Shown here: positions 1 to 64,000 of the stretch, one piece after another | Position numbering within the stretch: position 1 is the stretch's first letter | How the letters are laid out: every line of letters starts with the position of its first letter | Assembly (NCBI GenBank): GCA_039796295.1 | Contig: JBDKJY010000034.1 | Span: 4,325 to 68,324, forward strand | DNA: 64,000 nt | Direction of reading: 5' to 3' | Origin: Verrucomicrobiota bacterium | GTDB taxonomy: Bacteria; Verrucomicrobiota; Verrucomicrobiia; Limisphaerales; SXTU01 | Position numbers and translations under genes: made by a program | Notes under the pieces: model-generated | What the model was told of the DNA's origin: nothing | The model's input: the letters and a program-made list of their open reading frames with translations, nothing else | The model's database searches: none

Positions 1-2092
1 CCGTGTAGCTCGCGCTGGCGTTGAGCGTCCAGCGGCGGAAGGGCGTTAGCGTGTGGCCTAGGCTGAAGGTGTGGGCGTCGTGATTGGCTGAGGCGACTGC
101 GCCGCCGGGCGTGAAACCGGGCAACGTGTCCGTCGCCGTCACGTAGTCGGTGGCGGCGAGCCGATAGCCGAACTGCATCTTCCACCAGTTCGCCGCCCGC
201 CACGAAAGCCGCGCGTCCACTTCGTCACCGCGACTGGCGCGTTGTCGCAGGAAGCCAGGATACGGACCGCCACCGGGCCCGAAGGCGTATTCCAAGTTCG
301 CATAGTCGGTGCGCGTCTCGCGGTGCTTGTAGCTGGCGGAGAACGTCGCCCCGACCCACGGCGACGTGTGAAATCCCGCGCGTAGTTCCCGCAGGTCCGC
401 GTCCGCGTCCGTGCGCCGTAGAAACGCATCGGCCCCGCCCGCCTGTTGCTCGAAGGTGCCGCGTCCCTCCTTCTGGAACCGTCCATCCGCGAACACCGTT
501 GTGTGCGGCAGGCCCGTGTAACGCAGCCCCAACTGCTCCGTCGTCATGTGCGTGTCGAGCTGAGAACCGAGCGTGATGGGCACGGAGAAGAAGAAGGGGA
601 TCGTCGGATTGCCAAAGCGCAGGTTCTCGTCGCCGAGACCGGTCTGGCGCGTCCACTCGCTCTGCACAGCGACGGAGAAGGAAAGGTTCGCCCACGGTCC
701 AGCCAGCGCCGACGCACTGAACAGATGCGACTCGCGGTCGAGCAGGATTTGGTTCGCAAACCACTGCTCGCCGAACGCGCCGCCGCCTGCCGCCGTCACG
801 GTGTTCATCTGGAAACCCGCGTCGCCTTCCATGCGCGAATAGAGGTAGCCGACGGAACCGAAGAGCCAGTCGCGCAACTGCCGCTCCAGCCGTAGCGCGT
901 TCTGCCCCTGCCAATGGCTCGCCTGCTCGCGCACGAGCACGAAGGACGACGGCGTGGCCGTGCCGCCGAACGCGCTGCCGGGCGACGCCTGTTCCTTGCG
1001 CGTGCTGAGGTCATAGAACTCAACCCGTGCGTTGTTTTCGAGGTGTGTGCCGCGCCAGTCGTGTTCGAGGTCGAGCTTCAGGATGTGCGTCTGCTCGTCC
1101 ACAAAGCGCAGCGACGGATAAATGTTCTTCACCAGCCCGCCCTGCGTGGAGTCGCCCCAGTGCAGCGTGGACTGCGCGCCGTCGCGGAACTGAAACTCAT
1201 AGCCCAACGTCACGCGGGGCCAGTCGGGCAGTGTAAGGCCGACATCGAAGGCCGCGCGCCCGCCGTCCATGAACAGCTCGCGGCCCAGCCGGAAACTCGG
1301 GGTGGCGAAGGGCGCGTAATAGCCGCCGGTGTCGTCGTAGTAGCGCCGCCATTGCTCGAACTCCGCGCGGACAAAACCTACATCGCGCCGGTCGAGCGAG
1401 AGCTTCACCGCATAGTCCTCGTCACGGGGCAGGGCATGGCCCGACAGCGAAAACCGCGTGTCCGTGTCGTCTTGCTGCTCGAAGGAGAAGTTCGCCGCGC
1501 CGCCGGACACGCCGGGGCGCAGGCCGGTATGCTCGCGGAACTTCGCCTCGTTGCCGGTGACGGAGACGAACCGGATAGCGGGAGCGACGGAGAATTCAAT
1601 TATAGGCTGCCGACTGAACGCGACTTCGTCCCACTTCACGCCTTGGTCAATCCACGCGCGCAGCTTGCCGACCTGCTCGGCGGTGAGCGGCCCGTGCTTG
1701 CCAGGCGGCGGCATCTGCGTCTCCGCGTCGAGTCGCGCGACGGCGTGAATCAACCGACTCTCCACGCTGCGGCCCGGCAGGATGGCGGGGCCACTCGCGC
1801 CGCCGCGCAATGCGGCGTCGCGCGTGTCGAGGCGGAGACCGCCCTTGGGCTTCACCGCGCCGTGGCAGCGCAGGCAGGAAGTTTCGAGGATGGGTTGGAT
1901 GTCGCGCGCGAAATCAATCGAGGCGGAGGAAGGCGGCGGGAGTTTGCTGGCGTCAATCGCACTGCAACTCAGCGCGGCGGCGAGCCAGCAGCCCAGCAGG
2001 AAGCGGCTGCGGACGTGGGCGTCCGCGCTCCTTTGCGCTAGCGACTGACCGCTGACCGCTGACCGCTGACCACTGTTAGCTTCCCGCTTCAT
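1..2092 (-). CDS. PSCyt1 (planctomycete-type cytochrome c) domain protein fused to a long beta-rich, porin-like region; 3' end lies outside the window
   Basis: Absent from the ORF track because it runs off the window. Hand translation of the minus strand from ATG 2092..2090 stays open to position 1: MKREANSGQRSAVSGQSLAQRSADAHVRSRFLLGCWLAAALSCSA..FARDIQPILETSCLRCHG..LRAWIDQG.., followed by >550 aa of strand-like, Gly/aromatic-rich sequence. Track ORF 914..2041(+) is its antisense shadow. Confidence 0.75.
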   Translation of the reverse strand, partial: MKREANSGQRSAVSGQSLAQRSADAHVRSRFLLGCWLAAALSCSAIDASKLPPPSSASIDFARDIQPILETSCLRCHGAVKPKGGLRLDTRDAALRGGASGPAILPGRSVESRLIHAVARLDAETQMPPPGKHGPLTAEQVGKLRAWIDQGVKWDEVAFSRQPIIEFSVAPAIRFVSVTGNEAKFREHTGLRPGVSGGAANFSFEQQDDTDTRFSLSGHALPRDEDYAVKLSLDRRDVGFVRAEFEQWRRYYDDTGGYYAPFATPSFRLGRELFMDGGRAAFDVGLTLPDWPRVTLGYEFQFRDGAQSTLHWGDSTQGGLVKNIYPSLRFVDEQTHILKLDLEHDWRGTHLENNARVEFYDLSTRKEQASPGSAFGGTATPSSFVLVREQASHWQGQNALRLERQLRDWLFGSVGYLYSRMEGDAGFQMNTVTAAGGGAFGEQWFANQILLDRESHLFSASALAGPWANLSFSVAVQSEWTRQTGLGDENLRFGNPTIPFFFSVPITLGSQLDTHMTTEQLGLRYTGLPHTTVFADGRFQKEGRGTFEQQAGGADAFLRRTDADADLRELRAGFHTSPWVGATFSASYKHRETRTDYANLEYAFGPGGGPYPGFLRQRASRGDEVDARLSWRAANWWKMQFGYRLAATDYVTATDTLPGFTPGGAVASANHDAHTFSLGHTLTPFRRWTLNASASYT
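1998..2031. repeat. 34-nt palindromic REP-like element (core GCGGACG-TGGGC-GTCCGC), identical copy at 57681..57714
   Basis: aggaagcggctgcggacgtgggcgtccgcgctcc occurs identically at both sites. Both copies lie in frame inside minus-strand CDSs. Confidence 0.85.
2045..2072. repeat. Heptanucleotide tandem array CTGACCG x4 (GGTCAGC family)
   Basis: ctgaccg ctgaccg ctgaccg ctgacca. Encodes SGQRSAVSGQ in the N-terminal extension of the 1..2092 ORF. The same unit recurs at 32765..32792. Confidence 0.9.
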
Positions 2093-2928
2093 CAGTATCG
2101 CAGCTTCGGGTCGATGTTCGACCCATGCACCGCCGTGTGGCAGCCCGCTGACCAGCAGGTGCCGCGACGGATGAACGCGGTGTGGGTGGTGTTGCCAAAG
2201 ACGATTTCGCCAGCGGTGGTCTGCACCTGCGCGTGGCACTTGATGCAGAGGTTCACGTCGCGCTGGTGAAGGAGCTTTTGCGTGAAAGAGCCGTGCGGCG
2301 TGTGGCAGGCCACGCAGCCTTCGCGCAAGGCCTCGTGGCCGAAGACGTGCGTCTTGCTCTGCTCGCGATGGCAGTTGGCGCACGTCTCGTTGAGTCGCGA
2401 GAGGGCGGGTCCGCCCTTGGGTTTGTGGATGTCGAAGCCGTGCGCGTCGTGGCACTGGCCGCAGTGGAGTTTGCCTTCAAGGACTTGGTGGTGGTGCGGC
2501 AGCCGGAACTCCGCGTGGGTCTGGACGTGGCAAGCAAAGCAGGTTTCCGGCGACTTGCGCGGGTTGACGATGAACTTGTCGCGGCCTTGTCCGCCGCACT
2601 GAACGTGTTTACTGCCCGGCCCGTGGCAGGACTCGCAGCCGGTCTGGCTGGCGAAGCGCGGGCTGTCCGAGTGGAAACGCCCGTGCGCGCTAGCGGCGAA
2701 GGTGCGGGTGTAGTTCGTGTGACAGTCGGCGCAGGCTTTGTTGCCGACGAACGTCGCGCCTTCGATGGCCGGCGGAGCGGAGACGGTTCGTTCGACGGTG
2801 GAGCAGGAGCTGAGGGACAGGCAGATGCAGGCCGCGATGAGGAGCGACGGGACGGCCAGCCAGCGGAGGAGTTGTTTGGCCATCGAAGTCACGGGCGGAG
2901 CGTGCCGTGAGGCAGTGAGGGATTTCAA
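2092..2928 (-). CDS. Multihaem c-type cytochrome (7 CxxCH motifs) with lipoprotein-like leader
   Basis: CADCH, CESCH, CFACH, CGQCH, CANCH, CVACH and CIKCH motifs. N-terminal hydrophobic leader ends in LSLSSCST. The stop shares one base with the next ATG (TGATG). Confidence 0.85.
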   Translation of the reverse strand: MKSLTASRHAPPVTSMAKQLLRWLAVPSLLIAACICLSLSSCSTVERTVSAPPAIEGATFVGNKACADCHTNYTRTFAASAHGRFHSDSPRFASQTGCESCHGPGSKHVQCGGQGRDKFIVNPRKSPETCFACHVQTHAEFRLPHHHQVLEGKLHCGQCHDAHGFDIHKPKGGPALSRLNETCANCHREQSKTHVFGHEALREGCVACHTPHGSFTQKLLHQRDVNLCIKCHAQVQTTAGEIVFGNTTHTAFIRRGTCWSAGCHTAVHGSNIDPKLRY

Positions 2929-3017
2929 CGGAAAGAAGGCGTAGCCTCAACTCGTGGCCATGTTCGTGAGAACATGGTGTTCTATTCTAGCGAGCCACGC
3001 TCTCACGAGCGTGGCCA

Positions 3018-5069
3018 CTAAATCCTCGGCGTCCAGGTGGGCTGGCCGGTCTTGCGAGACTTTGCGGGCTTCTTGCCGTAGCTCACCTGGCGAGTCGGGG
3101 CTTCGCCGCCGGCCATGCGCTTCAGTTCGTTGATTTGGTCGCGGTAGAGCGCGGCCTTCTCGAACTCCAGATTGTTCGAGGCTTCAATCATCTGCCCTTC
3201 CAGCTCGCGGATGGTCTCGGTCACGTCGAAGTCGCCAGCGGCTTCGTTCAGCATCCCGGTGGCGACATCGCGCAGCTCTTTCTGCGAGGAGAGGCTGTCT
3301 TCCATCACCCGCGTGACGCTGCGCGGGGTAATGCCGTGCGCGGTGTTGTAGGCTACTTGCTTCTTCCGCCGATACTCGCAGACCGCCAGGAAGCGCTGGA
3401 TGCTCTGCGTCTTCACGTCGGCGTAGAGGATGACTTCGCCGTTCAAGTGGCGCGCGGCGCGGCCGGCGGTCTGGATGAGGCTGGTCTCGCTGCGGAGGAA
3501 GCCTTCCTTGTCGGCGTCGAGGATGGCGACGAGGGAAACTTCCGGCAGGTCGAGGCCTTCACGCAGGAGGTTGATGCCGACGAGCACGTCGAACTGGCCT
3601 TTGCGGAGGCCGCGGATGATTTCGACGCGCTCGAGCGCATCCACCTCGCTGTGGAGGTAACGGACGTTGATGCCGATGTCGCGAAGGTAATCGGTGAGTT
3701 CCTCGGCGGTGCGCTTGGTGAGCGTGGTGACGAGGACGCGCTCCTTCAGCTCGACGCGTTTGCGGCATTCCTCGATGAGGTCGTCAATCTGGCCCTTGAG
3801 CGGCTTGATCGTGATGGTGGGGTCAATGAGGCCGGTCGGACGGACGACGAGTTCGACCACTTTGCTACCAGCCCACTGCATCTCACGCGGCGCGGGTGTG
3901 GCGCTGACGTAGATGGTTTGCTTTTGGAGCGACTGGAATTCCAGCCAGTCGAGCGGCCGGTTGTCCAGCGCGCTGGGCAGGCGGAAGCCGTGCGCGACGA
4001 GCACTTCCTTGCGCGAACGGTCGCCGGCATACATCCCGCCAATCTGCGGCACACTCACGTGCGACTCGTCCATCACGAGGAGGAAGTCGTCGGGCATGAA
4101 ATCAATCAACGTCGTGGGTCGCGAGCCGGGCGGGCGCTGGGCGATGTGGCGCGAGTAGTTCTCGATGCCGGAGCAGACGCCCATCTCCTCCATCATCTCG
4201 AGGTCGTATTCGGTCCGCATCTTGATGCGCTGGGCTTCGAGGAGCTTGCCGTGCTTCTCGAACCACGCGATGCGGTCGCCGAGTTCCGCGCGGATGGTGA
4301 GGAGTGCGGCCTTGAGCTTTTCGTTCGTGGTGACGAACTGCTTGCCTGGATAGATGACGACGGCTTGAAGCTGTTCCAAAACTTCGCCGGTGAGCGGCTC
4401 GAAGCGCGTGATGCGGTCAATCTCGTCGCCGAAGAACTCGATGCGCAAGCCGTCCTCGGTGTAGCCGGGGCGAAGTTCCAGCGTGTCGCCGCGCACGCGG
4501 AACTGCGCGCGCTCGAAGGCGACGTCGTTGCGCGTGTATTGGATGTCCACGAGCCGCGACAAAAGTTGTTCCCGCGTGAAGGCCAGGCCAACGCGCAGCG
4601 GGATGACCATCGCCTCGTAGTCCTCCTTGCTGCCGATGCCGTAGATGCACGAGACGCTCGCGACCACGATGACGTCGCGACGCGCGAAGAGGGAACTCAT
4701 CGTCGAGAGGCGCAGGCGCTCAATCTCGTCGTTCCGGCTGGAGTCCTTCTCGATGAACGTGTCGCTGCGCGGGATGTAAGCCTCGGGCTGGTAGTAGTCG
4801 AAGTAGCTGACGAAGTATTCGACGGCGTTCTTGGGAAAGAAGGACTTGAACTCGGCGTAGAGCTGCGCGGCGAGCGTCTTGTTGTGCGAGATGACGAGCG
4901 TGGGCCGCTGAATTTGCTGGATGACGTTCGCGATGGTGTAGGTCTTGCCCGAGCCGGTTACGCCGAGGAGGACTTGATGCTTTGCGCCGGCCTGCACGCC
5001 CGCCGTGAGTTTCTCAATGGCCTGCGGCTGGTCGCCAGCGGGGGAGTAGGGGGCGGTGAGCTCGAACAT
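3018..5069 (-). CDS. uvrB: Excinuclease ABC subunit B
   Basis: 683 aa. GVTGSGKT Walker A, helicase motifs and a C-terminal UVR domain ([11 protein letters not shown]), typical of UvrB throughout. Confidence 0.97.
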
Positions 5070-5081
5070 GGGCGGCGGGCT

Positions 5082-5382
5082 TCAGCTTGGCGGGAACTCG
5101 GGGTCAAGTCTGGCTCCGTGCCAGAAGTCCAAAATCTGCACGACCTGTTCCGCCGGCTTGTAGCGGTAGTAAACGAGATAGGGCCGGACTGACAGACGAC
5201 GCACCCCCCGCGCGCTTTGGGAAGGGTCGGCCCAGCTCGGGGAAGTCTGCCAGCAGCTCCGCGCGGTCAACCAGCTTCATGCCCAGACGGTGCGCGGCGG
5301 CGGGATTATCCTCGGCGATGTAGCGGACGATTTCCTCCAGCCGGGCAATGGCCTGCGGGGAGAAAATTACTTGGCAGCCCAT
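5082..5382 (-). pseudogene. ParE/RelE-family toxin interrupted by a 1-nt frameshift in a G6 run
   Basis: The N-terminal half lies in ORF 5104..5382 (..AAAHRLGMKLVDRAELLADFPELGRPFPKRAGG). The C-terminal half lies in another frame, in ORF 5082..5270 (VRRLSVRPYLVYYRYKPAEQVVQILDFWHGARLDPEF). Removing one G from the run at 5204..5209 joins them into a canonical ParE. Confidence 0.7.
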
Positions 5383-5591
5383 GCGGTTACCAAGTTGCGG
5401 ACTTGGGAACTGGGCACGCCCTGGCCAGCGTCGAACTGACGGGTCGCCTGGTCGAGCGAAGCCAGCAAGGCGGCTTCCTCTTGTGCGGTCATGGGCGCGT
5501 CCTCAAAGGAGGTCAGCCAGATGGACAGGGCTTTTTGTTCATCGGCGGGAAGCTGTTCGATGGCCGACTGGATTTCCACCATAGTGCTCAT
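5367..5591 (-). CDS. Putative antitoxin (addiction-module component) paired with the ParE-like gene
   Basis: 74 aa and acidic. Sits immediately upstream of the toxin start and overlaps it. The N-terminus MSTMVEIQSAIEQLPADEQKAL resembles short addiction-module antidotes. Confidence 0.55.
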   Translation of the reverse strand: MSTMVEIQSAIEQLPADEQKALSIWLTSFEDAPMTAQEEAALLASLDQATRQFDAGQGVPSSQVRNLVTAWAAK

Positions 5592-5622
5592 GTCGCGAAA
5601 CTACGGGGCTGCTTCGACGGCG

Positions 5623-6039
5623 TCAAACCGCCGCCCGCGACTGCGCTACGAGCGTGTCCACCGCCCCGATGAGATCGTCCGCGCGGAAGGGCTTGGGGAG
5701 AAAGAGGTCGGGCTTGATCGGGTTGCGCGCGAGCACCTCGGGCTTGGCCGTGCCGCTGAGGAGGAGGGTCTTGAGCTGCGGCAGCTCGGCCCGGACCTGG
5801 TTGATGAGGTCAAGGCCGTTGATGTCGCCGATGTCGAAGTCGGAGACGAGCACGGCGGGCGGCGGGTCAGCGGCGAGCAACGCGTCGCGGGCGGGCAGGC
5901 CCTGATGGAACAGCCGGGTGTCGTAGCCAGCGGAGGCGAGGAGCTGGTGGGTGATTTCGCCGAGGAGTTCATTGTCGTCCACGATGAACACGAGCGTGCC
6001 GTTGGGCGGCGGGGGCGACGGCGGCGGGTTGGCGTTCAT
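5623..6039 (-). CDS. Single-domain response regulator (CheY-like receiver)
   Basis: FIVDDNELL.., VLVSDFDIGDINGLDL, ..LLLSGT..KPF. Receiver-domain acidic pocket and conserved T/K are present. Confidence 0.8.
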   Translation of the reverse strand: MNANPPPSPPPPNGTLVFIVDDNELLGEITHQLLASAGYDTRLFHQGLPARDALLAADPPPAVLVSDFDIGDINGLDLINQVRAELPQLKTLLLSGTAKPEVLARNPIKPDLFLPKPFRADDLIGAVDTLVAQSRAAV

Positions 6040-6205
6040 CAGTCGGTGGACGGTTGAGCGCGGACAGTAGGGGCGGGGCGGCGGACTGTCAAAGTTCCCG
6101 GCCTCAGGATTTTCCGGAGGCGCGCCGCCGAGGAAGCCCGATCTGCCGGTCGGCCTTCGCAGGCCTCAGTAAACCGAGGCCACGCTGCAACGCGACCGCC
6201 GTCCG

Positions 6206-7459
6206 TCAGAGACTCGTCACCGTCTGGTCTTCCGTCTTCAACTCCCCTTCCCAGCGCGCCATGACGGCGGAGGCGAGGCAGTTGCCGACGAGGTTCACCG
6301 TGGTGCGCGCCATGTCCATCAGCTCGTCCACGCCGAGGATGATGGCGACGCCTTCCAGCGGCAGGCCAAAGCTGGCGAGCGTGCCGGACAGGATGACCAG
6401 CGACGCGCGCGGCACGGCGGCGATGCCCTTGGTGGTGAGCATGAGCGTGAGCATCATCATGAGCTGCTGGCCGAGGGTCATGTCCACGCCCGCCGCCTGC
6501 GCGACGAAGACGGACGCGATGGCGAGGTAGAGCGTGCTGCCGTCGAGGTTGAAGGAGTAGCCCGTGGGCAGCACGAAGGAGACGATGCGCTTGGGCACGC
6601 CGAACTCGGTCATGCGCTTGAGGGCGTCGGGCAGCGCGGCGTCGGAGGAGGTGGTGGAGAAGGCGATGAGCGCGGGCTCCTTCACGGCGCGGAGGAACTT
6701 GCGCAGCGGGATGCGCGCCCAGAGCGCGACCGGCACCAGCACCACGAGGCAGAACACCACGAGCGCGCCGTAGAGCGTGAGCACGAGCATCCCGAGGTTT
6801 TTCAGCACGCCCAACCCACTGTGCCCGACCGTCACCGCCATCGCCGCGCCGATGCCGAAGGGCGCGCAGAGCATCACGAGGCCGGTGAACTTGAACATGA
6901 CTTCGCTCAGCCCCTCGAAGAAGTTGAGCATCGTCTCCTTGGGCTTGCCCTGCACTTGCGTCAGCGCGAGGGCGAAGAGGATGGTGAATACGACGACCTG
7001 GAGCACATCGTTCTTGGCCGCGCTCTCGAAGAAACTCTTGGGCGCGATGTGCTCGATCATCTCCTGCGTGGTCTGCGTCTTGGCAGCGAATTCCTTGCCC
7101 TTTTCCGCAGAGGGCGGCAGCACCACGCCAACGCCGGGCTTGGTGAGGTTCACCGCCGCCAGCCCGATAAAGAGCGCGAGCGTGGTGACGACCTCGAAGT
7201 AGATGAAGGACTTGAACGCGAGGCGTCCGACGGCTTTCAGGTCATCGCTGTGCCCCGCAATGCCGATGATGAGCGTGCCGACGAGGATGGGGACGATGAT
7301 GCATTTGATGAGGTTGAGGAAGAGGTTGGAGACGACCTTTAGGTTCCGCGCGAGCATGGGGTAATCCGACTCCGGGAACGCCCAGCCGAGCAGGATGCCG
7401 AAGAGCATGGCCAAGAGAATCCAGTGCGTGAGGCTGACGCGGCGAAGGGCGGAGAGCAT
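6206..7459 (-). CDS. Dicarboxylate/amino acid:cation symporter (DAACS family)
   Basis: 417 aa, polytopic. Typical DAACS motifs (..FSTTSSDAALP.., ..VDELMDMARTTVN..). Confidence 0.9.
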   Translation of the reverse strand: MLSALRRVSLTHWILLAMLFGILLGWAFPESDYPMLARNLKVVSNLFLNLIKCIIVPILVGTLIIGIAGHSDDLKAVGRLAFKSFIYFEVVTTLALFIGLAAVNLTKPGVGVVLPPSAEKGKEFAAKTQTTQEMIEHIAPKSFFESAAKNDVLQVVVFTILFALALTQVQGKPKETMLNFFEGLSEVMFKFTGLVMLCAPFGIGAAMAVTVGHSGLGVLKNLGMLVLTLYGALVVFCLVVLVPVALWARIPLRKFLRAVKEPALIAFSTTSSDAALPDALKRMTEFGVPKRIVSFVLPTGYSFNLDGSTLYLAIASVFVAQAAGVDMTLGQQLMMMLTLMLTTKGIAAVPRASLVILSGTLASFGLPLEGVAIILGVDELMDMARTTVNLVGNCLASAVMARWEGELKTEDQTVTSL

Positions 7460-7525
7460 GGCAGGAGATTAAGGGTGGCGGGGCGGTGGTGTCGAGCGGG
7501 GCGGCCGAGGGAGGGGGAAGTAAGT

Positions 7526-7592
7526 AGTGTTCAGTGTTCAGACCGGCGCTCCACAGCTCGAACGGAACACTGGATACTGAACCCTGAACACT
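7526..7592. repeat. Inverted pair of heptamer arrays (AGTGTTC family) flanking a ~25-nt spacer
   Basis: Left arm is agtgttc agtgttc ag. The spacer is accggcgctccacagctcgaacggaa. Right arm cactggatactgaaccctgaacact is the reverse complement of agtgttc agggttc agtatcc agtg. Lies in a divergent intergenic region. Confidence 0.8.
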
Positions 7593-7651
7593 TTCCCCGC
7601 CCCGCCCGGATTTTTCCTCGCCAACCCGCGCCCGCGCTGGATAGTCCGCGC

Positions 7652-8068
7652 ATGGAAGTCCAGATAGCGAGCTTGTGCGACTCAGCGGCGGATTACGGCG
7701 GCAAACTGTGCCTGATCGGAGCGTTTGACACGATCTTGGTGCGGCAGTTCCCGGCGCACCACCCGTTCTGTTCGGTCGCGCTGCGCATCGTCTTCCGTGA
7801 CACGGACGAGGGGAAGCACACCTTGCGCGTGAACCTGATTGACGACGACGGCCAGAGCCTGTTGCCCGGGATGCCCACGACGCCGCTCGAAATCCGGATG
7901 CCGGAGAACCAGTTCTTTGCCTCAGTGAATCTCGTCTTCAACCTCCAGGGGATGCGGTTCACTCGGCCGGGCCAATACTCCCTCGATATCACGCTCGACG
8001 GAACAATGATCGCACGCATCCCGCTGCAAGTGCTGCTCATGCCCGCCGAAGGTGGCACACCGGAGTAG
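7652..8068 (+). CDS. Hypothetical protein (resembles the DUF6941 family, from memory)
   Basis: Internal ATG of track ORF 7424..8068: MEVQIASLCDSAADYGGKLCLIGAFDTILV..ARIPLQVL. The region upstream of this ATG is low-complexity. Confidence 0.55.
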   Translation: MEVQIASLCDSAADYGGKLCLIGAFDTILVRQFPAHHPFCSVALRIVFRDTDEGKHTLRVNLIDDDGQSLLPGMPTTPLEIRMPENQFFASVNLVFNLQGMRFTRPGQYSLDITLDGTMIARIPLQVLLMPAEGGTPE

Positions 8069-8560
8069 TTCGGACGCAGGGCGTGTGGTCTTGAGGGACC
8101 GAGACGCGGCGACGCCATCATTCCAACAGACTCGGCGTGCCGTCGGAGCCGCTGGAGTCCCGCGGGATTGCGCAGCCCGCGTTCCGCGCGCGGCGCGCTA
8201 GTGGGCGTAGATACACGAGTCGGCGTCGATGCGCTTTTTCCTCGGAGAGCGAGGGGTGGCGATGGTCAAAGTGTGCGAGGGCCATCAGCAGCAATTTCAC
8301 CGTCCTCTTGCCTAGCAGCATCTGGGAATGCCCCCCCAGTCGGGTAAGCCTAGATGCGTATCGAGCCCCCGTGGTGAGAGTGGAGTTGGGGAAAACGGAC
8401 TGCTCGATCCATGGCACCGCCGGACGCCGTCTCGAAGAGACCGTGCGGGGCGAACAAGACTACTTCGCCCAGCACGCGGCACGCATGAGCAGCCGGAATG
8501 CTCCCACAAGTAAGTCCACTCTTGCCAAAGGGGAAGTCACTCGGCACTTTACGCGGCGCT

Positions 8561-8834
<274 letters not shown>

Positions 8835-8856
8835 TCGGGTGCAGGATAGCACGGTT

Positions 8857-8901
8857 TCAAGATATATCAAGATTCCGCTTGCCGTGCGTTGATGTGTTGA
8901 T
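8857..8901. promoter_or_regulatory. Candidate operator/promoter region of the divergent RHH and early operon
   Basis: AT-rich 80-nt divergent intergenic region. TCAAGAT direct repeats at 8857 and 8867 (10-bp phasing). GTTGAT repeats at 8888 and 8896. Confidence 0.35.
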
Positions 8902-8914
8902 AACATCCCAACAG

Positions 8915-9163
8915 ATGAACGAACCACTCCCCAATCCCCAACGGCGGCTGACCTCTTTGGAATTGTCAGCCCCGGCGCGTCGCACGCTTGGCGTCTTAAA
9001 GAAGAGCTTCGGCATGAGCTACACCCACGCGGTGCAGTCCGGCTTGCAGCTGCTCTTGGCCCACTACGGCCTCGGCGAGGCCATGCCCGCCGGGGACCGC
9101 AAGGCCCTCGGCCTCACCACCGGCCCCCGCCCCGGCAACCGCAAGAAAGGGGTGGCCAAGTGA
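8915..9163 (+). CDS. Small hypothetical protein, possibly RHH-like
   Basis: MNEPLPNPQRRLTSLELSAPARRTLGVLKKSFGMSYTHAVQSGLQLLLAHYG.. First gene of the rightward early operon. Confidence 0.45.
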   Translation: MNEPLPNPQRRLTSLELSAPARRTLGVLKKSFGMSYTHAVQSGLQLLLAHYGLGEAMPAGDRKALGLTTGPRPGNRKKGVAK

Positions 9164-9369
9164 GTGCTGATGCCCAGACCCGCAAGCAGCGCGACCGCTG
9201 CATTGAACTCTACACCGTCGCCCGCCGCGCACTTGAGTCGCTCAGTGAAGAGCGGCTGAACCTTTGTTTTGAAGCGCGGGAGTCGCTTAACGAATGCCGG
9301 GGAGAGTTGGAACGCTTCGACTCGCACCGCATGGCGCAACCGGTGATTCGGGAAGGCGGTGCCCAGTGA
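9160..9369 (+). CDS. Hypothetical early protein
   Basis: 69 aa. GTG start overlaps the preceding stop (GTGA). Helical and charged. Confidence 0.4.
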   Translation: MSADAQTRKQRDRCIELYTVARRALESLSEERLNLCFEARESLNECRGELERFDSHRMAQPVIREGGAQ

Positions 9370-9569
9370 AGCGCTCCTTTGTCGTCACGCTCGACGCTCA
9401 GTTCGTGCCCGAGGACGAAGCCACGGGGCAGCAAACGGAGGCCGCGCGCGAGGTTGTGCGCGTTGCCGTTCAACGCGCCATGCCCCACGGCGTCCACGTC
9501 ACCGTCACGGAGAATCGCGGGCTGCCGCTCCATCCCTTCAACCCTCAGCCCGCCCCGCGACATGGTTGA
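9366..9569 (+). CDS. Hypothetical early protein
   Basis: GTG at 9366 overlaps the preceding TGA: VKRSFVVTLDAQFVPEDEATGQQTEAAREVV.. Lies within track ORF 9294..9569. Confidence 0.4.
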   Translation: MKRSFVVTLDAQFVPEDEATGQQTEAAREVVRVAVQRAMPHGVHVTVTENRGLPLHPFNPQPAPRHG

Positions 9570-9867
9570 ACAAACTGTCTTGTTCCCCGGCCTCCCGCTC
9601 CCTGCCGTGCGCGGGGAGTCCGTCATCACGAACCGTCACGGGCGAACGGTTTACAAGACGAAGGCCAAAGGCTACGCGCGTCCTCCCGGCACTGGCCCGG
9701 CGGGCGAGAAGTGCAAGACGTGTGACCATTGCTGGCGGGTCGAAGGCGGCAGCAAGTTTTTCTTCAAGTGCGACGTGATCCAGTTCCGCTGGACCCACGG
9801 CCCCGGCACCGACATCAAGGCCAACTCTCCGGCGTGTGAACTGTGGGCCAAAGCGAAGACACCATGA
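9562..9867 (+). CDS. Hypothetical Cys-rich (zinc-binding-like) early protein
   Basis: MVEQTVLFPGL..GEKCKTCDHCWRVEGGSKFFFKCD..ACELW. ATG overlaps the previous stop. Confidence 0.5.
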   Translation: MVEQTVLFPGLPLPAVRGESVITNRHGRTVYKTKAKGYARPPGTGPAGEKCKTCDHCWRVEGGSKFFFKCDVIQFRWTHGPGTDIKANSPACELWAKAKTP

Positions 9868-10160
9868 CTGGCACCTGCGATATGTGCGGCGTGACGGGGG
9901 CGGTGTTGGCCTCCGTTTACAAGGGCGCGGACTTCGAGCGTGACCTGTGTTCGTGCTGTCGCATCGTGGCCTACAACCACCGGCACGAAGGGTTTCAGTG
10001 GCGGAGCCGCTTCCGCGTGTCACCGGAGGCGAACGAAGCCGCCGCCGCCCTCGCCGCGATGGCGCAGGCCACCATTGAGCGCCGCGAGGCCCGCGCCGTG
10101 CGCCCCGTCCCCGCCGCCCGCCGTGACTCGACGTGGGCGGCGCATTCCTGCCCCGAGTAG
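9864..10160 (+). CDS. Hypothetical zinc-ribbon-like early protein
   Basis: MTGTCDMCGV..DLCSCCRIV. ATGA overlap with the preceding gene. Confidence 0.5.
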   Translation: MTGTCDMCGVTGAVLASVYKGADFERDLCSCCRIVAYNHRHEGFQWRSRFRVSPEANEAAAALAAMAQATIERREARAVRPVPAARRDSTWAAHSCPE

Positions 10161-10162
10161 CC

Positions 10163-10441
10163 ATGCCCCTGCTCACCACCAAAGACCTTGCGCGGAAAAT
10201 GGCCGTGCATCCAAAGACGGTGAAACGCTGGTGGCGCAAGCTCAAGGTGAAGCCGGATGCGTGCTCGGCTCACCATTGCCACCGTTGGACCCCCGCCGCC
10301 GCCGCGCGCCTGCTCAAGCGCTGGCGGGCCTACTGGGAGAAGCGCGGCCAACGCGCGCCGGAGGCCACAACGAAGTTCGCCGGGCTGGTGAAGCGTTGCC
10401 GCGAGAAGCAACAGCTCCGGCTCAAGCTCACGTTTCAATGA
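10163..10441 (+). CDS. Helix-turn-helix DNA-binding protein (excisionase/AlpA-like)
   Basis: MPLLTTKDLARKMAVHPKTVKRWWRKL.. Typical short phage HTH. Confidence 0.55.
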   Translation: MPLLTTKDLARKMAVHPKTVKRWWRKLKVKPDACSAHHCHRWTPAAAARLLKRWRAYWEKRGQRAPEATTKFAGLVKRCREKQQLRLKLTFQ

Positions 10442-10671
10442 CTCCCGCCGCTGCCGAGTGGGAAACCATCCGTGAGGCTTTCCGCACCGGCGACGCCTTC
10501 ACGCTGCTGGGATTGGTGAGCGCGGACGGACGCCGCCGCCGCTTCGCTCGCCTGTTGCCCAAACACGATTTTTTGGCCGGAGCTGCCGCCGCCGAAATGC
10601 ACCTGGACGGACAGCTCTCCCTTGATGAAGTCGCCCGAATTTTGGATTACCTGAAGTCCCCCCATGAGTGA
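10438..10671 (+). CDS. Hypothetical early protein
   Basis: ATGA overlap: MTPAAAEWETIREAFRTGDAFTLLGLV.. Lies inside track ORF 9940..10671. Confidence 0.4.
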   Translation: MTPAAAEWETIREAFRTGDAFTLLGLVSADGRRRRFARLLPKHDFLAGAAAAEMHLDGQLSLDEVARILDYLKSPHE

Positions 10672-11989
10672 AAACCCCACGAAGAACCAGATTGCGAACG
10701 CCTACAAGGCTGCCCGCCAGCGTCGCCGCCCCACGAAAGCCTTTTACTGGCCGCGCCACGGCTTCTACACGAAGAACGTGTTCAAGGAATGGCAGCGCAC
10801 GGAGCGCGGCACGTTGCAGAAGATGATGGTCAAGGGCGGTTACGTCTCCGGCGACGACCGGAACATCCTCTCGCCGGCCAGCAACGCCATGCTCGAAATT
10901 GAGCAGAAGCAAACCGTCCACTACGCCGGTCCCATCGCGGGGGCGCGGGCGGGCATGACGCAGAGCTGCGGTTTTCGCGTGCTAGTCACCAGCTCGCCCA
11001 CGCTGCCCACGGCCAAGAAAGGCGAGTTCCCGCTGTGGGACGAAATCCTCTCCGCGCACTACGGCGACGCGCTGCCCTACTTCCTCGGTTGGCTGTCGGC
11101 GGCTTACGAGCGCGTTCGCCTCGGGGGCGGGCCGATGCTCCCGGCGCTGGGCTTGGCGGGGGAGCGCGACCTCGGCAAATCCCTCTCGCAAAACCATCTC
11201 GTGACGCCGCTCCTGGGCGGGCGCGTGGCGAACCCGGTGCGCTACTTCACGGGCGGGACGGACTTCAATGAGGACTTGTGCGGAGCCGAACACTTGATGA
11301 TCGAGGACGCGGAGCGGATGAACAAAGAGAAGCGGGCCATGTTCGGCGACATGGTGAAGAGCCACGTCGCGAACGAAAACGCCAGCCTACACCCCAAGGG
11401 CGACAAGGCCGTCAACGTGCGGTGCGTGTGGGCCATCTCCATCTCGACCAACACGGAGCCGCAGAACCTGAACCTCCTGCCGCTGCTCGACTCCAGCATG
11501 GCGGACAAGCTCATGCTGTTGCGCGTGCTGGCCCGGCCCAAGTGCCTGCCCTCGCCGGACGATTATCAGGGCTTCGCGAGGTTCGGAACGGCGCTGCGGA
11601 AGGAACTCCCGGCGCTGCTCTGGCACGTCCTCAACTACAAGCTGCCCAAGGAATGCCGGGGGACGCGCTCGCTGGTGCGTTGCCATCGCGACGCGCACTT
11701 GATGGGCCTCGTCATGGAAGACTCGCCCGTCTCGAAACTGCTCTGGCTCGTGACGGAAGCGGAAGTCGTGAACGGCCAGCCCAAGGAACTGTTGAGTCAC
11801 GAACTCGAAAGCGCGCTGCGCAAGGCGGTGCCAGAAGAGGCGGCGCGGCTCTTCCAACATTTCAGCGCGGGCTACCTGTTGCGCGAGGCGGCGAAGAGCT
11901 ACCCGGCGCGCGTGGCCCACGCGGGCGCGGCCCACGGCGGGCTGACGCGGTGGAAGCTCTCGCCGGAGTTGAAGGAGGGGCAGCCGTGA
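10664..11989 (+). CDS. SF3-helicase-like replication NTPase (phage/plasmid primase C-terminal, DUF5906-like)
   Basis: 441 aa. Walker A-like GLAGERDLGKS, Walker B HLMIEDAE. Overall resembles D5/P4-type primase-helicase C-terminal domains. Confidence 0.65.
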   Translation: MSENPTKNQIANAYKAARQRRRPTKAFYWPRHGFYTKNVFKEWQRTERGTLQKMMVKGGYVSGDDRNILSPASNAMLEIEQKQTVHYAGPIAGARAGMTQSCGFRVLVTSSPTLPTAKKGEFPLWDEILSAHYGDALPYFLGWLSAAYERVRLGGGPMLPALGLAGERDLGKSLSQNHLVTPLLGGRVANPVRYFTGGTDFNEDLCGAEHLMIEDAERMNKEKRAMFGDMVKSHVANENASLHPKGDKAVNVRCVWAISISTNTEPQNLNLLPLLDSSMADKLMLLRVLARPKCLPSPDDYQGFARFGTALRKELPALLWHVLNYKLPKECRGTRSLVRCHRDAHLMGLVMEDSPVSKLLWLVTEAEVVNGQPKELLSHELESALRKAVPEEAARLFQHFSAGYLLREAAKSYPARVAHAGAAHGGLTRWKLSPELKEGQP

Positions 11990-12666
11990 GTTGGCTCGGC
12001 TCCAAAGGGGGGAACGGGGTATGGCAGCGCATCCTATCGGAGATGCCGAAACACGACCTCTACATTGAGCCTTTTTGCGGAGCGGCCGTCATCGCCAAAC
12101 GCAAACTTCCCGCGCGCGAGACGTGGTTGGTGGACGCGGACCCAGCCGCGCCGGGGCTGGCGATGACGCAGGCGGAAGTCTTCGTCGGTTGCGCACTGCA
12201 CCATCTGCGGGAATGGCGTTGCTCGATGGACTGGGGGACGTTGGTCTATTGCGACCCTCCCTATTTGAGGAGCGTTCGCGGCGCGCACCGCTACCGCGTC
12301 GAATTCGACACCGAAGACCAACATCGGGAGCTGATTGGCGAGCTGCGGTCGCTCCAATGCTTTGTCATGCTGTCGGGTTACGCATCGTTCCTTTATGCGG
12401 AGCTGCTTTCAGACTGGCGGCAAGTGCGGATTCCGACGGTGAACCGTGCCGGGAAGCCCGTTACGGAATGCCTTTGGATGAACTTCCCCGCCACGGTGGC
12501 ACGCCACGACGTGCGGTTTCAGGGTGACACCTTCCGGGAGCGCGAGCGCATAAAACGCAAGGCGGAGCGCTGGCACCGGAAATTTCTGGCGATGACGGCC
12601 GGCGAACGTGCGGCCGTGCTCGCCAAACTTAGCGAGGTTAGCAGCCTGAACGATCCGGGCGTCTGA
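11986..12666 (+). CDS. Orphan DNA N6-adenine methyltransferase (Dam/D12 class)
   Basis: GTG overlaps the preceding TGA. Motif I EPFCGAA, motif IV YCDPPY. No adjacent endonuclease. Confidence 0.8.
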   Translation: MSWLGSKGGNGVWQRILSEMPKHDLYIEPFCGAAVIAKRKLPARETWLVDADPAAPGLAMTQAEVFVGCALHHLREWRCSMDWGTLVYCDPPYLRSVRGAHRYRVEFDTEDQHRELIGELRSLQCFVMLSGYASFLYAELLSDWRQVRIPTVNRAGKPVTECLWMNFPATVARHDVRFQGDTFRERERIKRKAERWHRKFLAMTAGERAAVLAKLSEVSSLNDPGV

Positions 12667-12688
12667 ATGCCCGGAAAGTCTGCGAAAA

Positions 12689-12722
12689 GGCCCGTTCCGC
12701 TTCGGCGGGACGGGCCTTTGTG
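12689..12722 (+). terminator. Rho-independent terminator after the early/replication operon
   Basis: ggcccgttccgc-ttcg-gcgggacgggcc (12-bp stem with one G.U pair), followed by TTTGTG. Confidence 0.7.
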
Positions 12723-12957
12723 CTGCGGAGGGGTCACCGAAAAGCAGCTTTAAGGAGTGGCAGAAGACCCCCCCCCGGAAGCGGGGGGAAACCGGGCCGG
12801 AAGGGGCAAAAAAGGGGTCGAAACCGCCCCTTAATCGCCCGGCGCACGCCGCCCCCCACTGAAGGCCCGATAAGGAAGGGGGAAAACCCGTGGTTTGCTG
12901 GGGTTTCGGCGGGAAAAGGCCCCCCAAGCCTATTTTACAATCTGAATTCTATCTCCT

Positions 12958-12995
12958 CCATGTCCTCCGTTTTGGGGTGGTTTTGGAGGACATGG
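12958..12995. other. Perfect 11-bp stem / 16-nt loop hairpin in the element's non-coding region
   Basis: ccatgtcctcc-gttttggggtggtttt-ggaggacatgg. Preceded by an AT-rich stretch and G-rich GGGGRAAAMC repeats at about 12785, 12879 and 12911. Confidence 0.6.
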
Positions 12996-13049
12996 TGGGG
13001 TGTTTTGGGCAAGTCGGTTTTGGCAATCCGGGGCGGCCCGCTCCCGGCG

Positions 13050-13072
13050 AAGCGCTCACTTATGCGGTCTGC
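13050..13072 (+). promoter_or_regulatory. Conserved 23-nt motif, copy 1 (upstream of late gene 13110)
   Basis: aagcgctcacttatgcggtctgc, compared with aagcgctcccttatgcggactgc at 15794..15816 (21 of 23 identical). Confidence 0.4.
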
Positions 13073-13109
13073 ACAGGGCGCCCGGTCGGTGGCAGCATGA
13101 CGCCACGAT

Positions 13110-13430
13110 ATGTCTGTTTCACATGAGAACCCTCCGCCTGCCGCTGAAACGCCCACTCCCGCGCCCGCCCCGCCCCCCGCTGCCGCGCTCGTCGCCGAGG
13201 GCTTGGACCCCGCCGAACTCCTCGCCCTTCGCGCCGAACTCGAAACGGAGCGCAAGGCCCGCGCCGCTGCCGAGTCAGGCCGCAAGTCCGCCGAAACCAA
13301 AGCCGCCGAAGCGGAACGGCTCGCCCAAGAGTTGATTGCGGCGACGAAGGCCAAGCCGGATGAAGCCCCCATCGTGACGCGGCGGCGCGGGCCGCTGGGC
13401 GTGCTGTCGGCGTTTCGGCAGGTGAGTTGA
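13110..13430 (+). CDS. Hypothetical Pro/Ala-rich coiled-coil protein (first late gene)
   Basis: 106 aa: ..LLALRAELETERKARAAAESGRKSAETKAAEAERLAQELIAA.. Confidence 0.5.
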   Translation: MSVSHENPPPAAETPTPAPAPPPAAALVAEGLDPAELLALRAELETERKARAAAESGRKSAETKAAEAERLAQELIAATKAKPDEAPIVTRRRGPLGVLSAFRQVS

Positions 13431-13451
13431 GAGTTGGTGAGTTGAGAGTTG
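13422..13451. repeat. Tandem 15-nt (2 x ~7) repeat GTGAGTTGAGAGTTG x2
   Basis: gtgagttgagagttg gtgagttgagagttg, spanning the stop codon of 13110..13430. Confidence 0.85.
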
Positions 13452-13479
13452 CGAGGCACCCTTAGACCCCCATCCCCTT

Positions 13480-14295
13480 GTGGCAAATCCTAACCCGTTT
13501 GTTCCGCCGTCCGGCGCTGTCGCCGGAGCAACTGCAACACCGGCAGCTCCTAGCGCTGTGGCGGCGTCCGTCGCACCGGTGGCCGCTGGCGTGGCTCCTC
13601 CGGCTGGTCAATCACCGGCGGCATTCGGTGGCCATCGCGGCGGCGGAAAGAAGCGCCTCGACGGCCTCACGGCTGGCAGCGAGGAAGCGAAGGCGGCAGA
13701 CCGAAAGAAGGACCGGGAGCGCATGGCCGCGAAGCGCGCTGGCCTCAAGGCTGCGTCTTTGCCGCCGGTGCTGCCGTCGGCTGGTGCGGCCAGTGGCGGA
13801 GCGCCTGACGCGGCTCCTGCTGCCGCTGGCGGTGCGCCTGCTGTGCCATCTGGTGAGCCTTTTTCTGTGGGCGGTGCTGTGGGCGCTGTGGTGTTGTGGA
13901 GTCGGGGAATGCTCGAACGCCCGGCGCAACTCGCCGTGCGCATCGCGGACCGGCTCCGCGTCGCGGCCTTGATGAAGCGGCTGGACGAATCGCCCGTGCC
14001 CGTGCCCGTGCGGGACGAGGTGAAGAAGTCCCTCGCGCTGGCGGAAGCGGCCAAGAAAGACTTCGCCTTTGCCATCGCACACGCGGCGACGGTGGAGTTG
14101 AACACGCGGAGCATCGGCGGCGCGCAACACTCGCACTGGCTCGACGTGGCGATGACGGGCGCGGAGCTGGTGAACTCGCACTTGCAGACGGTGGAGAAGA
14201 TCGACGAACTGATTTTGGCGTGCGCGGCGGAGAAGCGGGCGGAAGCCGGGAGTCAGAAGCCGGAAGGGGCGGAGCCTTCGCCCCGCCATGCCTGA
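13480..14295 (+). CDS. Hypothetical late protein with low-complexity Ala/Pro N-terminal half
   Basis: 271 aa with a GTG start. The C-terminal half is helical. Overlaps the ATPase start by 8 nt. Confidence 0.5.
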   Translation: MANPNPFVPPSGAVAGATATPAAPSAVAASVAPVAAGVAPPAGQSPAAFGGHRGGGKKRLDGLTAGSEEAKAADRKKDRERMAAKRAGLKAASLPPVLPSAGAASGGAPDAAPAAAGGAPAVPSGEPFSVGGAVGAVVLWSRGMLERPAQLAVRIADRLRVAALMKRLDESPVPVPVRDEVKKSLALAEAAKKDFAFAIAHAATVELNTRSIGGAQHSHWLDVAMTGAELVNSHLQTVEKIDELILACAAEKRAEAGSQKPEGAEPSPRHA

Positions 14296-14962
14296 CTGGT
14301 CCCTATCCCCCCACTGCGCTCTTGTCGTCGGCGCGTCCGGCTCGGGGAAGACGACCTTCTGTCAGCGCTACCTGGTGAACCGCGCGACGGAACAAGCCGC
14401 GAACCCCGCGCCCGCCGTTTGCACGTTCGTCTTTGACTACAAGCTGGAGTTTTCGCAGCGCCTGGGCATCCCCGCCGTGGGCACGGTGCGCGAGTGTGAA
14501 GCGGCCTTGGCCTCGCGGTGGCTGGTGTTCAATCCCTTCATCATGTTCCGCAGTGAGGAGGGGCAGGAAGCGCCGGAGCGGCGGGCCTTCGCGTGGTTCT
14601 GCTCGTGGGTTTACGACGTGGCGCGGCGCGGGCCGGGGCGCAAAGTCTTTCACTGTGACGAGGCACACAACTTCCTGCCCACGCGCTCCGATATGCTACC
14701 GGCTTACTTCTCTCGCATCCTCCGCGAGGGGCGGGCGGAGGATTTGGAAGTGCTGCTCTCGACACAGTTCCCGAAGGATTACGCGCGCATTGTGCGCAGC
14801 TCCGTCACGGAATGGGTGGTGTTCAACACGGTGGAGAAGGACGAACTCGACGCCGTGCGCCCCTACTTCCCCGGCGTGGACCGCGCGGCGGCTCTGCGTC
14901 CGGGGGAATACCTCGCGGTGAATCGCCACTCGGGAGCCGAGCTGGCGGGGCGGGTGTTTTAG
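14288..14962 (+). CDS. Small P-loop ATPase, HerA/FtsK-type (candidate genome-packaging ATPase)
   Basis: 224 aa. Walker A GASGSGKT near the N-terminus, Walker B VFHCDEAHNF. No transmembrane segment. Confidence 0.65.
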   Translation: MPDWSLSPHCALVVGASGSGKTTFCQRYLVNRATEQAANPAPAVCTFVFDYKLEFSQRLGIPAVGTVRECEAALASRWLVFNPFIMFRSEEGQEAPERRAFAWFCSWVYDVARRGPGRKVFHCDEAHNFLPTRSDMLPAYFSRILREGRAEDLEVLLSTQFPKDYARIVRSSVTEWVVFNTVEKDELDAVRPYFPGVDRAAALRPGEYLAVNRHSGAELAGRVF

Positions 14963-15366
14963 AAGGCCGCGCTTGGGTCAAGTAGGGGGAGCTTGGACGC
15001 TTCCTTGAAGTGCTTCTGGTTCGTCGTGACGATGGCTTTGCAGCCCTCGCGCTCGGCGACGGTTGCGTGCATCCAGTCGTGAATGTTCGCCCCTTGAATG
15101 TTCGCGGCCGCTGCCAGCTTCACTGCGGCCAATGACTCCCCGCCGTCCAAATCCGCAAAAGAGACGGCGGCAAAGGTGGACTGCGCCCCTGCGGACGCCA
15201 CTTCGGGCGAGAACTGAACGCGCGTGAGGGTCCCTTTGACGGGCACCGTGATCCCCCCGGTGAGGCTCCGGTAAAACTCCGCGACGGAGTGGCTTCGTGT
15301 AACGCCCTTGGGCGCGGTATCCTTCCGCCAAGCGCGGATGAGGGCCGAAGCGTCGAGATAGTTCAT
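14959..15366 (-). CDS. PIN-domain (VapC-like) toxin
   Basis: MNYLDASALI.., ..IHDWMHATVAEREGCKAIVTTNQKHF. 4-nt ATGA overlap with the upstream antitoxin. Confidence 0.75.
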   Translation of the reverse strand: MNYLDASALIRAWRKDTAPKGVTRSHSVAEFYRSLTGGITVPVKGTLTRVQFSPEVASAGAQSTFAAVSFADLDGGESLAAVKLAAAANIQGANIHDWMHATVAEREGCKAIVTTNQKHFKEASKLPLLDPSAAF

Positions 15367-15587
15367 TCGCGGGCCTCCGCGATGGCTTGATTTATGCCAT
15401 CATTCAGCTCGGCATCGGAGAGTTCCAAGGCCCGAAACTCGGCGGCGGACATCTTCACCACCGGGGCGTCGGCTCGAATCGTGACGAGGGGTTTGCCGTG
15501 TTCCGTCACGCGGACCGTGCGGCCCATTGCGGCGGCGCGGAACACGCGGCGGGTGTCTCGGTGGGCTTCGGTGAGTGTAGCTTGCAT
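15363..15587 (-). CDS. Phd/YefM-type antitoxin
   Basis: Internal ATG of ORF 15363..15794: MQATLTEAHRDTRRVFRAAAMGRTVRVTEHGKPLVTIR.. Confidence 0.7.
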   Translation of the reverse strand: MQATLTEAHRDTRRVFRAAAMGRTVRVTEHGKPLVTIRADAPVVKMSAAEFRALELSDAELNDGINQAIAEARE

Positions 15588-15705
15588 GGGGGCAACAATA
15601 CGCACTATACGCACTTTGGGAAGCTCAAACCTCCGCTTTGGCCCCCCATCTTGGAACACTGAATCCCCACTCCTACCGTCTGCCGGGTCCAAGAAACTGT
15701 CCGTG

Positions 15706-15733
15706 GGGCGAACGGGAACGGGAACGGGAACGC
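15706..15733. repeat. Hexanucleotide tandem repeat (GGGAAC) x4
   Basis: ggggcgaacgggaacgggaacgggaacgcgg, in the intergenic region upstream of the capsid-gene block. Confidence 0.8.
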
Positions 15734-15793
15734 GGTTTCGGGGGAACAAACGGGTTAAAACCCCTGTAAATGAGGGGGACGGCGGACGCGACA

Positions 15794-15816
15794 AAGCGCT
15801 CCCTTATGCGGACTGC
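15794..15816 (+). promoter_or_regulatory. Conserved 23-nt motif, copy 2 (upstream of 15966/16132)
   Basis: aagcgctcccttatgcggactgc, paired with 13050..13072. Confidence 0.4.
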
Positions 15817-15965
15817 CGCAAAACCACGTCCGGGTTATCGTTTGGGCGTCACGGTTCGCAGTGTAGTAGCCGGGCAGTCGGCGGACAAACCCCCGCCCTC
15901 CCCGCTGAACCCCGCGAAGAGTGCCACTAGTTCAACCGCTGGTCCCTTCGGTCCGGCTTCCTCCC

Positions 15966-16094
15966 ATGAAAATGATCAAAGAGTTCTTCCAAGATTACGG
16001 CGTCCCCATCCTCGTCATTGTCGGCACCCTCGCCGTGCTCAAATTCGTCGCCGACAAGTGGGCACCCTCCCTCCGCCGCTACCTCCCTGTCTGA
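15966..16094 (+). CDS. 42-aa small membrane protein (below the ORF-track cutoff)
   Basis: Hand translation: MKMIKEFFQDYGVPILVIVGTLAVLKFVADKWAPSLRRYLPV*. One transmembrane helix. Confidence 0.4.
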   Translation: MKMIKEFFQDYGVPILVIVGTLAVLKFVADKWAPSLRRYLPV

Positions 16095-16131
16095 ACCGTC
16101 CACAACCGCAACCCCCTCGCCTCTACCTCCC

Positions 16132-17076
16132 ATGATCCAGCTCGCTCCCCTCCCTCAGTTTTCCGGTGTCGCCCTCGGCCAGTGGGCCGAGTGTCCGTTG
16201 CCCGTGCGTGGCACGGACACCTTCCACGACCTCTACCTCCGCGTCACCGGCCAAGGCTACGGCGTGGCGGGGAGCGCGCTAGACATCCAACACGCCATCG
16301 AGTCCATCGAGATTGCGCCTTCGGGCGGCTCGGTTATGACCGTCTTCCCGCGTGCGCTCCGGCTCTGGCAGACGCTCCGCAACTCGAACGCGGATCCGTC
16401 TGACGTGAGCGTCCTGGCCATCCCCTTGGCGCGTCCCGGCCTCTCTCAGGTGAGCGACTGGCCGACGGGAAAGATGGACAAGTGCCTTCTCCGCGTGCTG
16501 CCCAAGGCGGCGCTCCCGGCGAACTCCGGCGCGAACCCGGCGCTCACGCTGACTTCCATCAGCGCCTACTCCCGCTCGGAACAGCTCGCCGCCCCGGCGG
16601 ACTTGGGCGCGGTTCAGAGCTTCCACCAGGCCAGCCACACGCCGGTGGCCGGTTGGAACACCATCGACAACCTCTCCGTGGGCCAGCTCCGCGCGCTCAC
16701 GAAGCTCCTGTTCTACTGCCCGCTCTCGGGCGTGAACCTGACCAACGCCGCCAGCAACGCCGTGACGGCGGTTATGGTGTATCGCGGCAAAGAGCTGGTT
16801 TACGATTCGACGAAGCAGATCGCGATCACCGAGCTGTCGCACAACCCCATCTACCGGGGCTACCACCTCGGCGGCGAGGCGCTGGAAATGTTCCCCTGCA
16901 TCTTCGACGTGACAGGCCGCCCTCAAGACTCGCTGGGCTTGGTCGCTGGCAACGTCCGCCAGACGCTCGTGGTCAAATACTACTGGGACACCGGCGTCGC
17001 GGCGGTTCAGGGCGTGAACATCCTCGCCGAAGGCTGGCTTTCGTCCGGGGCTGACCCGGTGGTCGCTGCCATCTGA
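16132..17076 (+). CDS. Beta-rich 314-aa protein; candidate jelly-roll major capsid protein
   Basis: Internal ATG of ORF 16018..17076: MIQLAPLPQFSGVALGQWAECPLPVRGTDTFHDLYLRVTG.. No long helices and two similar halves. Its position is after the ATPase and before the membrane-protein genes, and a hairpin follows. Confidence 0.5.
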   Translation: MIQLAPLPQFSGVALGQWAECPLPVRGTDTFHDLYLRVTGQGYGVAGSALDIQHAIESIEIAPSGGSVMTVFPRALRLWQTLRNSNADPSDVSVLAIPLARPGLSQVSDWPTGKMDKCLLRVLPKAALPANSGANPALTLTSISAYSRSEQLAAPADLGAVQSFHQASHTPVAGWNTIDNLSVGQLRALTKLLFYCPLSGVNLTNAASNAVTAVMVYRGKELVYDSTKQIAITELSHNPIYRGYHLGGEALEMFPCIFDVTGRPQDSLGLVAGNVRQTLVVKYYWDTGVAAVQGVNILAEGWLSSGADPVVAAI

Positions 17077-17085
17077 AGCCTTGCT

Positions 17086-17110
17086 CCGCGCCGGTTAAAC
17101 CCCGGCGCGG
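17086..17110 (+). terminator. 9-bp GC hairpin directly after the capsid candidate (attenuator or mRNA stabiliser; no T-tract)
   Basis: ccgcgccgg-ttaaacc-ccggcgcgg. Confidence 0.4.
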
Positions 17111-17128
17111 GGCCAACTCCCCCGAACA

Positions 17129-17365
17129 ATGAACCCCGAATACATGGCCCAGTTGGAAGGCGAGTCTTCCGGCAACTCGCTCTTGGATTGGTTTAAGGCC
17201 GGCACGGACCTCTACGCGAAGGTGACGAAGCCCGTGCCCGGTGGTGACCCCGGCAAAGGCACGGCTCCGGCGAAGGCCCCGGGCATGGGTGGCATGAACC
17301 CTTGGGTGCTCGCGGGCGCTGCCGTGGCGGCCCTCGTGGGGCTGGTGCTCGTTCTCCGCCGCTAA
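17129..17365 (+). CDS. Small tail-anchored membrane protein
   Basis: 78 aa. Ends ..NPWVLAGAAVAALVGLVLVLRR. Confidence 0.55.
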   Translation: MNPEYMAQLEGESSGNSLLDWFKAGTDLYAKVTKPVPGGDPGKGTAPAKAPGMGGMNPWVLAGAAVAALVGLVLVLRR

Positions 17366-17430
17366 CCCGCAACCTTCCACCGCACGAAGGAGGTTAACGA
17401 TGCGCTTTTGACTACAAATCCGATGCGCAG

Positions 17431-17727
17431 ATGCACGAAGCCCGTGCGGCACTGCTGGCCGTTCAGCTTGGCGAGGCCAACGCCCGCATTGCCCAGCTCG
17501 AAGACGAGCTGACCGTCTCGAGAGATGACGCGCTGGAAATCGCGACGAACGCGAAGCCCGACGTGAAAATCGACACCGGCGACAAGCTCACCAACAACGG
17601 GCCGGGAACCATCAAGACCAAAGACCCGGCAGGGGACGCCGCTCTCGGCACCGGCCTGGCCATCCTCTCGGCAGTCCTCGGAGTGGTCGGTTTGATCGCG
17701 GTTTTTTGGCGACGGAAAGGCAAATGA
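17431..17727 (+). CDS. Small tail-anchored membrane protein with N-terminal coiled coil
   Basis: 98 aa. Ends ..LGTGLAILSAVLGVVGLIAVFWRRKGK. Confidence 0.55.
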   Translation: MHEARAALLAVQLGEANARIAQLEDELTVSRDDALEIATNAKPDVKIDTGDKLTNNGPGTIKTKDPAGDAALGTGLAILSAVLGVVGLIAVFWRRKGK

Positions 17728-17730
17728 CCT

Positions 17731-17988
17731 ATGGCATTATTCGACCTGTTCAGCAGTCGCAAAACGACTGCCCAAACCAACACGACGACCGCAGTTGACT
17801 CCTACAACCGCGCCTTCAACAGCGTGCGCAATACGGCGGACTCCAATAACATGAATATCATCGTCGGGGCCGCCGCGGACCCGTTCACGAAGTCCGGCGA
17901 CTCCGTTCAAAAGACCGCCCTGCAAGCCGCTGGCGTGGTGTTAGTCGCAGCAGCCATCGCGTGGGCTTACTCCGGGAGGGGCAAATAG
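17731..17988 (+). CDS. Small tail-anchored membrane protein
   Basis: 85 aa. Ends ..LQAAGVVLVAAAIAWAYSGRGK. Confidence 0.5.
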   Translation: MALFDLFSSRKTTAQTNTTTAVDSYNRAFNSVRNTADSNNMNIIVGAAADPFTKSGDSVQKTALQAAGVVLVAAAIAWAYSGRGK

Positions 17989-17989
17989 T

Positions 17990-18139
17990 ATGTCTGCAAA
18001 TACTTCCATGATTGACATCGCCGACGACGGGGGAGACCTCATCATTAACCCCGAGAGCCAGATCGGCCTTTATGTGACGATCGTCGCGCTGGCCGCGCTG
18101 GTGGCATGGCTCCTCTTGAGCAAGAAAGGGAACTCCTGA
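17990..18139 (+). CDS. 49-aa tail-anchored membrane protein (below the ORF-track cutoff)
   Basis: Hand translation: MSANTSMIDIADDGGDLIINPESQIGLYVTIVALAALVAWLLLSKKGNS*. Starts 2 nt after the previous stop. Confidence 0.45.
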   Translation: MSANTSMIDIADDGGDLIINPESQIGLYVTIVALAALVAWLLLSKKGNS

Positions 18140-18142
18140 CCT

Positions 18143-18355
18143 ATGGCCTATGCTGACGTAAGCCTGCAATCGACGGACATTGCTAAAACCTCCACCGGCC
18201 CCGTGTCCCTCGGGGGCACGCGCGGCGGCGGCATGGAGTTCAACTTCGGCGGGATCAATGACTCCCCCACGGGCAAATGGCTTTGGATCGGACTCGCCAT
18301 CGCCCTCACCGGCGGCTTGGCGCTCTTCTACTTCAACCGAAAGAAATCCAAGTGA
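18143..18355 (+). CDS. Small tail-anchored membrane protein
   Basis: 70 aa. Ends ..GKWLWIGLAIALTGGLALFYFNRKKSK. Confidence 0.55.
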   Translation: MAYADVSLQSTDIAKTSTGPVSLGGTRGGGMEFNFGGINDSPTGKWLWIGLAIALTGGLALFYFNRKKSK

Positions 18356-18939
18356 ACTACCGCAACACTCTCCAATCCAAGTCTCAGACCCTCGCCGCCG
18401 GTGCGCGCGTGGAACTGGAAATCGGCGTCGCGGACTTCCTCTACTTTGAGACGTTCCCCTCTGGCTTGAAGGCCGGGTGGAACTCCGCGCACCCCGGCTC
18501 CGTCCCGGCTGGCACCGTGAAGAGTGGCCCGCCCGGAGCGGGCAACTTCCGGCGGCTGGAAATCGTGAACGCCTCCGCCGGGAGCCTCACCTTCGGCCTC
18601 TACTACGGGCAAGGCAGCTTCGCCGTAGCTGGCAGCGCTGGCAGTAGCGGCGGTGGCTCTAGCCTTGTCGCGGCTGAACTGATCTCAGGGCGACGCCCCC
18701 GCATCGCTGCCCTCGCCGCTGGGGAATCACTCACCGTTGCCGGGGCGCGGTATCTCGACGTGTTCAACAAATCCACGACCGCCAACCTCACGTTGACCGT
18801 GAGCGGGCAACCGGCCTACACCCTCGGACCGCGCGAGGGCGTCCCCTTCCCCCTGCTTTCCCCGTCCGAAGGTGCCTATAGCTCTGTGCTCGTCGAGTGC
18901 CCGGCGGGCGGTTCCGGCGTCGTCGCCTACGTGCTATGA
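18352..18939 (+). CDS. Beta-rich 195-aa protein with two similar halves; candidate vertex/penton protein
   Basis: GTG at 18352 overlaps the preceding TGA (GTGA). Contains VNYRNTLQSKSQTLAAGARVELEIGVADFLYFETF.., ..LEIVNASAGSLTFGLYYG.. and ..TTANLTLTVSGQPAYTL.. Confidence 0.5.
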   Translation: MNYRNTLQSKSQTLAAGARVELEIGVADFLYFETFPSGLKAGWNSAHPGSVPAGTVKSGPPGAGNFRRLEIVNASAGSLTFGLYYGQGSFAVAGSAGSSGGGSSLVAAELISGRRPRIAALAAGESLTVAGARYLDVFNKSTTANLTLTVSGQPAYTLGPREGVPFPLLSPSEGAYSSVLVECPAGGSGVVAYVL

Positions 18940-19778
18940 GATTCCCCGTCTCCCTCGCCGATGTGACCGGCCTTCAAGCGGGCTTGGACGCCCGGCTCCT
19001 TTCCGCGTCCAACCTCTCCGACCTCGCATCCGCTGCCACCGCCCGCGCCAACCTCGGAATTGGAACCGGCTTTGCCACCTTCCTCCCGACCGACATCGCG
19101 GGCCTCACGCAATGGCTCGACGCGGGCCGGATGTTTGGCGTCGCCGACGGAGCAGCCGTGACGAGCTGGCGGGACATGAGCGGCAACGCGCGCGACTACT
19201 CGCAGGCCACGACCGCGAAGAAGCCCACCCGGCAACTGAACATCCAGAACGGCCTTCCCGGCGTGCTCTTCGACGGCGTGGACGATTACCTTGACGGCGC
19301 GGCGGTGAGTGCCACGCACACCGTGGGGGCCTTCTCTGACTTCGTGGTGTTCAAGCCGCGCGTGCTCAACAACGCCACCGGCAGCTATACCGGCGAAAGC
19401 GTCTTGACCACCGCGTCCGGCGGCAACTGGGGCCTCACCGTGAAGAGCGATTTGACTTTTGACGCCTACCATTGGGATGGCAGCTACGACCTCCTTACCG
19501 TTGCGGGCGTCATCGGGGAAAACGTCGCCAGCCTCGTGGAACTCCACCACGACACCGGCAACTTGATCGTGCGCGCCAATGACTCGCCAGACCTGACCGT
19601 TGCCAGCGGCAACAGCGGGTCCAACTCGGAGACCAACCGCATCGGCGCGCGCTACAACGTCAACGGCGGCTTCTTTGACGGCTGGATCATGGAGCGTTGC
19701 ACTTGGAACCGTGCCCTCACTTGGGCGGAGCGCACCAAGGTAATGGGCTACCTCCGCGCCAAGTATAACACCCCCTGA
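18936..19778 (+). CDS. Spike/receptor-binding protein: fibre-type N-terminal motif plus LamG (concanavalin-like) domain
   Basis: ATGA overlap. SNLSDLASAATARANLGIG matches a motif common in phage fibre N-termini. GVLFDGVDDYL is typical of Laminin_G_3 domains. Confidence 0.6.
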   Translation: MRFPVSLADVTGLQAGLDARLLSASNLSDLASAATARANLGIGTGFATFLPTDIAGLTQWLDAGRMFGVADGAAVTSWRDMSGNARDYSQATTAKKPTRQLNIQNGLPGVLFDGVDDYLDGAAVSATHTVGAFSDFVVFKPRVLNNATGSYTGESVLTTASGGNWGLTVKSDLTFDAYHWDGSYDLLTVAGVIGENVASLVELHHDTGNLIVRANDSPDLTVASGNSGSNSETNRIGARYNVNGGFFDGWIMERCTWNRALTWAERTKVMGYLRAKYNTP

Positions 19779-19781
19779 ACC

Positions 19782-20084
19782 ATGCGCGCCCTCATCCTGA
19801 TCCCCGCCGCCGTCCGCGACGCCGCGAACACTGCCGCCGCGAGCTTTGACCCCGCTGGCGGGGGCCAGACCTTCACCGTCCCGCTCTTCGCCGCCGGCAC
19901 GGACACCATCGCCGCCTACTGGTGTTCTACTGAAATGAGCGAGGAAGTGTTTGACCAGGTGCAAACCCTCCAGACCGCCTTCCCCGGCTCTGTGGTTGAG
20001 CGCTGGGACCCCGACGTTTCGCCCCGTCGCCCCGGCTCGTTGCTCGCCGAACACGGCTTGACCGCTGAACCCGCCACGCCATGA
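19782..20084 (+). CDS. Hypothetical late protein
   Basis: 100 aa, in the operon. Confidence 0.45.
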   Translation: MRALILIPAAVRDAANTAAASFDPAGGGQTFTVPLFAAGTDTIAAYWCSTEMSEEVFDQVQTLQTAFPGSVVERWDPDVSPRRPGSLLAEHGLTAEPATP

Positions 20085-20524
20085 ACCGGCTCACCCTCCC
20101 CACCGGGCGCACCATCCCGCTCGAATACCTCACCTTTGACGCGGCCAGCCAGCACGCCTACTACGGCTCACTCGACGTCACCGAGTATATGACCCGCGCC
20201 CAGATCCAAGCCGTTGGCGGCAGCGCCTTCGACGTGGAACAAGCCAACCGCGAAGCCAGTGACGCGGCGCGCATCGCCCGGGGCCTCGCGCCCTACGAAG
20301 ACCCGCCCCAGATCACGCCCTGGGAAGTCCTCACGAACACCGCGCGCGGCATCGGCAACGACGTGGCCACCGCCGCGCAAGGTGTGCGGGACTTCGTGGG
20401 CATCGGCCCCGAGAACGCGGGCAAACACTCCCCGCTCTTCTGGTTTGCCATCGTGGCGGGTCTGGGCTGGATTGCCTACCAGCTGGGCGTCTTCGTGTGG
20501 CTACGGAAGAAACTCACCGCATGA
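20081..20524 (+). CDS. Tail-anchored membrane protein
   Basis: 147 aa with ATGA overlap. Ends ..SPLFWFAIVAGLGWIAYQLGVFVWLRKKLTA. Confidence 0.5.
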   Translation: MNRLTLPTGRTIPLEYLTFDAASQHAYYGSLDVTEYMTRAQIQAVGGSAFDVEQANREASDAARIARGLAPYEDPPQITPWEVLTNTARGIGNDVATAAQGVRDFVGIGPENAGKHSPLFWFAIVAGLGWIAYQLGVFVWLRKKLTA

Positions 20525-20694
20525 AGGAAACCGAAATGGGAGAGCGCATCGTGCGGCTCGAAACCGACCACGGCAACACGGTGGGATGGCTCAAGGACAT
20601 TGCCGACCGCCTCAAATACGTGGAGAGGCAAGTCTGGTTCGCCGTCGGCCTCCTTACCGCCCTTCAGCTCTTCCTGAAGTTCTACAAGCCATGA
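20521..20694 (+). CDS. Small tail-anchored membrane protein (holin-like size)
   Basis: ATGA overlap: MKETEMGERIVRLETDHGNTVGWLKDIADRLKYVERQVWFAVGLLTALQLFLKFYKP. Confidence 0.45.
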   Translation: MKETEMGERIVRLETDHGNTVGWLKDIADRLKYVERQVWFAVGLLTALQLFLKFYKP

Positions 20695-21710
20695 CCGCCC
20701 GCTGCCTCCTTGCCTTGATCGTCTCCCTGTGGCTCTGCGCCTGTGCGCAGCCGGAGAAGCCCGCCGCCAAGCCCACCCCCGCCCGTGCTGCACCCTCGCT
20801 GCCGCTGGCGATTGCGTCCGCGAACACCAACGCCGCCGCCGCCCTGGACAAGTCACACCAGCTCGCCGCCACCGCCGCCGCCAGTGTCGCCGCCGTCCGC
20901 GACGCCAACACCAACCAGCCCGCCGGCGTCGCCACCGACTTCATCGCCGACGAAACCGCCCTCGCCCTGGACAGTCTCCCCGCGCCCAGCCCCACCGCCG
21001 CCCTTGCTGCCGAGCAACGCCGCGCCGCCGCCTTCGCCGGGCAACGCGACGAAGCCCGCCGCCTCTACACCGAAGCCAAGGCCAGCGCAGCTGCGTCACA
21101 GACCGAAGCCCGCGCTGCCGCCCTCCGCGCTGCCGACAGCGCCGCCGCCCTTGTCGCTGCCGAGCGCACGCACGCCGCCGAGCTAGAGCGCAACCGCGCC
21201 GCGAACCAAGCCGCCTTGGACGCCGCCTTGCGCGCCGCCGACGAAGCCGCCCAGAAGGCCCGCGACGCGCAGCACAAAGTCATCTTCCGCAGTTTGGTCG
21301 GACTGGGCCTCGCCTGTCTGGCCGGGGCCATCGCGCTCGCTGTTGTCACGAGTGGCGCGATGGTCCTCAAAGCTCTCATGCTGGCCGGGGGCGGTGCCCT
21401 CTGCCTCGCCCTGGCGCAGTTGGTGGCCCATCCGTGGTTTGATCGCGTCTGCGGCATCGGCCTCGCCTTGGCCGCGCTGGGCGCTGCCGCATGGCTCTGG
21501 TTTGAACGCAAGTCCGCCGCCACCGCCGCCACCGCCACCAAGCTCGTCACCACCTTGGAAGAGCAACGCGTCTGCCTCACCCCGGACGGACGCCCCACGC
21601 CCCTGGGCAGTGCCTTGAGCCGCGCGATGGACACCGCCGACAAAGCCGTCGTGAAAGGCCTCCGCCGCGCCGCGAAGATCACCGCCGCCCGCGCCGCCCC
21701 CGCTGGCTAA
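20691..21710 (+). CDS. Lipoprotein-leader, Ala-rich coiled-coil protein with a C-terminal multi-TM block
   Basis: ATGA overlap. MTARCLLALIVSLWLCACAQ.., then a long Ala-rich helix, then ..FRSLVGLGLACLAGAIALAVV..LMLAGGGALCLALAQLV..IGLALAALGAAAWLWF. This is the internal start of track ORF 20214..21710. Confidence 0.55.
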   Translation: MTARCLLALIVSLWLCACAQPEKPAAKPTPARAAPSLPLAIASANTNAAAALDKSHQLAATAAASVAAVRDANTNQPAGVATDFIADETALALDSLPAPSPTAALAAEQRRAAAFAGQRDEARRLYTEAKASAAASQTEARAAALRAADSAAALVAAERTHAAELERNRAANQAALDAALRAADEAAQKARDAQHKVIFRSLVGLGLACLAGAIALAVVTSGAMVLKALMLAGGGALCLALAQLVAHPWFDRVCGIGLALAALGAAAWLWFERKSAATAATATKLVTTLEEQRVCLTPDGRPTPLGSALSRAMDTADKAVVKGLRRAAKITAARAAPAG

Positions 21711-21771
21711 CCCCACCTCCCCCGCGCGACTCATTACCGCGCGGCTCCTCACAGTCTTCGTCACAGTTCTC

Positions 21772-21812
21772 CCCCGCCCGCCTTGGTCACAAGACGGGCG
21801 GGGTTTTGCTTT
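21772..21812. terminator. Bidirectional terminator between the late operon and the integrase
   Basis: ccccgcccg-(14 nt)-cgggcgggg followed by TTTTGCTTT. The flanking genes converge. Confidence 0.65.
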
Positions 21813-21818
21813 CCTACC

Positions 21819-22712
21819 TCAACTCTCCACCCGCCAAAACTCCGCGCACTCCGCCTCCTTCACCGGCTGGTGATAGTGCGAAAGCAGGATGGCCGAAGAG
21901 TTCCCTAGCATCGTCGCCACCTTCCCCGCGTCACCGTGCAACGCCAGCAAGTAACTCGCCGCCGTGTGCCGGAGCAGGTCCGACGGCCAGCCCGTCAACC
22001 CCAAGGCCCGCGCCGCGACACGCTTGAACCGGCGCACCGTCGAATTGCTGGGCGACACCTTCCCCGAGCGCAGCGGACACGCCGCCAGCAAGGCCACCGC
22101 CTTCGCGTGCAACGGCACGATGCGCCGCCGCCGCGTCTTCGCCTCGCTCACCGTCAACGTCTTCGTTTCCAAGCACACTTGCCGCCAATCCAGTTTCAGC
22201 AGCTCCGCCGGGCGCACCCCCACGAACAAGCCGAGGATCACGTAAGGCCGCAACACCGTCGGCGCGAGCTTCAGTAGCGCCTGTGCTTGCGCCGGCGAGA
22301 GCACGAACGGCGCAACCCGGTCAATCGTCACACGCTCCAAGCGGTCGCAGGGATTCTTGGCGAGGTAGTCACGGCGCACGCAGAAGGCGAAGAGCGTCGA
22401 GACACGGTTCAGCCAAGTCGCCCGCGAGTTGGGATTCTTGAACTGGGCAAGGAACTCCTCCACCTCCGCCGTCGTCACCGTGTCCACCGTGCGCCCCTCG
22501 CGCCCCTTGGCGAACCGGGCGAGATACCCGGCGAGCGACTTCAAGTAAACGGGCCGCAGATTCGCCGCCCGCTTCGCTTCAAGCAGCCGCGCGATCGCGA
22601 CTTCCAACGGCACGGCGTCGCCGAAGCCGGCCAGTGTCGGGTGACACTGGCGATACCGCTGCGAAAGCTCCGAAAGCAGACACCGCTTGAACTCCTGGCA
22701 CTGGGGGAACAT
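21819..22712 (-). CDS. Tyrosine recombinase/integrase
   Basis: 297 aa. Catalytic pattern ..GVRPAEL.. (R), LLRHTAAS (HxxR), GNSSAILLSHY (H..Y). Adjacent to attR. Confidence 0.9.
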   Translation of the reverse strand: MFPQCQEFKRCLLSELSQRYRQCHPTLAGFGDAVPLEVAIARLLEAKRAANLRPVYLKSLAGYLARFAKGREGRTVDTVTTAEVEEFLAQFKNPNSRATWLNRVSTLFAFCVRRDYLAKNPCDRLERVTIDRVAPFVLSPAQAQALLKLAPTVLRPYVILGLFVGVRPAELLKLDWRQVCLETKTLTVSEAKTRRRRIVPLHAKAVALLAACPLRSGKVSPSNSTVRRFKRVAARALGLTGWPSDLLRHTAASYLLALHGDAGKVATMLGNSSAILLSHYHQPVKEAECAEFWRVES

Positions 22713-22773
22713 GGACTTTTACTACCAGTCCCGCCGACGAAGGAACAGCGGTCAAGGCCAGAGCTGCGGGGGC

Positions 22774-22824
22774 TGGTGCGTGGTGGAGGGATCGAACCTC
22801 CGACCTATACCGTGTCAACGTAGG
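22774..22824 (-). other. Inverted, diverged 3' half of a different tRNA-Val(GAC) gene (fragment)
   Basis: Its reverse complement, cctacgttgacacggtataggtcggaggttcgatccctccaccacgcacca, aligns to the host tRNA 3' half with about 7 mismatches. These include compensatory T-stem changes (GGAGG/CCTCC against GCAGG/CCTGC). Confidence 0.75.
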
Positions 22825-22832
22825 GGCCAACT

Positions 22833-22878
22833 TTGACACGGTAGGGGTCGCAGGTTCGAACCCTGCACCGCGCACCAT
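22833..22878 (+). repeat. attR core (duplicate of the tRNA-Val 3' half)
   Basis: Identical to 8591..8636. Confidence 0.9.
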
Positions 22879-23259
22879 TTTCAAAGCCTTCTCCAGTTGC
22901 CGGGCCTTCTCCTGCATCACCGCCTCAAAGCGCTCCTCTAGCACTTGATTGATGATGGCCGACACGTTCAGGCCAATGCACTGCGCTAATTCGATGCGCG
23001 CGAGGTTCGGTCGCGCAATTGGTGAACGCGCACTTGCTGACGGTGGAGAAGTCAAAAGCCGGGAGTCAGAAGTCAGAAGGTGCGAAGACCTGAACCACCG
23101 AGGCACAGGCGCACAGAGGCAGTGCTTTAAACTTTCAGCTTTCAACTCCTCTGCGCTCTCTGTGCCTCGGTGGTTAAAAGCCCATGCCTGATTGGACCCT
23201 GCAACCCGACTGCACCCCGCCGTGTATTAGCCGGGCAGTCGGCGGACAACCCCCGCCTC
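22879..23259. mobile_element. Decayed relic of a second, related element (tandem to the intact one)
   Basis: A truncated RHH homologue (..IELAQCIGLNVSAIINQVLEERFEAVMQEKARQLEKALKMVRGAGFEPATP) reads into attR. 23021..23072 matches 14169..14259 with an internal deletion. 23184.. (MPDWTLQPDC) matches the ATPase start at 14288 (MPDWSLSPHC). 23222..23259 matches 15861..15900. Confidence 0.75.
23093..23174. repeat. REP-like long imperfect hairpin inserted in the relic
   Basis: aaccaccgaggcacaggcgcacagagg .. AT-rich loop .. cctctgcgctctctgtgcctcggtggtt. A related ccacagaggcac/tgttcatcgtg palindrome lies at about 30633..30690. Confidence 0.7.
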
Positions 23260-23340
23260 ACCCTTCACCCGCTACTCGCTCATAGAACGTTGGGCGTCGT
23301 TGTCAGTTTCTTTGTTCTCTCTCCTCTGCTGGTCGACCGT

Positions 23341-24504
23341 TCACACAGACTTCAGCGCCGCTATCACGGGGAGGCGGGAGGCGCGGAGGGCGGGGAGGAG
23401 GCTTCCGATGACGCCGACGACCACGGCGAAGAGCATTCCCTTGGCTGCCAGCCAGGGGGTGATTTGAAATTGAAAGACGGTTTCGGAAAAGGATTCGAAG
23501 CTGATGGTTCCGGTGGAGTAGCCGTGCATCGGGAGGGCGAGGAGGCAGCCTAGCACGCCGCCGAGGAGGGCCAGGAAGGCACCTTCGAGCAGAAATCCGG
23601 CGAGGATGCTGCGTCGCCGATAGCCGAGGACTCGTAATGTGCCGATCTCCCGCGTCCGCGCGCCGACGCTCGCATACATTGTGTTCATGGCGGCGAACAC
23701 CGCGCCGATGGACATGGCGGTGGCGAGGAAGTTGCCGAGTATTTTAATGGGCACGGCGGTCATCGTCTGCGAGGCGTAGTAGGCGGTTTCCTGGATGGCG
23801 CGCAACGGGAGGCGTTTCTCGGCTTCGAGACGGTCGCTGAGGGATTTCGCAGCCGCGTCGTCGCGGGCGCGGACGAGGACGCTGGAAAAATAGTCGCGGT
23901 CGAAGATGCTGCGGCACTCGTCGGCGTCCATCCACAGCTCGGAGTCGAACGCGCTGCTGCCGCCGTCGGTCAGTCCGACGACGGTGAGGTCTCTTCCGGC
24001 GGAGCGGAAGGTCCCGCCGATCTCAAGGTTCGCAAAGCGGCGGGCCAGGCGGCGGCTGGCGACGACTTCGCGTTTCCCCGGGGTGAACCAGCGGCCTTCG
24101 ACGAGGGTGACTTGGGGTCGTAGTTGCATGCCGACGGGGGAGATGCCGCGCACGAGGATGTTGGCTTCGCCATTGTGGTCGCGCCGGGGGAGGTTGATGA
24201 GAACTAGGACGTCGGCGGTGAGGAGCACGCGGTCGGTGGCGTCGCGCGCGATCTCTTCCCAGTATTGCATGAGGCGGACTTGCTCGCGGGTGATCTGGCT
24301 GCTGGATTCGGCGGTGGAGCCTTTGCGCACGATCATGACGTTGCGGGGGTCGCCGGTGTTGCCGCTGGATTTTTCAAGGCCGACGGCGAGGGCTTGGAGG
24401 AGGACGTAAACTGCGACGAGGAGGGCGACGCCTAGGATGGTGGCGAGGGTGGAACGCCAGCGGACGAGGACGTTGCGGATGTTGTATTTGAGGGGGAGGG
24501 CCAA
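23341..24504 (-). CDS. ABC transporter permease (FtsX/MacB-like)
   Basis: 387 aa. N-terminal TM, large periplasmic domain, C-terminal FtsX-type 3-TM bundle. Apparent TTG start. Confidence 0.85.
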   Translation of the reverse strand: MALPLKYNIRNVLVRWRSTLATILGVALLVAVYVLLQALAVGLEKSSGNTGDPRNVMIVRKGSTAESSSQITREQVRLMQYWEEIARDATDRVLLTADVLVLINLPRRDHNGEANILVRGISPVGMQLRPQVTLVEGRWFTPGKREVVASRRLARRFANLEIGGTFRSAGRDLTVVGLTDGGSSAFDSELWMDADECRSIFDRDYFSSVLVRARDDAAAKSLSDRLEAEKRLPLRAIQETAYYASQTMTAVPIKILGNFLATAMSIGAVFAAMNTMYASVGARTREIGTLRVLGYRRRSILAGFLLEGAFLALLGGVLGCLLALPMHGYSTGTISFESFSETVFQFQITPWLAAKGMLFAVVVGVIGSLLPALRASRLPVIAALKSV

Positions 24505-24511
24505 GGGGATG

Positions 24512-24532
24512 GTTCTGAGTTCTGAGTTGAAG
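24512..24532. repeat. Heptamer array GTTCTGA x2 (+GTTGAAG), 8 nt upstream of a TTG start
   Basis: gttctga gttctga gttgaag. Confidence 0.85.
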
Positions 24533-24562
24533 GCGGTGGTTCGAACGCGCTGGGTTGCTGGG

Positions 24563-25984
24563 CTACTTTGCGAGGTTGAGGCAGACTAGTTTGTCCTCGC
24601 TGCGGAGGTAGAGGCGGCGGTGGGTGAGGGTCGGGGCGGCCCAGGTGGGGTAGCCCAGCATGGGGGCTTGCCAGCGGGAGAGTTCCTCGGGTTGTTTGGG
24701 GTTGGGCTTGAAAATTCCGAGGAGGCCGGCTTCGCCCAGGACGTAGAGCTTGCCGTCGGCGAGGAGGGCGGAGCCTCGGCCATAGACGGGGAACTGACTG
24801 CCGTGGGGAGGGTTCTTCTTCCAACGCTCGTCGCGGGTCCACAGGAGCTTGCCGGTCTTAAATTCCACACAGCGGAAGGTTGCGTCCGGCTCGTCGCGCC
24901 CGCTGAAGGCGTAGAGATGGCCGTCAAGGAGGATGGGGGTGTTCCAATGCAACTCGAGGGCGGGAACTTTCCATCGGCCGGTGGCTGGATCGCGGTCGTC
25001 AGGGTCAAAAGGATGTCGGGCGGGGTCCCGCCAGACTTCGGCGAGGGATTTACCGTCTGGTTGCACGCGCAGAAGGACTGCCCCGCTGCGATAATACGCG
25101 GCGGAGATGAGCACAGAGTCCTCGTGGACGACTGGGTTCATGGCATTGACGGAGTCGTTGGCCTGGGACTGGAACCAGCGGCTGAAGTTGACGGTTCCGT
25201 TGGTGGGATTCACGGAACACAGGCCCTGACGCATGAGACACAGGAGGTGGCGCTGCCCGTGGATGGTGGCGGCGACGGGTGAGGCGTAGCTGGCGAGCTT
25301 TTCAAAGCCGGTCCACTCGTAAGGCGCTTCCGTGCGCCAGCCCAGCGTGGGGATGCCGGTCCAGTTGGCCTTGCCGACGCTTTGCCACAGCGTCTTGCCG
25401 GTGGGTGCGTCGAAGGCGACGAGGCCTGCGTTGGGCTGGCCGCCGACCATGACGATGAGTTTGTCGCCTTCCAGAATGGGCGTGGAGCCGACGCCGAAGA
25501 AGGCGTCGGGGACGTTGAAGTCCCTGGCGGTGTCGCGCTGCCAGATGAGCTTGCCGGTGGGGAGATCGAGGCAAAGCAGTTTGCCCTCGGCGCCAAACGT
25601 GTAGCAGCGGTCCGCTGTGAGGAGCGGGGAGCAGCGCGGTCCGTTGTTGTAGCCGAAGGGGTCGCGGTAGCTGCTGGGATAGGCGTAGCGCCAGAGGGGT
25701 TTGCCGGAGACGGGATGGAGCGCTTCGACGACTTCCTCGTCCCGCACGCGGTGGTGGAGCACCAGCAGGTCCCCGCGCACCGACGGCGCGCTGTAGCCGG
25801 TGCCGATGTCGCGCTGCCAGACGACAGGCGGGCCGTCCTTGGGGAACGTGTCGAGCAGGCCGGTCTCGCGTGAGGTGTTGTTGCCGCGCGGGCCGAGGAA
25901 CTGCGGCCAATCTTCCAAGACCCCGGCGGCGCGGACGCGAGCGGTGAGCAGCAACAGGGCGAGCAGGAGGTAACGGGCATTCAT
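24563..25984 (-). CDS. Secreted PQQ-like beta-propeller repeat protein
   Basis: Internal start MNARYLLLALLLLTARVRAAG (signal peptide). The longer track ORF would overlap hemC. Repeated W/G propeller blades. Confidence 0.8.
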   Translation of the reverse strand: MNARYLLLALLLLTARVRAAGVLEDWPQFLGPRGNNTSRETGLLDTFPKDGPPVVWQRDIGTGYSAPSVRGDLLVLHHRVRDEEVVEALHPVSGKPLWRYAYPSSYRDPFGYNNGPRCSPLLTADRCYTFGAEGKLLCLDLPTGKLIWQRDTARDFNVPDAFFGVGSTPILEGDKLIVMVGGQPNAGLVAFDAPTGKTLWQSVGKANWTGIPTLGWRTEAPYEWTGFEKLASYASPVAATIHGQRHLLCLMRQGLCSVNPTNGTVNFSRWFQSQANDSVNAMNPVVHEDSVLISAAYYRSGAVLLRVQPDGKSLAEVWRDPARHPFDPDDRDPATGRWKVPALELHWNTPILLDGHLYAFSGRDEPDATFRCVEFKTGKLLWTRDERWKKNPPHGSQFPVYGRGSALLADGKLYVLGEAGLLGIFKPNPKQPEELSRWQAPMLGYPTWAAPTLTHRRLYLRSEDKLVCLNLAK

Positions 25985-26102
25985 GCGGGTGGCACGGAGG
26001 TTCCAATCGGGGCGCTGGGGGCGCAAGGGAAAGATTGCTGGCGAGTCGGCGGCGGTAATTAGCAGGGGATTCGTGTCCCGGGCGTGCTGGCGTGCCGAAA
26101 TT

Positions 26103-27143
26103 TTAGTGTGAAGCCGGTTCCTCACCACGTATTTCCGCCGCGAGCTGTTGGCCGAGCTGCTCCGGCTCGGCTGATTTCCGCCGTGCCTCGGCATACTTCG
26201 CCGAGCCGGTGAGGAAGGAGACCACGCGCATCCGCAGTTGGTGCCCGAGCACTTCCGCATAGGCCGCAATCGGGCTGGCGCAGCCGCCGCCCATCGCGCG
26301 GAGGAAGGCGCGCTCGGCGCGGACGCAGAGGTGCGTGTTGCCGTGGTTGAGGCGTGCGAGGATGGGCGTGACGCGGTCGTTGTCGCGGCGGACTTCGATG
26401 CCCACGGCGGCCTGGCCGACGGCGGGGAGCATCACTTCGGGTTCGAGGCGCACGGCGAGCAAGCCCGGCGGAACGCCTTCCCCGACGAGGGAACCGGTGG
26501 GTTGGATGCGGAACTTGAGTCGTTCAAGCCCTGCGGCGGCGAGCAGGATGGCGTCGAAGTCTGAGCGGTCGGCGAGTTTGAGCAAACGGGTCGGCACGTT
26601 GCCGCGCAGCTCGACGACTCCCACATCGGGCCGCGCCGCGAGGAGGAGCGCGCGGCGGCGCGTGCTGCTGGTGGCGACGATGGTGCCGGCGGGCAGGGCC
26701 GCGAGCTTGAGGTGCGGCGCGAAGCCCCGGCGCACTTGCTGGCCCGGCGTCCACTCGGCCTCGACTTGTTTCGAGGCCTCGGCGCGGACGACCTTCGCGT
26801 CGCGGTAGATGAGCACATCGCGCACATCGGCGCGTTTGCTGACCGCACCGAGCACGAGGCCGGCTGGCAGTTCCGTGGGCAAATCTTTCAAGCTATGCAC
26901 CGCGAGGTCGGCCTCGCCGTTGAGCAGGGCGACTTCGAGTTCCTTGGTGAACAGTCCCTTCGGCAGGGACGGATCGGGGTTCGACAGCGAGGCGGTCTGA
27001 AGCTTGTCGCCGGTGGTCTTGATGATGTTCAGCTCGAAGGCGAGCCGCGGAAACGCTGCGCGACACTGGGCGAGGACGGCGTTGGCTTGGGCGAGCGCGA
27101 GCGCGCTGCCCCGGGTGGCGATGACAATGGGTTTCGGGTTCAA
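26103..27143 (-). CDS. hemC: Hydroxymethylbilane synthase (porphobilinogen deaminase)
   Basis: IATRGSALALAQA.., IKTTGDK. Full-length family match by eye. TTG start. Confidence 0.93.
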   Translation of the reverse strand: MNPKPIVIATRGSALALAQANAVLAQCRAAFPRLAFELNIIKTTGDKLQTASLSNPDPSLPKGLFTKELEVALLNGEADLAVHSLKDLPTELPAGLVLGAVSKRADVRDVLIYRDAKVVRAEASKQVEAEWTPGQQVRRGFAPHLKLAALPAGTIVATSSTRRRALLLAARPDVGVVELRGNVPTRLLKLADRSDFDAILLAAAGLERLKFRIQPTGSLVGEGVPPGLLAVRLEPEVMLPAVGQAAVGIEVRRDNDRVTPILARLNHGNTHLCVRAERAFLRAMGGGCASPIAAYAEVLGHQLRMRVVSFLTGSAKYAEARRKSAEPEQLGQQLAAEIRGEEPASH

Positions 27144-27144
27144 G

Positions 27145-27165
27145 GTTTTGAGTTTTGAGTTTCTC
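27145..27165. repeat. Heptamer array GTTTTGA x2 (+GTTTCTC) abutting the hemC TTG start
   Basis: gttttga gttttga gtttctc. Begins 2 nt from the start codon. Confidence 0.85.
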
Positions 27166-27188
27166 CGCTCACGCGCGCGGTCACGTGG

Positions 27189-28250
27189 TCAGCTTCCGTG
27201 GCCGAGGGCGAACTTGGAGCCGGGGGCGCTGGGCGCTCCCGGTGGCGCGGCCAGCAACGCCTGCGCCTTCGCGCGGATGATGGCCTCGCAGGCGGCCAGT
27301 TCCTCGCGACGCAGTTTCAGGTAGTCGTCGGCGATGGTTTGGAGGTCGTCCACGTTGTAGAGGTAAACGTCGTCGAGGTAGTTGACCTCTGGCTCGATGT
27401 CGCGCGGCACGGCGATGTCGATGAGCAGTAGCGGGCGCGCGTGGCGGAGTTTGTGCAGCGGGGCAAGCAGCGCGCGCGTCAGGACGTAGTGCGGCGCGCT
27501 GGTGCTGCTGATGATGATGTCAATCTGTGCAAACTCGGTGTGCCAGTCATCGAAGTGAACGGCCCGCCCGCCCAGCTCCGTCGCCAGCGACACGGCCCGG
27601 TCGTGCGAGCGGTTGGAAACGATGACGCTCGTCGCGCCACGACTCAGCAGGGCGCGCGCGGTCTTCTCGCTCGTGTCGCCCGCGCCGATGACCATCACGG
27701 TGCGCCCGACCAACGTGTCGAAAATCTTCTCCGCCAGCTCCACCGCGACCGAGGCGACGGAGACGCTGCCGCGCTGGATGTTCGTCTCGGTGCGGATCTT
27801 CTTGGCGACGTTGAAGGCGCCCTGGAACGCCTTGTTCAAGCGCCGGCCGGTGTGCTGGTGTTTCAGCGCGCGGTCGTAGGCCTGCTTGAGCTGGCCGAGA
27901 ATTTCCGTCTCGCCCAGCACCATCGAGTCGAGGCCGGCGGCGACTTTGAACAGGTGCTCGACGCTGTGCGGCTCGGTGAGTTCGTAGAGTTCGCTGCCGA
28001 GCGGCTCGGTGTAGTTGTGATGCGAGAGGAGGAAGCGACGCAGCTCGGTCAAGGCCGCGCGCGGCTCCGCGCTGGTGGCGGCGTAAATCTCGACGCGGTT
28101 GCAGGTGGAGAGAATGACCGCCTCCTCGATGACGCCGGACTCGCGGAGCTTGCGCATCGCCTCGGCAGTCGTGGCCTCGGCAAAGGCGAACCGCTCCCGC
28201 ACCGTGACGGGCGCGGTGCGGTGGCTGAGGCCGAGAGCGACGATGGGCAT
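27189..28250 (-). CDS. hemA: Glutamyl-tRNA reductase
   Basis: GLSHRTAPVTVRERFAF, LSTCNRVEIY, Rossmann GAGDTS. Confidence 0.93.
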   Translation of the reverse strand: MPIVALGLSHRTAPVTVRERFAFAEATTAEAMRKLRESGVIEEAVILSTCNRVEIYAATSAEPRAALTELRRFLLSHHNYTEPLGSELYELTEPHSVEHLFKVAAGLDSMVLGETEILGQLKQAYDRALKHQHTGRRLNKAFQGAFNVAKKIRTETNIQRGSVSVASVAVELAEKIFDTLVGRTVMVIGAGDTSEKTARALLSRGATSVIVSNRSHDRAVSLATELGGRAVHFDDWHTEFAQIDIIISSTSAPHYVLTRALLAPLHKLRHARPLLLIDIAVPRDIEPEVNYLDDVYLYNVDDLQTIADDYLKLRREELAACEAIIRAKAQALLAAPPGAPSAPGSKFALGHGS

Positions 28251-28263
28251 GGAACGTTAGGAG

Positions 28264-28291
28264 ATGGGGAATGGGGAATAGGGAATGGGGC
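28264..28291. repeat. Heptamer array ATGGGGA x4 (one variant ATAGGGA), 14-41 nt upstream of the hemA ATG
   Basis: atgggga atgggga ataggga atggggc. Confidence 0.9.
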
Positions 28292-28319
28292 CGAGAGCAA
28301 CCGGACGCCGAGGCCATCG

Positions 28320-28356
<37 letters not shown>

Positions 28357-28360
28357 TTGG

Positions 28361-29179
28361 TCACGGGTTGTGGATGCCCGAGAGCAGGTTGAAGCCCCAG
28401 AAGGTCAGGAGCACGAAGGCGAAGCTGCCGACGGCACCCCAAGCGAACTTCCGTCCGCCGGGTGAGAACCGCCAGTGGGCGAACAGCAGGCCGGCATACA
28501 GGAGCAGCACGAAGCCGGACCAGAGCACCTTCGGGTCGGCCAGCGGGTTCGTGGCTGCCGGGGAGTGCTTCATGAGCATTGGCGAGAGTGAGAGCCCCGC
28601 CGCCAGCAGCACCACGCCGCAGAGTAGGAAGCGCCCGATGACCAGTTCCAAGCCTTGGATGGATGGGAGCGTGGAGACGAGGGCGCGGAGCTTGTGGAAC
28701 TTCAGGTCGTGCTCCTGCGTGAGATACATCAGGCCCGCCGCCGATCCGAGGCCGAACGCGCCGTAAGCCAGCAGGACGAGCGCGACGTGCAGGCTCACCA
28801 GCCCACCGGAGAAGTCCGGGCGCGGGCCTTTCACGTCCAAGGCCGGCATCAGCGCGAAGACACCCATCGCGAAGAGCACCGGCGAGACGAACGCGCCGAG
28901 GAACCGCAGGCGGGGCAGGGCACCGATGGCGAGGAAGGCCGCCACGATGGTCCACGCCGTGAAGGTCGTGGCTTCGTAGAGGTTGGTGACCGGGCAGCGC
29001 TCCAAGCTGAACCCACGCTTCACCATCGCGACCGTGTGCAGGACCGCTGCACAGAGCAGGAGGAAGTATTGCCAACGGGAGTCATGCCGGAAGCCGCGTC
29101 GCCAGATGAAAAAGGACCACGTCGCGCTCGCCCCGTAGAGCAGCACGGCCAGTCCGAAGAATCCGCGGTCAGTCAGCAT
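28361..29179 (-). CDS. Cytochrome c assembly family membrane protein (CcsA-like, hem-operon associated)
   Basis: 272 aa, about 8 TM. C-terminal W-rich region ..LLFAHWRFSPGGRKFAWGAVGSFAFVLLTFWG.. Confidence 0.75.
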   Translation of the reverse strand: MLTDRGFFGLAVLLYGASATWSFFIWRRGFRHDSRWQYFLLLCAAVLHTVAMVKRGFSLERCPVTNLYEATTFTAWTIVAAFLAIGALPRLRFLGAFVSPVLFAMGVFALMPALDVKGPRPDFSGGLVSLHVALVLLAYGAFGLGSAAGLMYLTQEHDLKFHKLRALVSTLPSIQGLELVIGRFLLCGVVLLAAGLSLSPMLMKHSPAATNPLADPKVLWSGFVLLLYAGLLFAHWRFSPGGRKFAWGAVGSFAFVLLTFWGFNLLSGIHNP

Positions 29180-29401
29180 TGTCGGGCGAACTTATGGCGA
29201 AGCGGCGGGGGATGAACAAGCTTTCAAGCGCGCGTCTCTGACCCGCAGCGCGTTCGGACGAGAGGTTCCGTTAGCAATTCCGAGTGTGAACTGCGAGTGC
29301 GGGCCGCTGCGGGTCGCAGCCCCACGCTCCGGGTGTGTCACAAGTTGAACCCTCCCGCCCTTCCCGGCACAGTCGCCGAGAACTTTATTGTCGCGCCCGC
29401 C

Positions 29402-30631
29402 ATGCTGCATCGCCCCGCTTCTCGTGACCCTTCCGGGGCGGCGCGCACCTTCTTCAAGCACACGTTTGGCTACACGCCCACGCACCTGGTGAAGGCTCCC
29501 GCGCGGCTGGAGCTGCTCGGCAACTGCGCTGAGTGGAACGCGGGCCTCGCGCTCACGGTCGCCATTGACCGGCACCTGTGCCTCGCCTGCGCGCCGCGCA
29601 CGGACGGGCGGGTCGAACTGGTTTCCGCCGCGTATCCGCAGCGCGACCGGTTTTGGTTGAGCGAGTTTGCGCCCAACCCGGAGGTGCCGTGGACGCTGCT
29701 GGTGAAGGCGATGCTCCGGCAGTTGCGCCAACGCGGCGTGTTCTTCGGCGGGTTCAACGCCGCCGTCCACAGCGAGATTCCGCCGGGCGCGGGCCTCGGC
29801 AGTTCCGGCGCGCTGCTGGCCGCCACGGCGCTGGCCGTCCGCGAGCTGTATCCCTTCCGGCTCACGGAGAGCGGTGCGGTGCGGCTGCGGCACGAGCGCG
29901 GGCGCTTGCCGCCGACCACGGCTTTGGAGCGGCTGCGGCTGGCGAAGCTGTGCCAGCAGGCGGAGCTGGAAGTGACCGGTCAGCCAGGCGGGTTGCTCGA
30001 CTGCATGGCGTGCCTGTGTGCGAACGAATTCGAAACCGTGCTCGCCGACACGCAGCACGGCGTGGCTGAAGCACTGCCGTTCGTCGGCGAAATCTCCGTG
30101 GTCGTTTGCGACACCGGCGCGTTCCATCCGAATGTGGAGGCGAAGGCGGCGGCGTTGCGTGCGGAGTGCGCGGCGGCGGCGCGAGTGCTGGGTGTGAAAT
30201 CACTGCGGGCGGCGGAGCTGAAGCAACTCAAGGCGGCGCGCGAGCGGCTCACGGCGCGCGAGTTCGCGTGCGCCTATCACGTTGTGGCGGAGAACCAGCG
30301 CGTGGTCGCCGCCGAGCGGGCGTTGCGCGGCGGTGACTGGGAGCAGTTCGGCCAATACCTGTTTCACAGCCACGCGAGCTCGGAGGAGTTTTTCCAGAAC
30401 AGCACGCGCGAGCTGGACCTGCTGGTGGACTTGGCGCGGGCGCAACCCAGTTGCCTCGGTGCGCGGTTGTCGGGTCAGGGATTTGGCGGGTTCACGGTGA
30501 ACTTGGTGGCGTGGAATGATGCGGAGGAGTTCATGACGCGGATGACGGTAGGCTATCTGGCGGCAACCGGGCGGAAGCTGAAGACCTTGCGGTGCCGCGT
30601 GGCGGGCGGCGCGGCGGCGGCTTTGTTCTGA
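29402..30631 (+). CDS. GHMP-family sugar kinase, galactokinase-like
   Basis: Internal ATG. ARLELLGN.. N-terminal galactokinase-like motif. GHMP motif PPGAGLGSSGALLAA. Confidence 0.75.
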   Translation: MLHRPASRDPSGAARTFFKHTFGYTPTHLVKAPARLELLGNCAEWNAGLALTVAIDRHLCLACAPRTDGRVELVSAAYPQRDRFWLSEFAPNPEVPWTLLVKAMLRQLRQRGVFFGGFNAAVHSEIPPGAGLGSSGALLAATALAVRELYPFRLTESGAVRLRHERGRLPPTTALERLRLAKLCQQAELEVTGQPGGLLDCMACLCANEFETVLADTQHGVAEALPFVGEISVVVCDTGAFHPNVEAKAAALRAECAAAARVLGVKSLRAAELKQLKAARERLTAREFACAYHVVAENQRVVAAERALRGGDWEQFGQYLFHSHASSEEFFQNSTRELDLLVDLARAQPSCLGARLSGQGFGGFTVNLVAWNDAEEFMTRMTVGYLAATGRKLKTLRCRVAGGAAAALF

Positions 30632-30742
30632 CCACAGAGGCACGATGAACACAGAGACCGCACTGAACATTGCCCGCTATGTTCATCGTGTCGGCGTGGT
30701 CGAATCGCGGGTGAAGCGATCGCCAGCCAGCGCGGTTGGATT

Positions 30743-31222
30743 TCAACCAACCGGAGCCGCAGGCTGTTTCAGGAAGTTCCGGTCACCGACCAGTTCAGTC
30801 AGCATCCCGTCCACCTCCTGCGCTGGGACCGGGAGATACTTGCCCGTGGCGGTGGCGACGAGCGTGCCACTGGCGGTGCGCAGTTCCGCCTTGGCCTCGA
30901 ACAACTTCTCCCGCCGGTTCGCCACCAACTCAGCGACGGCCAGCAGCTCCACATCGGGCTGCGCAGGCTGGTGGAAGCGCACGGTCATCTCCGCGCAGTA
31001 GGCGAAGCGCCGCGTCGGGGCCGCCACGGCCCAGACCATGATTTCATCGAGCACGGTGGCGAGGAGGCCGCCGTGGGTGACGCCCTTGAAACCGATGTGC
31101 TCGGCGCGCGGGGTGAAGCGCGTGTGGACGGTGCGCCCATCGGTCTCGAAGCGGAGTTTTAGCCCGTGCGGGTTTGACTCGCCACAGACGAAGCAGGAGT
31201 GCGTGTGCGGTAGCTGCGTCAT
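30743..31222 (-). CDS. PaaI-family (hotdog-fold) thioesterase
   Basis: ..GVTHGGLLATVLDEIM.., 159 aa. Confidence 0.8.
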   Translation of the reverse strand: MTQLPHTHSCFVCGESNPHGLKLRFETDGRTVHTRFTPRAEHIGFKGVTHGGLLATVLDEIMVWAVAAPTRRFAYCAEMTVRFHQPAQPDVELLAVAELVANRREKLFEAKAELRTASGTLVATATGKYLPVPAQEVDGMLTELVGDRNFLKQPAAPVG

Positions 31223-31234
31223 GGGCGGCGGAAG

Positions 31235-32188
31235 CTACTCCTTCATCCGGAAGCCGGGGAACACGACCTCCGTCACCGTCACTGCGAGGAAGACGGCGCT
31301 GATGACGGCGTTGAGGCGGAAGAAGGAGTTGTTCACCCAGTTCAGGCTGCGGCGGCGCGCGAGGAAGTGCTCGAAGAGCAGGCAGCCGAGAATGAGCACC
31401 AGCCCGACGTAGTAGGCCAGCCGGAAACCCGCGAGCAGGCCGAACAGCGCCAGCAGCAGCCACATCACCCCGTGCGCAAGGAGGGCGGCGGTCAGCGCAT
31501 TCTTCGGTCCCCACGCCACGACGAGCGAGTGCAAGCCGTGCGTGCGGTCGAACTCGTAGTCCTGAATCGCGTAGATGATGTCGAAGCCGATGAGCCAGAA
31601 CACCACCGCCAGCGCGAGGACGATGGGCAGAATGCCCGTCCAGCCCTGTTCCGCCACGAACCGGCCCAGCGGTCCCGCACCGAACGTCGCCTTTGCCGCC
31701 ACAAAGCCGAGCTGTCCCTTCACCGCCAGCCACGCTCCGACCGGGGCCAGCGCCAGCGCGATGCCGAGCCAAACGTGGGTGTAGCTCGTGAAGCGCTTCG
31801 TGAGCGAATAGAAGCACACGAAGAACAGCGCGACGGGCGAGAGGTAGAAACAGAGCGGGTTCAGCAGCCACGCCGCGCCCACCAAGCCCGTGCCGGCCAG
31901 CAGGCAGAGCGCGCCCGCGCTGAAGAGGGAGATTTGTCCCGCAGGCAGGTGCCGCGTGGCGGTGCGGGGATTTGCTGCGTCGAACTTCCGGTCCACGATG
32001 CGGTTGAAGGCCATCGCGCACGTCCGCGCGCAGATCATTGCCAGCACAATCAGTCCGAAGGTGCGCCAGCCCGGCCAGCCACGGTTCTCCCGCGCCGCCA
32101 CAACCATCGCGGCGAGCGCGAACGGCAGCGCGAAGACGGTGTGCGAGAGCTTCACGAACTCAGCCCACTTGCGGAGGGTTCCAAACAT
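31235..32188 (-). CDS. UbiA-family aromatic prenyltransferase
   Basis: Internal ATG MFGTLRKWAEFVKLSHTVFALPF... Motif NRIVDRKFD. Polytopic. Confidence 0.8.
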   Translation of the reverse strand: MFGTLRKWAEFVKLSHTVFALPFALAAMVVAARENRGWPGWRTFGLIVLAMICARTCAMAFNRIVDRKFDAANPRTATRHLPAGQISLFSAGALCLLAGTGLVGAAWLLNPLCFYLSPVALFFVCFYSLTKRFTSYTHVWLGIALALAPVGAWLAVKGQLGFVAAKATFGAGPLGRFVAEQGWTGILPIVLALAVVFWLIGFDIIYAIQDYEFDRTHGLHSLVVAWGPKNALTAALLAHGVMWLLLALFGLLAGFRLAYYVGLVLILGCLLFEHFLARRRSLNWVNNSFFRLNAVISAVFLAVTVTEVVFPGFRMKE

Positions 32189-32315
32189 CGGCGGAGCTTG
32201 CGAAACGTCGCGCGTGGTGTCACGCGCGCAGTAGTGCGGCTGACTGGCTCGGCAAAAAAAACTCTCCCCCGCCGGAGCCCCTCGTTGCACACTGCCGTTG
32301 AAACGACGTCGCTGA

Positions 32316-35234
32316 ATGAAACTGTGCCGCCTCTTTGTCTTTGCCGCCGCGAGTTGGACCGTGGTCGCCGCCGAGCCGCCGCCTACTGCCACGCGTCCGG
32401 TGGATTTCGCGCGCGATGTGCAGCCGCTCTTCGCCCGGCACTGCTACGCCTGCCACGGCCCCGAGAAGCAGAAGGGCCAGCTTCGGCTCGACCGGAAAGC
32501 CGACGCACTCAAGGGCGGTGACTCGCACGCTCCGGACATCATCCCCGGCAAGAGCGCGGAGAGCCCGCTCATCCGTTTCGTCGCCGGACTCGACAAGGAC
32601 TTGGTGATGCCGCCGAAGGGCGAACGGCTCTCCGCCGAGCAAATCAGCCTGTTGCGTGCGTGGATTGACCAAGGGGCGAAGTGGCCGGAGGACGGCTCTG
32701 GCACGTCCGCCAAGCACTGGGCGTGGCAGCCGCCGGTGCGCCCGGTTGTGCCGACGGGAGTGCTCAGTGGTCAGCGGTCAGCGGTCAGCAATCCCATCGA
32801 TGCGTTCCTTACGGCCAAGCTCGCCGAGAAGGGGCTGGCGTTTTCCCCGTCCGCCGATGCGCGCACGCTCATCCGCCGGCTCTACTTCACCGTCATCGGC
32901 CTGCCACCCACGCCCGAGGAAGTGGCGGCGTTCGAGCGCGAGTTCCAAAACGGCAATCGGCAATCGGCAATCGGCAATCTCGTTGACCGGCTACTCGCTT
33001 CTCCGCATTTCGGTGAGCGCTGGGGCCGCCACTGGCTCGACGTAGTGCGCTTCGCCGAGAGCAACGGCTATGAGACCAACGGCACGCGCAAGAACGCCTG
33101 GCCTTATCGCGACTGGGTCATCCGCGCCTTCAACAGCGATATGCCTTACGACCGTTTCATCGCCGAGCAACTCGCCGGCGACGCGTTCGGCGTGGACGAG
33201 GCGACGGGCTTCATCGTCGGCGGCTCGACGGACATCGTGAAGTCGCCCGACCCCGTGCTCACGGCGAACCAGCGGGCCGAGGACTTGAACGACTTTGCCG
33301 CCACGACCGCGAGTGCGTTCCTCGGCCTTACGCTGCACTGCGCGCGCTGCCACAACCACAAGTTCGACCCCATCGCGATGGCGGATTACTACGCCGTAGT
33401 CGCGTGCTTCGCAGGCGTGCAGCACGGCGAGCGCGCGGTTAAGCCGTCGAACTTCGCGGAGTTGACGGCGAAAGCTGATGCCTTGAAAGCGCAGCTCGCG
33501 CTCGTCACGCGGCAGTTGGAGCGCTTCGAGCCAAGCGCGAACACGGGCACGAACGCGTCCGCCAGCCGTCGTCCGCCGGTCACGCGCGGCCTGAACCTCG
33601 AACGCTTCCCCGCTGTCGCTGCGAAGTTCCTGCGTTTCACCATCGCCGAGACGACGCAGCTTGAGCCGTGTGTTGACGAGCTGGAGGTGTTCACCGCCGA
33701 GGCCACACCGCGCAACGTGGCACTTGCGGTGAACGGTGCGAAGGCGACTGCCTCCGGCACCTATCCGAACAACCCGTATCACAAGCTCGAACACATCAAC
33801 GACGGCCAATACGGCAACGAGCGGAGCTGGATTTCCAACGAGCGCGGCAAGGGTTGGGTGCAACTCGAGTTCGCGAAGTCGGAGATTATTGACCGCGTCG
33901 CGTGGAGCCGCGACCGTGACAACGTGCCGCGCTACAACGACCGTCTCGCCACGCGCTACCGTATCGAGGTCTCACGCGACGGGGTGACGTGGCAACAGGT
34001 AGCGAGCTCAGATGACCGGCTGGCGTTCGGCACGAAGGCCCCCGGCGGCGTCACCTACTCTGCGGAGGGGCTCCCACCCGCCGACGTCGCGCAGCTCACA
34101 GAACTGCTCGCCGCACGCAAGAAGGTGGAGGTAGACATCGCGGCGGTGAGCACGTTCCCGATGGTTTACGCCGGCCGTTTCGGGAAGCCGGGTGACACGT
34201 TTCGCATGCATCGTGGCGACCCAATGCAGCCGCGCGACAAGGTTCCGCCCGGCGCTCTTGCGTCGTTCGGAGCGAAGCTTGCGTTGGCCGGGGACGCTCC
34301 CGACCAAGAGCGGCGGCTCGCGCTCGCGAAGTGGCTCGGCTCACCCGAGCACCCGCTCACCGCGCGGGTCATCGTGAACCGGCTGTGGCATTACCACTTC
34401 GGCACCGGCCTCGTGGACACGCCGAGCGACTTTGGCCTGAACGGTGGTCGTCCCTCGCACCCGGAGTTGTTGGACTGGCTCGCGAGCGAACTGGTGTCGA
34501 GCGCGTGGAAGTTGAAGCACGTGCACCGGCTGATTCTGACAAGCGAGGCGTTTCGGCAGGGGGGGGAAGTAATTAGTGACGAAGTAATTGGTAATCAGCC
34601 AGCGCGCGTTCCGCCAACGTCGCGACTAAGCACTCAATCACTAATTGCTAATCACTCTTCCCCGGCGCATGCCGCCTCGCTCGATTCCGCCAATCGCCTC
34701 CTCTGGCACTTCCCCGCGCGCCGCCTCGAAGCCGAGCCGCTCCGCGACGCGATGCTCGCCGTCAGCGGCAAGCTGGACCGCACGATGGGCGGGCCAGGCT
34801 TTGACCTGTTCGAGGCGAACGGCAACTACGTAAAGGTTTACAACTCGCGCGCGGACTTCGGTCCGGCGGAGTTTCGCCGCATGGTCTATCAGTCCAAGCC
34901 GCGCACGGAGCTGGACAATACGTTCGGCGCGTTCGACTGCCCGGACGCAGGGCAGGTCGCTCCGAAGCGCACGAGCAGCACAACGCCGTTGCAGGCGCTG
35001 AACTTGTTGAACAGCCCCTTCGCCGTGCAGCAGGCGCAGTTCTTCTCGGCGCGTGTGGAGCGCGAGGTGGGACAGGGACCGGATGCTCAGGTGAAGCGCG
35101 CCTTCCAGCTCATCTTCACGCGAGAGCCGGCACTGGAGGAATTCGCTGCGAGTGTGAAGCTGGTCCGAGCGCACGGCCTGCCCGCCTTGTGCCGCGCGCT
35201 GTTCAACGCGAACGAGTTTCTGACTGTCTTCTAA
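32316..35234 (+). CDS. PSCyt1 + DUF1549 + discoidin-like + DUF1553 (PSD1) protein
   Basis: CYACHG haem motif, NPIDAFL..LIRRLYFTVIGLPPTPEEV (DUF1549), LWHYHFGTGLV..GGRPSHPELLDWLA (DUF1553). Confidence 0.9.
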   Translation: MKLCRLFVFAAASWTVVAAEPPPTATRPVDFARDVQPLFARHCYACHGPEKQKGQLRLDRKADALKGGDSHAPDIIPGKSAESPLIRFVAGLDKDLVMPPKGERLSAEQISLLRAWIDQGAKWPEDGSGTSAKHWAWQPPVRPVVPTGVLSGQRSAVSNPIDAFLTAKLAEKGLAFSPSADARTLIRRLYFTVIGLPPTPEEVAAFEREFQNGNRQSAIGNLVDRLLASPHFGERWGRHWLDVVRFAESNGYETNGTRKNAWPYRDWVIRAFNSDMPYDRFIAEQLAGDAFGVDEATGFIVGGSTDIVKSPDPVLTANQRAEDLNDFAATTASAFLGLTLHCARCHNHKFDPIAMADYYAVVACFAGVQHGERAVKPSNFAELTAKADALKAQLALVTRQLERFEPSANTGTNASASRRPPVTRGLNLERFPAVAAKFLRFTIAETTQLEPCVDELEVFTAEATPRNVALAVNGAKATASGTYPNNPYHKLEHINDGQYGNERSWISNERGKGWVQLEFAKSEIIDRVAWSRDRDNVPRYNDRLATRYRIEVSRDGVTWQQVASSDDRLAFGTKAPGGVTYSAEGLPPADVAQLTELLAARKKVEVDIAAVSTFPMVYAGRFGKPGDTFRMHRGDPMQPRDKVPPGALASFGAKLALAGDAPDQERRLALAKWLGSPEHPLTARVIVNRLWHYHFGTGLVDTPSDFGLNGGRPSHPELLDWLASELVSSAWKLKHVHRLILTSEAFRQGGEVISDEVIGNQPARVPPTSRLSTQSLIANHSSPAHAASLDSANRLLWHFPARRLEAEPLRDAMLAVSGKLDRTMGGPGFDLFEANGNYVKVYNSRADFGPAEFRRMVYQSKPRTELDNTFGAFDCPDAGQVAPKRTSSTTPLQALNLLNSPFAVQQAQFFSARVEREVGQGPDAQVKRAFQLIFTREPALEEFAASVKLVRAHGLPALCRALFNANEFLTVF
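32765..32792. repeat. In-frame heptamer array (CAGYGGT) x4 within the PSD1 CDS
   Basis: cagtggt cagcggt cagcggt cagcaat, encoding SGQRSAVSN. Confidence 0.9.
32951..32978. repeat. In-frame heptamer array CGGCAAT x4 within the PSD1 CDS
   Basis: Encodes NGNRQSAIGN. Same unit as the intergenic array at 28320. Confidence 0.95.
34566..34657. repeat. AT-rich inverted heptamer arrays (AGTRATT family) plus spacer, in frame within the DUF1553 region
   Basis: gaagtaattagtgacgaagtaattggtaatcag .. spacer .. aatcact aattgct aatcact. Encodes GEVISDEVIGNQ..STQSLIANHS. Confidence 0.8.
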
Positions 35235-35254
35235 ACCCGCCGATGAGCCGCGCC

Positions 35255-35641
35255 TTAATCAGGAAATTGCTCCAGCACGCGCAGGCCGGGGATAGCCGAA
35301 AAGTGTTTGTCGCGCGTGAGCACCGCGCCGCCAGCCTTCATCGCGCAGACGGCGATGATGGCGTCGGTGAGCGGAATCTTGAGGCCGCGCCGGTCGGTCT
35401 GCCAGAGCAGGTCCTCGGCGGCTTCCCAGATGTGGTTCGGCGTGGGGATGTAGAGCAGGCAGTCGAAGTAACCGGCGAGCGCTGCACGGGATTTCGGCGT
35501 GCGCATCCCACGCAGGACTTCACATCGAATCACGCCGCAGGTGGCGAGGTCGTGGTTCTGCGCGTAAGGGGCAAACACCTGCGCCGGGTCGCGCCCCGCG
35601 CGCAGGTGTTCGATGTAGATGCAGGAATCAACGAGTATCAC
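35255..35641 (-). CDS. vapC: PIN-domain toxin VapC
   Basis: MILVDSCIYIEHLR.., ..AVLTRDKHF. 128 aa. Confidence 0.85.
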   Translation of the reverse strand: MILVDSCIYIEHLRAGRDPAQVFAPYAQNHDLATCGVIRCEVLRGMRTPKSRAALAGYFDCLLYIPTPNHIWEAAEDLLWQTDRRGLKIPLTDAIIAVCAMKAGGAVLTRDKHFSAIPGLRVLEQFPD

Positions 35642-35653
35642 AGGCGCGAAGGG

Positions 35654-35956
35654 CTACTTCTTCTTACGCTTCGGCTTAAGGTAACTGACCGGACCCCTCG
35701 GCGGCATGGGCGGCGGCGCTGCATCCGGCGTCTCCGCCAGACGCAGCGCCATGAGGTCGTAGCCCGGGTCCACGGCTTCGAGGAGTTCGGCTCTACTCAA
35801 GCCGAGACCTTTCTTCCCGATTTCGGCGAGCCTGGCCTTCCTGTCCATCTCCTTGAGCGCGAGGTCCACGGCTTCGGTCTTACTCGCGGCCCCGCTCCAT
35901 CTCATCACTCTTTCGAGGATGCCTTCGTCAATGTGCATCGTCATCTTCATGGCCAT
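35654..35956 (-). CDS. vapB: VapB-type antitoxin (DUF2191-like)
   Basis: ..MTMHIDEGILERVMRWSGAASKTEAVDLALKEM.. Confidence 0.8.
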   Translation of the reverse strand: MAMKMTMHIDEGILERVMRWSGAASKTEAVDLALKEMDRKARLAEIGKKGLGLSRAELLEAVDPGYDLMALRLAETPDAAPPPMPPRGPVSYLKPKRKKK

Positions 35957-36027
35957 AGTATGGCATCAATGCCATACTCATTGCAAGCCCTGTTTACAGG
36001 CTTTTATTTGGCACCGGCGTTTTCCTC

Positions 36028-37509
36028 ATGAGCATGAATCAATCAGCTTCAATACGACGCAGCGGCTTGGCCCGGCGGGACTTTCTCAGCTTCGGAGGAA
36101 TGGGCTTGGGCGGCGTCGCGCTCGCCACGTTGCTGGGGGAAGGCGGCCTGCTCGGTGCGGACAAGTCGCCCATCCGTCCGGCGATTGACCCGTCGCGGCC
36201 CTATGCGCCGCGCGCTCCGCACTTCACGCCGAAGGCCAAGCGCGTGCTGATGGTCTTCTGCACGGGCGCGTTGAGCCATGTGGACACGTTCGACTTTAAG
36301 CCCGAGTTGGTGAAGCGGCACGACACGCCGATGCCGGGACAGGACAAGCTCGTCACGTTCCAAGGCGAGAACGGCAACCTCGTCAAGCCGCTGTGGGAGT
36401 TCCGCGCGCGCGGCCAGACGGGCAAGATGACGAGTGACCTGTTGCCGCACCTCGGTGCGATGTCCGACGACCTCTGCTTCATCCACTCGATGACCGGCAA
36501 GTCGAACACCCACGGCCCCGCCGAGAGCCAGATGAGCACCGGGTTCATTCTCGATGGCTTCCCGAGTATGGGCGCGTGGGCGAGCTACGCGCTGGGCAGC
36601 GAGAGTCAGAATCTCCCGGCCTACGTCGCCATTCCCGACCCGCGCGGCGTGCCGCAAATCAGCACGCGGCAATGGGCCCCAGGCTTCCTGCCCGCCGCCT
36701 ATCAGGGCACTCCGTTCAACGCGGACAAGCCCATTGCAAACCTTCAGCGCCCCGCCTCCATCAGTGAGCACGCCGACGTGGCCACGCGCGACTTCGTGAA
36801 GTTCCTGAACGAGCGGCATCTCGCCCAACACCCCGGCGACACGGAGCTTTCCGCGCGCATTGCCAGCTACGAACTCGCGGCGCGGATGCAACTCGGGGCC
36901 GCTGAAGTCAGTGATACGCGCGGCGAGAGCGCGGCCACGCTCGACCTTTACGGCGTCAACGACGCGAACAAAACCAAAGCGGGCTTCGCGAAGAACTGCC
37001 TGCTCGCACGACGCCTCCTAGAGCGAGGAGTCCGTTTTGTGCAGCTCTTCAACGGGGCTTACGCGATGGGCGAGGGCGTCGGCAACTGGGACGGGCACAA
37101 GACCATCGCAAACCAGTATCCCGGCCACGCAAACATCCTCGACCAGCCGTGCGCCGCACTTTTGCGCGACCTAAAATCACGCGGACTCCTCGCCGACACG
37201 CTCGTCGCTTTCGTCACCGAGTTTGGCCGGATGCCGACGTTCCAGAAGGGCGCGAGCGGGCGCGACCACAACCCGAGCGGCTTCACCATCTGGCTCGCGG
37301 GCGCAGGCGTGAAGCCGGGCTTCAGCTACGGCGCAACGGACGAATTCGGTCACCGGGCGGTGGAGAACGTGACGACCATTTACGACCTGCACGCGACATT
37401 GCTGCACCTGCTCGGCCTCGACCACGAGCGCCTGAGCTTCTACCACAACGGCATCGAACGCCGCCTCACGGACGTTCACGGTCAGGTGATCAAGGACGTG
37501 CTCGCGTAA
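36028..37509 (+). CDS. DUF1501 (sulfatase-fold) protein with Tat-type leader
   Basis: [18 protein letters not shown]. Usual partner of DUF1549/1553 proteins. Confidence 0.9.
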
Positions 37510-37563
37510 GCGGTGGTGGGCTAGCACGGTTGACACGGGACGCCGCTCGCCGACACTCCGCCT

Positions 37564-37995
37564 ATGAACGACGCAATCATTTACCCGCGCAGCGCCCGCG
37601 AGACCATGGCTGGCTGGGCCTACCTGCCGCGCTTCTTGGATAAAATCCGCCTCCACCTCGCCGGAAAACTCCACGCCGACTACCAAGAGAACTTTGCCCA
37701 CAAGGGCTTCGACGCGAAGTGGCTGCTCGCCGCCGGCCTGAGCGCCGAGCAGTTCATTGCCGTGGTGAAGGCGACCTTGACCGATGGCCAGGTCTGCGAC
37801 TGGGTGGCGAAAAACGTGAGGAAGTCCGCCGAGGAAAAGGCTGCGTTCAATCAGTCCGTGCTCGACTACGGGCGCGGTGATGACCCAGCGCTGAAGACCC
37901 GCCTCCAGATGCGCAAGGAGCAATCCGGCCTCGGCCACCGCGATGACCTCCAGTGCTTCGTGGACTACATTGATGCGGACGAGAAGCGGAGTTGA
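37564..37995 (+). CDS. DUF5069-like protein
   Basis: ..YPRSARETMAGWAYLPRFLDKIRLHLAG.. Confidence 0.65.
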   Translation: MNDAIIYPRSARETMAGWAYLPRFLDKIRLHLAGKLHADYQENFAHKGFDAKWLLAAGLSAEQFIAVVKATLTDGQVCDWVAKNVRKSAEEKAAFNQSVLDYGRGDDPALKTRLQMRKEQSGLGHRDDLQCFVDYIDADEKRS

Positions 37996-38067
37996 AAGCA
38001 GGCGCGCCGGAATTGCCCTTGCCACTCGGGCGAGCGGCTGCTGTCATCCTAACCACCACGCAATCTC

Positions 38068-38556
38068 ATGAAATGCATATACGTCTTTCTTACTGCAATC
38101 CTGCTAATGGGTTGCGTCGCGACCCCGAAGCTTCAAACGCGCAAAGAACAATTCCTAGAGTCCGAGTTTGCACCCTACGCTGGCAATGGCACTAGCAAGA
38201 TCATCGGACAGGCGTTCCTTAAAACCAAAGGAGGCGATGTCAAGTTCGGTGCCGGCGTCGAAGTTGTGCTAGTTCCAGTCACCGCCTACACCACCGAGCA
38301 ATATGTAGTTGGAATTCTGGGTGGTCGTCTTCTCGAGAAGCAGCATCCGGCCTACTTCAAATATCGGCGCACTAGGGTCGGTGATGGCAGTGGAAACTTC
38401 GAATTCGAGAACATGCCAGCGGGTGAGTATTATCTGAGTTGCATCATCACCTGGCTGGTCGCGGGCCCCTACGGGTTGGAAAGCAGCGGAGGAGTTGCCC
38501 ATGCCAAGGTCAAAGTCGGATCGGGCGAATCTGTCAAAGTGATCGTTACGCGGTGA
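38068..38556 (+). CDS. Lipoprotein with carboxypeptidase-regulatory-like beta-sandwich; visibly lower GC than its neighbours
   Basis: MKCIYVFLTAILLMGCVATP lipobox. ..GSGNFEFENMPAGEYYL.. Confidence 0.65.
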   Translation: MKCIYVFLTAILLMGCVATPKLQTRKEQFLESEFAPYAGNGTSKIIGQAFLKTKGGDVKFGAGVEVVLVPVTAYTTEQYVVGILGGRLLEKQHPAYFKYRRTRVGDGSGNFEFENMPAGEYYLSCIITWLVAGPYGLESSGGVAHAKVKVGSGESVKVIVTR

Positions 38557-38600
38557 TTCTTGCTGGCACTTCATCTCCGCGCTGCTTAACTCTGCCGCGC

Positions 38601-38981
38601 ATGACAAAAACCATTATCAAACCTGCCAAGGGCGCGCCCGCCGTTGGTCCCTACAACCATGCCGTCCGCGTCGGTGACCTGCTCTTTTGCGCCGGTCAGA
38701 TTCCGCTCGACCCGGCCACCGGGCAGCTCGTCCCCGGCGACATCAAGGACCAAACCCGGCGCGTGCTGGAGAACGTGAAGTGCATCCTCGACGACCAGGG
38801 GCTGACCTTCGCCAACGTCGCCAAGAGCACGGTCTTCCTCACGAACCTCGCTGACTTCGCGGGCATGAACGAAATCTACAGCCAGTATTTCACCAGCGAT
38901 TTCCCAGCGCGCTCCACCATCCAGGTCGCCGCCTTGCCGCGCGCTGCCAGCGTGGAGATTGAGGTCATCGCGCACTTCTGA
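38601..38981 (+). CDS. RidA/YjgF-family deaminase
   Basis: MTKTIIKPAKGAPAVGPYNHAVRVGDLLFCAGQIPLDP.. This is the internal ATG of the track ORF. Confidence 0.9.
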   Translation: MTKTIIKPAKGAPAVGPYNHAVRVGDLLFCAGQIPLDPATGQLVPGDIKDQTRRVLENVKCILDDQGLTFANVAKSTVFLTNLADFAGMNEIYSQYFTSDFPARSTIQVAALPRAASVEIEVIAHF

Positions 38982-39138
38982 GCGAGGGGCGGAAGGGGTT
39001 TTTATAAGGAAGGCAGGAGGGCAGGAGTTGGGAACTGACGCCTTCTTCCTTTTCCCGCCTTCCTGCTCTCCGTATAAACTTCCCCCGTGAAGCCTAAGAA
39101 ATCCTGGCGCGAGAAGTTCGCCTGAGCCACTCCAGCCC

Positions 39139-40746
39139 ATGAATCCGTGGCTTTCACTCCTTTCGGGCCTGGCGCTGGGCGGCCTCCTGGGCTGGCTCTT
39201 CCGCGCGTTGCGGCAGCCGGTGCGGGTGGACAGTCGCGTGGAGGAAGAACTGCGCAAGCAGGCCGAAGCTCTCAAGGCCGACCTCGCCCAGCGCACCGCT
39301 GACGCCTCCAAGGCCGAGGCCGCGCGGGCCGGGGCGGACGCCAGTCGTGTCGCGGCCGAGCAACAGCTCGCCACCGCCCTTGCTGCGGCTGCCAAGGCAC
39401 AGGCTGAGGCTGCGGCCCTGCGCGATTCGCTTGCGGGTCTGCACGCGACGCACGCCCGCACCGAGGCGCAGGCCGTTGCTGCCGGACGACAGGTGGCGGA
39501 GTTGCAAGCGCAGTTGCAGACGCAGGACGCAGAGCTTGCCGAGGCCACCGCCCGCTTGACGACGACGGGCCAGCAGCTCGCCGGCAGCTCGGCGCAACTC
39601 ATCGCCACGAATCACCAACTCGCGGAGCAGCGCGAGTTCCACGGGCGGCAGTTGCAGGAAGCCCGCACCGCGCAGGACAAGTCGCTCGCCGACTTGCGCG
39701 AGGCTTTCAAGGCTCTCAGCGCCGACGCGCTCAAGCAGACGCAGCCGGAGTTTCTCCGCCTCGCCAACGAGACGCTGGGCAAGTTTGCCGAGTCGGCGAA
39801 AGGTGATTTGTCCCAACGGCAGCAGGCCATCGCCACGCTGGTGAAGCCGCTCGAAGAACAGTTGAAGACGTATCAGGAGCGGCTGGCGCAAAGCGAGACC
39901 ACGCAGTCCAGGACCCTCGGCGAGGTGCGGCAACACCTGGAGTCGCTCGCGCAGCAGAGTCAGGTGTTGTCCACCGAGACGCTGCAACTACGGCGCGTTC
40001 TCAGCTCGAACCAAGCGCGCGGCAAGTGGGGCGAGGAGACGCTGCGGCGGGTGGTCGAGGCCGCTGGCATGAGCGCGCACTGCGACTTCACCGAGCAGGC
40101 GCAGGCCGATGACAAGAAGCCCGACATGGTCGTGCGGTTGCCCGGCGAGCGCGTCATCATCGTGGACGCGAAGGTGCCGGACCTCGACTTCCTCAGCGCG
40201 CTGGGCACGGCGGATGAGACGAAGCGCGCCGAGTCGCTTGCCGCGCACGCGGAGAAGCTGCGCGGCACCATACGCGCGCTGGCCGAGCGTGATTACCCGG
40301 CACAATTCGCCAACGCGCTCGACTACGTCGTCCTCTTCCTGCCCGCCGAGTCGCTCTTCAGCGCGGCGCTGGAGGGCGATCGCGACCTGATTGTCTGGGC
40401 GGCGCAGCGGCGCATCATGCTGGCCACGCCCGCGTCGCTCATCGCGCTGTTACGCTCCGTGAGCGTGAGTTGGCAGCAGCACGAGCAGACTGTCAACGCG
40501 CAGCAGATTGCCGAGGCGGCGGGCGAGCTGTTCAGCCGTGTGGCGACGTTTGCGAAGCACTTTGAGAACATCGGGGCGGGATTGGAACGCGCGGGCAAGG
40601 CCTATAACGACGCGGTGGGCAGCTACGAATCCCGCGTGCGTCCCCAGGGGGAAGCGCTGCTCAAGCTCGGGGCCGCGAGCAGCGGGAAGCAATTGATCGA
40701 GTTAGGCGCGGTGACCGGGGCGCTGCGTCCGCCGCCGGTTGCGTGA
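39139..40746 (+). CDS. rmuC: DNA recombination protein RmuC
   Basis: N-terminal TM, long coiled coil, then the RmuC nuclease-like domain ..VVRLPGERVIIVDAKVP.. Confidence 0.9.
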   Translation: MNPWLSLLSGLALGGLLGWLFRALRQPVRVDSRVEEELRKQAEALKADLAQRTADASKAEAARAGADASRVAAEQQLATALAAAAKAQAEAAALRDSLAGLHATHARTEAQAVAAGRQVAELQAQLQTQDAELAEATARLTTTGQQLAGSSAQLIATNHQLAEQREFHGRQLQEARTAQDKSLADLREAFKALSADALKQTQPEFLRLANETLGKFAESAKGDLSQRQQAIATLVKPLEEQLKTYQERLAQSETTQSRTLGEVRQHLESLAQQSQVLSTETLQLRRVLSSNQARGKWGEETLRRVVEAAGMSAHCDFTEQAQADDKKPDMVVRLPGERVIIVDAKVPDLDFLSALGTADETKRAESLAAHAEKLRGTIRALAERDYPAQFANALDYVVLFLPAESLFSAALEGDRDLIVWAAQRRIMLATPASLIALLRSVSVSWQQHEQTVNAQQIAEAAGELFSRVATFAKHFENIGAGLERAGKAYNDAVGSYESRVRPQGEALLKLGAASSGKQLIELGAVTGALRPPPVA

Positions 40747-40823
40747 CTGCCGGGAGGGCCTTGCTGGAAAACTCTTGCTCCGCCTCCGCCCCGCTCGGAA
40801 ACTCGCGCCCAACAAATTACCGT

Positions 40824-41642
40824 ATGGCCGACACCGAACGCTCTCTGGAATCCATCCGCAAGCAATACGAGGTCGAGAAGGACCTGCATCGGCGGCTGAT
40901 GAATTCCACCCGCGCGCAGCGCACCACGCTCTTCGCCGAGCTTTACAACGAACTCTTCCAGCGCGTCCCCGATCACCCGCGCCTCACCCGCCGCGACACG
41001 GAGGAATACAGCCGTCGCGCTGTGGCCGCGCGCATGAACATCCTCCGGCCGCACCTCGCGGGCGTGAAGACCTTTATGGAGATTGCGCCGGGCGATTGCC
41101 GGCTGGCCTACGAGATGTGTCAGCACGTCGAGAAGGTCATCGCGCTCGACATTTCCGACCAGAGCGGTGGCCAGCAGAATGCGCCGAAGAACTTTCACTT
41201 CGAGACCTACGATGGCTACACGCTGAACCTCCCGCCTAACTCGGTGGACATGGCCTTCAGTTACCAGTTTCTCGAGCACGTTCATCCCGACGACCATGAA
41301 GACCACTTCCGCACCGTGCTGCGTGTGTTGCGGCCCGGGGGCGTTTATATCTTCGACACGCCGCACAAGTATTCCGGCCCGCACGATGCCTCCTGCTACT
41401 TCGCCGTCGAGGCCGAGGGGATGCACCTGCGCGAGTGGACCTACCGCGAGATGGATGAGCTGGTGCGGCGGATGGGATTCACCGCGACCTACACCTACCG
41501 CTTCGGCAAGTGCCGGCAGAGCGGGCTGTGGAACGCGCTGACCTTCGCCGCCGAGGCCGTGGTCGGGGCCCTGCCGGTGAAGCTGCGCAAGGCCATCAGC
41601 CGCCGCCTCTTCCTCGGCGTGACCATGCTGGTGCGCAAGTGA
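40824..41642 (+). CDS. Class I SAM-dependent methyltransferase
   Basis: ..FMEIAPGDCRLA.., ..VLRPGGVYIFDTP.. Start chosen at MADTERSL. Confidence 0.7.
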   Translation: MADTERSLESIRKQYEVEKDLHRRLMNSTRAQRTTLFAELYNELFQRVPDHPRLTRRDTEEYSRRAVAARMNILRPHLAGVKTFMEIAPGDCRLAYEMCQHVEKVIALDISDQSGGQQNAPKNFHFETYDGYTLNLPPNSVDMAFSYQFLEHVHPDDHEDHFRTVLRVLRPGGVYIFDTPHKYSGPHDASCYFAVEAEGMHLREWTYREMDELVRRMGFTATYTYRFGKCRQSGLWNALTFAAEAVVGALPVKLRKAISRRLFLGVTMLVRK

Positions 41643-41655
41643 GCGCCGCGTAGGT

Positions 41656-41734
41656 GACGACGTGAGGAGTCTCACTTCAACTCGGAACGCGGAACTCAGA
41701 ACGCAGAACCCAGTTAGGGCTTCCTCACGTCGTC
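41656..41734. repeat. 13-bp-stem hairpin whose loop carries a GAACNCN heptamer array x4
   Basis: gacgacgtgagga .. gaacgcg gaactca gaacgca gaaccca .. tcctcacgtcgtc. Confidence 0.8.
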
Positions 41735-41750
41735 TCCGACGGACGCTCCC

Positions 41751-42701
41751 ATGATGCTCCGTAAAACCCTGGCCTTGGCTTTCACGCTGGCGGTGCTCAC
41801 GTCTGGCTTCTTCTGGCCGGTGAGGGTGCGGGTGGACGCGCGGTTTTGGGGCCATCTCTTCGACCTCAGCCACATACCCTTGCTGGCTTGGCTGGCGGCG
41901 GCGCTCTACTACGCGTTGCCGGCGCGCGTGCAACCGGCGCGTCGGCGCTACGCCCTGGCCTTCGGGCTTGCCGTCCTCTTCGCGGAGCTGGTGGAACTCC
42001 TCCAACCTCTCTTCGGCCGGTCGCGGAGCTTGGGCGATGTTCTCAACGGCAGCATAGGGGCGGCGCTGATGCTGACGGGCATCGCCGCGTGGCAGAGCAC
42101 CCGGAAATGGTTCTGGCGCGGTGGCCATGCGCTGGCTCTCGTCGGGACGATGGTCATCGCGCTCTGGCCTGCCTACGAGGAATGGCGCGGGTTGCGCTGG
42201 CGGCAAAAGCATTTCCCCTCGCTCGGCGACTTTGAGAACGACGAGGAACTCCGGCTGTGGCGACCGCAGGGCGGCTCGCGCGGCCACCCGACGCACATCG
42301 GCTTCACGCAGGCCTACGCCATTCAAGGCGAGCAATCCCTGCGCGTCGTGGGCGGTGCGGGCGATTGGGCCGGGGTGAACTACTCGGCGGGCGACAAGGA
42401 CTGGACGCCCTTCCGTGCCCTGACGCTGGAGGTGTTCAATCCGCGCCACCCCTTCACGCTCTACGTGCGGGTGGATGACGACGGCGACTGCACCAAGCTC
42501 GCCGACCGTTTCCAGCGCGGCTTCGAGCTAACCCCCGGTTGGAACCGCCTCCGCGTCGCCACCGCAGAAATTGAGCGCGGACCGACGACTCGACGGCTGA
42601 ACCTCCAAGCCATCCGCCGCGTGGCCATCTTCACCGGCGACCACGAACCGCCGCGCTTCTGGTTCCTGGACTACGTCCACCTCGAAGCGCGGGACGAGTA
42701 A
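41751..42701 (+). CDS. Membrane protein (VanZ-like N-terminal region) with a soluble C-terminal domain
   Basis: 4-5 TM N-terminal (..HLFDLSHIPLLAW..) followed by a beta-rich C-terminal domain. Confidence 0.5.
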   Translation: MMLRKTLALAFTLAVLTSGFFWPVRVRVDARFWGHLFDLSHIPLLAWLAAALYYALPARVQPARRRYALAFGLAVLFAELVELLQPLFGRSRSLGDVLNGSIGAALMLTGIAAWQSTRKWFWRGGHALALVGTMVIALWPAYEEWRGLRWRQKHFPSLGDFENDEELRLWRPQGGSRGHPTHIGFTQAYAIQGEQSLRVVGGAGDWAGVNYSAGDKDWTPFRALTLEVFNPRHPFTLYVRVDDDGDCTKLADRFQRGFELTPGWNRLRVATAEIERGPTTRRLNLQAIRRVAIFTGDHEPPRFWFLDYVHLEARDE

Positions 42702-42856
42702 CCGGTGCGGAACGATGCGGTTGTTGGCGAGGCGCTGCTGGCAGCCGGTTTAAGACGTGTGAGATCCGATAGCGGGGTTTATGGCGTGAAGCCCAGCTAG
42801 TGGCAGCGTGCACCTGTCCCCCGCGTGCCGTCATCCACCCGCTCGCTTCAGCCCGG

Positions 42857-43723
42857 TCACGGGCGATACTTTTTCAGCAGGGGGGCGAGTTCCTTGACCG
42901 TCTTCGCCGGCCAGAGTTTTGGGTCCGTCATGATCGCGTTGCGCAAGGCGTCGTGGCAGGGCCAGGACGGCTCGGCGGGGATGAGCGGGAGGACGTGCTG
43001 AATGATGCGCTGGGCGGTGGCGGCGTTGCGCTTGAGGTTATCGAGGACCATCTGAACCGTTACGTGGGCCTCGTCCACCTTCCAGCAATCGTAGTCGGTG
43101 ATCATCGCCATGGTGGCGTAGGCGATCTCGGCTTCGCGCGCGCACTTGGCTTCGCCGAGGTTCGTCATGCCGATCACGTCGTGGCCCTGGCGGTGATTGA
43201 GGACGGACTCGGCGCGGGTGCTGAAGGCCGGGCCTTCCATGTTCACGTAGGTGCCGCCGTCGTGGACGCGGGCCTTCTGGGCCTTGGCGGACTTGAGGAG
43301 CAGTTGGCGTAACTCCTCGCAGATCGGATCGGCGAAGGCGACGTGCGCCACGATGCCGCGCCCGAAGTAGGTGTGCTCGAAGTCGCGCTTGGTGCGGTCG
43401 AGGAACTGGTCCGGCAACACGATGTCGCAGGGGCGATACTTGGCTTGGAGAGAGCCGACGGCGCTGACGCTGATGACCCAGTGGACGCCGAGGGATTTCA
43501 GAGCCCAGAGGTTCGCGCGGTGGTTCAACTCGCTGGGCAGGAGCCGGTGGCCGCGCGCGTGGCGGGGGAGGAAGACTACTTCACGACCGGCGAGCTGGCC
43601 GGTTAGAAGTTCGTCGGAGGGGGAGCCGAAGGGGGTTTTGACTTTCACCCACTTTTGGCCGGTGAAGCCCTCGATGTGGTAAAGCCCGCTGCCGCCGATG
43701 ATGCCGATGCGATTGTTTGCCAT
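42857..43723 (-). CDS. mtnP: S-methyl-5'-thioadenosine phosphorylase
   Basis: IGIIGGSGLY.., PNP_UDP_1 family pattern. 288 aa. Confidence 0.9.
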   Translation of the reverse strand: MANNRIGIIGGSGLYHIEGFTGQKWVKVKTPFGSPSDELLTGQLAGREVVFLPRHARGHRLLPSELNHRANLWALKSLGVHWVISVSAVGSLQAKYRPCDIVLPDQFLDRTKRDFEHTYFGRGIVAHVAFADPICEELRQLLLKSAKAQKARVHDGGTYVNMEGPAFSTRAESVLNHRQGHDVIGMTNLGEAKCAREAEIAYATMAMITDYDCWKVDEAHVTVQMVLDNLKRNAATAQRIIQHVLPLIPAEPSWPCHDALRNAIMTDPKLWPAKTVKELAPLLKKYRP

Positions 43724-43798
43724 GCGGCGGGAGGATAGCCAATGAGCTTGGCGGTGCGCCAGCCGGCAAATGAGGGCGGCAAAGGCGAGGAAGCAGGG

Positions 43799-44560
43799 TC
43801 AGTAGTATGCCTTGCCGTTGGCCGCACCATTGAAGTCATGCCGGAGGATGATGGCGCTTCGAGGACGTGGCTCGACGTGCCCGTCGCCGAACAAGAGATT
43901 CACCGATTCGAGCCTGCCTTGATATGGATGCCCCTGACCGGCTGCCGGAAGGTTGGTGGTTGTGATGCTGTCGGACAGGATCGGCTTGTCTTGAAGTGCC
44001 GGGTCGGTGTCATTCGCGGGCCAGTAAGGGAAGGTGTCGGTATTGTTGGCAGGGAACTTCGAGGCACCCGCCAGGCGAGGCACCCACCAGATGTGCTCCC
44101 GAAGTAGGGTGAATGTGACATTCGGATATCGAAGTTGCAGGTAGGCCTGAAGGTCGGCGGTGTCCATGAGCAAGTTGGCCGGACTGTTCTGGGCCAGCCA
44201 TTTCCTCGCATCCTGAATCGCTTCGCTCCGGACCGGGCAGAACCACATGTTCACGTTAAGTCCGTAAGGGGCCAGCCCTGGTATCAGCCCGTTCGGCACG
44301 TCCCAAGGATTCATGCCCGTGCCCGGCATCGTATAGGTCGGAAACTGGCCATTGTTGTCCGTTGCGTAAGCCTGCACCGCTACGCCCCATTGTCGGTAGT
44401 TGGAAGTGCATTGCGTGACCTTGGCCCGGTATTTCGCCTTCGCTAACGCCGGGAGCAGCATCCCGGCGAGGATCGCGATGATGGCGATGACGACGAGCAG
44501 TTCGATCAGGGTGAACGCGACACGGGTGGCACGACTCGGAGGCTGGGTGTTTGAATTCAT
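43799..44560 (-). CDS. Prepilin-type N-terminal cleavage/methylation protein (DUF1559, H-X9-DG type)
   Basis: [25 protein letters not shown].., C-terminal ..LFGDGHV.. Confidence 0.9.
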
Positions 44561-44722
44561 GGGTTACGAGTGGCAAACCGACGGGGTTACGACACCGCTT
44601 GTTCAAGCGCGATTGCCGGAAATATGCGATGGCGGCTTCGACGTGCCGTGGGCGGAGCGTTGCGTGCGCGGGGCTTGCCGACGAGGCGGGTTGCCTTAGC
44701 CTCGGCTCGTGTTTGAGACGAA

Positions 44723-45436
44723 ATGAAGACAAGCGATCAGTGGTCAGCAGCCAGCGGGCAGCGGCGCGTCGTGGTCGTGACCGGCACGGACACCGGCGTG
44801 GGCAAGACGGTGCTCACGGCGTGCCTGACGCGGCGGCTGCGGACGGCGGGTGTCAACGCAGTGGCGTTGAAGCCGTTGTGCTCCGGTGGGCGCGAGGATG
44901 CGCAGGCGCTGCTCGCGGCGAATGACGGCGTATTGTCGCTGGACGAGGTGAATCCGTGGCATTTCCGCGCGGCGCTGGCCCCGGTGCTGGCGGCGCGGCG
45001 GGAGGGCAGGGGGGTGACGCTGGCGGAGGTCGTGGCCAAGGTGCGGGCGGTGGGGCGGCGGTTTGAACTGGTCGTGGTGGAGGGCGCGGGCGGCTTGCTG
45101 AGTCCACTGGGCGAGGGGTTTGACACGCGGGACTTGATCGCGGCGCTGCGGGCCGAGGTGGTGATCGTCGTGCCGAACCGGCTGGGAGCGGTGAACCAGG
45201 CGCGGCTGGTGTGGGAGGCGTTGCCGAAGTCACCACGGCGGCGGGCGCGCATCGTCTTGGTGACGCAGCCGGAGCCGGACGCAGCAGCGCGGAGCAATGC
45301 GGCGCTGTTGCGGGAGTTCGCGCCGGGGGCGGCGGTTCTCCAGTTGCCGTGGGTGGGTGGGCTGGCCTTAGCGAAACCCAACCGTCGGGTGGGGGTGGCG
45401 CTAAAGCCGTTGGTGGACACGTTGCTGACCCGATGA
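44723..45436 (+). CDS. bioD: Dethiobiotin synthase
   Basis: VVVTGTDTGVGKTV.., ..VVEGAGGL.. Confidence 0.88.
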   Translation: MKTSDQWSAASGQRRVVVVTGTDTGVGKTVLTACLTRRLRTAGVNAVALKPLCSGGREDAQALLAANDGVLSLDEVNPWHFRAALAPVLAARREGRGVTLAEVVAKVRAVGRRFELVVVEGAGGLLSPLGEGFDTRDLIAALRAEVVIVVPNRLGAVNQARLVWEALPKSPRRRARIVLVTQPEPDAAARSNAALLREFAPGAAVLQLPWVGGLALAKPNRRVGVALKPLVDTLLTR

Positions 45437-45557
45437 CCTACTGTGTGGGGCGAGGGGTGGAAGGAACGCAGCGCTTGCTCGGGGGGTAAGAAGCAGCACC
45501 CGCACTCGCTCCGGCTTCCTTGCTCTCTTTAGTAAAATCCCCGTCCACCAGTTCCGC

Positions 45558-47114
45558 TCAGGCGGGCTTGGGGCCGGGTTTGAACTGGGCCTTCATGAGG
45601 AAGGTCAAGGCCTTCACGGCCAGCTCGATGATGAGGAAGGGTTTGCCGATGAGGTCGGTGCCGCCGCTGATGGTGGACTTGGCGCGGCTGGCGAAGTCGG
45701 TGAGGCCGGTGACGAAGACGACGGGGGTCTTGGCGTGCTGGGGTTGGGCGCGGATTTGTTTGCAGAGGTCGTAGCCGTTCATCCCGGGCATGTCGATGTC
45801 CAGAAAGATGAGGTCGAAGGTTTGCTTCTTGCAGCGTTCGAGAGCGGCGGTGGGGTCGGCCACGTCCAGGGCTTTCAGCTCGGCTTTTTCGAGTCCGCGC
45901 ATGACGGCTTTGCGGGAGAGGGCTTCGTCGTCCACGACGAGCACGCTGGCTTCGCCGAGTTTGATGCTTTCGGCGGCGTCCACGTCGGTGGCGAGCTGGG
46001 CGAGGAAGTCCACGGTGTGGGCGAGGGTGCGGATGGTGGAGGGGTTGAGGTTCTTGGGGTTCTCGTAAAGCTCGGTGAGCAGGGCTTCAAACGCGGCGGC
46101 GAAGCGGGCCAAGACTTCGCAGCCGGCGACTCCCGCGCCGCTGGTGAGCGTGTGGGTCTTGCGATACATGTCGAAGAGGATCGCGCCGCGTTCTTCCATC
46201 CAGCGGAGGTTGGCGGTGTCGCTCTCGTTCTTGACGAAGGCCTGGAGGCGCTGGCGGAGGTAGCCGATGGATTGGGGGAGGTTTTCCGCGAAGCCGCGCC
46301 GGAGCTCTTGCTGAAAGTTGTATTCGACTTCGAGCAGGTTGCTTTCGCTGGGGGCGATGAATTCCTCGGCGGGGGCTCCCGCTTGGCCGGGCAAGGGGGG
46401 CGCGCCGAACCCTTCCATCTTGATAGCTCCGCCGGCGGCGGGGGCCATGGCGATGGAGCCGGACTCACCGGCAAGCTTGAGGGGCAGGTCGCTGGGGATG
46501 GGCTTCGGGGCGGCAGGGGCGAGGGTTTTGGGAACCTGCGGGGCGCGGGCGGCGGGCTTGGGCTGCGAAGTCATCTTCAGCAGGCCGGAAAGGAGTGGGG
46601 TTTCCTCGGTCTTGGCGGTGGGGGCGAGGGGAACCATTTTGATCGGGCCGTCCGCTGGCGCGTGGGGAGGCGGGGCGGTGCCGCTGGTGGGCATCTTTAT
46701 GGCGGAGGCGGAGTCGGCGGCGGGCGGGGGGCCACCGACGGAGTCTTCCCCGGCGAGGGTGGCCTTGAGCACGTCAGAGACTTGCTTTGGGGTGCAGATG
46801 GCTTTGGTGAGGCATTTGTTCGCACCGGCTTTCCAAGCGGACTGGACGAGGGTGCCGAGGTAGGAGTTGGTAAAGACGACGACGGGGAGGGTCTTGGATT
46901 CCTCGCGGCTGCGGATGAATTTCAGGACTTCGATGCCGTTGACTTTGGGGAGCTGGAGGTCGAGGAGGACGATGCTGGGCGGGTTGCACTTGATCATCTC
47001 CATCGCCAGTTCGCCGTCGGCGGCGTGCTGGACTTGGAAGCCATCCATCTGGAGCTTGCGCTGGTAGATGTTGGCGATGATGGCGTCGTCTTCGACGATG
47101 AGGACTTTGTTCAT
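45558..47114 (-). CDS. REC-HPt-REC phosphorelay protein
   Basis: Two receiver domains (..LLDLQLP.., ..FLDIDMPGMNG..) flank an HPt-like helix (HTLTSGAGVAG). Start at MNKVLIVEDD. Confidence 0.8.
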   Translation of the reverse strand: MNKVLIVEDDAIIANIYQRKLQMDGFQVQHAADGELAMEMIKCNPPSIVLLDLQLPKVNGIEVLKFIRSREESKTLPVVVFTNSYLGTLVQSAWKAGANKCLTKAICTPKQVSDVLKATLAGEDSVGGPPPAADSASAIKMPTSGTAPPPHAPADGPIKMVPLAPTAKTEETPLLSGLLKMTSQPKPAARAPQVPKTLAPAAPKPIPSDLPLKLAGESGSIAMAPAAGGAIKMEGFGAPPLPGQAGAPAEEFIAPSESNLLEVEYNFQQELRRGFAENLPQSIGYLRQRLQAFVKNESDTANLRWMEERGAILFDMYRKTHTLTSGAGVAGCEVLARFAAAFEALLTELYENPKNLNPSTIRTLAHTVDFLAQLATDVDAAESIKLGEASVLVVDDEALSRKAVMRGLEKAELKALDVADPTAALERCKKQTFDLIFLDIDMPGMNGYDLCKQIRAQPQHAKTPVVFVTGLTDFASRAKSTISGGTDLIGKPFLIIELAVKALTFLMKAQFKPGPKPA

Positions 47115-47171
47115 CGGATCAACCGGTTGTGGGCGGAGTGTGGGGCGGCACGGCGGGACTGGCAAGTTGGC

Positions 47172-48434
47172 TCACGGGGCCGCAACCGGTGCCTTGTCTG
47201 GCGGCAGCAGGCGGGCTTTGAACATGTGCGTGAGCGACTTCACCGCGAGTTCGATGGGGAGGAACGGCTTGGCGATGATGTCGCTGCCGCCGGCCAGGGA
47301 GGAGCGGGCGCGCATCTGGAAGTCGTTCATCCCGGTGACGAAGACGACCGGCGTGCGGGCGTAGTCGGGCAGGCGGCGGAGCCTCTGGCAGAGCGTGAAG
47401 CCGTCCATCTCCGGCATGTCAATGTCGAGGAACACGAGGTCGAAGCGCTGGCGTTCGAGCATCGCCAGGGCTTCGATGGGGTTCTCTAAACTGACGTAGG
47501 CGATCCCGGCCTTTTCCAAGCCGGAGATGATGGAGCGACGGGAGAAGATTTCGTCGTCCACGATGAGCGCGAGCGGCGTGGCGCTGTTGTCAGGAGCCGC
47601 GTGACTTTCGATGTCGAGCAGGCGGGCGAGGAAATCCATCGCGTGTGCAAAGGTGCGGAGCGAGGAGGAGTTGGCGTTCTGCGGGGCCTCGGTCAACTCG
47701 CGGAGGAAGGCCTCCAGCGCGCTCGAGAGCTGGGCCACCTGCTTGAAGCCAGCCAGTCCCGCTTCGCCGGTGAGTGAGTGCAGGGTGCGATACATCTCGC
47801 GGAGCAACTGCGCGCGCTCTTCGAGCCAGCGCAGGTAGGCGACGTCCGCCTCGCTCTTGACGACTGCCTGCAAGCGCTGGCGGACATCCACGAGCATCTG
47901 CGGGGAAGTCTTGATGAACTGACGGCGCACCTCGCTTTGGAACGCGTCGTCCCGCGCGGTCTCGGCGGCGGTCAACGGTGGGATGACGACCGGGGGCGGT
48001 TCCGAAGGGGGCGTCGTGGGGGTGGCGGAGGGCACCACGGCGGCGGCCTTGATCTGGGCTTCGGCGAGGGTGAAACGCACCACGTCCACGACCTGGCGCG
48101 GGGAGCAGATGGCCTTGGTGAGGCACCTATTCGCGCCGGCCTTCCACGCGGATTGAACCAGGTTGCCGAGGTAAGCGTTGGTGAAGACGATGACTGGCAG
48201 CGACTGCAATGCGGGCGTGGCCCGGACGAACTTCAGCACCTCGATGCCGTTGACCTGCGGGAGCTGGAGGTCGAGTAACACCACATCGGGGCGGCGTGCC
48301 CGGAGCGACGCGATCGCGGTCTCGCCGTCGCCCGCCAGCTCGACGACGAACTGCTCGGCGGTGAACTTGCGTTGATACAAGTCCGCAGTGATGGGGTCGT
48401 CTTCGACGATGAGGATGTGCTGGCCGACGGACAT
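47172..48434 (-). CDS. REC-HPt-REC phosphorelay protein (paralogue of the downstream gene)
   Basis: Same architecture: ..LLDLQLPQVNG.., HSLTGEAGLAG, ..FLDIDMPEMDG.. Confidence 0.8.
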   Translation of the reverse strand: MSVGQHILIVEDDPITADLYQRKFTAEQFVVELAGDGETAIASLRARRPDVVLLDLQLPQVNGIEVLKFVRATPALQSLPVIVFTNAYLGNLVQSAWKAGANRCLTKAICSPRQVVDVVRFTLAEAQIKAAAVVPSATPTTPPSEPPPVVIPPLTAAETARDDAFQSEVRRQFIKTSPQMLVDVRQRLQAVVKSEADVAYLRWLEERAQLLREMYRTLHSLTGEAGLAGFKQVAQLSSALEAFLRELTEAPQNANSSSLRTFAHAMDFLARLLDIESHAAPDNSATPLALIVDDEIFSRRSIISGLEKAGIAYVSLENPIEALAMLERQRFDLVFLDIDMPEMDGFTLCQRLRRLPDYARTPVVFVTGMNDFQMRARSSLAGGSDIIAKPFLPIELAVKSLTHMFKARLLPPDKAPVAAP

Positions 48435-48454
48435 GCGCAGAGCGGACAGGGCGT

Positions 48455-49552
48455 TCAGGCGGGCGGCACGGGCAGCCGGATGGTCGCGGTGGTGCCGGCC
48501 CCTTCGGCACTCTCCAACGTCAGGGTGCCGCCGTGCAGCTCGATCAATCGCTTAGCGATCACCAAGCCCAGGCCGCTGCCCTGTTGCTCGTGCTGGCCAC
48601 GCTCGAACTGCACGTAGGCGGCGATGCCTTGGAGGTATTCGGGCTTCATGCCGCGGCCTTGATCGGTGATGACGATCTTGAGCAGCTTGCCCTCCGGCAT
48701 GGCGGCCACCTTCACGGGCGAGCCGGATGGGGAAAACTTGAAGGCGTTGCCGAGGATTTCCTCCACGATCTTACTCAGGAGGTCCTCGGCGCAGCAGACC
48801 GCCCCGTGGCAGATGTCGGTGCGCAAGTCGGGGAGCCGGCTGGCGGCTTGCGCCTTGGTGTGGGCCACGAGTGTGAGCGCTTCGTTCACATCCTCCACGC
48901 GCTTGGTGCGCATGGCGGCGATTTCCTTGTCGTCGGCGCGGAGCAGTTCGAGCTGCGAGTAGATGAGGAAGTTCTGGATGAGCCGCTGGAGGCGCTGGCC
49001 GGACTCCAAGATGCTCTTGCCCATTTCCGCGAGTTCAGCGGGCTGGAGCGTGTCCGCGCAGGTGCTGATGATCTCGCCAAACCCGAGGATGCCCACGAGT
49101 GGGGTGTTCAGCTCGTGGGGCAGCATGAGGCTGAGGTTGGCGCGTAGCTCCGCGAGTTTCTTCTCGGCGCTCTGCTTGACGACATCCTGCTTCTTCAGCC
49201 GTGCTTCGACAGCCTTGAGCAGCGCGTTCATTGCGAAGGGCTTGCTCAGGTAGTCGTCCGCGCCCAGCTCCATGCCCTTGCGCATCCCCGATGCCTCGGC
49301 ATCGCCGGTCATCAGGATCAGCGGGATGTGGGCGGTGGTCGGGTCCTTGCGCAACTCCGTCAGCGCGGCGAAACCATCGGACTGCGGCATGTTGATGTCG
49401 CTGATGACGAGGTCGGGCAGGGCGGCGCGCGCTAGCTTGAGGGCGGTCACGCCGTTGTCGGCGTCGAGCACCTCGTAGCCCTTCAGCTTGAGGACCATCT
49501 GGATGGTCGAGCGAAGCTGCGCGTCGTCGTCAACGATTAGGATTTTCGGCAT
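48455..49552 (-). CDS. Hybrid histidine kinase with N-terminal receiver domain
   Basis: MPKILIVDDD.., H-box PHELNTPL, G-box GSGLGLVIAKRLIELHGG. Confidence 0.88.
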   Translation of the reverse strand: MPKILIVDDDAQLRSTIQMVLKLKGYEVLDADNGVTALKLARAALPDLVISDINMPQSDGFAALTELRKDPTTAHIPLILMTGDAEASGMRKGMELGADDYLSKPFAMNALLKAVEARLKKQDVVKQSAEKKLAELRANLSLMLPHELNTPLVGILGFGEIISTCADTLQPAELAEMGKSILESGQRLQRLIQNFLIYSQLELLRADDKEIAAMRTKRVEDVNEALTLVAHTKAQAASRLPDLRTDICHGAVCCAEDLLSKIVEEILGNAFKFSPSGSPVKVAAMPEGKLLKIVITDQGRGMKPEYLQGIAAYVQFERGQHEQQGSGLGLVIAKRLIELHGGTLTLESAEGAGTTATIRLPVPPA

Positions 49553-49690
49553 GGGTCTTTCGAGGTGTCGGGGCGGCAGTGGCAACTACCGGCTCCCAGC
49601 AACGTGTGTGGATAGTCGGGCGGTGGGTTCATGCTTTCAAACTGAAAATCACCTCGGGGCATCCCGTAGGCGGTTGGTGACGCTGCGGCA

Positions 49691-50587
49691 TCACTTCGCA
49701 AATCCCTGCACCTTCAGCCATACCGCCAAGTCCAGCGACCACGGGTGCAGCGCGGACAGCGGCGTTTTTTCCGGGTCCCACGCCTTCACGCCCAGGCCCA
49801 TGCCGTGCCCGCCCTTCTGATACACATGCAGGTCGAATGGCACCCCGTTCCGCTGCAATGCCGCCGCGAACTCCAGCGCGTTCTCCACCTTCACGCCCTT
49901 GTCCTCCCAGGTGTGCCACAGGAAGCACGGCGGTGTGTTCTTGGTCACTTGCAGCTCGTTCGACAACAGCTTCACCAACTCCTCGGGCGGTTCCTTTCCA
50001 AGCAAATTGTTCTTCGATCCGTTGTGCGTGTGCGTGCCCATCGAGATGACCGGGTAGCACAGAATGCCCAAGTCCGGCCGGCTGCTGGCGCGTTCGATCG
50101 GGTCCGTGTCCTCTGGCTTGCCCGCGTCGAAGTGCGTCACCGCCGTCGAGGCCAAGTGCCCGCCGGCGCTGCTGCCCATGACGCCGATGCGCTTGGCGTC
50201 CAGCTTCCACTCGCCCGCGTTCGCGCGCACGTAGCGCACGGCGCGGTTCACGTCATTCAACATCGCCGGATGCCGATAGCCCGCCGAGCCGAGGCGATAC
50301 TTCAGCACAAAGCCCGCGATGCCGTGCGCGTTCAGCCACAACGCGTAGTCCCGCCCCTCGTGCGCCGCGAGGCCGCCATAACCGCCGCCCGGACAAATCA
50401 CCACCGCTGCTCCCGTCGCTTTGTCCGCTGTCGGGAAGAAGGGTGTGAGCGTGGGGATATCCTTCACCGGATCCGTGCCGAGCGCGCCGGGCGTGGCCGT
50501 GGCCCAGAGCGGGAAGGCCTCCTTCGGTTGCGCGAGGAGCGGGAGGGGGGAAGTGAGCAAGAGGGCGGCAAGGGCTAGGAGTTTCAT
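49691..50587 (-). CDS. Secreted alpha/beta hydrolase (esterase)
   Basis: Signal peptide. ..CPGGGY.., nucleophile elbow GSSAGG. Confidence 0.8.
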   Translation of the reverse strand: MKLLALAALLLTSPLPLLAQPKEAFPLWATATPGALGTDPVKDIPTLTPFFPTADKATGAAVVICPGGGYGGLAAHEGRDYALWLNAHGIAGFVLKYRLGSAGYRHPAMLNDVNRAVRYVRANAGEWKLDAKRIGVMGSSAGGHLASTAVTHFDAGKPEDTDPIERASSRPDLGILCYPVISMGTHTHNGSKNNLLGKEPPEELVKLLSNELQVTKNTPPCFLWHTWEDKGVKVENALEFAAALQRNGVPFDLHVYQKGGHGMGLGVKAWDPEKTPLSALHPWSLDLAVWLKVQGFAK

Positions 50588-50614
50588 GGGGTGGGTGAGT
50601 GGTTGGCAAAGGCA

Positions 50615-52141
50615 CTACCGCAACACGAACTTCCGATGCTGTTTGAACACGCCGCGCAGGGCTTTGGAAGCCGCGTCCTGCAACGCCTGCAACTCGCCAT
50701 AGACGGCGACGTTCTTCGCGTCCGGCTCGGCGGTCTCGGCTTTGTTCAGCGTGACGAATTGGTCGGTGAGGTCGGCGATGCTGACTTTTTCTCCGGCTTG
50801 CAAGCGCCAGCACCAGAGGGCTTGGAGTGCCGCGCCGTAGGCCGCGCCTTCGCCGACCTTGAGCGTGACGACCTCGGCGTTGAACACGTCGGCCATGATT
50901 TGCCGCCAGAGTTTCGACTTCGCGCCGCCGCCGGTCGCACGGATTTGCGTGGCCTTGAGGCCGAGCTCCGCGAGGCGGCGCAGGCCGTAGTTCATCCCGA
51001 GCGTGACGCCCTCGAACGCGGCGCGGCAGTAGTGGCTCGCGGTGAAGGTGCCGGGGTTGATGCCAAGCATCGTGCCGCAGCCGTCGGGGACGTTGGGCGT
51101 GCGCTCGCCTTCGAGGTAAGGCAGCAGCAGCAGGCCGCGCGACCCGGCCGGCACCTTCGCGGCCTTCGCCTCGAACTGCTCGTGCGTGTAGCCGAAGTCC
51201 TTCCGCATCATCTCGGTCGCGACCGTGACGTTCATCGTGCAGAGGAGCGGGAGCCAGTGGTTCGTGCTGTCGCAGAAGGAGGCGATTTCACCAGCGTGGT
51301 CCACGACCGGTTTGTCCGCGCAGGCGTAGATGGTGCCGCTGGTGCCGAAGCTCGCGGTCACGGTGCCCGCGCGGGTGTTCCCGGTGCCAATCGCGCCCAT
51401 CATGTTGTCGCCACCGCCCGCGCTGACGAGCACGCCGGGGTTCAGGCCGAGCGCCTTGGCGGTGCTGGCTTGCAGCGTCCCGGCGGGTTGGTCGCTGGAG
51501 ATGAGGCGCGGGAGCTTCGCCGCGAGGTCGCCGCCCACGGCCTTGAGCACGGCGTCGGACCACTTGCGTTTGCGCACATCGAGAATCGCGGTGCCACTGG
51601 CATCGCCATATTCCATTACGGCCTGGCCGGTGAGCCAGAAGTTCAGGTAGTCGTGCGGCAGCAGCACGGTGGCGAGGCGGGCGAAATTCTTCGGCTCGTG
51701 GTTCTTGAGCCAGAGAATCTTTGGGACGGTGAAGCCGGGGAGAATGGCGTTGCCCACGGCCTTGCTCGCGCCTTTGAGGCCGCCGAGCTTCGCGGTGAGT
51801 TCCTCGCACTCGGCGATGGTCGAGGTGTCGCACCAGAGCTTGGCGGGGCGGATGACTTCGCCGCGCTTGTCCAGCGGCACGAAGCCGTGCTGCTGGCCGC
51901 TGACGCCGATGGCCTTCACCTCGGCGGCGGTGGCATTGGCGGCCTTGAGCGCGCCCTTGATGGCCTGTGCCGTCGCGTCCCGCCAAGTGTGCGGGTGCTG
52001 CTCCTTCGCGCCGGGCGGGAGATTGGGGATGAGGTCGTAAGCCGCAGACGCGCTGCCAAGGACCTTGCCAGACTTGGCGTCCACGACGAGGGCTTTGGTG
52101 GATTGTGTGCCGGAGTCAATGCCGATGAGAAGCGTGCGCAT
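50615..52141 (-). CDS. xylB: Xylulokinase (FGGY family)
   Basis: MRTLLIGIDSGTQSTKALVVD.. Full-length FGGY pattern. Internal ATG chosen. Confidence 0.85.
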   Translation of the reverse strand: MRTLLIGIDSGTQSTKALVVDAKSGKVLGSASAAYDLIPNLPPGAKEQHPHTWRDATAQAIKGALKAANATAAEVKAIGVSGQQHGFVPLDKRGEVIRPAKLWCDTSTIAECEELTAKLGGLKGASKAVGNAILPGFTVPKILWLKNHEPKNFARLATVLLPHDYLNFWLTGQAVMEYGDASGTAILDVRKRKWSDAVLKAVGGDLAAKLPRLISSDQPAGTLQASTAKALGLNPGVLVSAGGGDNMMGAIGTGNTRAGTVTASFGTSGTIYACADKPVVDHAGEIASFCDSTNHWLPLLCTMNVTVATEMMRKDFGYTHEQFEAKAAKVPAGSRGLLLLPYLEGERTPNVPDGCGTMLGINPGTFTASHYCRAAFEGVTLGMNYGLRRLAELGLKATQIRATGGGAKSKLWRQIMADVFNAEVVTLKVGEGAAYGAALQALWCWRLQAGEKVSIADLTDQFVTLNKAETAEPDAKNVAVYGELQALQDAASKALRGVFKQHRKFVLR

Positions 52142-52380
52142 AGGTCGAAAAAGTCCGGCGAGAATGGCGAAGGGCAGGGGAGCTTGTCCAACCATTCTGC
52201 CGGTGCCGATCTGCGAGTAAGAGTTGCTTCACCCAGACTTTGCCACCGTCAATGCTTCGCTTTGCTCGCGTCGGCTCAAGGAGTCGGTTCTTGAAATATC
52301 CGTTTGCATCCCGGCGGACGTGTGTTACAAACCGCGCTCCGTTCGGGCGGTCCGCACGGGAAACACATTCTCAGAAGACT

Positions 52381-52536
52381 ATGTCACAGCATCGCAGTCT
52401 CCGCGCCACCAGCACCCTCGGGGCGAAGCGCAACGTCTTGAAGCGCTACGAGCGCGTCGAAATCCTTAAGAAGGCCGGCAGTTGGAAGGAAGGCGACCGC
52501 GTCACCAACCTGCGCAAGACCAAGCCTCCGGTCTAA
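52381..52536 (+). CDS. Small basic protein (PVC-typical family)
   Basis: MSQHRSLRATSTLGAKRNVLKRYERVEILKKAGSWKEGDRVTNLRKTKPPV. Confidence 0.7.
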   Translation: MSQHRSLRATSTLGAKRNVLKRYERVEILKKAGSWKEGDRVTNLRKTKPPV

Positions 52537-52596
52537 CCGCCCGGCCCCGCGCCGCGCCATCTGCTCCACCCTTTTCGGGAAGCCGTCCGCCGCGAG

Positions 52597-53358
52597 GTGC
52601 GACGGCTTTCTTTACTTGTGCAAGTCCGCCTCCAAAAATTTATCGCCGAAGCTGGCGTGGCTTCCCGCCGCGCCGCCGAGCGCCTCATCTTCAACGGCTA
52701 CGTCGAGGTCAACGGCAAGGTCGTCAAGGAACTCGGCACCAAGGTGGACCCGCTCCACGACCTTGTGAAGGTCGAGGGGCGCCCGCTCAAAACGAAGCGC
52801 AAGATTTACGTCGCACTCAACAAGCCGCGCGGCGTGCTCTCCACGCGCAGCGATGATTTGGACCGCCGCATCGTCACTGACCTATTGCCGCTGGAGTGGG
52901 CGCACCTGCATCCGGTCGGGCGGCTGGACCGGGACAGCGAGGGGTTGATTTTCATGACCAACGACGGGGACTTCACGCTCCATCTCACCCACCCGCGCTT
53001 CGGCGTGCGCAAGTGCTACCGAGCCATCGTCGAGGGCCGCGTCGAGCCAGAGATGCTGCGGCGTTTCATCGCCGGTGTGGAACACGAGGGCGAGACGCTC
53101 AAGGCCGAGCGCGCCCGTATCGTGACCGCGAATAACACGCACAGCATCGTGGAACTCGAACTCGCCGAGGGTAAGAACCGCGAGGTGCGCCGGCTATTCG
53201 AGTCGCAAAGCCTGACCGTCGAGCGGCTCCAGCGCACGCAGATTGGCCCTATCCGGCTGGCGGAACTGCCCGAAGGCCGCTGGCGGGCGCTGACCGATAC
53301 GGAAGTGAAATCTCTCCTCAAGGGCTCGCCGCCGCCGGCTCCGCTGCTACAGAAATAA
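52597..53358 (+). CDS. Pseudouridine synthase, RsuA/RluB family (S4 + catalytic domain)
   Basis: RLQKFIAEAGVASRRAAE.., catalytic GRLDRDSEGL. Confidence 0.9.
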   Translation: MRRLSLLVQVRLQKFIAEAGVASRRAAERLIFNGYVEVNGKVVKELGTKVDPLHDLVKVEGRPLKTKRKIYVALNKPRGVLSTRSDDLDRRIVTDLLPLEWAHLHPVGRLDRDSEGLIFMTNDGDFTLHLTHPRFGVRKCYRAIVEGRVEPEMLRRFIAGVEHEGETLKAERARIVTANNTHSIVELELAEGKNREVRRLFESQSLTVERLQRTQIGPIRLAELPEGRWRALTDTEVKSLLKGSPPPAPLLQK

Positions 53359-53400
53359 GGAGGTAAACTTTGGGAATCCGTCGTTTCGCTTCGGCGGCGA

Positions 53401-54921
53401 CTACTTCGTGCTGAGGTCAAAGCACGCCATCTCCACGGCGTTGCGCACGAAGAGCTTTCCGCCCGCGATCGCCGGGTGATTCCATGTCTTGCCCTTGATG
53501 GCCGGGAGGCGGGCAACTTCAGCATGGCGGTCGGGCAGCGCCTGCACGAGCGCGAGGTCGCCGTTTCCACAAAGGATGACGAGGTGACCGCTCGCGAGGA
53601 GGAGTTGGCCGTAGCCGTAGCGTCCATCCTTCCACCGCCGCTCGCCCGTCGCGGCGTCGAGGCAGACGAGGATGTCTTCATCGAGGCCGTAGAGGTGGCC
53701 ATTGTGCAGCACAGAGCTGGTGAATTTGTTCTTCAGGAACTTGTTTCGCCAAGCCTCCTTCACCGTGAAGCCGCTCCCGCTCCGTTGCACCTCCAGCCCC
53801 ACCGCGCCCGTGCCATAGCCCGCGCTCAGCGCAACGCGGTTCGTGCCGGTCACGATGGGTTGCGCGATGGAGTTGTCGAACTCGACGCGCCACGGGAAGC
53901 GCCAGAGCGCCTTGCCGTCCGTGGGCGACACGCCGAGCAAGTGGCTCGAACTGTGGACCAGCAACTGCCGTTCGCCCGCGAGCGTGACCAGCATCGGCGA
54001 GGAGTAACCGGCCTTGCCTTCAAGCGCTTTCCAAGCGAACGCGCCGGTGACTTTGTCGTAAGCGATGAGCATCCGCGCGTCGCGGCCCTGCGGCTCGCCG
54101 GCGAGGACGAGTACCTTGTCCTCTACGATGAGCGGCGCGGCGCTGAGGGCGAAGTAGAGGTTTGAGCAACTATGCTCCGCGAACAGGTCGTGCTGCCAGA
54201 GGAGCTTGCCGGTCGCGGCTTCGAGGCAACGGAACTGCCCCGTGCCGCCGAGCGAGTAGAGCCGCCCTTCGTGCCAAGTGGGCGTGGCGCGCGGGCCTTC
54301 ACCGCCCATCCACTCTTGGAAGTGCGCCGCGTAGCTGTGTGTCCAAACCTCGCGGCCCGTCTCGACTTCGTAAGCCGTCACCGCCTCCTGCTCGCGCCGT
54401 TGCTCGATGGTGAACGCCAGCCCGCTGGCCACGACGAACGACGCGTAGCCCGCGCCGACGGGTTGCTGCCATAGCAGCTTCGGCGGTGACTTCGCCCAAT
54501 CTATGTTGATGGCTTGCTCGGTGTAATGGCCGTCACGCTGCGGCCCGCGGAAGTCGGTCCAGTAGGGCGGAGTGGTGGGCTTCGCTGCGGGCGTAACGGG
54601 CTTGGCGGTGGGAGAAGTGCTCCTGGCTGCGCGGGCTTTTTCCAGCCGGGCGTAGTCGGTGACTTGCCAAGTCGGAACGGGAATGGGCCGCCCCTGCATC
54701 TCGAACTGCAACCCGGCGAACTTGTGGAGCAGGAACAAAATCGCCGCCGCGTAAGGCAGCGTGAAGAGCACGATGCCCAGCGTGCCGAGCAGCTTGTGCC
54801 CGCGCGTCGCCGACCCGCGCCAGAGCAGCCACAAGCCAGCGGGCGGGAATGCGAGCGTGGTAAACCGGAGCTGACGAGCGGTTGTGGGTGTGGGCAGCGC
54901 GGTGGGTGATTCAGCGTTCAT
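53401..54921 (-). CDS. Membrane-anchored PQQ-like beta-propeller protein
   Basis: Start at MNAESPTAL... Two N-terminal TM segments followed by propeller blades. Confidence 0.75.
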   Translation of the reverse strand: MNAESPTALPTPTTARQLRFTTLAFPPAGLWLLWRGSATRGHKLLGTLGIVLFTLPYAAAILFLLHKFAGLQFEMQGRPIPVPTWQVTDYARLEKARAARSTSPTAKPVTPAAKPTTPPYWTDFRGPQRDGHYTEQAINIDWAKSPPKLLWQQPVGAGYASFVVASGLAFTIEQRREQEAVTAYEVETGREVWTHSYAAHFQEWMGGEGPRATPTWHEGRLYSLGGTGQFRCLEAATGKLLWQHDLFAEHSCSNLYFALSAAPLIVEDKVLVLAGEPQGRDARMLIAYDKVTGAFAWKALEGKAGYSSPMLVTLAGERQLLVHSSSHLLGVSPTDGKALWRFPWRVEFDNSIAQPIVTGTNRVALSAGYGTGAVGLEVQRSGSGFTVKEAWRNKFLKNKFTSSVLHNGHLYGLDEDILVCLDAATGERRWKDGRYGYGQLLLASGHLVILCGNGDLALVQALPDRHAEVARLPAIKGKTWNHPAIAGGKLFVRNAVEMACFDLSTK

Positions 54922-55470
54922 GACAACGCGGCGCAAGATAGCGGCCCGGCCCACCGCGTCCACGCCGAACCGGTCCGCAGGCAAAGACGTAACGTGTCTC
55001 CGTCCAACCCAGAACCCAGAACCTAGTCTGAGACTCCCCATGTCCGCGCATACCACCGAGGCTCGGCTTGCGAGGGGGAACCCCACGGCCCCAAGGCCCG
55101 TGATTTCAGACGCTAAACCCGGCCTCATCGGTCGGATTGGAAAACGAGGCCAACCACAGTTCAGCCCGACCAGGCTCAAGGACAGGAGCGCGCTGCGGGG
55201 CCGCGGCAGAAAAGTAGCCCCGGCGTGAGTCGTGGGTGGCGTGCGCGCACCGCAGTGAGCCCCCCGCGTGGCGACAGAAAGCAGGGCCGCACCGGATTGG
55301 CGCGTCCTTCTGCCGCTGCTCCGTTGCTCCGACCAAGGCTTCGCGCGGTTGGTGTTTTTACACGGGCTGTAAAGCCGGGTGCGATTGAGCGGAGAAGCGT
55401 TGCAATCGTTGACTCGCGCCCCGCTCAACTGCCCCGCGCATATGAAGCTTGCTGCGGCTAGACAGCCGCG

Positions 55471-58400
55471 TCAGGGCAGCGCTGACTTCGCTGTAGTCAG
55501 GCTCTCGGCGATAAGTTCCACGCCACTCAGGACCGGACCAGCCTTCGCCCCCGCTGCGCGGGTCAGGGTGATTTTCAACTCCTTCGCGATGACAATGCCC
55601 TTGAACTCCTTCACCACGCCGCTGCGGTCACCGCCCGCCGCGCGGGCGATGTCGAACCGCTCCAACACCGCGCGGCCTTGCAACGCCACGTCGAAGACGC
55701 GCCCGCCGGGGGGCAGGTCATCCGGCTCGGCGAAGTGCAGGCGCACGGTGTAGGGCGAGGGTGCGGGCGGCGGGCGCAGCGGAAGCGCGGGGGCGTTGGT
55801 GGCGGTGCTGGGGAGGCTGTTGGTCGCGCGCTTGGCGAGGAGTTCCAGCAGCGGGGCAGCCTTCGTCGGATCACGGCCTTCGTCTTCCTCATCCTCCTTG
55901 GTGCGCGCGGGCTTCGCGGGCTTCGGGCGCACCATCTCGGGCGCGATGGTGATGACTTCGCAATCGCGCACGCCGGAGGCCGCTACCCACGGCAGGCTCG
56001 CGCTGCTCATCTGCGACGCGTGGCGGCGGAACCAAGTCACTTGCTTGCCCGTCACGGTCACGGGCACGCCGGGCGAATCGCCGCCGACGGACGGGTATTC
56101 CACCCAGAGCGTGCCGTCCTCCGCGCGGCGGTCGCCGGGCGCGCCGAAGTTGATGCCAATGCGCGCGATGCGGTCGCCCTCCTGCCCATCCAGACCAAAC
56201 TGGCTGTAAGTCCACATCTCCATGTCGGGCATGTGGACCAGCGCGAGCGAGGTCTGGTTTTGGTAGGAGCAAGTGCAGGTGCGTGTGTAGTCCGGCGCGT
56301 TGAGCACGCCATTGGCGACGACGAGGTTCGCCGTGCAGCCGGACTTGAAGCCACCGAGGCTCGCAGTGCCGCTCTTGGACAAGAGGTCGTAAAACCCCGC
56401 CGAACCGGAGCGGAACGTGAGCAGGTTCTCGCTCGCGACAATGTTGTTGCAGCCGTAAGCCCGCGAGACGCGCCACGGCTCCAGCTTGCCGGTGAGCGGG
56501 TTGGCGACGAGGTGCGGCGTTCCGTCGAGCAGGTTGAACGCGCCGCTGGAGGCTTGATACGAGTTCGCGCTCGTGAGGATGAGCGCGTGGTGGAGGATGC
56601 ACGGGCCGGTGTATTTGCGCAGCAAATCCTGCCAACGCACGGAGCCGTTCGTGCCCTGATACGCGGTCATGCCTTCGCCCACCTCGTCGCGCAAGCGGTC
56701 GGTGGCCTTCGCGCCCGCGAGGAGCAAGGTGTCGTGCTCCTTCGAGTAACTCAGCCAGGTGCCAAAGATGTTCGTATCGGCGGACCACACCGGCTGGCCG
56801 GTGCGGGCGTCGAGGGCGGTGATGGCGTAGTCCGTGGGCGAGGGCAGGCCACGCCGTTTAAGTTTGTCCTCGGCGCTCTTGGGCAACTTGTCGAGGGCAT
56901 AGACGCGGCCGTTGCCAGCGACGATGCCGTTGTGGAGAAAGCTGTGCCGGGCCGGTGCGCGCCAGAGGAGCTTGCCCGTGTGCCGGTCGAAGGCCGCGAG
57001 GCCCGCGCTCGCGGAGAAGTCTTCGATGGTGTTGGTCTGTGTCGTGCCGCCGAGCGTGCGCGAGTAGTTCGCGTAGCCTTCGCCGCCGAGCAACACGTCC
57101 TCGTAAAGGCCGATGAACGCCCACTCGCCGGGTGCTTGACCAGCGGGCGGAGCGGGGAGCGCGATGGTCTGGCGGAGCTTGCCGGTGCGGGCGTCGAGCA
57201 CCTGGCAGGCGCTGCCGACGGCGACATAGACGGAGTCCTCGGTGGCGACGTAGTTCGCGCCGCGGCCGTTCGCGCCGGGGATGTGCTTCTGGTTGTAAGC
57301 GGTGCTCAAGGGCGTGTTCGTGTAGCTCTTGTCGAAGTAGATGCCAAAGGTGCCGAGGTTCGTGAACTCGGTCTTCCACAAGAGCCGGCCCGTGTAAACG
57401 TCGCGAGCGCTGAAGCTGTCCATGCCTTGCAAAATCATCCGCCCGCCGATGACCTGCTCGGGCGGGCCGTGGCCGTGGCGCGGGAGCACGTCGAGGTTCG
57501 AGTTGCCGCCGAACCAGAGCAGACCCAGCGGGGCTTTCACGCGGGCGTCGTCGGACTTCACGGTGTTGCCGATGTCGCCGTATTGGTGCGTCCAGTCGGC
57601 GGCGTCGGGCAGCGGGCCGACGCGGGTGAGCAGGAGTGGAGCGCGGACGCCTGCGTCTGCGGCAGGGGGTGTCGTTGGGGAGGAAGCGGCTGCGGACGTG
57701 GGCGTCCGCGCTCCATGCACTTCGGCCCGCTCCAGTTTTGCCTCCGCGATGGTGCGCTGGAACTCCGCTGCCGCCTCGCCTGCCACCGGAACCCACATCG
57801 TCCCGCCATAGGGCCGGAGTGATTCGTAGGCCGCGCGCAACGCCGCCGGGTTGCGCAGGTGCGCCACGGCGGACTCGCCGACCACGATGAGATTCGCGAA
57901 GTAGGGCGGGGCCTTGAAGTTCACGGCGTCGCCGACGTGCAGCGAGATGCGTTTGCCGTAGAGCTTGGCGGCATCGAAGCGGCGGCGCAGCGCGTCCACC
58001 TTCGCTGCGTCGGGGTCAACGGCGACGACGTGCAACTTCGAGTTGGCCACCAGCGCCTCGAGTAACTCGCCGTCTTCCGCGCCGAAGCACAGGGCGTAGC
58101 CGTCCCGCGCGTCCACTGCGGCCAGCATGGCTTTGGCCTGCGCGACGATGGCCGCGGTCTGCTTCAGTGGAACTGCCTTGTCCGTGAGCGTGACGGGCTT
58201 GTTCGTGCCCGCGCCGAACGCGAGGATGCGACCATCCAGCGTCACCGCCAGCAACGTGCCGTTCGCCGCGAGCAGTCGCTGCGTGCCCGCTGGCAGCGGG
58301 TGCGACCACGCCACGCGCGCGCCGCGCAGGCCGCTGGGCAACTCGATGGCACGGAGTGCATTCGTGCCGGCTGCGTAGAGGCGGCGGCCTGCCTTGATGA

Positions 58401-59451
58401 GGTCGCCGGACGCGTCGGCTTTGAACTCCCACGTCACGTTCGTGCCGGTGACGGCTTGGAGCACGGAGCCGGTTTTGTTGGTCACGTAGCTGTAGAAGAC
58501 CGGGCCGTCGAGCACCGGTTCGTTGCCGGTGAACTTGCCGGACTTGCCGGACTTCAGCTCGTAGTTGCGCACGCCGCGCAGCCGCGTGTGGACGAAGAAC
58601 TCCGTGTCGTTCGCCGCGACGAACGAGCCGCCGTTGCCCTTCGCCGCCGCGCCAATCTGGAAGTGCAGGAACGCGCCCGTGTGCCGGTCAAACGCCGCCG
58701 GCACCGAGCGTCCGCCCGGCACGAGGAGAATGTCTTTGGTGGCGACGAGCGCTCCCTGCGGCGCGACGCCTGCGAAGGACGGCGCGCTGTGCGGCTGCTT
58801 GATGAACTGTGCGCCGGTGCTGTCGTTGACCCAAAGCACGCGGCCCGTCGTGGCCTCCAGCGCGTAGATGAACGTGCCCATGAACGGCCAGATGCTCGCC
58901 GCGAAATACACGCGCTCATCGCGCACCACCGGCCCGCCGCGCGCGGGCCACGAGGAAATGACACGTTGGTTGCCGAGGACTTTCCGCTCGGAGGGGCCGC
59001 CCCGGAACTTCCACTGGAGCGCGCCGTCCGCCGCGCTGACGCAGTAGAGCTGGCCGTCGTCACTGGAGAAAATGACTTTGTCTTGCCACGCTACCGGCGC
59101 GAACCGCACCGGACCATCGGTGTAGAACGCCCAGAGTTCCTTGCCCGAGCGCAGGTCCAGCGCGATGACTTTGTCGCTGTCGTTGAAGCTGAGGAAGACG
59201 CGTTCGCCCAAGACCACCGGCTCGAAGACGCGGTCGTAGGGCATGAGGTCGTGGTTGAGCGGGTCGTCCCAGACCTGGACGCGCGGGGTGTATTTGCGGG
59301 TCCACTGGAGGTTGAGCTTGTCCGGCAGGACTTCCGGCGAAGCGGCGGAACGCTGGGCGTCGAAGCGCCACATGGGCCAGTCGGCGGCGGACAACCAGCT
59401 GCTGGTGAGCAGCCACAGTGCGGCGAGGAGCAGGGCAGCGGAGCGGGGCAT
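55471..59451 (-). CDS. Giant secreted PQQ-like propeller protein with an embedded methyltransferase-like domain and a C-terminal malectin-like domain
   Basis: 1326 aa with a signal peptide. ..GYALCFGAEDGELL..VVAVDPD.. (Rossmann-like). C-terminal YTVRLHFAEPDD..GGRVFDV.. Confidence 0.85.
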   Translation of the reverse strand: MPRSAALLLAALWLLTSSWLSAADWPMWRFDAQRSAASPEVLPDKLNLQWTRKYTPRVQVWDDPLNHDLMPYDRVFEPVVLGERVFLSFNDSDKVIALDLRSGKELWAFYTDGPVRFAPVAWQDKVIFSSDDGQLYCVSAADGALQWKFRGGPSERKVLGNQRVISSWPARGGPVVRDERVYFAASIWPFMGTFIYALEATTGRVLWVNDSTGAQFIKQPHSAPSFAGVAPQGALVATKDILLVPGGRSVPAAFDRHTGAFLHFQIGAAAKGNGGSFVAANDTEFFVHTRLRGVRNYELKSGKSGKFTGNEPVLDGPVFYSYVTNKTGSVLQAVTGTNVTWEFKADASGDLIKAGRRLYAAGTNALRAIELPSGLRGARVAWSHPLPAGTQRLLAANGTLLAVTLDGRILAFGAGTNKPVTLTDKAVPLKQTAAIVAQAKAMLAAVDARDGYALCFGAEDGELLEALVANSKLHVVAVDPDAAKVDALRRRFDAAKLYGKRISLHVGDAVNFKAPPYFANLIVVGESAVAHLRNPAALRAAYESLRPYGGTMWVPVAGEAAAEFQRTIAEAKLERAEVHGARTPTSAAASSPTTPPAADAGVRAPLLLTRVGPLPDAADWTHQYGDIGNTVKSDDARVKAPLGLLWFGGNSNLDVLPRHGHGPPEQVIGGRMILQGMDSFSARDVYTGRLLWKTEFTNLGTFGIYFDKSYTNTPLSTAYNQKHIPGANGRGANYVATEDSVYVAVGSACQVLDARTGKLRQTIALPAPPAGQAPGEWAFIGLYEDVLLGGEGYANYSRTLGGTTQTNTIEDFSASAGLAAFDRHTGKLLWRAPARHSFLHNGIVAGNGRVYALDKLPKSAEDKLKRRGLPSPTDYAITALDARTGQPVWSADTNIFGTWLSYSKEHDTLLLAGAKATDRLRDEVGEGMTAYQGTNGSVRWQDLLRKYTGPCILHHALILTSANSYQASSGAFNLLDGTPHLVANPLTGKLEPWRVSRAYGCNNIVASENLLTFRSGSAGFYDLLSKSGTASLGGFKSGCTANLVVANGVLNAPDYTRTCTCSYQNQTSLALVHMPDMEMWTYSQFGLDGQEGDRIARIGINFGAPGDRRAEDGTLWVEYPSVGGDSPGVPVTVTGKQVTWFRRHASQMSSASLPWVAASGVRDCEVITIAPEMVRPKPAKPARTKEDEEDEGRDPTKAAPLLELLAKRATNSLPSTATNAPALPLRPPPAPSPYTVRLHFAEPDDLPPGGRVFDVALQGRAVLERFDIARAAGGDRSGVVKEFKGIVIAKELKITLTRAAGAKAGPVLSGVELIAESLTTAKSALP
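57638..57714. repeat. Inverted pair of the 34-nt palindromic element, in frame inside the giant CDS
   Basis: The copy at 57681..57714 is identical to 1998..2031. A diverged inverted copy lies at 57638..57665. Together they encode the linker GARTPTSAAASSPTTPPAADAGVRAP. Confidence 0.8.
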
Positions 59452-59453
59452 TC

Positions 59454-59894
59454 TCAGCCCTTGACCTCAAAGATGGCCTCGACCTCGACGGCTGCGCCGG
59501 TGGGGAGCTGGGCGAAACCCAGTGCGCTGCGGGCGTGGAAGCCGTCGCCGGTCTTGCCGAAGATGGTGTGCAGGAGGTCGGAGGCACCGTTGATGACGAG
59601 GTGTTGGTCGGTGAACTCGAGGGTGGAGTTCACGCAGCCGAGCACCTTGAGCACGCGCAGGCCGTCGAGCGTGCCGTGGGTTTGCCAGACGGACCGCAGG
59701 ATTTTCTCCGCGCAGTTCTTCGCAGCGGCGTAGCCCTGCTCGACAGTGAGGTTGTCGCCGAGCTTGCCCTTGAGGTCGCTGACGTGGCCGGAGGTGAGGA
59801 GCTGGTTGCCGCTGCGGATGCAGAGGTTCAGGTAGCCAGGGGCGGCGTGCGCGAACTTGAGGCCGAGGTTTTCGGCGGTTTGTTGGGGAGTCAT
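59454..59894 (-). CDS. RidA-family protein
   Basis: MTPQQTAENLGLKF..ARSALGFAQLPTGAAVEVEAIFEV. Internal ATG. Confidence 0.8.
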   Translation of the reverse strand: MTPQQTAENLGLKFAHAAPGYLNLCIRSGNQLLTSGHVSDLKGKLGDNLTVEQGYAAAKNCAEKILRSVWQTHGTLDGLRVLKVLGCVNSTLEFTDQHLVINGASDLLHTIFGKTGDGFHARSALGFAQLPTGAAVEVEAIFEVKG

Positions 59895-60052
59895 GGTGTT
59901 GAGTGATTGCGTGAACTGGGCATTGACGACGGTGGGAGCGTGCCTTGGCGGAGGCGGGCTGGTCCAACGCTTTCCGAAGGCTTCACCGCCCGGGCCCGGG
60001 CCCGGTTCATTTTGCTCCCGGTGAATCGCTCTTGCGCCTACACTCCAACCGC

Positions 60053-60928
60053 ATGGCACTCATCGGCAAACGCAACTTGCTCTACGCGCTCCGGGATTCC
60101 GCTTCGGGATTTTACCTCGACGGCGAAGAACTGGGCGAAATCCTGCTGCCCCGCCGTTATTGCCCGCGCGGCCCGGCCCCGAGAGAGCGGATGGACGTGT
60201 TTGTTTACCGCGATTCGGAGGACCGGCTGGTGGCCACCACGGAGCAGCCGTTCGCGACGGTGGGTGAGTTCGCCTTCTTGAAGGTCAAGGACGTGCATCA
60301 TCAGGTCGGGGCGTTTCTGGACTGGGGGTTGTCCAAGGATTTGCTGCTGCCGTTCCGTGAGCAAGGCGTCCCGGTGCGCGCGGGTGACCATGTGGTGGTC
60401 GCCGTCTGTCTCGATGAGAAGACGGATCGCATCATCGCCAGCGCGCGGTTGAACCGGCACCTGAGCCCCGAGCAACCGCCCTATCGCATGGGCGAACCCG
60501 TCACCTTCCTCATCACCGGGCGGACGCCGCTGGGCTACAACGCCATCGTCGAGGATGCCCACGCTGGCTTGCTCTTCCACAACAACCTGGCCGCGCCGCT
60601 GGCGACGGGCGAACGGCTCCATGGTTTCGTGCGCACCGTGCATCCGAGCGGGAAGATTGACCTGAGTCTGGATGCGACTGGCTATCAACGCGTGGCCGGG
60701 CTGACCGAGCAGATCGTGGAGGCGTTGGTGGGCAACGGCGGACGGCTGGACTTTGATGATGACAGTTCTCCGGAAGTCATTCGGGACAACTTCGGCGTGA
60801 GCAAGAAGGCGTTCAAACAGGCGCTGGGAAAACTCTACCGAGACCGCCGCATCGAGTTTCTGAAACCAGGCATCCAGTTGCTCGACAACTCCTCGTGGTC
60901 GCCGGGGGCGGATGACGATGCTGTTTAG
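60053..60928 (+). CDS. S1-domain RNA-binding protein (CvfB/YitL-like)
   Basis: ..VGAFLDWGLSKDLLLPFREQ.. Repeated S1-like modules plus a winged-helix C-terminus. Confidence 0.75.
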   Translation: MALIGKRNLLYALRDSASGFYLDGEELGEILLPRRYCPRGPAPRERMDVFVYRDSEDRLVATTEQPFATVGEFAFLKVKDVHHQVGAFLDWGLSKDLLLPFREQGVPVRAGDHVVVAVCLDEKTDRIIASARLNRHLSPEQPPYRMGEPVTFLITGRTPLGYNAIVEDAHAGLLFHNNLAAPLATGERLHGFVRTVHPSGKIDLSLDATGYQRVAGLTEQIVEALVGNGGRLDFDDDSSPEVIRDNFGVSKKAFKQALGKLYRDRRIEFLKPGIQLLDNSSWSPGADDDAV

Positions 60929-60946
60929 GTCCACATCCAACCAGCC

Positions 60947-61348
60947 ATGAGCAAACCCCAGCGGATTCCCACGGACGGCGGGCCGGGCTTTGGCCACAAC
61001 CCGTTCGACGCCCTCTCCAGCGCAGGTCTCCCGGCGGCTCCCGAAGTGCCGCCCGCATCCTGCCCACCGCAGAGCGCTGGTCCGACAAAGGCCGTGAAGA
61101 AGAACCGGGGGCGCGTGGACATCCTTCGCGTGAAAGCGGGGCGCGGCGGTAAGACGGTGACGGTGGTGCGCGGCTTTGTCGGCATCGGGCTGCTGGAGAA
61201 GGAGCAGCTGGCCAAGGCGATGCAGCGCGCGTGCGGCACGGGCGGGACCGTGAAGGACGGGCAGATTGAAATTCAAGGCGACCAGCGTGAAGCGGTCGCG
61301 CGCATCCTGACGGAAGCGAACTTTCGCCCGGTGCTCGCCGGCGGCTGA
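60947..61348 (+). CDS. SUI1/YciH-family translation initiation factor
   Basis: ..GRGGKTVTVVRGF..LAKAMQRACGTGGTVKDGQIEIQGDQ.. Confidence 0.85.
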   Translation: MSKPQRIPTDGGPGFGHNPFDALSSAGLPAAPEVPPASCPPQSAGPTKAVKKNRGRVDILRVKAGRGGKTVTVVRGFVGIGLLEKEQLAKAMQRACGTGGTVKDGQIEIQGDQREAVARILTEANFRPVLAGG

Positions 61349-61368
61349 ACGCGGATGGTGGTCGCCGG

Positions 61369-63225
61369 TTATTGGGGAGTCGCCATTTTCCGCAAGCGCT
61401 CGGCCTCCGCCTCGTGCTGGCGGGCTTCGGCGGGCTTCCCTTGCTTGGTGAGCACTTCCGCCAACTGCGCATGCGCGTCGGCGAGTTGGGGGTTGAGTTG
61501 CAGGGCGCGGGTGAAGCTTTCCACGGCGCGGATCAGGTCGCCTTTGCCGGCGAGCGTGAGGCCGTAATTCAAGTGCGTGTCGGCGCTGTCGGGCTTGAGG
61601 CCGAGGGCCGCGTCGAACTGCGCGAAGGCGGCTTCAAACTTCCCCTGTCGTGCGAGAGCGATCCCGTAGTTGTTACGCGCGGCTAGGTGGCGGGGAGCCA
61701 CGGCTACAGCTTTGGCGTAAGCGGCCTCGGCCTCGGCCCAGCGGCCTTCGCGGGCCAGGACGTTCCCGAAGTTGAAAGGCAGTTGCACGAAGGTGGTGTC
61801 GGGGTTGATGGCCAGCGCTTCGCGGTAGTTGGCTTCGGCCTTGGGGTCGTTGCCCGCGTCGGCGTGGGCGTTGCCGAGTTTGAGCAGGGCGACAGACCGC
61901 AGGTGGCCGCCGGGCGGCATGCGTTGAAGCAGTTCAGTGAAGAACACGAAGTCGTTTTCCCAGATGCGGGATTGGCGGTGGCTGGCGATGACGCAGAGCG
62001 CGGCCAAGATGCCGGCCACCGCCAGTGCGGGCCGTCGCCACGGACGGTCGCGCCCGTGCCAGAGCAGCGCAGCCGCAGCCACCGCGAGCAGCACGCCGTT
62101 CACGATGGAATAGCGGTCGTGCGGATAGTGCGGGCGCTCCGTGAGGCCGAGCATCGGCACGAGCAGCCCGAGATGCGCGAGCCACAGCGCGAGCGCCGCC
62201 GGCCAATGCCGCCAGCGCATCAGCAGGAGTGCGGTTACGCCCAGCACGGCGAGGGCGCTGGCGGTGAACGCGGGGGCGAAGGGGCGGTTGCCCAGCAGCG
62301 TGGTGTAGAAGGGGCCGAGGTCCAGCGGCAGAAGGGATTTCCAGACGTAGTAAGCCCACAGGTAGAACGCCTGCATCGCGCGTTCCACCAGGGTGAACTC
62401 CCCGAGGTTCGTCGGCTTGGACCAATCGCCGGTGACGAAGAAGCGGCCATAGACCGTGCCGGCCACGAGGACGACGGACAGCAGGAGGAAGGGAACTTTC
62501 TCCAGCCAAACCTTCCGAGCGGCAGCATCCACAAGGCTCGCGGAATCGCCGCGCTGGAACCGCCGCAGCGGGTAGAAATCTAAGGCCACCAGCGCCGCGA
62601 CGTAGCCGAGCACGATGGGATACGACAGCACCGCCAGCGCGAACGCGACGACGGCGAGCCAGTAGTCCCGGCGGCGGACGGAGGGCTCCGCCTCCGACGC
62701 ATGCGAACGCAGGTAGAGCAGCGTTGCCACCAGCGCGAAGCCCAGCGCGAGGTGATACGGCAAGCCCGTCACCCATGCGACCGGCTCGACGCGCAGCGGA
62801 TGCACAGCCCAGAGCAGCGTGCCGAGGGCGGCGCAGGCATCCAGCCAAGTCGCGCTCCCCATTCCGCATTCCGCATTCCGCATTCCGCATTTCAAGAGCC
62901 GTCGCAGCAGGAAGAAGAGCAGCACTGTGTTCGCGCCGTGCAGCAGGACGTTCGCGAGGTGGTAGCCAAACGGGTTCAGCCCGAAGGCTTCATGCACCAG
63001 CGCCCACGCCAGCCAAGAGAGCGGCTTGTAGCGGATGGCTTGCTCGAAGTCGGTGAACATCCAGCGCAGGTTCGCGGCGGTGAGCCCCTGCACCTTCTCG
63101 TTTTCGAAGACGTTGATGTCGTCGTCCCAGCGGAGAAAACCCGACTCCAGCGTGCGGAAGAAGACAGCGAAGACCACTGCGACGAGCACGAGGACAACGG
63201 CCGTGGTGCGGTGGTGCGGGCGCAT
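61369..63225 (-). CDS. Polytopic membrane protein with C-terminal TPR repeats (TMTC/PMT-like glycosyltransferase architecture)
   Basis: N-terminal ..WDDDINVFEN.., about 10 TM, at least 5 TPR. Confidence 0.75.
   Translation of the reverse strand: MRPHHRTTAVVLVLVAVVFAVFFRTLESGFLRWDDDINVFENEKVQGLTAANLRWMFTDFEQAIRYKPLSWLAWALVHEAFGLNPFGYHLANVLLHGANTVLLFFLLRRLLKCGMRNAECGMGSATWLDACAALGTLLWAVHPLRVEPVAWVTGLPYHLALGFALVATLLYLRSHASEAEPSVRRRDYWLAVVAFALAVLSYPIVLGYVAALVALDFYPLRRFQRGDSASLVDAAARKVWLEKVPFLLLSVVLVAGTVYGRFFVTGDWSKPTNLGEFTLVERAMQAFYLWAYYVWKSLLPLDLGPFYTTLLGNRPFAPAFTASALAVLGVTALLLMRWRHWPAALALWLAHLGLLVPMLGLTERPHYPHDRYSIVNGVLLAVAAAALLWHGRDRPWRRPALAVAGILAALCVIASHRQSRIWENDFVFFTELLQRMPPGGHLRSVALLKLGNAHADAGNDPKAEANYREALAINPDTTFVQLPFNFGNVLAREGRWAEAEAAYAKAVAVAPRHLAARNNYGIALARQGKFEAAFAQFDAALGLKPDSADTHLNYGLTLAGKGDLIRAVESFTRALQLNPQLADAHAQLAEVLTKQGKPAEARQHEAEAERLRKMATPQ
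62860..62887. repeat. In-frame heptamer array CATTCCG x4 within the TMTC-like CDS
   Basis: Encodes KCGMRNAECGMGS in a loop between TM helices. Confidence 0.9.
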
Positions 63226-63228
63226 GGC

Positions 63229-64000
63229 TCACTCCCACTCCCACACGTCCGCGTGGGTGAATTGCCCCGTGTTCAGCAGAAACTTCACGCCGAACGCCGC
63301 TTCGTTCACTGAGCCGAGCGCGACGCGGCCGCGCTCAATCGTCAGCGTCGGCCAGCCAGCGGGGCTCGGGTGGTAAAGGTCGTAGTGCGTGCTCAGGACT
63401 TGCTGCTGCACCTCGCGCGGGAACTGCGATAGCCCCGCGTTGTAGTGGTGGCCGTTGCGCTCGACGCTCTTGATGCCCAGCGCGGCGCACACGGCGAGGT
63501 CTTGCAGCAGTGCGACCGGGCCGACATTGCACAGGTCTTCGCCGCTCATCAGGAACGGTCGCGCGGGCGACTGCGTCTGCCGGTGCGCGAGCAGGCAGCG
63601 GTTCGCGATGCCTTTGATGACGCCCTTGCAGTTCTTGTGGCTGGTGCCGTCGTAGCCCAGCGCTAGCGCGGTGGGCACGCTCTCCAGTTCGCCGTCCGAC
63701 TCATCAATGATGAAGGGCGGGCGTTCCGGCCAGTTGGCCAACTCGGCAGCGGCGTCCGGCTGCAAGGCGACGCTGCGATGCAGCGGCTGCTCGACGAACA
63801 GGAGCTTCGTGAGGAACGGCTTCAGCGACTCGTCCGCGCGCAGGGTTTCCCAGAACTGTCGGAACTCGGCGAAGGACTTGAATTGCTCGTTGCCATCCAG
63901 CGTGTAGGCGAAATCCTCGCCACACTCCGCCTGCAAGACGCGCGCGATTTGCCGCAGCCGCTCCGTGTCGTGCGCCGTGTCGCCGTTCACCTTGAGCTTG
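63229..64000 (-). CDS. Enolase-superfamily (mandelate racemase/muconate-lactonising-like) enzyme, C-terminal part; 5' end outside the window
   Basis: ..TLDGNEQF.., ..FIIDESD.. The frame stays open upstream of the GTG at 63990, to the window edge. Confidence 0.6.
   Translation of the reverse strand, partial: KLKVNGDTAHDTERLRQIARVLQAECGEDFAYTLDGNEQFKSFAEFRQFWETLRADESLKPFLTKLLFVEQPLHRSVALQPDAAAELANWPERPPFIIDESDGELESVPTALALGYDGTSHKNCKGVIKGIANRCLLAHRQTQSPARPFLMSGEDLCNVGPVALLQDLAVCAALGIKSVERNGHHYNAGLSQFPREVQQQVLSTHYDLYHPSPAGWPTLTIERGRVALGSVNEAAFGVKFLLNTGQFTHADVWEWE

Follow-up and report, generated by a model that had tools for sequence, protein, structure and literature searches.

Heptanucleotide tandem-repeat modules in a Verrucomicrobiota genome and their association with PF05635 genes

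What are the seven-base tandem arrays that recur along a 64,000-nt stretch (the window) of a Verrucomicrobiota genome (assembly GCA_039796295.1, contig JBDKJY010000034.1, positions 4,325 to 68,324)? The initial annotation described at least 13 arrays, likened them to cyanobacterial short tandemly repeated repetitive (STRR) sequences, and took their density, unit reuse and frame preservation to suggest an active, templated process or a binding-site function rather than random slippage. The 7-base repeats are confirmed here as real and genome-wide, in the form of discrete modules of ~31 bases. Our leading explanation, to which we give an even chance, is that these modules are a cis element of PF05635 cassettes, with gene-less copies arising and turning over at permissive sites.

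Arrays of the window and the genome-wide census

The arrays of the window are as follows, with gene calls and start codons taken from a crude codon-usage caller.

2045-2075, minus strand: solo module of CTGACCG x4.4 (sense GGTCAGC), 31 nt, five CTG cores (TRF); codons ~6-16 of a PSCyt1-domain gene if ATG 2092 is the start, otherwise 5' leader
7505-7612, strand unassigned: hairpin element (TRF, by eye, RNA folding) in the order G-run, AGTGTTC arm (7526-7541), 26-nt loop, GAACACT-type arm (7568-7590), C-run; the minus-strand gene at 6206-7459 lies 67 nt downstream
13421-13455 (TRF 13424-13455), plus strand: GAGTTGA-type array, with periods 7, 8 and 15 all called; 3' end of a small ORF in a provirus-like region
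23047-23079, strand unassigned: weak, degenerate AGAAGTC array (69% matches; TRF), intergenic
24512-24528, minus strand: short GTTCTGA x2.4 array (TRF), upstream of a TTG, the predicted start of a MacB/FtsX-type permease gene
27131-27162 (TRF 27145-27162), minus strand: five-core module, sense AAAC-TCA-AAAC-TCA-AAAC-CTT-GAAC-CCG-AAAC, spanning the hemA-hemC spacer, the hemC TTG start and the first four hemC codons
28264-28290, minus strand: ATGGGGA x3.9 (sense CCCCATT), upstream of the hemA ATG
28320-28356, minus strand: CGGCAAT x5.3 (sense ATTGCCG), beginning right past the stop of a ccsA-like gene
32764-32789, plus strand: in-frame TCAGCGG x3.7, peptide SGQRSAVS, in a PSCyt1-PSCyt2 linker (site 1)
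32951-32979, plus strand: in-frame CGGCAAT x4.1, peptide NGNRQSAIGN, inside PSCyt2 (site 2)
34556-34672, plus strand: in-frame degenerate hairpin pair with outer G-run and C-run, in PSD1 (site 3); AGTAATT-type arm 34566-34590, AATCACT-type arm 34637-34660; fold z -2.9
41679-41713 (TRF 41685-41713), plus strand: five-core AAC module, AACTCGG AACGCGG AACTCAG AACGCAG AACCCAG, in the loop of a separate palindromic element (~41657-41737), upstream of ATG 41751
55006-55023, minus strand: short AACCCAG x2.6 (TRF), near the start of a PQQ/BamB-like beta-propeller gene (start codon uncertain)
62856-62891, minus strand: in-frame, five AATG cores (sense AATGCGG x4 followed by AATGGGG); in a TPR protein at ~aa 111-123, ahead of the TPR repeats

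Most positions in the first list were called by TRF as period 7; those at 7568 and 34566/34637, degenerate complementary arms recognized by eye and by folding, were not, and the array at 55006-55023 was an addition by TRF. The reported reuse of units at unlinked loci stood for CGGCAAT (28320 and 32951) and for GGTCAGC on the sense strand (2045 and 32765). Six arrays lie within coding sequences as described (2045, if ATG 2092 is the start, 32764, 32951, 34566, 34637 and 62856), and four lie close to start codons, subject to the crude start calls (27145 at 2 nt, 24512 at 8 nt, 28264 at 13 nt and 41679 at 38 nt). The element at 7505-7612 folds at -56.7 kcal/mol (z -5.8 on the minus strand, -4.2 on the plus strand), and its outer flanks fit the family termini GGGGAA(GTAAG)/(CTTAC)TTCCCC. 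The arrays at 28264 and 28320 form a module/29-nt spacer/module pair with no hairpin fold (z -1.3).

Across the whole genome, a 6.2-Mb MAG in 97 contigs, exact arrays of at least three copies number 198 for period 7, against 49, 57 and 6 for periods 5, 6 and 8; a Markov-3 simulated genome gave 33, 1, 0 and 0 for periods 5, 6, 7 and 8. At a TRF score of at least 50, there are 268 arrays of period 7, 7 of period 6 and 12 of period 8. TRF called 523 period-7 arrays in total, in 104 unit families, the top six of which account for 49%; unit sharing extends far past the window (AACACTG, 64 arrays; ACCGCTG, 51; AATCGGC, 40; AACTCTC, 39; AATGCGG, 38). Both results go against the pattern that would have contradicted the initial annotation, namely no excess of period 7 and no sharing outside the window. 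The density of the window itself is unexceptional for this genome, with seven arrays at a TRF score of at least 40 versus a mean of 5.4 per 64 kb.

Module anatomy, placement and turnover

The arrays are not open-ended microsatellites. Their length has a mode of 31-33 nt (236 of 523) and a median of 31 nt with or without a G-run in the unit, and each module consists of five cores of 3-5 nt at 7-nt spacing, with start and end phases fixed per family: 62 of 64 AACACTG arrays start in phases 2-4, 18 of 23 AAAAGGC arrays start in one phase, and all 17 AATCACT arrays end in one phase. In the AACACTG family, the outer termini are conserved and the loop side is unique. Neighbouring arrays less than 150 nt apart form 73 pairs versus 6.6 by chance (median gap 29 nt). 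An inverted partner within 130 nt, sitting 10-75 nt away, accompanies 141 of 523 arrays (~27%) versus none in random-DNA controls, and 43 of 50 inverted pairs lead with the G-rich arm.

Such a length rule, close to common k-mer sizes in a 97-contig MAG, could in principle come from assembly or binning, with short-read assemblers collapsing or creating repeats and the ~32-nt ceiling reflecting k-mer size. This is very improbable, and is effectively refuted by the recurrence of modules of this length and build in over 25 genomes of the order, each assembled independently, and at 80 loci from at least 12 phyla, complete genomes included (median arm 30 nt), by the variant units of most arrays, which would not collapse, and by reading frames that stay open across arrays in 198 genes; the same four-unit preference is also reported from finished genomes (Rehm et al.).

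About 43% of the arrays lie in coding sequences, 28% of these at four homologous linker positions of a single paralogue family (PSCyt/PSD1). Both flanks score best in the frame of the gene for 198 of 222 in-gene arrays. This frame preservation had been taken as a sign of mechanism; it is most simply a selection filter, since the sense-strand unit is free of stops in 205 of 227 in-gene arrays, and no mechanism is needed.

Orthologous sites reveal rapid change. At the three sites of the PSCyt/PSD1 gene of the window, sister species show units of another family, paired hairpin arms or no array at all, and distant homologues have plain linkers. The arrays at sites 1 and 2 fill the place of a native linker of nearly equal length (~9 aa in PSCyt2 for site 2), and the hairpin pair of site 3 is an insertion of ~30 aa in the PSD1 domain. 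The ccsA-hemA junction varies among sister species in the same way, with units of another family, paired hairpin arms or no array.

Some of these changes resemble the products of plain polymerase slippage, in which a chance proto-repeat at any place could give rise to an array and neither a function nor a trans-acting factor would be involved; Mrazek, Guo and Shah (2007), as relayed in PMC4679880 and PMC4692102, hypothesized that heptamers are the repeats most prone to slippage and most easily missed by mismatch repair. The array at the hemC start runs without a break into native coding sequence, and its cores form a series of 1, 2 and 4-5 across sister species, suggesting that some arrays grew from native sequence. 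At site 1, an AAATCCG array blends seamlessly into native AAT CCC codons, and single-base steps (AAATCCG, AAATCGG, CAATCGG) are homogenized array-wide in related species; the G002 orthologue is frameshifted exactly at its site-3 array. However, slippage predicts a monotonic fall in length and random phase rather than a sharp mode and fixed phase, and it does not account for half of all arrays coming from six units, for inverted partners with fixed G-first polarity, or for four genomes of other families with only 0-0.5 arrays per 100 kb. A slip of one unit within a gene is, moreover, a frameshift, despite the abundance of in-gene arrays. We thus consider slippage unlikely as the explanation, and the earlier view that more than random slippage is involved gains support from the family-specific phase and ~31-nt length, from the near-absence of arrays in these four genomes, which lack PF05635, and from the PF05635 bracketing described below.

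A role as host regulatory elements (translation-initiation leaders, RNase III or mRNA-processing sites, attenuators or terminators, G-quadruplex switches) is somewhat less probable again. Functions of this sort were suggested earlier for repeats of TAACTGA (PMC4679880) and of GGGAATC (PMC4692102), and Rehm et al. report transcription of most such Xanthomonas repeats. Of the arrays between co-directional genes, 54% lie no more than 40 nt from the downstream start (median distance 27.5 nt to the start versus 59 nt to the upstream stop), and hairpin pairs are far more stable than shuffled sequences, as at 7505-7612. Against this, species with 85-93% identical HemA have unrelated units or no array at the orthologous junction, which is only 7-12 nt long in more distant relatives, so no conserved regulatory requirement is visible; the same modules also occur in frame within protein linkers, and no Rfam family overlaps any array. 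G-quadruplexes cannot explain the length rule, because only 51 of 523 arrays contain a G3 or C3 run and the preference for four to five units is the same without one.

Inverted modules around PF05635 genes

PF05635 is the "23S rRNA intervening-sequence protein" family, an Avd-like four-helix bundle. The window contains no PF05635 gene, but all four in the genome are bracketed by inverted arrays of window-type modules, with arm units from the families ranked 2, 3 and 4 by abundance and from one minor family. The arms of the cassette between livK and livH belong to the unit family of the window array at 13421-13455. Across the order, ~27 of 33 PF05635 loci are bracketed, and in at least 12 phyla 47 of 80 have inverted arrays on both sides (41 of period 7, six of period 8), against a distal-flank background of 0.15 arrays per 360 bp. 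In this cross-phylum set, 46 of 48 lead with the G-rich arm. Inverted pairs form near-perfect stems of 26-37 bp, with PF05635 arms matching at 34/34, 35/36 and 35/37 positions, irregular units included. At livK-livH, the arms differ between species yet match each other, so the two have co-varied; arm family, and even period (7 or 8), tracks the protein subfamily.

Genomes with PF05635 have 0, 3.3, 3.3, 6.0, 8.4, 9.2 and 10.0 arrays per 100 kb, and four genomes of other families without it (three of GC 0.61-0.70, one of 0.42) have 0, 0.5, 0 and 0.5. Over 12 genomes of the order, PF05635 and period-7 density are correlated (Spearman rho 0.61, p = 0.036, no phylogenetic correction). G001, from the same genus and 82% complete, has no PF05635 match yet 2.5 arrays per 100 kb, and G024 has nine matches and no period-7 array in 97 kb. 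The commonest family, AACACTG, has no PF05635 cassette in this genome, its sole cassette containing an orphan 126-aa ORF.

Among solved structures, the nearest is that of Xanthomonas campestris XCC0516, with five chains in entry 2GSC. Avd itself forms a pentameric barrel whose five protomers all touch an RNA stem-loop (bioRxiv 10.1101/2023.10.23.563531), and the DGR Avd model NF033474 matches the PF05635 protein at E 3.5e-6, under its curated cut-off. This homology raises the possibility of active templated copying, in which an RNA or DNA template would supply arrays that take the place of native sequence at target sites without altering its length, through DGR-like retrohoming with PF05635 as an Avd-like cofactor or through a dedicated transposase. 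The defined module ends, the near-equal-length replacements at sites 1 and 2, and, at site 1 of this genome alone, the replacement of an AAATCSG-type array by the abundant GGTCAGC family are consistent with such copying. However, no reverse transcriptase adjoins any PF05635 gene, and the assembly has only one, a maturase of the group-II-intron type on a 3.7-kb contig; the positions that vary within units show no adenine specificity; and neither of the two Y1-transposase (RAYT-like) genes has heptamer arrays nearby, both being accompanied by different palindromes or repeats of their own. No conserved element body is being copied, since the loops and spacers are all unique. Both routes taken together are improbable, and so is the templated process originally suggested; some arrays appear to have grown from native sequence.

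If the modules are instead a cis element of PF05635 cassettes, those flanking the gene may work as stems, whether in RNA or in single-stranded DNA, and the five cores could form a five-site docking platform for a pentameric PF05635 protein. The gene-less copies of the window would be by-products, arising at permissive sites (operon junctions, 5' leaders and protein linkers) where short native matches seed slippage or template switching. They would then be homogenized in concert and kept near five cores, and most would be near-neutral for adjacent genes. With only four PF05635 genes for ~100 unit families, one-to-one specificity between protein and array is impossible, and stem function cannot account for most arrays, as ~73% have no inverted partner. 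Causality may also be reversed, with PF05635 genes landing in, or persisting within, pre-existing hairpins. The bracketing in many phyla provides a testable lead on the bacterial preference for 7-base repeats.

Comparison with known heptamer repeats

The initial annotation was aware of no description from PVC bacteria, and a literature search found no paper describing such arrays in Verrucomicrobiota. They are not a new kind of element, as the class is well documented in Xanthomonas, Nostoc, Beggiatoaceae, Bacteroidetes and others (PMC4692102, PMC4679880). The term "STRR-like" is apt for tandem heptamers of few unit families dispersed genome-wide, and two arrays bear the cyanobacterial STRR2 unit, TTGGTCA being a rotation of the complement of AATGACC. 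The arrays belong with the cyanobacterial STRRs and the heptamer repeats of Xanthomonas and Nostoc as one kind of element, and share the four-unit preference reported for finished genomes (Rehm et al.).

A genome-wide population of heptamer modules

The genome scanned (6.22 Mb, 97 contigs, 65% GC) is placed in Verrucomicrobiota by its nearest database relatives. The initial annotation had named an excess of period 7 over neighbouring periods as its decisive test, and such an excess is found in the genome as a whole, as shown in the table.

Exact tandem arrays of at least three copies, in the genome and in a Markov-3 simulated genome
Period 5: 49 in the genome, 33 in the simulated genome
Period 6: 57 in the genome, 1 in the simulated genome
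Period 7: 198 in the genome, 0 in the simulated genome
Period 8: 6 in the genome, 0 in the simulated genome

With TRF, at a score of at least 50, 268 arrays of period 7 were detected, versus 7 of period 6 and 12 of period 8. Lowering the score to at least 40 gave 523 period-7 arrays in 104 unit families (strands and rotations merged). The reuse of units at unlinked loci, first noticed in the window, extends genome-wide: six families (AACACTG, 64 arrays; ACCGCTG, 51; AATCGGC, 40; AACTCTC, 39; AATGCGG, 38; AAAAGGC, 23) hold 255 of the 523 arrays. Within the window, CGGCAAT is indeed common to 28320 and 32951, and, at 2045 and 32765 alike, the sense strand carries GGTCAGC. With 7 arrays at this score, against an average of 5.4 per 64 kb in the genome, the window is typical of a phenomenon that runs through the whole genome. 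Almost all the array positions listed in the initial annotation correspond to a period-7 TRF call (2045, 7526, 13424, 23047, 24512, 27145, 28264, 28320, 32764, 32951, 41685 and 62856); those at 7568 and 34566/34637 received no call and, on inspection of the sequence, are degenerate arms complementary to neighbouring arms. Genes were called with a crude codon-usage caller built for this analysis, the start codons of which are especially uncertain; on these calls, 248 arrays are intergenic and 227 lie in the interior of coding sequences (CDSs). The non-coding portion of the genome (about 20%) is thus enriched in arrays, with 47% of the total, and 43% are found within genes, in frame.

The arrays take the form of discrete modules with about five cores, specific to each family. 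Their lengths peak at 31–33 nt (236 of 523; 4.4–4.7 units), with a median of 31 and without the fall-off that slippage would predict, and the preference for about four units is also found in sister genomes and in the arms of PF05635 cassettes from other phyla. Arrays of one family start and end at a fixed position within the unit.

Phase of arrays within the unit, by family
AACACTG: 62 of 64 start in phases 2–4, and 53 of 64 end in phases 5–6
AAAAGGC: 18 of 23 have one common start phase
AACTCAG: 12 of 15 have one common start phase
AATCACT: 17 of 17 have one common end phase

A module consists of five short cores and four linkers, as in ACT-GAAC-ACT-GAAC-ACT-GAAC-ACT-GAAC-ACT (31 nt), and further examples are provided by repeated CAATC-GG (33 nt) and repeated AATG-CGG (32 nt). 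A GGG or CCC run is present in the unit of 51 of the 523 arrays (in the window, only that at 28264), and the median length is 31 both with and without a G3/C3 run. As the length rule is unchanged in the 90% of arrays devoid of G-runs, the formation of G-quadruplexes, which takes four or more phased tracts of at least three Gs, is not the general reason for the four-unit preference, and this explanation was rejected. Separate tandem arrays with periods of 21 and 42 and up to 16 copies were also observed (C1:238614-238952, C2:112402-112566, C1:80430-80626 and C2:227499-227672, C denoting a contig of this genome), together with 291 TRF clusters with periods of 14, 21 or 42 and no period-7 call; some of their units contain words of the heptamer families (AATCGGC, for instance).

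Arrays are frequently paired. Neighbours no more than 150 nt apart form 73 pairs (6.6 expected by chance), with a median gap of 29 nt, and, in a reverse-complement search, 141 of the 523 arrays had an inverted partner no more than 130 nt away (random DNA, 0), corresponding to 40% of intergenic and 16% of in-CDS arrays. Partners with the same unit in direct orientation were found for only 4 arrays. Of 50 gene-less inverted pairs, 43 begin with the G-rich arm. A MITE with a conserved body was rejected, the loops and spacers of the hairpin pairs being unique; short outer termini, GGGGAA(GTAAG) and (CTTAC)TTCCCC, are conserved in the AACACTG family.

Features of the window
7505-7612: paired arrays, folding at -56.7 kcal/mol (z -5.8)
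8561-8632: tRNA gene, the only match in an Rfam search of the window, in which no array was assigned to an RNA family
26103-29179, minus strand: haem biosynthesis operon with a ccsA-like gene, hemA (GluTR) and hemC
28264 and 28320: pair of arrays with no hairpin (fold z -1.3)
32316-35234: gene with the Pfam domains PSCyt1, PSCyt2 and PSD1
34556-34672: pair of arrays within a CDS (fold z -2.9)
41657-41737: copy of a second hairpin repeat family
55006: further array called by TRF, overlooked by the initial annotation

The second hairpin family (GTAGGAGACGACGTGAGGAGTCTC ... GAGACTCCTCACGTCGTCTCCTAC) has a stem of 14–21 bp and variable loops of 30–54 nt. Besides the window copy, it was found at C2:131829-131910, C21:4100, C32:16084 and C49:16177, and its 14-nt core accounts for 20 half-sites in the genome. 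Two copies, including that of the window, have a five-core heptamer module inside the loop.

Modules inside genes and at orthologous sites

Within genes, only modules that are in frame and lack stop codons persist, and most of them lie in linkers. Of the 222 interior arrays that could be tested, 198 have 180-nt flanks that both score best in the frame of the host gene, and these arrays are, therefore, truly embedded in frame. As 7 and 3 share no factor, three heptamer units in succession pass through every reading frame; in 205 of the 227 in-CDS arrays, the sense-strand unit has no stop codon in any frame, and the opposite strand does carry a stop in 91 of these 205. Three families have a pronounced in-CDS strand bias (AACTCTC, 21:1; ACCGCTG, 2:25; AATCGGC, 28:1). 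For AACTCTC and ACCGCTG, this bias is due to the stop codons present in one orientation, and strand bias was discarded as a general indicator of a mechanism coupled to transcription. AATCGGC has a stop codon on neither strand, so its bias has no such explanation; it is likely to result from the concentration of AATCGGC-type arrays at sites 1 and 2 of the PSCyt/PSD1 paralogues. This paralogue family (PSCyt1/PSCyt2/PSD1, DUF1549/DUF1553) has 82 genes, makes up 4.4% of proteome length and hosts 63 of the 227 in-CDS arrays, at four homologous positions, three of which are occupied in the window gene 32316-35234.

Array positions in the PSCyt/PSD1 paralogues (residues of the window protein)
Site 1, aa ~128–159: 19 arrays, mixed families
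Site 2, aa ~203–239: 22 arrays, mostly sense-strand CAATCGG
Unnumbered position, aa ~303–327: 6 arrays, mixed
Site 3, aa ~725–776: 13 arrays, mostly AGTGTTC/GAACACT hairpin pairs

One array per host gene is usual; C36:27963-31991 (1343 aa) and C14:73929-77339 (1137 aa) each carry about 7–8. For annotation, the consequence is that about 200 proteins of this genome have 7-residue-periodic inserts derived from repeat DNA rather than native sequence.

Gene-less modules turn over faster than species diverge, as judged by comparisons between species. The orthologues of the window gene 32316-35234 in sister species of the genus have 78–88% amino-acid identity. At site 1, all the variants are frame-preserving: this genome has GGTCAGC; AAATCCG, CAATCGG and a full AGTGTTC/GAACACT hairpin pair are each found in two species; and AAATCGG, an unrelated palindrome with a 21-bp stem and a plain linker are found in one species each. 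Site 3 is occupied across the sister species by hairpin pairs of at least four unit families, again with the frame kept, the in-frame TGA expected from the GAACACT arm being mutated to TGG. Other families of the order, array-poor genomes included, have ordinary linkers of near-equal length at sites 1 and 2 (IKNSKATVR-NPID and NKDPQAYAK-LV, for example), and their homologues have no insert at site 3; the arrays are, thus, secondary. Time and again, the same permissive positions have gained arrays or had them exchanged for others. A copy of the second hairpin family lies in frame at site 1 of the orthologue from one related genome (G012, locus L006). In another (G002, C108:1670-4530, locus L014), the frame of the orthologue is split exactly at the site-3 array region, the cause being a genuine frameshift mediated by the repeats or a fault in the assembly. 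The orthologues in two others (G005, contig C96, and G015, contig C30) have a tblastn gap of ~520–540 nt at aa ~408–416 with an open frame (1195–1213 aa), which points to an in-frame insertion.

The haem biosynthesis operon of the window has heptamer modules at every junction of its ccsA-like, hemA and hemC genes. The ccsA-hemA spacer is 7–12 nt long in distant relatives and ~45 nt long, without arrays, in one sister species; in the remaining sister species it is ~100 nt long and contains arm pairs from five unit families, including where HemA identity is as high as 93%. The module at the hemA-hemC junction covers the hemC start codon, which appears to be a TTG inside the module, and the first four codons. 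The sister species have 1, 2 or 4–5 cores at this junction, a direct indication that some arrays at least grow out of native sequence. A regulatory function for the host would fit the position of the arrays and their stability, but their turnover and the existence of in-frame copies speak against it, and we consider it distinctly unlikely.

PF05635 genes between inverted modules

The same modules form stems around PF05635 genes across bacteria. PF05635 (23S rRNA intervening-sequence protein, an Avd-like four-helix bundle) is not, to our knowledge, a known nuclease or transposase. The genome studied here has four such genes (on C12, C13, C23 and C62), all bracketed by arrays within ~30–90 nt; none is on the contig of the window, the arrays of which are, therefore, gene-less copies. 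Window arrays fall into the ACCGCTG, AATCGGC and AACTCTC-type families, as do the cassette arms (abundance ranks 2, 3 and 4), which also include a minor AGCATCC unit. Each cassette has a single gene of ~125 aa, and the cassettes sit at mRNA operon junctions (livK-livH; between MFP and RND pump genes). A fifth cassette (C6:80584-81154) has arms of the rank-1 family, AGTGTTC/GAACACT, around an insert of ~510 nt with an orphan 126-aa ORF matching nothing in Pfam or NCBIfam; PF05635 is, thus, not the sole cargo found between heptamer arms. By eye, this insert looks lower in GC.

PF05635 genes are present in 35 of 41 genomes of the order, with arrays on both sides in ~27 of the 33 loci examined. 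The arms are near-perfect inverted repeats of 26–37 bp (34/34, 35/36 and 35/37; best shuffle, 14), in which irregular units are matched too, and at the livK-livH locus they vary between species yet remain complementary. The protein subfamily is tracked by arm family and by period, one subfamily having period-8 arms. Beyond the order, a scan of species-representative genomes yielded 80 loci from at least 12 phyla, and 47 of these are flanked by inverted arrays on each side (period 7 at 41 loci and period 8 at 6; up to 2 mismatches per unit allowed, with a chance match of ~9% where both sides have arrays). Arrays are both-sided but not scored as inverted at 7 of the other loci, one-sided at 15 and absent at 11; distal flanks give a background of 0.15 arrays per 360 bp. 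Of 48 cross-phylum cassettes, 46 begin with the G-rich arm, and median arm length is 30 nt. An assembly artefact was rejected, its probability being next to nil with an identical architecture in dozens of independent assemblies.

Within the order, arrays tend to be found in genomes that have PF05635 genes, as indicated by samples of about 100–200 kb per genome from 12 genomes (Spearman rho 0.61, p = 0.036, uncorrected for phylogeny).

Period-7 arrays per 100 kb in genomes of the order
Four genomes without PF05635, other families: 0, 0.5, 0, 0.5
One genome without PF05635, same genus, 82% complete: 2.5
Seven genomes with 4–14 PF05635 genes: 0, 3.3, 3.3, 6.0, 8.4, 9.2, 10.0

Plain slippage accounts for local growth but leaves the phase and length of the arrays, the small number of units and the absence from related genomes unexplained, making it an unlikely explanation. 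A templated copying system is highly improbable. The only reverse transcriptase (RT) found in a search of the assembly is an RT/maturase of the group-II-intron type (C94:373-1008; 457-aa open frame on a 3.7-kb contig), with none near any PF05635 gene, and copying by a diversity-generating retroelement (DGR) or another form of retro-copying is unsupported on this account; variation between units is not adenine-specific, unlike that between the template and variable repeats of a DGR. The PF05635 protein matches TIGR02436 and, weakly, the Avd of DGRs. Among solved structures, the closest is XCC0516 (entry 2GSC, with five chains) from Xanthomonas campestris, the organism of the GGGAATC repeats. 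Avd itself is a pentameric barrel in which equivalent residues of all five protomers contact an RNA stem-loop (bioRxiv 10.1101/2023.10.23.563531).

The chances seem about even for a composite explanation in which the modules are the cis element of PF05635 cassettes, and gene-less copies are born where short matches in native sequence seed slippage or template switching, and are then homogenised. The five-core length would reflect the binding of a pentamer or a requirement for a stem with roughly three turns of helix. The G-first polarity may, speculatively, allow the C-rich arm to be paired once transcribed, thereby avoiding Rho loading. A broader reading, which we regard as possible but rather doubtful, sees heptamer arrays, and some octamer arrays, as platforms on which pentameric PF05635/Avd-like barrels dock at five sites, each protomer on its own phased core; cassettes and gene-less modules would together constitute a pan-bacterial, largely selfish element system. 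If true, it would explain the excess of heptanucleotide repeats long observed in prokaryotes, the cyanobacterial repeats and the preference for four to five units, and the fixed G-first polarity would keep the C-rich arm paired, sparing the host operon Rho-dependent polarity.

Heptanucleotide repeats have been recognised since 1990 and, since 2007, as the commonest longer simple-repeat class in many prokaryotes, and their origin, seven-base period and preference for about four units have hitherto been unexplained. Any explanation is now constrained by a length rule that stands without G-quadruplex potential, by modules with fixed ends and five phased cores, by the in-frame colonisation of protein linkers and a replacement faster than species divergence, and by the co-occurrence of modules with, and their formation of stems around, a small Avd-like gene family with a solved pentameric relative. 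This co-occurrence renders the question directly testable.

Comparison with known repeat systems

The short tandemly repeated repetitive (STRR) heptamers of cyanobacteria were reportedly described by Mazel and coworkers in 1990. STRRs are described as mainly intergenic, and the units of STRR1–3 are CCCCAAT, TTGGTCA and CAACAGT. Like the arrays studied here, they are tandem heptamers from few families, dispersed through the genome. Only TTGGTCA (STRR2; canonical AATGACC) is present among our 198 exact arrays, in 2 of them, and the dominant units are different, so these arrays are not cyanobacterial STRR1–3 sensu stricto. The host phylum also differs, and the proportion within genes departs from published descriptions.

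ORF-bearing intervening sequences of 23S rRNA (Coxiella, Leptospira) have a PF05635/S23p ORF between long stem-forming inverted repeats. Our cassettes resemble them in having a gene of this family between inverted repeats, inserted into a transcribed host unit, but lie at mRNA operon junctions rather than in rRNA and have arms consisting of tandem heptamers. Phase-variation loci (neuO, the HMW1A promoter) have long, hypermutable heptanucleotide arrays in the promoters or 5' coding regions of surface or virulence genes, with frame-switching. The arrays here are short and of fixed length, their hosts include housekeeping operons, such as hemA/hemC, and one frameshifted orthologue (G002) was observed. 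The REP/REPIN-RAYT systems also have short hairpin-forming repeats dispersed between genes and a small gene flanked by the same repeats, with gene-less doublets far outnumbering gene-bearing copies; REPIN spacers are conserved, in contrast to the unique loops of the heptamer hairpins. The genome has two PF01797 Y1-transposase (RAYT/IS200-like) genes (C37:65405-65635 and C47:35380-35682), flanked not by period-7 arrays but by other palindromes or repeats, and REPIN-RAYT identity was rejected for this reason. The C37 gene has its own GTGCCGAGCRATGYTCGGCGCTCCGA palindromes and forms with them a REP-like system distinct from the heptamer modules.

The arrays belong to a known class of heptamer repeats (STRRs; Mrazek, 2007; Rehm, 2015; MacGregor, 2015), of which we found no published description in this phylum. 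A preference for four units, inverted pairs, conserved gene context and sequence variation were already reported by Rehm et al. (2015; PMC4692102), who do not mention PF05635, and our literature search retrieved no paper linking PF05635 to heptamer arrays. Also absent from the literature found were a length rule holding without G-runs, a fixed phase for each family, a large in-frame fraction, linker hot spots in one paralogue family, and PF05635 bracketing with co-occurrence at genome level.

The GGGAATC and GGGGA(C/T)T repeats of Xanthomonas and Nostoc (PMC4692102) are, like those studied here, dispersed tandem heptamers with about four units preferred, enriched between co-directional genes and near ORF ends, and usually sharing their gene context between sister species, with widely varying length and sequence. 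Convergent (inverted) pairs are also frequent, with 70–75 per Xanthomonas genome. The differences lie in the many unit families found here, versus one dominant family there, in the large fraction of arrays inside genes, and in the G-quadruplex rationale, which fails for our arrays. The TAACTGA repeats of marine Beggiatoaceae, cyanobacteria and Bacteroidetes (MacGregor, 2015; PMC4679880) are similar in occurring in 2–6 copies directly upstream of start codons, in having stop codons in one orientation and being translatable in the other, and in the shorter repeat-free spacers of relatives; their core, ACTGA, resembles the ACTGAAC family. They differ in having one dominant unit and almost solely direct repeats. 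A role in translational regulation has been proposed for them (PMC4679880); the turnover between sister species observed here argues against a conserved regulatory role. Finally, the bias towards heptanucleotides among long simple sequence repeats (Mrazek, Guo and Shah, 2007, as reported in PMC4679880 and PMC4692102) is shared by this genome. The explanation attributed to that study in these two papers is polymerase slippage, which would not, alone, predict the fixed phase, the fixed length and the absence from relatives without PF05635 that characterise the modules described here.

Follow-up and report, generated by a model that had tools for sequence, protein, structure and literature searches.

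We find that positions 13110-21710 of the window (the whole 64,000-nucleotide stretch of DNA that was analysed) most probably hold the virion-assembly genes of a temperate phage of the PM2-like (Vinavirales-like) double jelly-roll type, which is integrated in a Verrucomicrobiota chromosome and appears to be intact. We put the probability of this reading at roughly 85%. An internal membrane and a particle would be expected by analogy. An earlier note on this DNA had proposed a provirus of PM2, PRD1 or P23-77 type; the PM2-like version fits, whereas the PRD1 and P23-77 models do not. Features described below lie on the plus strand unless stated otherwise.

Predicted capsid protein and packaging ATPase

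The 314-aa protein encoded at 16132-17076 is, as judged from its AF2 model, Foldseek and profile searches, a double jelly-roll capsid protein related to PM2 P2. The model (pLDDT 83, pTM 0.83) is all-beta and consists of two eight-stranded halves with a helix in each, which bears out the earlier description of an all-beta protein with two similar halves. The best Foldseek match in the PDB is PM2 P2 (2vvf_A, E 4.4e-16, TM-score 0.68 query-normalised and 0.79 target-normalised), followed by the capsid proteins of PBCV-1, STIV and PRD1. Viral double jelly-roll capsid proteins account for all of the best 50 PDB matches listed and for almost all of the best matches in BFVD. The jelly-roll fold on which the earlier proposal turned is thus found, with PM2 P2 on top. 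In addition, a profile of the capsid family that was built from close homologues only picks up proteins positive for P2_N/P2_C from a library of 1.84 billion (E 1e-6 to 5e-4). Several results count against the PM2-like reading. Specifically, the 314-aa protein alone falls below the Pfam P2 thresholds (E 0.086), the close-family profile gives no significant hhalign match to PM2 P2 alone, and the two proteins are only about 17% identical.

The gene at 14288-14962 codes for a 224-aa FtsK/HerA-type genome-packaging ATPase that is a homologue of PM2 P9. It contains the Walker A motif GASGSGKT and a Walker B-like FHCDE motif, which mark it as a P-loop ATPase, and it shows no hydrophobic segment by hydropathy, in line with the soluble HerA/FtsK-type ATPase noted previously. 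Comparison with PM2 P9 by hhalign gave a probability of 95% (E 3e-8), and the ATPase HMM matched the PM2 P9 ORF at 1.8e-7 and did not match PRD1 P9. HerA and STIV B204 (1e-4) were matched among PDB profiles and FtsK_SpoIIIE (1e-4) in Pfam, with no match to the Zot or TraD/VirD4 coupling-protein families in either. The family check called for by the earlier note therefore places this ATPase with PM2 P9, STIV B204 and HerA, and not with Zot or coupling proteins. How loose family labels can be is seen in PHROG, where the ATPase family goes under 'terminase large subunit'.

Among all ORFs tested with Pfam and PHROG there was no match to terminase nuclease, portal, HK97 capsid or tail families, and we agree that this is not a tailed phage. 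The further argument that no ORF is large enough for a terminase or portal does not hold as worded, because the 441-aa ORF at 10664-11989 is big enough in principle; by homology, however, this ORF is a DUF5906-type replicative helicase.

Vertex, spike and membrane protein candidates

The 195-aa two-domain protein encoded at 18352-18939 is a candidate vertex (penton/turret) protein. Its AF2 model (pLDDT 77) has jelly-roll/cupin-like beta domains at residues 8-86 and 117-194 with a disordered Gly/Ser linker between them, in agreement with the two-lobed beta protein originally described. Foldseek matches include bicupins, XepA, PM2 P2 (4e-4) and the STIV turret protein A223 (8e-4). Against a vertex role, most of the fold matches are to cellular cupins and have low TM-scores, and sequence comparison detected no resemblance to PM2 P1 or PRD1 P31. 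The family is kept even in the distant contig L085, and the stalk repeats between the domains vary among its members. The adjoining gene at 18936-19778, whose start is most likely 18936 (ATGA overlap) rather than 18897, codes for a LamG/ConA-like spike with a fibre-type N-terminus, a candidate receptor-binding protein. The LamG spike of the earlier note is thus present, though its Laminin_G_3 match is weak (E 0.003, below Pfam's cut-off). The homologue in the related contig L084 is 64% identical and matches Laminin_G_3 at 2e-5. The window's protein matches tail-fibre entries at its N-terminus and, in PHROG, a 'virion structural protein' (1.7e-16). L085 has a pectate-lyase-like protein at this position. 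We tentatively read the 195-aa protein as the vertex base and the LamG-like protein as the spike.

The module begins with a 106-aa coiled-coil protein (13110-13430) that has homologues in contigs L002 and L084, and a 271-aa protein (13480-14295), kept in the same two contigs, whose gene is directly upstream of the ATPase gene. Position alone suggests that the 271-aa protein is the counterpart of the assembly factor PM2 gp h / PRD1 P10; no sequence similarity to either was detected, which also counts against the PM2-like reading. Similarly, the 42-aa membrane protein with a single TM helix encoded by the small gene ahead of the capsid gene (15966-16094) is by position the counterpart of PM2 P7, and genes of 39-40 aa occupy this place in L001, L002 and L084. 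Five small proteins of 78, 98, 85, 49 and 70 aa (17129-18355) are candidate internal-membrane proteins of the virion: by hydropathy every one of them has a TM helix at its C-terminal end followed by an R/K tail, and homologues occur in L001, L002 and L084. The genes at 19782-20694 code for a soluble protein of 100 aa, one of 147 aa whose TM helix is C-terminal and one of 65 aa whose C-terminus is hydrophobic (hydropathy); they gave no family match and may act in the membrane or in lysis. L084 keeps both the 100-aa and the 147-aa protein, and the latter is also conserved in L001 and, partially, in L002. Finally, the 339-aa protein at 20691-21710 (start corrected to 20691) has a lipoprotein-like signal, an Ala-rich coiled coil, two C-terminal TM helices and a 64% identical homologue in L084, with no family match in Pfam or PHROG. 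Of the at least seven small proteins said to end in a helix and a short R/K tail, six do so (78, 98, 85, 49, 70 and 147 aa) and a seventh does not; the tail of the 42-aa protein is longer, and the 65-aa protein lies below the hydropathy threshold.

The high third-position GC of the late genes (0.72-0.89), together with homologues in three other contigs, indicates that these ORFs are real genes. The late module is common to L084, L001 and L002, where the capsid proteins are 41-57% identical, and its gene order is that of PM2: first the gene in gp h position, next the ATPase and a small membrane protein, then the capsid protein with further small membrane proteins behind it, and finally the vertex/spike genes and terminal membrane proteins. 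Small contigs without host genes also carry the capsid-ATPase pair in PM2 synteny, and L002 is a 15.4-kb contig whose 30-nt terminal overlap indicates that it is circular. The genes of the supposed late operon are all present but do not form a single uninterrupted run, since a PIN-domain toxin gene (14959-15366, minus strand; Pfam PIN 8.7e-6) and that of its Phd/YefM-like antitoxin partner (15363-15587, minus strand) sit between the ATPase and capsid genes on the strand opposite to both. L002 and L084 keep the pair in this position, with identities of 69% and 72% in L002.

Integration, early genes and proposed life cycle

The provirus is integrated at a tRNA-Val(GAC) gene (8561-8636, ARAGORN), the 3' part of which forms attL (8578-8636), with attR, the displaced 3' part of the tRNA gene, at 22820-22878. 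These 59-nt direct repeats are 92% identical (98%, or 48/49, over a 49-nt core) and enclose 14,242 bp, in keeping with the earlier estimate of about 14 kb. A tyrosine integrase is encoded next to attR (21819-22712, minus strand; Pfam Phage_integrase 1.3e-10) and is 71% identical to that of L001. Beside attR lies the remnant of a related element that has lost much of its sequence, from which it follows that decay occurs at this site. The host, placed by the earlier note in the PVC group, is a Verrucomicrobiota member as judged by UvrB (76% identical), and the genomes nearest to it carry the labels Verrucomicrobia/Verrucomicrobiales.

At the left end, a small ribbon-helix-helix-like protein (8586-8835, minus strand; weak CcdA/RHH Pfam match, E 0.012) is encoded divergently from the early genes, with the element's only promoter-like site directly upstream (8870-8843), and is a candidate lysogeny regulator. 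Four early ORFs follow (8879-9163, 9160-9369, 9559-9867 and 9843-10160), two of them Cys-rich; family searches gave no match for them, and GC3 is high in three of the four (0.69 in 9160-9369). The next gene (10133-10441) codes for an excisionase/regulator-like HTH protein (PHROG 66 'excisionase and transcriptional regulator', E 4.5e-5; HTH matches in Pfam) with a 53% identical homologue in L002. The 441-aa DUF5906/SF3-like replication helicase (10664-11989) has a weak Pfam DUF5906 match and is 33% and 32% identical to L001 and L002 proteins bearing PF19263. An orphan N6-adenine DNA methyltransferase of the D12/Dam class lies at 11989-12666 (Pfam MethyltransfD12 2.9e-7; PHROG 56 3e-29); like the PIN toxin-antitoxin pair, it is accessory, probably serving maintenance or protection.

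By analogy with PM2 and PRD1, trimers of the capsid protein would assemble into an icosahedral shell enclosing a lipid vesicle, in which the small membrane proteins would be held by their C-terminal anchors, and the 195-aa protein would sit at the fivefold vertices and bear the LamG-like fibre that binds the host. The ATPase, partnered by the 42-aa membrane protein, would pump circular dsDNA through a special vertex, and the genes at the operon end may serve DNA delivery or lysis. Replication would rely on the SF3-type helicase in place of PM2's rolling-circle Rep.

Alternative explanations

An unlikely alternative is that this PM2-like provirus is defective or domesticated, staying integrated without a full lytic cycle and being retained for its toxin-antitoxin, methylase or superinfection exclusion. 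No lysin or holin was recognised in the element's ORFs by Pfam and PHROG, and the helicase is without the N-terminal TOPRIM primase part seen in L001, both of which count against an intact phage, as does the decayed relic beside attR. Yutin et al. 2022 (PMC9502842) voice the same doubt on Verrucomicrobia prophages, where a missing lysin/holin is a possible sign of inactivation. However, all conserved module genes are full length and collinear with L084, the att core is nearly identical, codon-position GC is like that of expressed genes and L002 is a free circular relative. PM2, too, was long believed to be without a lysin.

The apparently intact PM2-like phage is also favoured over a tectivirus-like (PRD1/Bam35) or P23-77-like element, which we consider very improbable. 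PRD1 does share the P10-P9-small membrane protein-capsid order, its separate penton and spike genes resemble the 195-aa and LamG genes, and its P3 is among the fold matches of the 314-aa model. Yet the E-value for PM2 P2 is some nine orders of magnitude better than that for P3, and the ATPase profile matches the P9 of PM2 and not that of PRD1. The PRD1-like model was rejected for want of protein-primed polymerase (PolB) and terminal-protein genes, and a tyrosine integrase and a circular relative also speak against it; the P23-77-like model was rejected on the single double jelly-roll capsid protein found instead of two single jelly-roll proteins. Scarcely credible, finally, is a non-viral integrative plasmid-like or inovirus-like element in which the ATPase is a Zot/coupling protein and the beta proteins are cellular cupins or lectins. 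The mostly bicupin matches of the 195-aa model and the loose PHROG label lend it something, but the Zot and TraD/VirD4 families are unmatched, the best matches of the 314-aa model are viral, and the capsid-ATPase pair is repeated in PM2 synteny in contigs free of host genes.

Comparison with known systems

The earlier statement that no such viruses were known for Verrucomicrobia or Planctomycetes hosts was overstated. Yutin et al. 2022 (PMC9502842) reported Vinavirales prophages integrated in Verrucomicrobia genomes and listed PM2-type capsid proteins from Opitutaceae, Coraliomargarita and a Planctomycetes bacterium. PM2-like proviruses of Verrucomicrobiota have thus been predicted before, with none isolated. 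By sequence comparison the present element appears to be a divergent new member of them, given the 17% identity to PM2 P2 and the absence of a tblastn match for the capsid protein and ATPase in the GenBank phage collection (release of 31 August 2025); one of 21 family representatives looked up in NCBI was present there (P0011). As compared by published description, the clade A / HGV-2 prophages share the host phylum, PM2-like integration and the lack of a recognisable cell-wall hydrolase and of P15/P16/TR_Z1 regulators, but their hosts are mainly Opitutae and gut-associated. Rhodobacter phage Jorvik (PMC10589892), which has circular dsDNA and a membrane, is likewise temperate and of Vinavirales type outside Gammaproteobacteria; Jorvik is 8.8 kb, without an integrase, and integrates at a dif-like site via XerCD.

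PM2 itself (a Pseudoalteromonas phage; Corticoviridae, Vinavirales) differs in its 10.1-kb genome (14.2 kb here), its 269-aa capsid protein, its rolling-circle Rep P12 where the element has the helicase, and its single P1 where vertex functions may be divided over two genes. Tyrosine integrase with tRNA integration, the PIN toxin-antitoxin inside the late module and the Dam methylase set the element apart, and a P5-type lysin and P13-P16 regulators were not detected in it. PM2 nevertheless resembles it in small genome size, circularity (seen in a relative), late gene order and the topology of P3, P8 and P10, which is that of the element's small membrane proteins. PRD1 (Tectiviridae) and STIV also have a double jelly-roll capsid protein and an FtsK/HerA-type packaging ATPase, and the STIV turret protein A223 has two jelly-rolls; the element is without PolB, terminal protein or inverted terminal repeats, and in both ATPase and capsid protein it is nearer to PM2.

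Boundaries, integration site and host of the provirus

The region 13110-21710 of the window, which the earlier note reported as a virion module, is the late half of a 14,242-bp element. Specifically, the sole tRNA gene in the window, tRNA-Val(GAC) at 8561-8635, has a 3' part (8578-8636, attL) that recurs at 22820-22878 (attR) with 92% identity over 59 nt and 98% identity over a 49-nt core, and a gene coding for a tyrosine integrase (21819-22712, minus strand; Pfam Phage_integrase, 1.3e-10) is located just inside the right repeat. The att repeats and the integrase together define the 14,242-bp length. In regards to the host, the product of a UvrB gene 3.5 kb left of the element shares 76%, 74% and 69% of its residues with its counterparts in genomes labeled Verrucomicrobia, Verrucomicrobiales and Verrucomicrobiota, respectively, versus identities of at most about 60% for other phyla, indicating that the host is a Verrucomicrobiota bacterium.

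Contigs from other samples that carry the flanking host genes stop in or near the att repeat. The repeat alone predicts such ends, which therefore carry no information on excision or on an empty site, and a search for attP did not find the att core in L001 or L002, two contigs of related elements.

Directly to the right of attR, 22879-23263 is the remnant of another, related element that has undergone heavy deletion. This relic holds a degenerate version of the RHH gene from the left end, with protein-level similarity to 8636-8835, as well as fragments that are 86-93% identical to the end of the 271-aa gene (14156-14274, 3' end) and to the intergenic stretch upstream of the 42-aa gene (15857-15897). 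There is also a 22-nt core, TAGCCGGGCAGTCGGCGGACAA, with exactly two occurrences in the window. The relic beside attR and this core suggest that the tRNA-Val site may have been used repeatedly or in tandem. In addition, attR adjoins a second, diverged version of the 3' half of tRNA-Val in inverted orientation (22774-22822, minus strand), which has 3 mismatches over its last 25 nt. The two form an imperfect palindrome of ~105 nt (22774-22878) beside the integrase gene. This palindrome could be part of attP or could provide a second target specificity.

The capsid protein and packaging ATPase resemble those of PM2

Two late gene products, the 314-aa capsid protein (16132-17076) and the 224-aa ATPase (14288-14962), support the conclusion that the element is a PM2-like provirus, for which a particle, an internal lipid membrane and inducibility are predicted. 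An AlphaFold2 model of the capsid protein, made from an alignment with its eleven close homologs (almost all of them from metagenome assemblies), has a pLDDT of 83 and a pTM of 0.83 and shows a pair of eight-stranded beta sandwiches that both carry a helix at the position typical of a double jelly-roll capsid protein. The earlier note had proposed such a model and its Foldseek comparison, and the best match in the PDB is indeed the PM2 capsid protein P2 (2vvf_A; E 4.4e-16; TM-score 0.68 query-normalized and 0.79 target-normalized), followed by capsid proteins of PBCV-1, Singapore grouper iridovirus, STIV and PRD1/PR772. Likewise, the best matches among predicted viral structures are almost all double jelly-roll capsid proteins.

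At the sequence level the capsid protein is ~17% identical to PM2 P2, and by itself it matches Pfam P2_C with an E-value of 0.086, which is below the Pfam cut-off. Searches of PDB sequences with the single protein and with the close-family profile gave only chance matches to glutaredoxin, which was rejected as a relative, and hhalign found no significant match between the close-family profile and PM2 P2 by itself. The A1 profile, which contains only close homologs of the 314-aa protein, retrieved 50 cluster representatives among 1.84 billion, and its weaker matches (E 1e-6 to 5e-4) carry both P2_N and P2_C and are thus genuine proteins of the PM2 type. A wider alignment, A4, matches PM2 P2 at 97% in hhalign, a value that is partly circular since A4 includes true P2-like sequences. 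A rough neighbor-joining tree groups PM2 P2 with 273-282-aa P2_N/P2_C proteins and places the window capsid protein in a large sister assemblage of 275-353 aa, mostly about 290-315 aa. Thus the Foldseek match to 2vvf_A and the reach of the A1 profile indicate that the element codes for the PM2 P2-like capsid protein by which Vinavirales are recognized.

The ATPase has Walker A and B motifs, no membrane segment, and weak Pfam matches to AAA_22, FtsK_SpoIIIE and HerA (DUF87). Of the three packaging ATPases named for comparison by the earlier note, PM2 P9 and STIV B204 are matched. Specifically, a three-sequence profile aligns with PM2 P9 over 142 columns in hhalign (probability 95%, E 3e-8), pairwise BLASTP with PM2 P9 gives 2e-4, and the P9 ORF is the sole match (1.8e-7) of the ATPase HMM among ORFs from six-frame translations of PM2, PRD1 and two further loci. 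In contrast, PRD1 P9 has a far lower score (probability 22%). A search of PDB sequences returned HerA-family ATPases and the STIV B204 genome-packaging NTPase (1e-4). The ATPase also matches PHROG 2666, labeled 'terminase large subunit', an assignment that we rejected because the match is confined to the P-loop domain and 224 aa are far too few to include a nuclease domain. Only a toxin-antitoxin pair and the 42-aa gene separate the ATPase and capsid genes, which gives the element a further Vinavirales trait, a PM2 P9-homologous ATPase encoded adjacent to the capsid protein.

Comparison with other virus groups

The earlier note had proposed a PM2-, PRD1- or P23-77-like provirus, and of these the PM2-like assignment is the one that the capsid fold and the ATPase bear out. 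Tectiviridae have a linear genome with inverted terminal repeats, a terminal protein and a protein-primed PolB; this family was rejected since no ORF matches a polymerase family and the element has an integrase and att repeats. Matsushitaviridae and P23-77-like viruses have two single jelly-roll capsid proteins rather than one double jelly-roll protein, and in the window both jelly rolls are contained in the single 314-aa protein, which argues against this group as well. Inoviridae, which have a Zot/pI-type assembly ATPase and helical coat proteins and no icosahedral capsid protein, are contradicted by the double jelly-roll capsid protein and by an ATPase that has no Zot match in Pfam and instead matches PM2 P9, STIV B204 and HerA. 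Placement of this PM2-like provirus within Corticoviridae, defined by a circular dsDNA genome of ~10 kb and the rolling-circle initiator P12, also does not hold, given that the element has a DUF5906/SF3-type helicase and that none of its ORFs matches a Rep family in Pfam or PHROG.

Early and accessory genes

The ORFs named by the earlier note all exist, as indicated by third-position GC values of 0.72-0.89, expected of coding sequence in a 65% GC genome, and by homologs of nearly all of them in three other contigs; its gene list stands apart from some start positions that needed slight correction. A small RHH-like gene at the left end is divergent from the early genes. There is also an HTH protein that is excisionase/regulator-like, and the replication gene codes for a DUF5906-type helicase without the TOPRIM primase domain that is carried by its L001 homolog. 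A Dam-class methyltransferase (11989-12666) is weakly similar to PM2 gp a (77-550 of the PM2 genome; BLASTP E 1e-4 in a 21-protein database, 31% identity over 55 aa), which has no functional annotation. No lysin or holin is recognizable in the element with Pfam or PHROG, and a promoter and terminator scan gave counts at or below chance.

A PIN toxin/Phd-like antitoxin pair (14959-15587, minus strand) lies between the ATPase and capsid genes on the opposite strand, and occupies the same place in the related contigs L002 (3348-3979) and L084 (2094-2779). The elements that keep this pair have capsid proteins that are only 41-57% identical, and such persistence of an accessory gene pair is unusual.

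A putative two-gene vertex complex

A first homolog search with the 195-aa protein (18352-18939) returned only itself, and a profile search seeded with the positional homologs from L001 and L002 found ten relatives. This family shares an N-terminal domain of ~95 aa and a C-terminal domain of ~75 aa, joined by a segment that ranges from a Gly/Ser linker in the window protein to about six repeats of the AAKQDTQxTRLNLL type. The repeat, AAKQDTQxTRLNLL(A/G)TE, occurs in variable number in the homologs P0062, P0065, P0069 and P0070 and has no match to a Pfam family. As judged from these alignments, a repeat segment of variable length would be the hallmark of an adjustable stalk.

The model of the 195-aa protein (pLDDT 77), whose gene lies where a vertex gene would be expected, has two beta barrels and a disordered linker, and its fold matches are bicupins, XepA, PM2 P2 (4e-4) and the STIV turret protein A223 (8e-4), with TM-scores that are low because the domain arrangement is undefined. 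These matches point to a predicted fold class of jelly-roll/cupin, which fits a penton or turret protein without being diagnostic of one. At the sequence level, the 195-aa protein has no significant match to PM2 P1 or PRD1 P31. The family is also found in L085, a much more distant element with only 23% capsid-protein identity to the window, and there the 195-aa homolog is followed by a 714-aa pectate-lyase-like protein that replaces the LamG-like protein (18936-19778). We infer that the pairing of a conserved base gene with an exchangeable gene for receptor binding downstream of it may reflect the pattern expected of a vertex complex.

Related elements and the proposed lineage

L084 (10.5 kb) has its genes in the same order as the window between the 106-aa gene and the integrase, PIN toxin-antitoxin pair included. 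L002 (15,377 bp, without host genes) is a circular contig, as its termini share an exact 30-nt overlap, support for circularity that applies to this relative only and not to the window element. L001 has the module in common with the window and an integrase that is 71% identical. Compared with the window and L084, both L002 and L001 have the non-structural block, from the replication genes to the ATPase, and the integrase inverted relative to the structural block. L085 (10028-11089) has a faint rolling-circle Rep_1 match, and its capsid protein has a weak P2_C match. The Rep_1 match and the pectate-lyase-like spike suggest that replication and receptor-binding modules have been exchanged within this capsid lineage. 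The conserved genes of the window element are all full length; arguing against full functionality are the missing recognizable lysin or holin and the helicase that lacks a TOPRIM primase domain.

To our knowledge, the hosts of studied tail-less membrane-containing phages are almost all Proteobacteria, and no phage of this kind has been isolated from Verrucomicrobiota, for which very few phages of whatever type are known. Both prophage finders and chloroform-based isolation routinely overlook tail-less membrane-containing phages. The statement of the earlier note that such viruses are uncharacterized for Verrucomicrobia and Planctomycetes thus holds for isolates and not for proviruses, which were predicted in 2022 (PMC9502842). 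Among prokaryotic double jelly-roll elements, PM2-like prophages form the largest group and occur mostly in Proteobacteria (PMC5894146), and most Vinavirales prophages from the gut reside in Alphaproteobacteria and Verrucomicrobia (PMC9502842, Yutin et al. 2022), with capsid proteins from Opitutaceae, Coraliomargarita, Geminisphaera, a 'Verrucomicrobia bacterium' and a Planctomycetes bacterium in the published tree (PMC9502842). Because of these Verrucomicrobia prophages, the kind of element and the host phylum are already on record, and the general picture is unchanged.

What is new is this divergent lineage. Specifically, tblastn of the capsid protein and ATPase against GenBank phages gave no match, and motif scans based on A1 (A4 is too diverse for deriving scan patterns) gave no relatives in GTDB representative genomes, IMG/VR or JGI metagenome contigs; relatives are found almost only in raw metagenome assemblies, and look-ups of the clusters yielded no accession numbers linking the family to the published Verrucomicrobia prophages. 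We put at roughly 40% the probability that the element and its metagenomic relatives, whose capsid proteins of about 290-315 aa are sister to the canonical 270-280-aa PM2 P2 group in the rough tree, constitute a so far undelineated, family-level Vinavirales-like lineage of Verrucomicrobiota marked by a separate two-gene vertex, a PIN toxin-antitoxin pair in the structural module and an unrecognized lysis system. If so, the vertex would consist of a two-jelly-roll base with a variable-length stalk and an exchangeable receptor-binding spike, and the toxin-antitoxin pair within the structural module would be a feature of the lineage. With its exact boundaries, defined gene set and circular relative, this apparently intact provirus is a concrete target for induction, the capsid, ATPase and vertex-protein profiles are markers for finding further such elements, and the element is a case for vertex and lysis solutions without the PM2 P1 and P5 genes.

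Gene order relative to PM2 and other Vinavirales

The PM2 late operon has the order gp h, P9, P7 (34 aa), P2, P3, P4, P8, gp j, P1 spike, P5, P6, gp k and gp l. In the window the late order is the 271-aa protein (13480-14295), the ATPase, the toxin-antitoxin pair on the other strand, a 42-aa membrane protein, the capsid protein, five small membrane proteins, the 195-aa protein, the LamG-like protein, proteins of 100, 147 and 65 aa, and finally a 339-aa lipoprotein-like membrane protein. The same conserved gene order, including a 40-50-aa P7-like gene between the ATPase and capsid genes, is found across Vinavirales (PMC9502842), of which Jorvik, from Rhodobacter, is the second well-studied member (PMC10589892). 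The position of the gp h/P10-like assembly factor upstream of the ATPase is occupied by the conserved 271-aa gene, for which hhalign against PM2 gp h and PRD1 P10 was negative with a very shallow query profile.

Six small window proteins, plus two near-matches, have a C-terminal transmembrane helix and a basic tail. This topology, already noticed from the sequence alone, is exactly that of PM2 P3, P8 and P10, in which a soluble N-terminal part precedes a single C-terminal helix with a short basic tail. The predicted internal lipid membrane is based on these small proteins. The Verrucomicrobia prophages of Yutin et al. 2022 lack known lysins and the P15/P16/TR_Z1 regulators (PMC9502842), an absence that they have in common with the window element. 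Finally, the putative two-gene vertex arrangement of the window would be closer to PRD1 P31 plus P5/P2 than to the single P1 of PM2.
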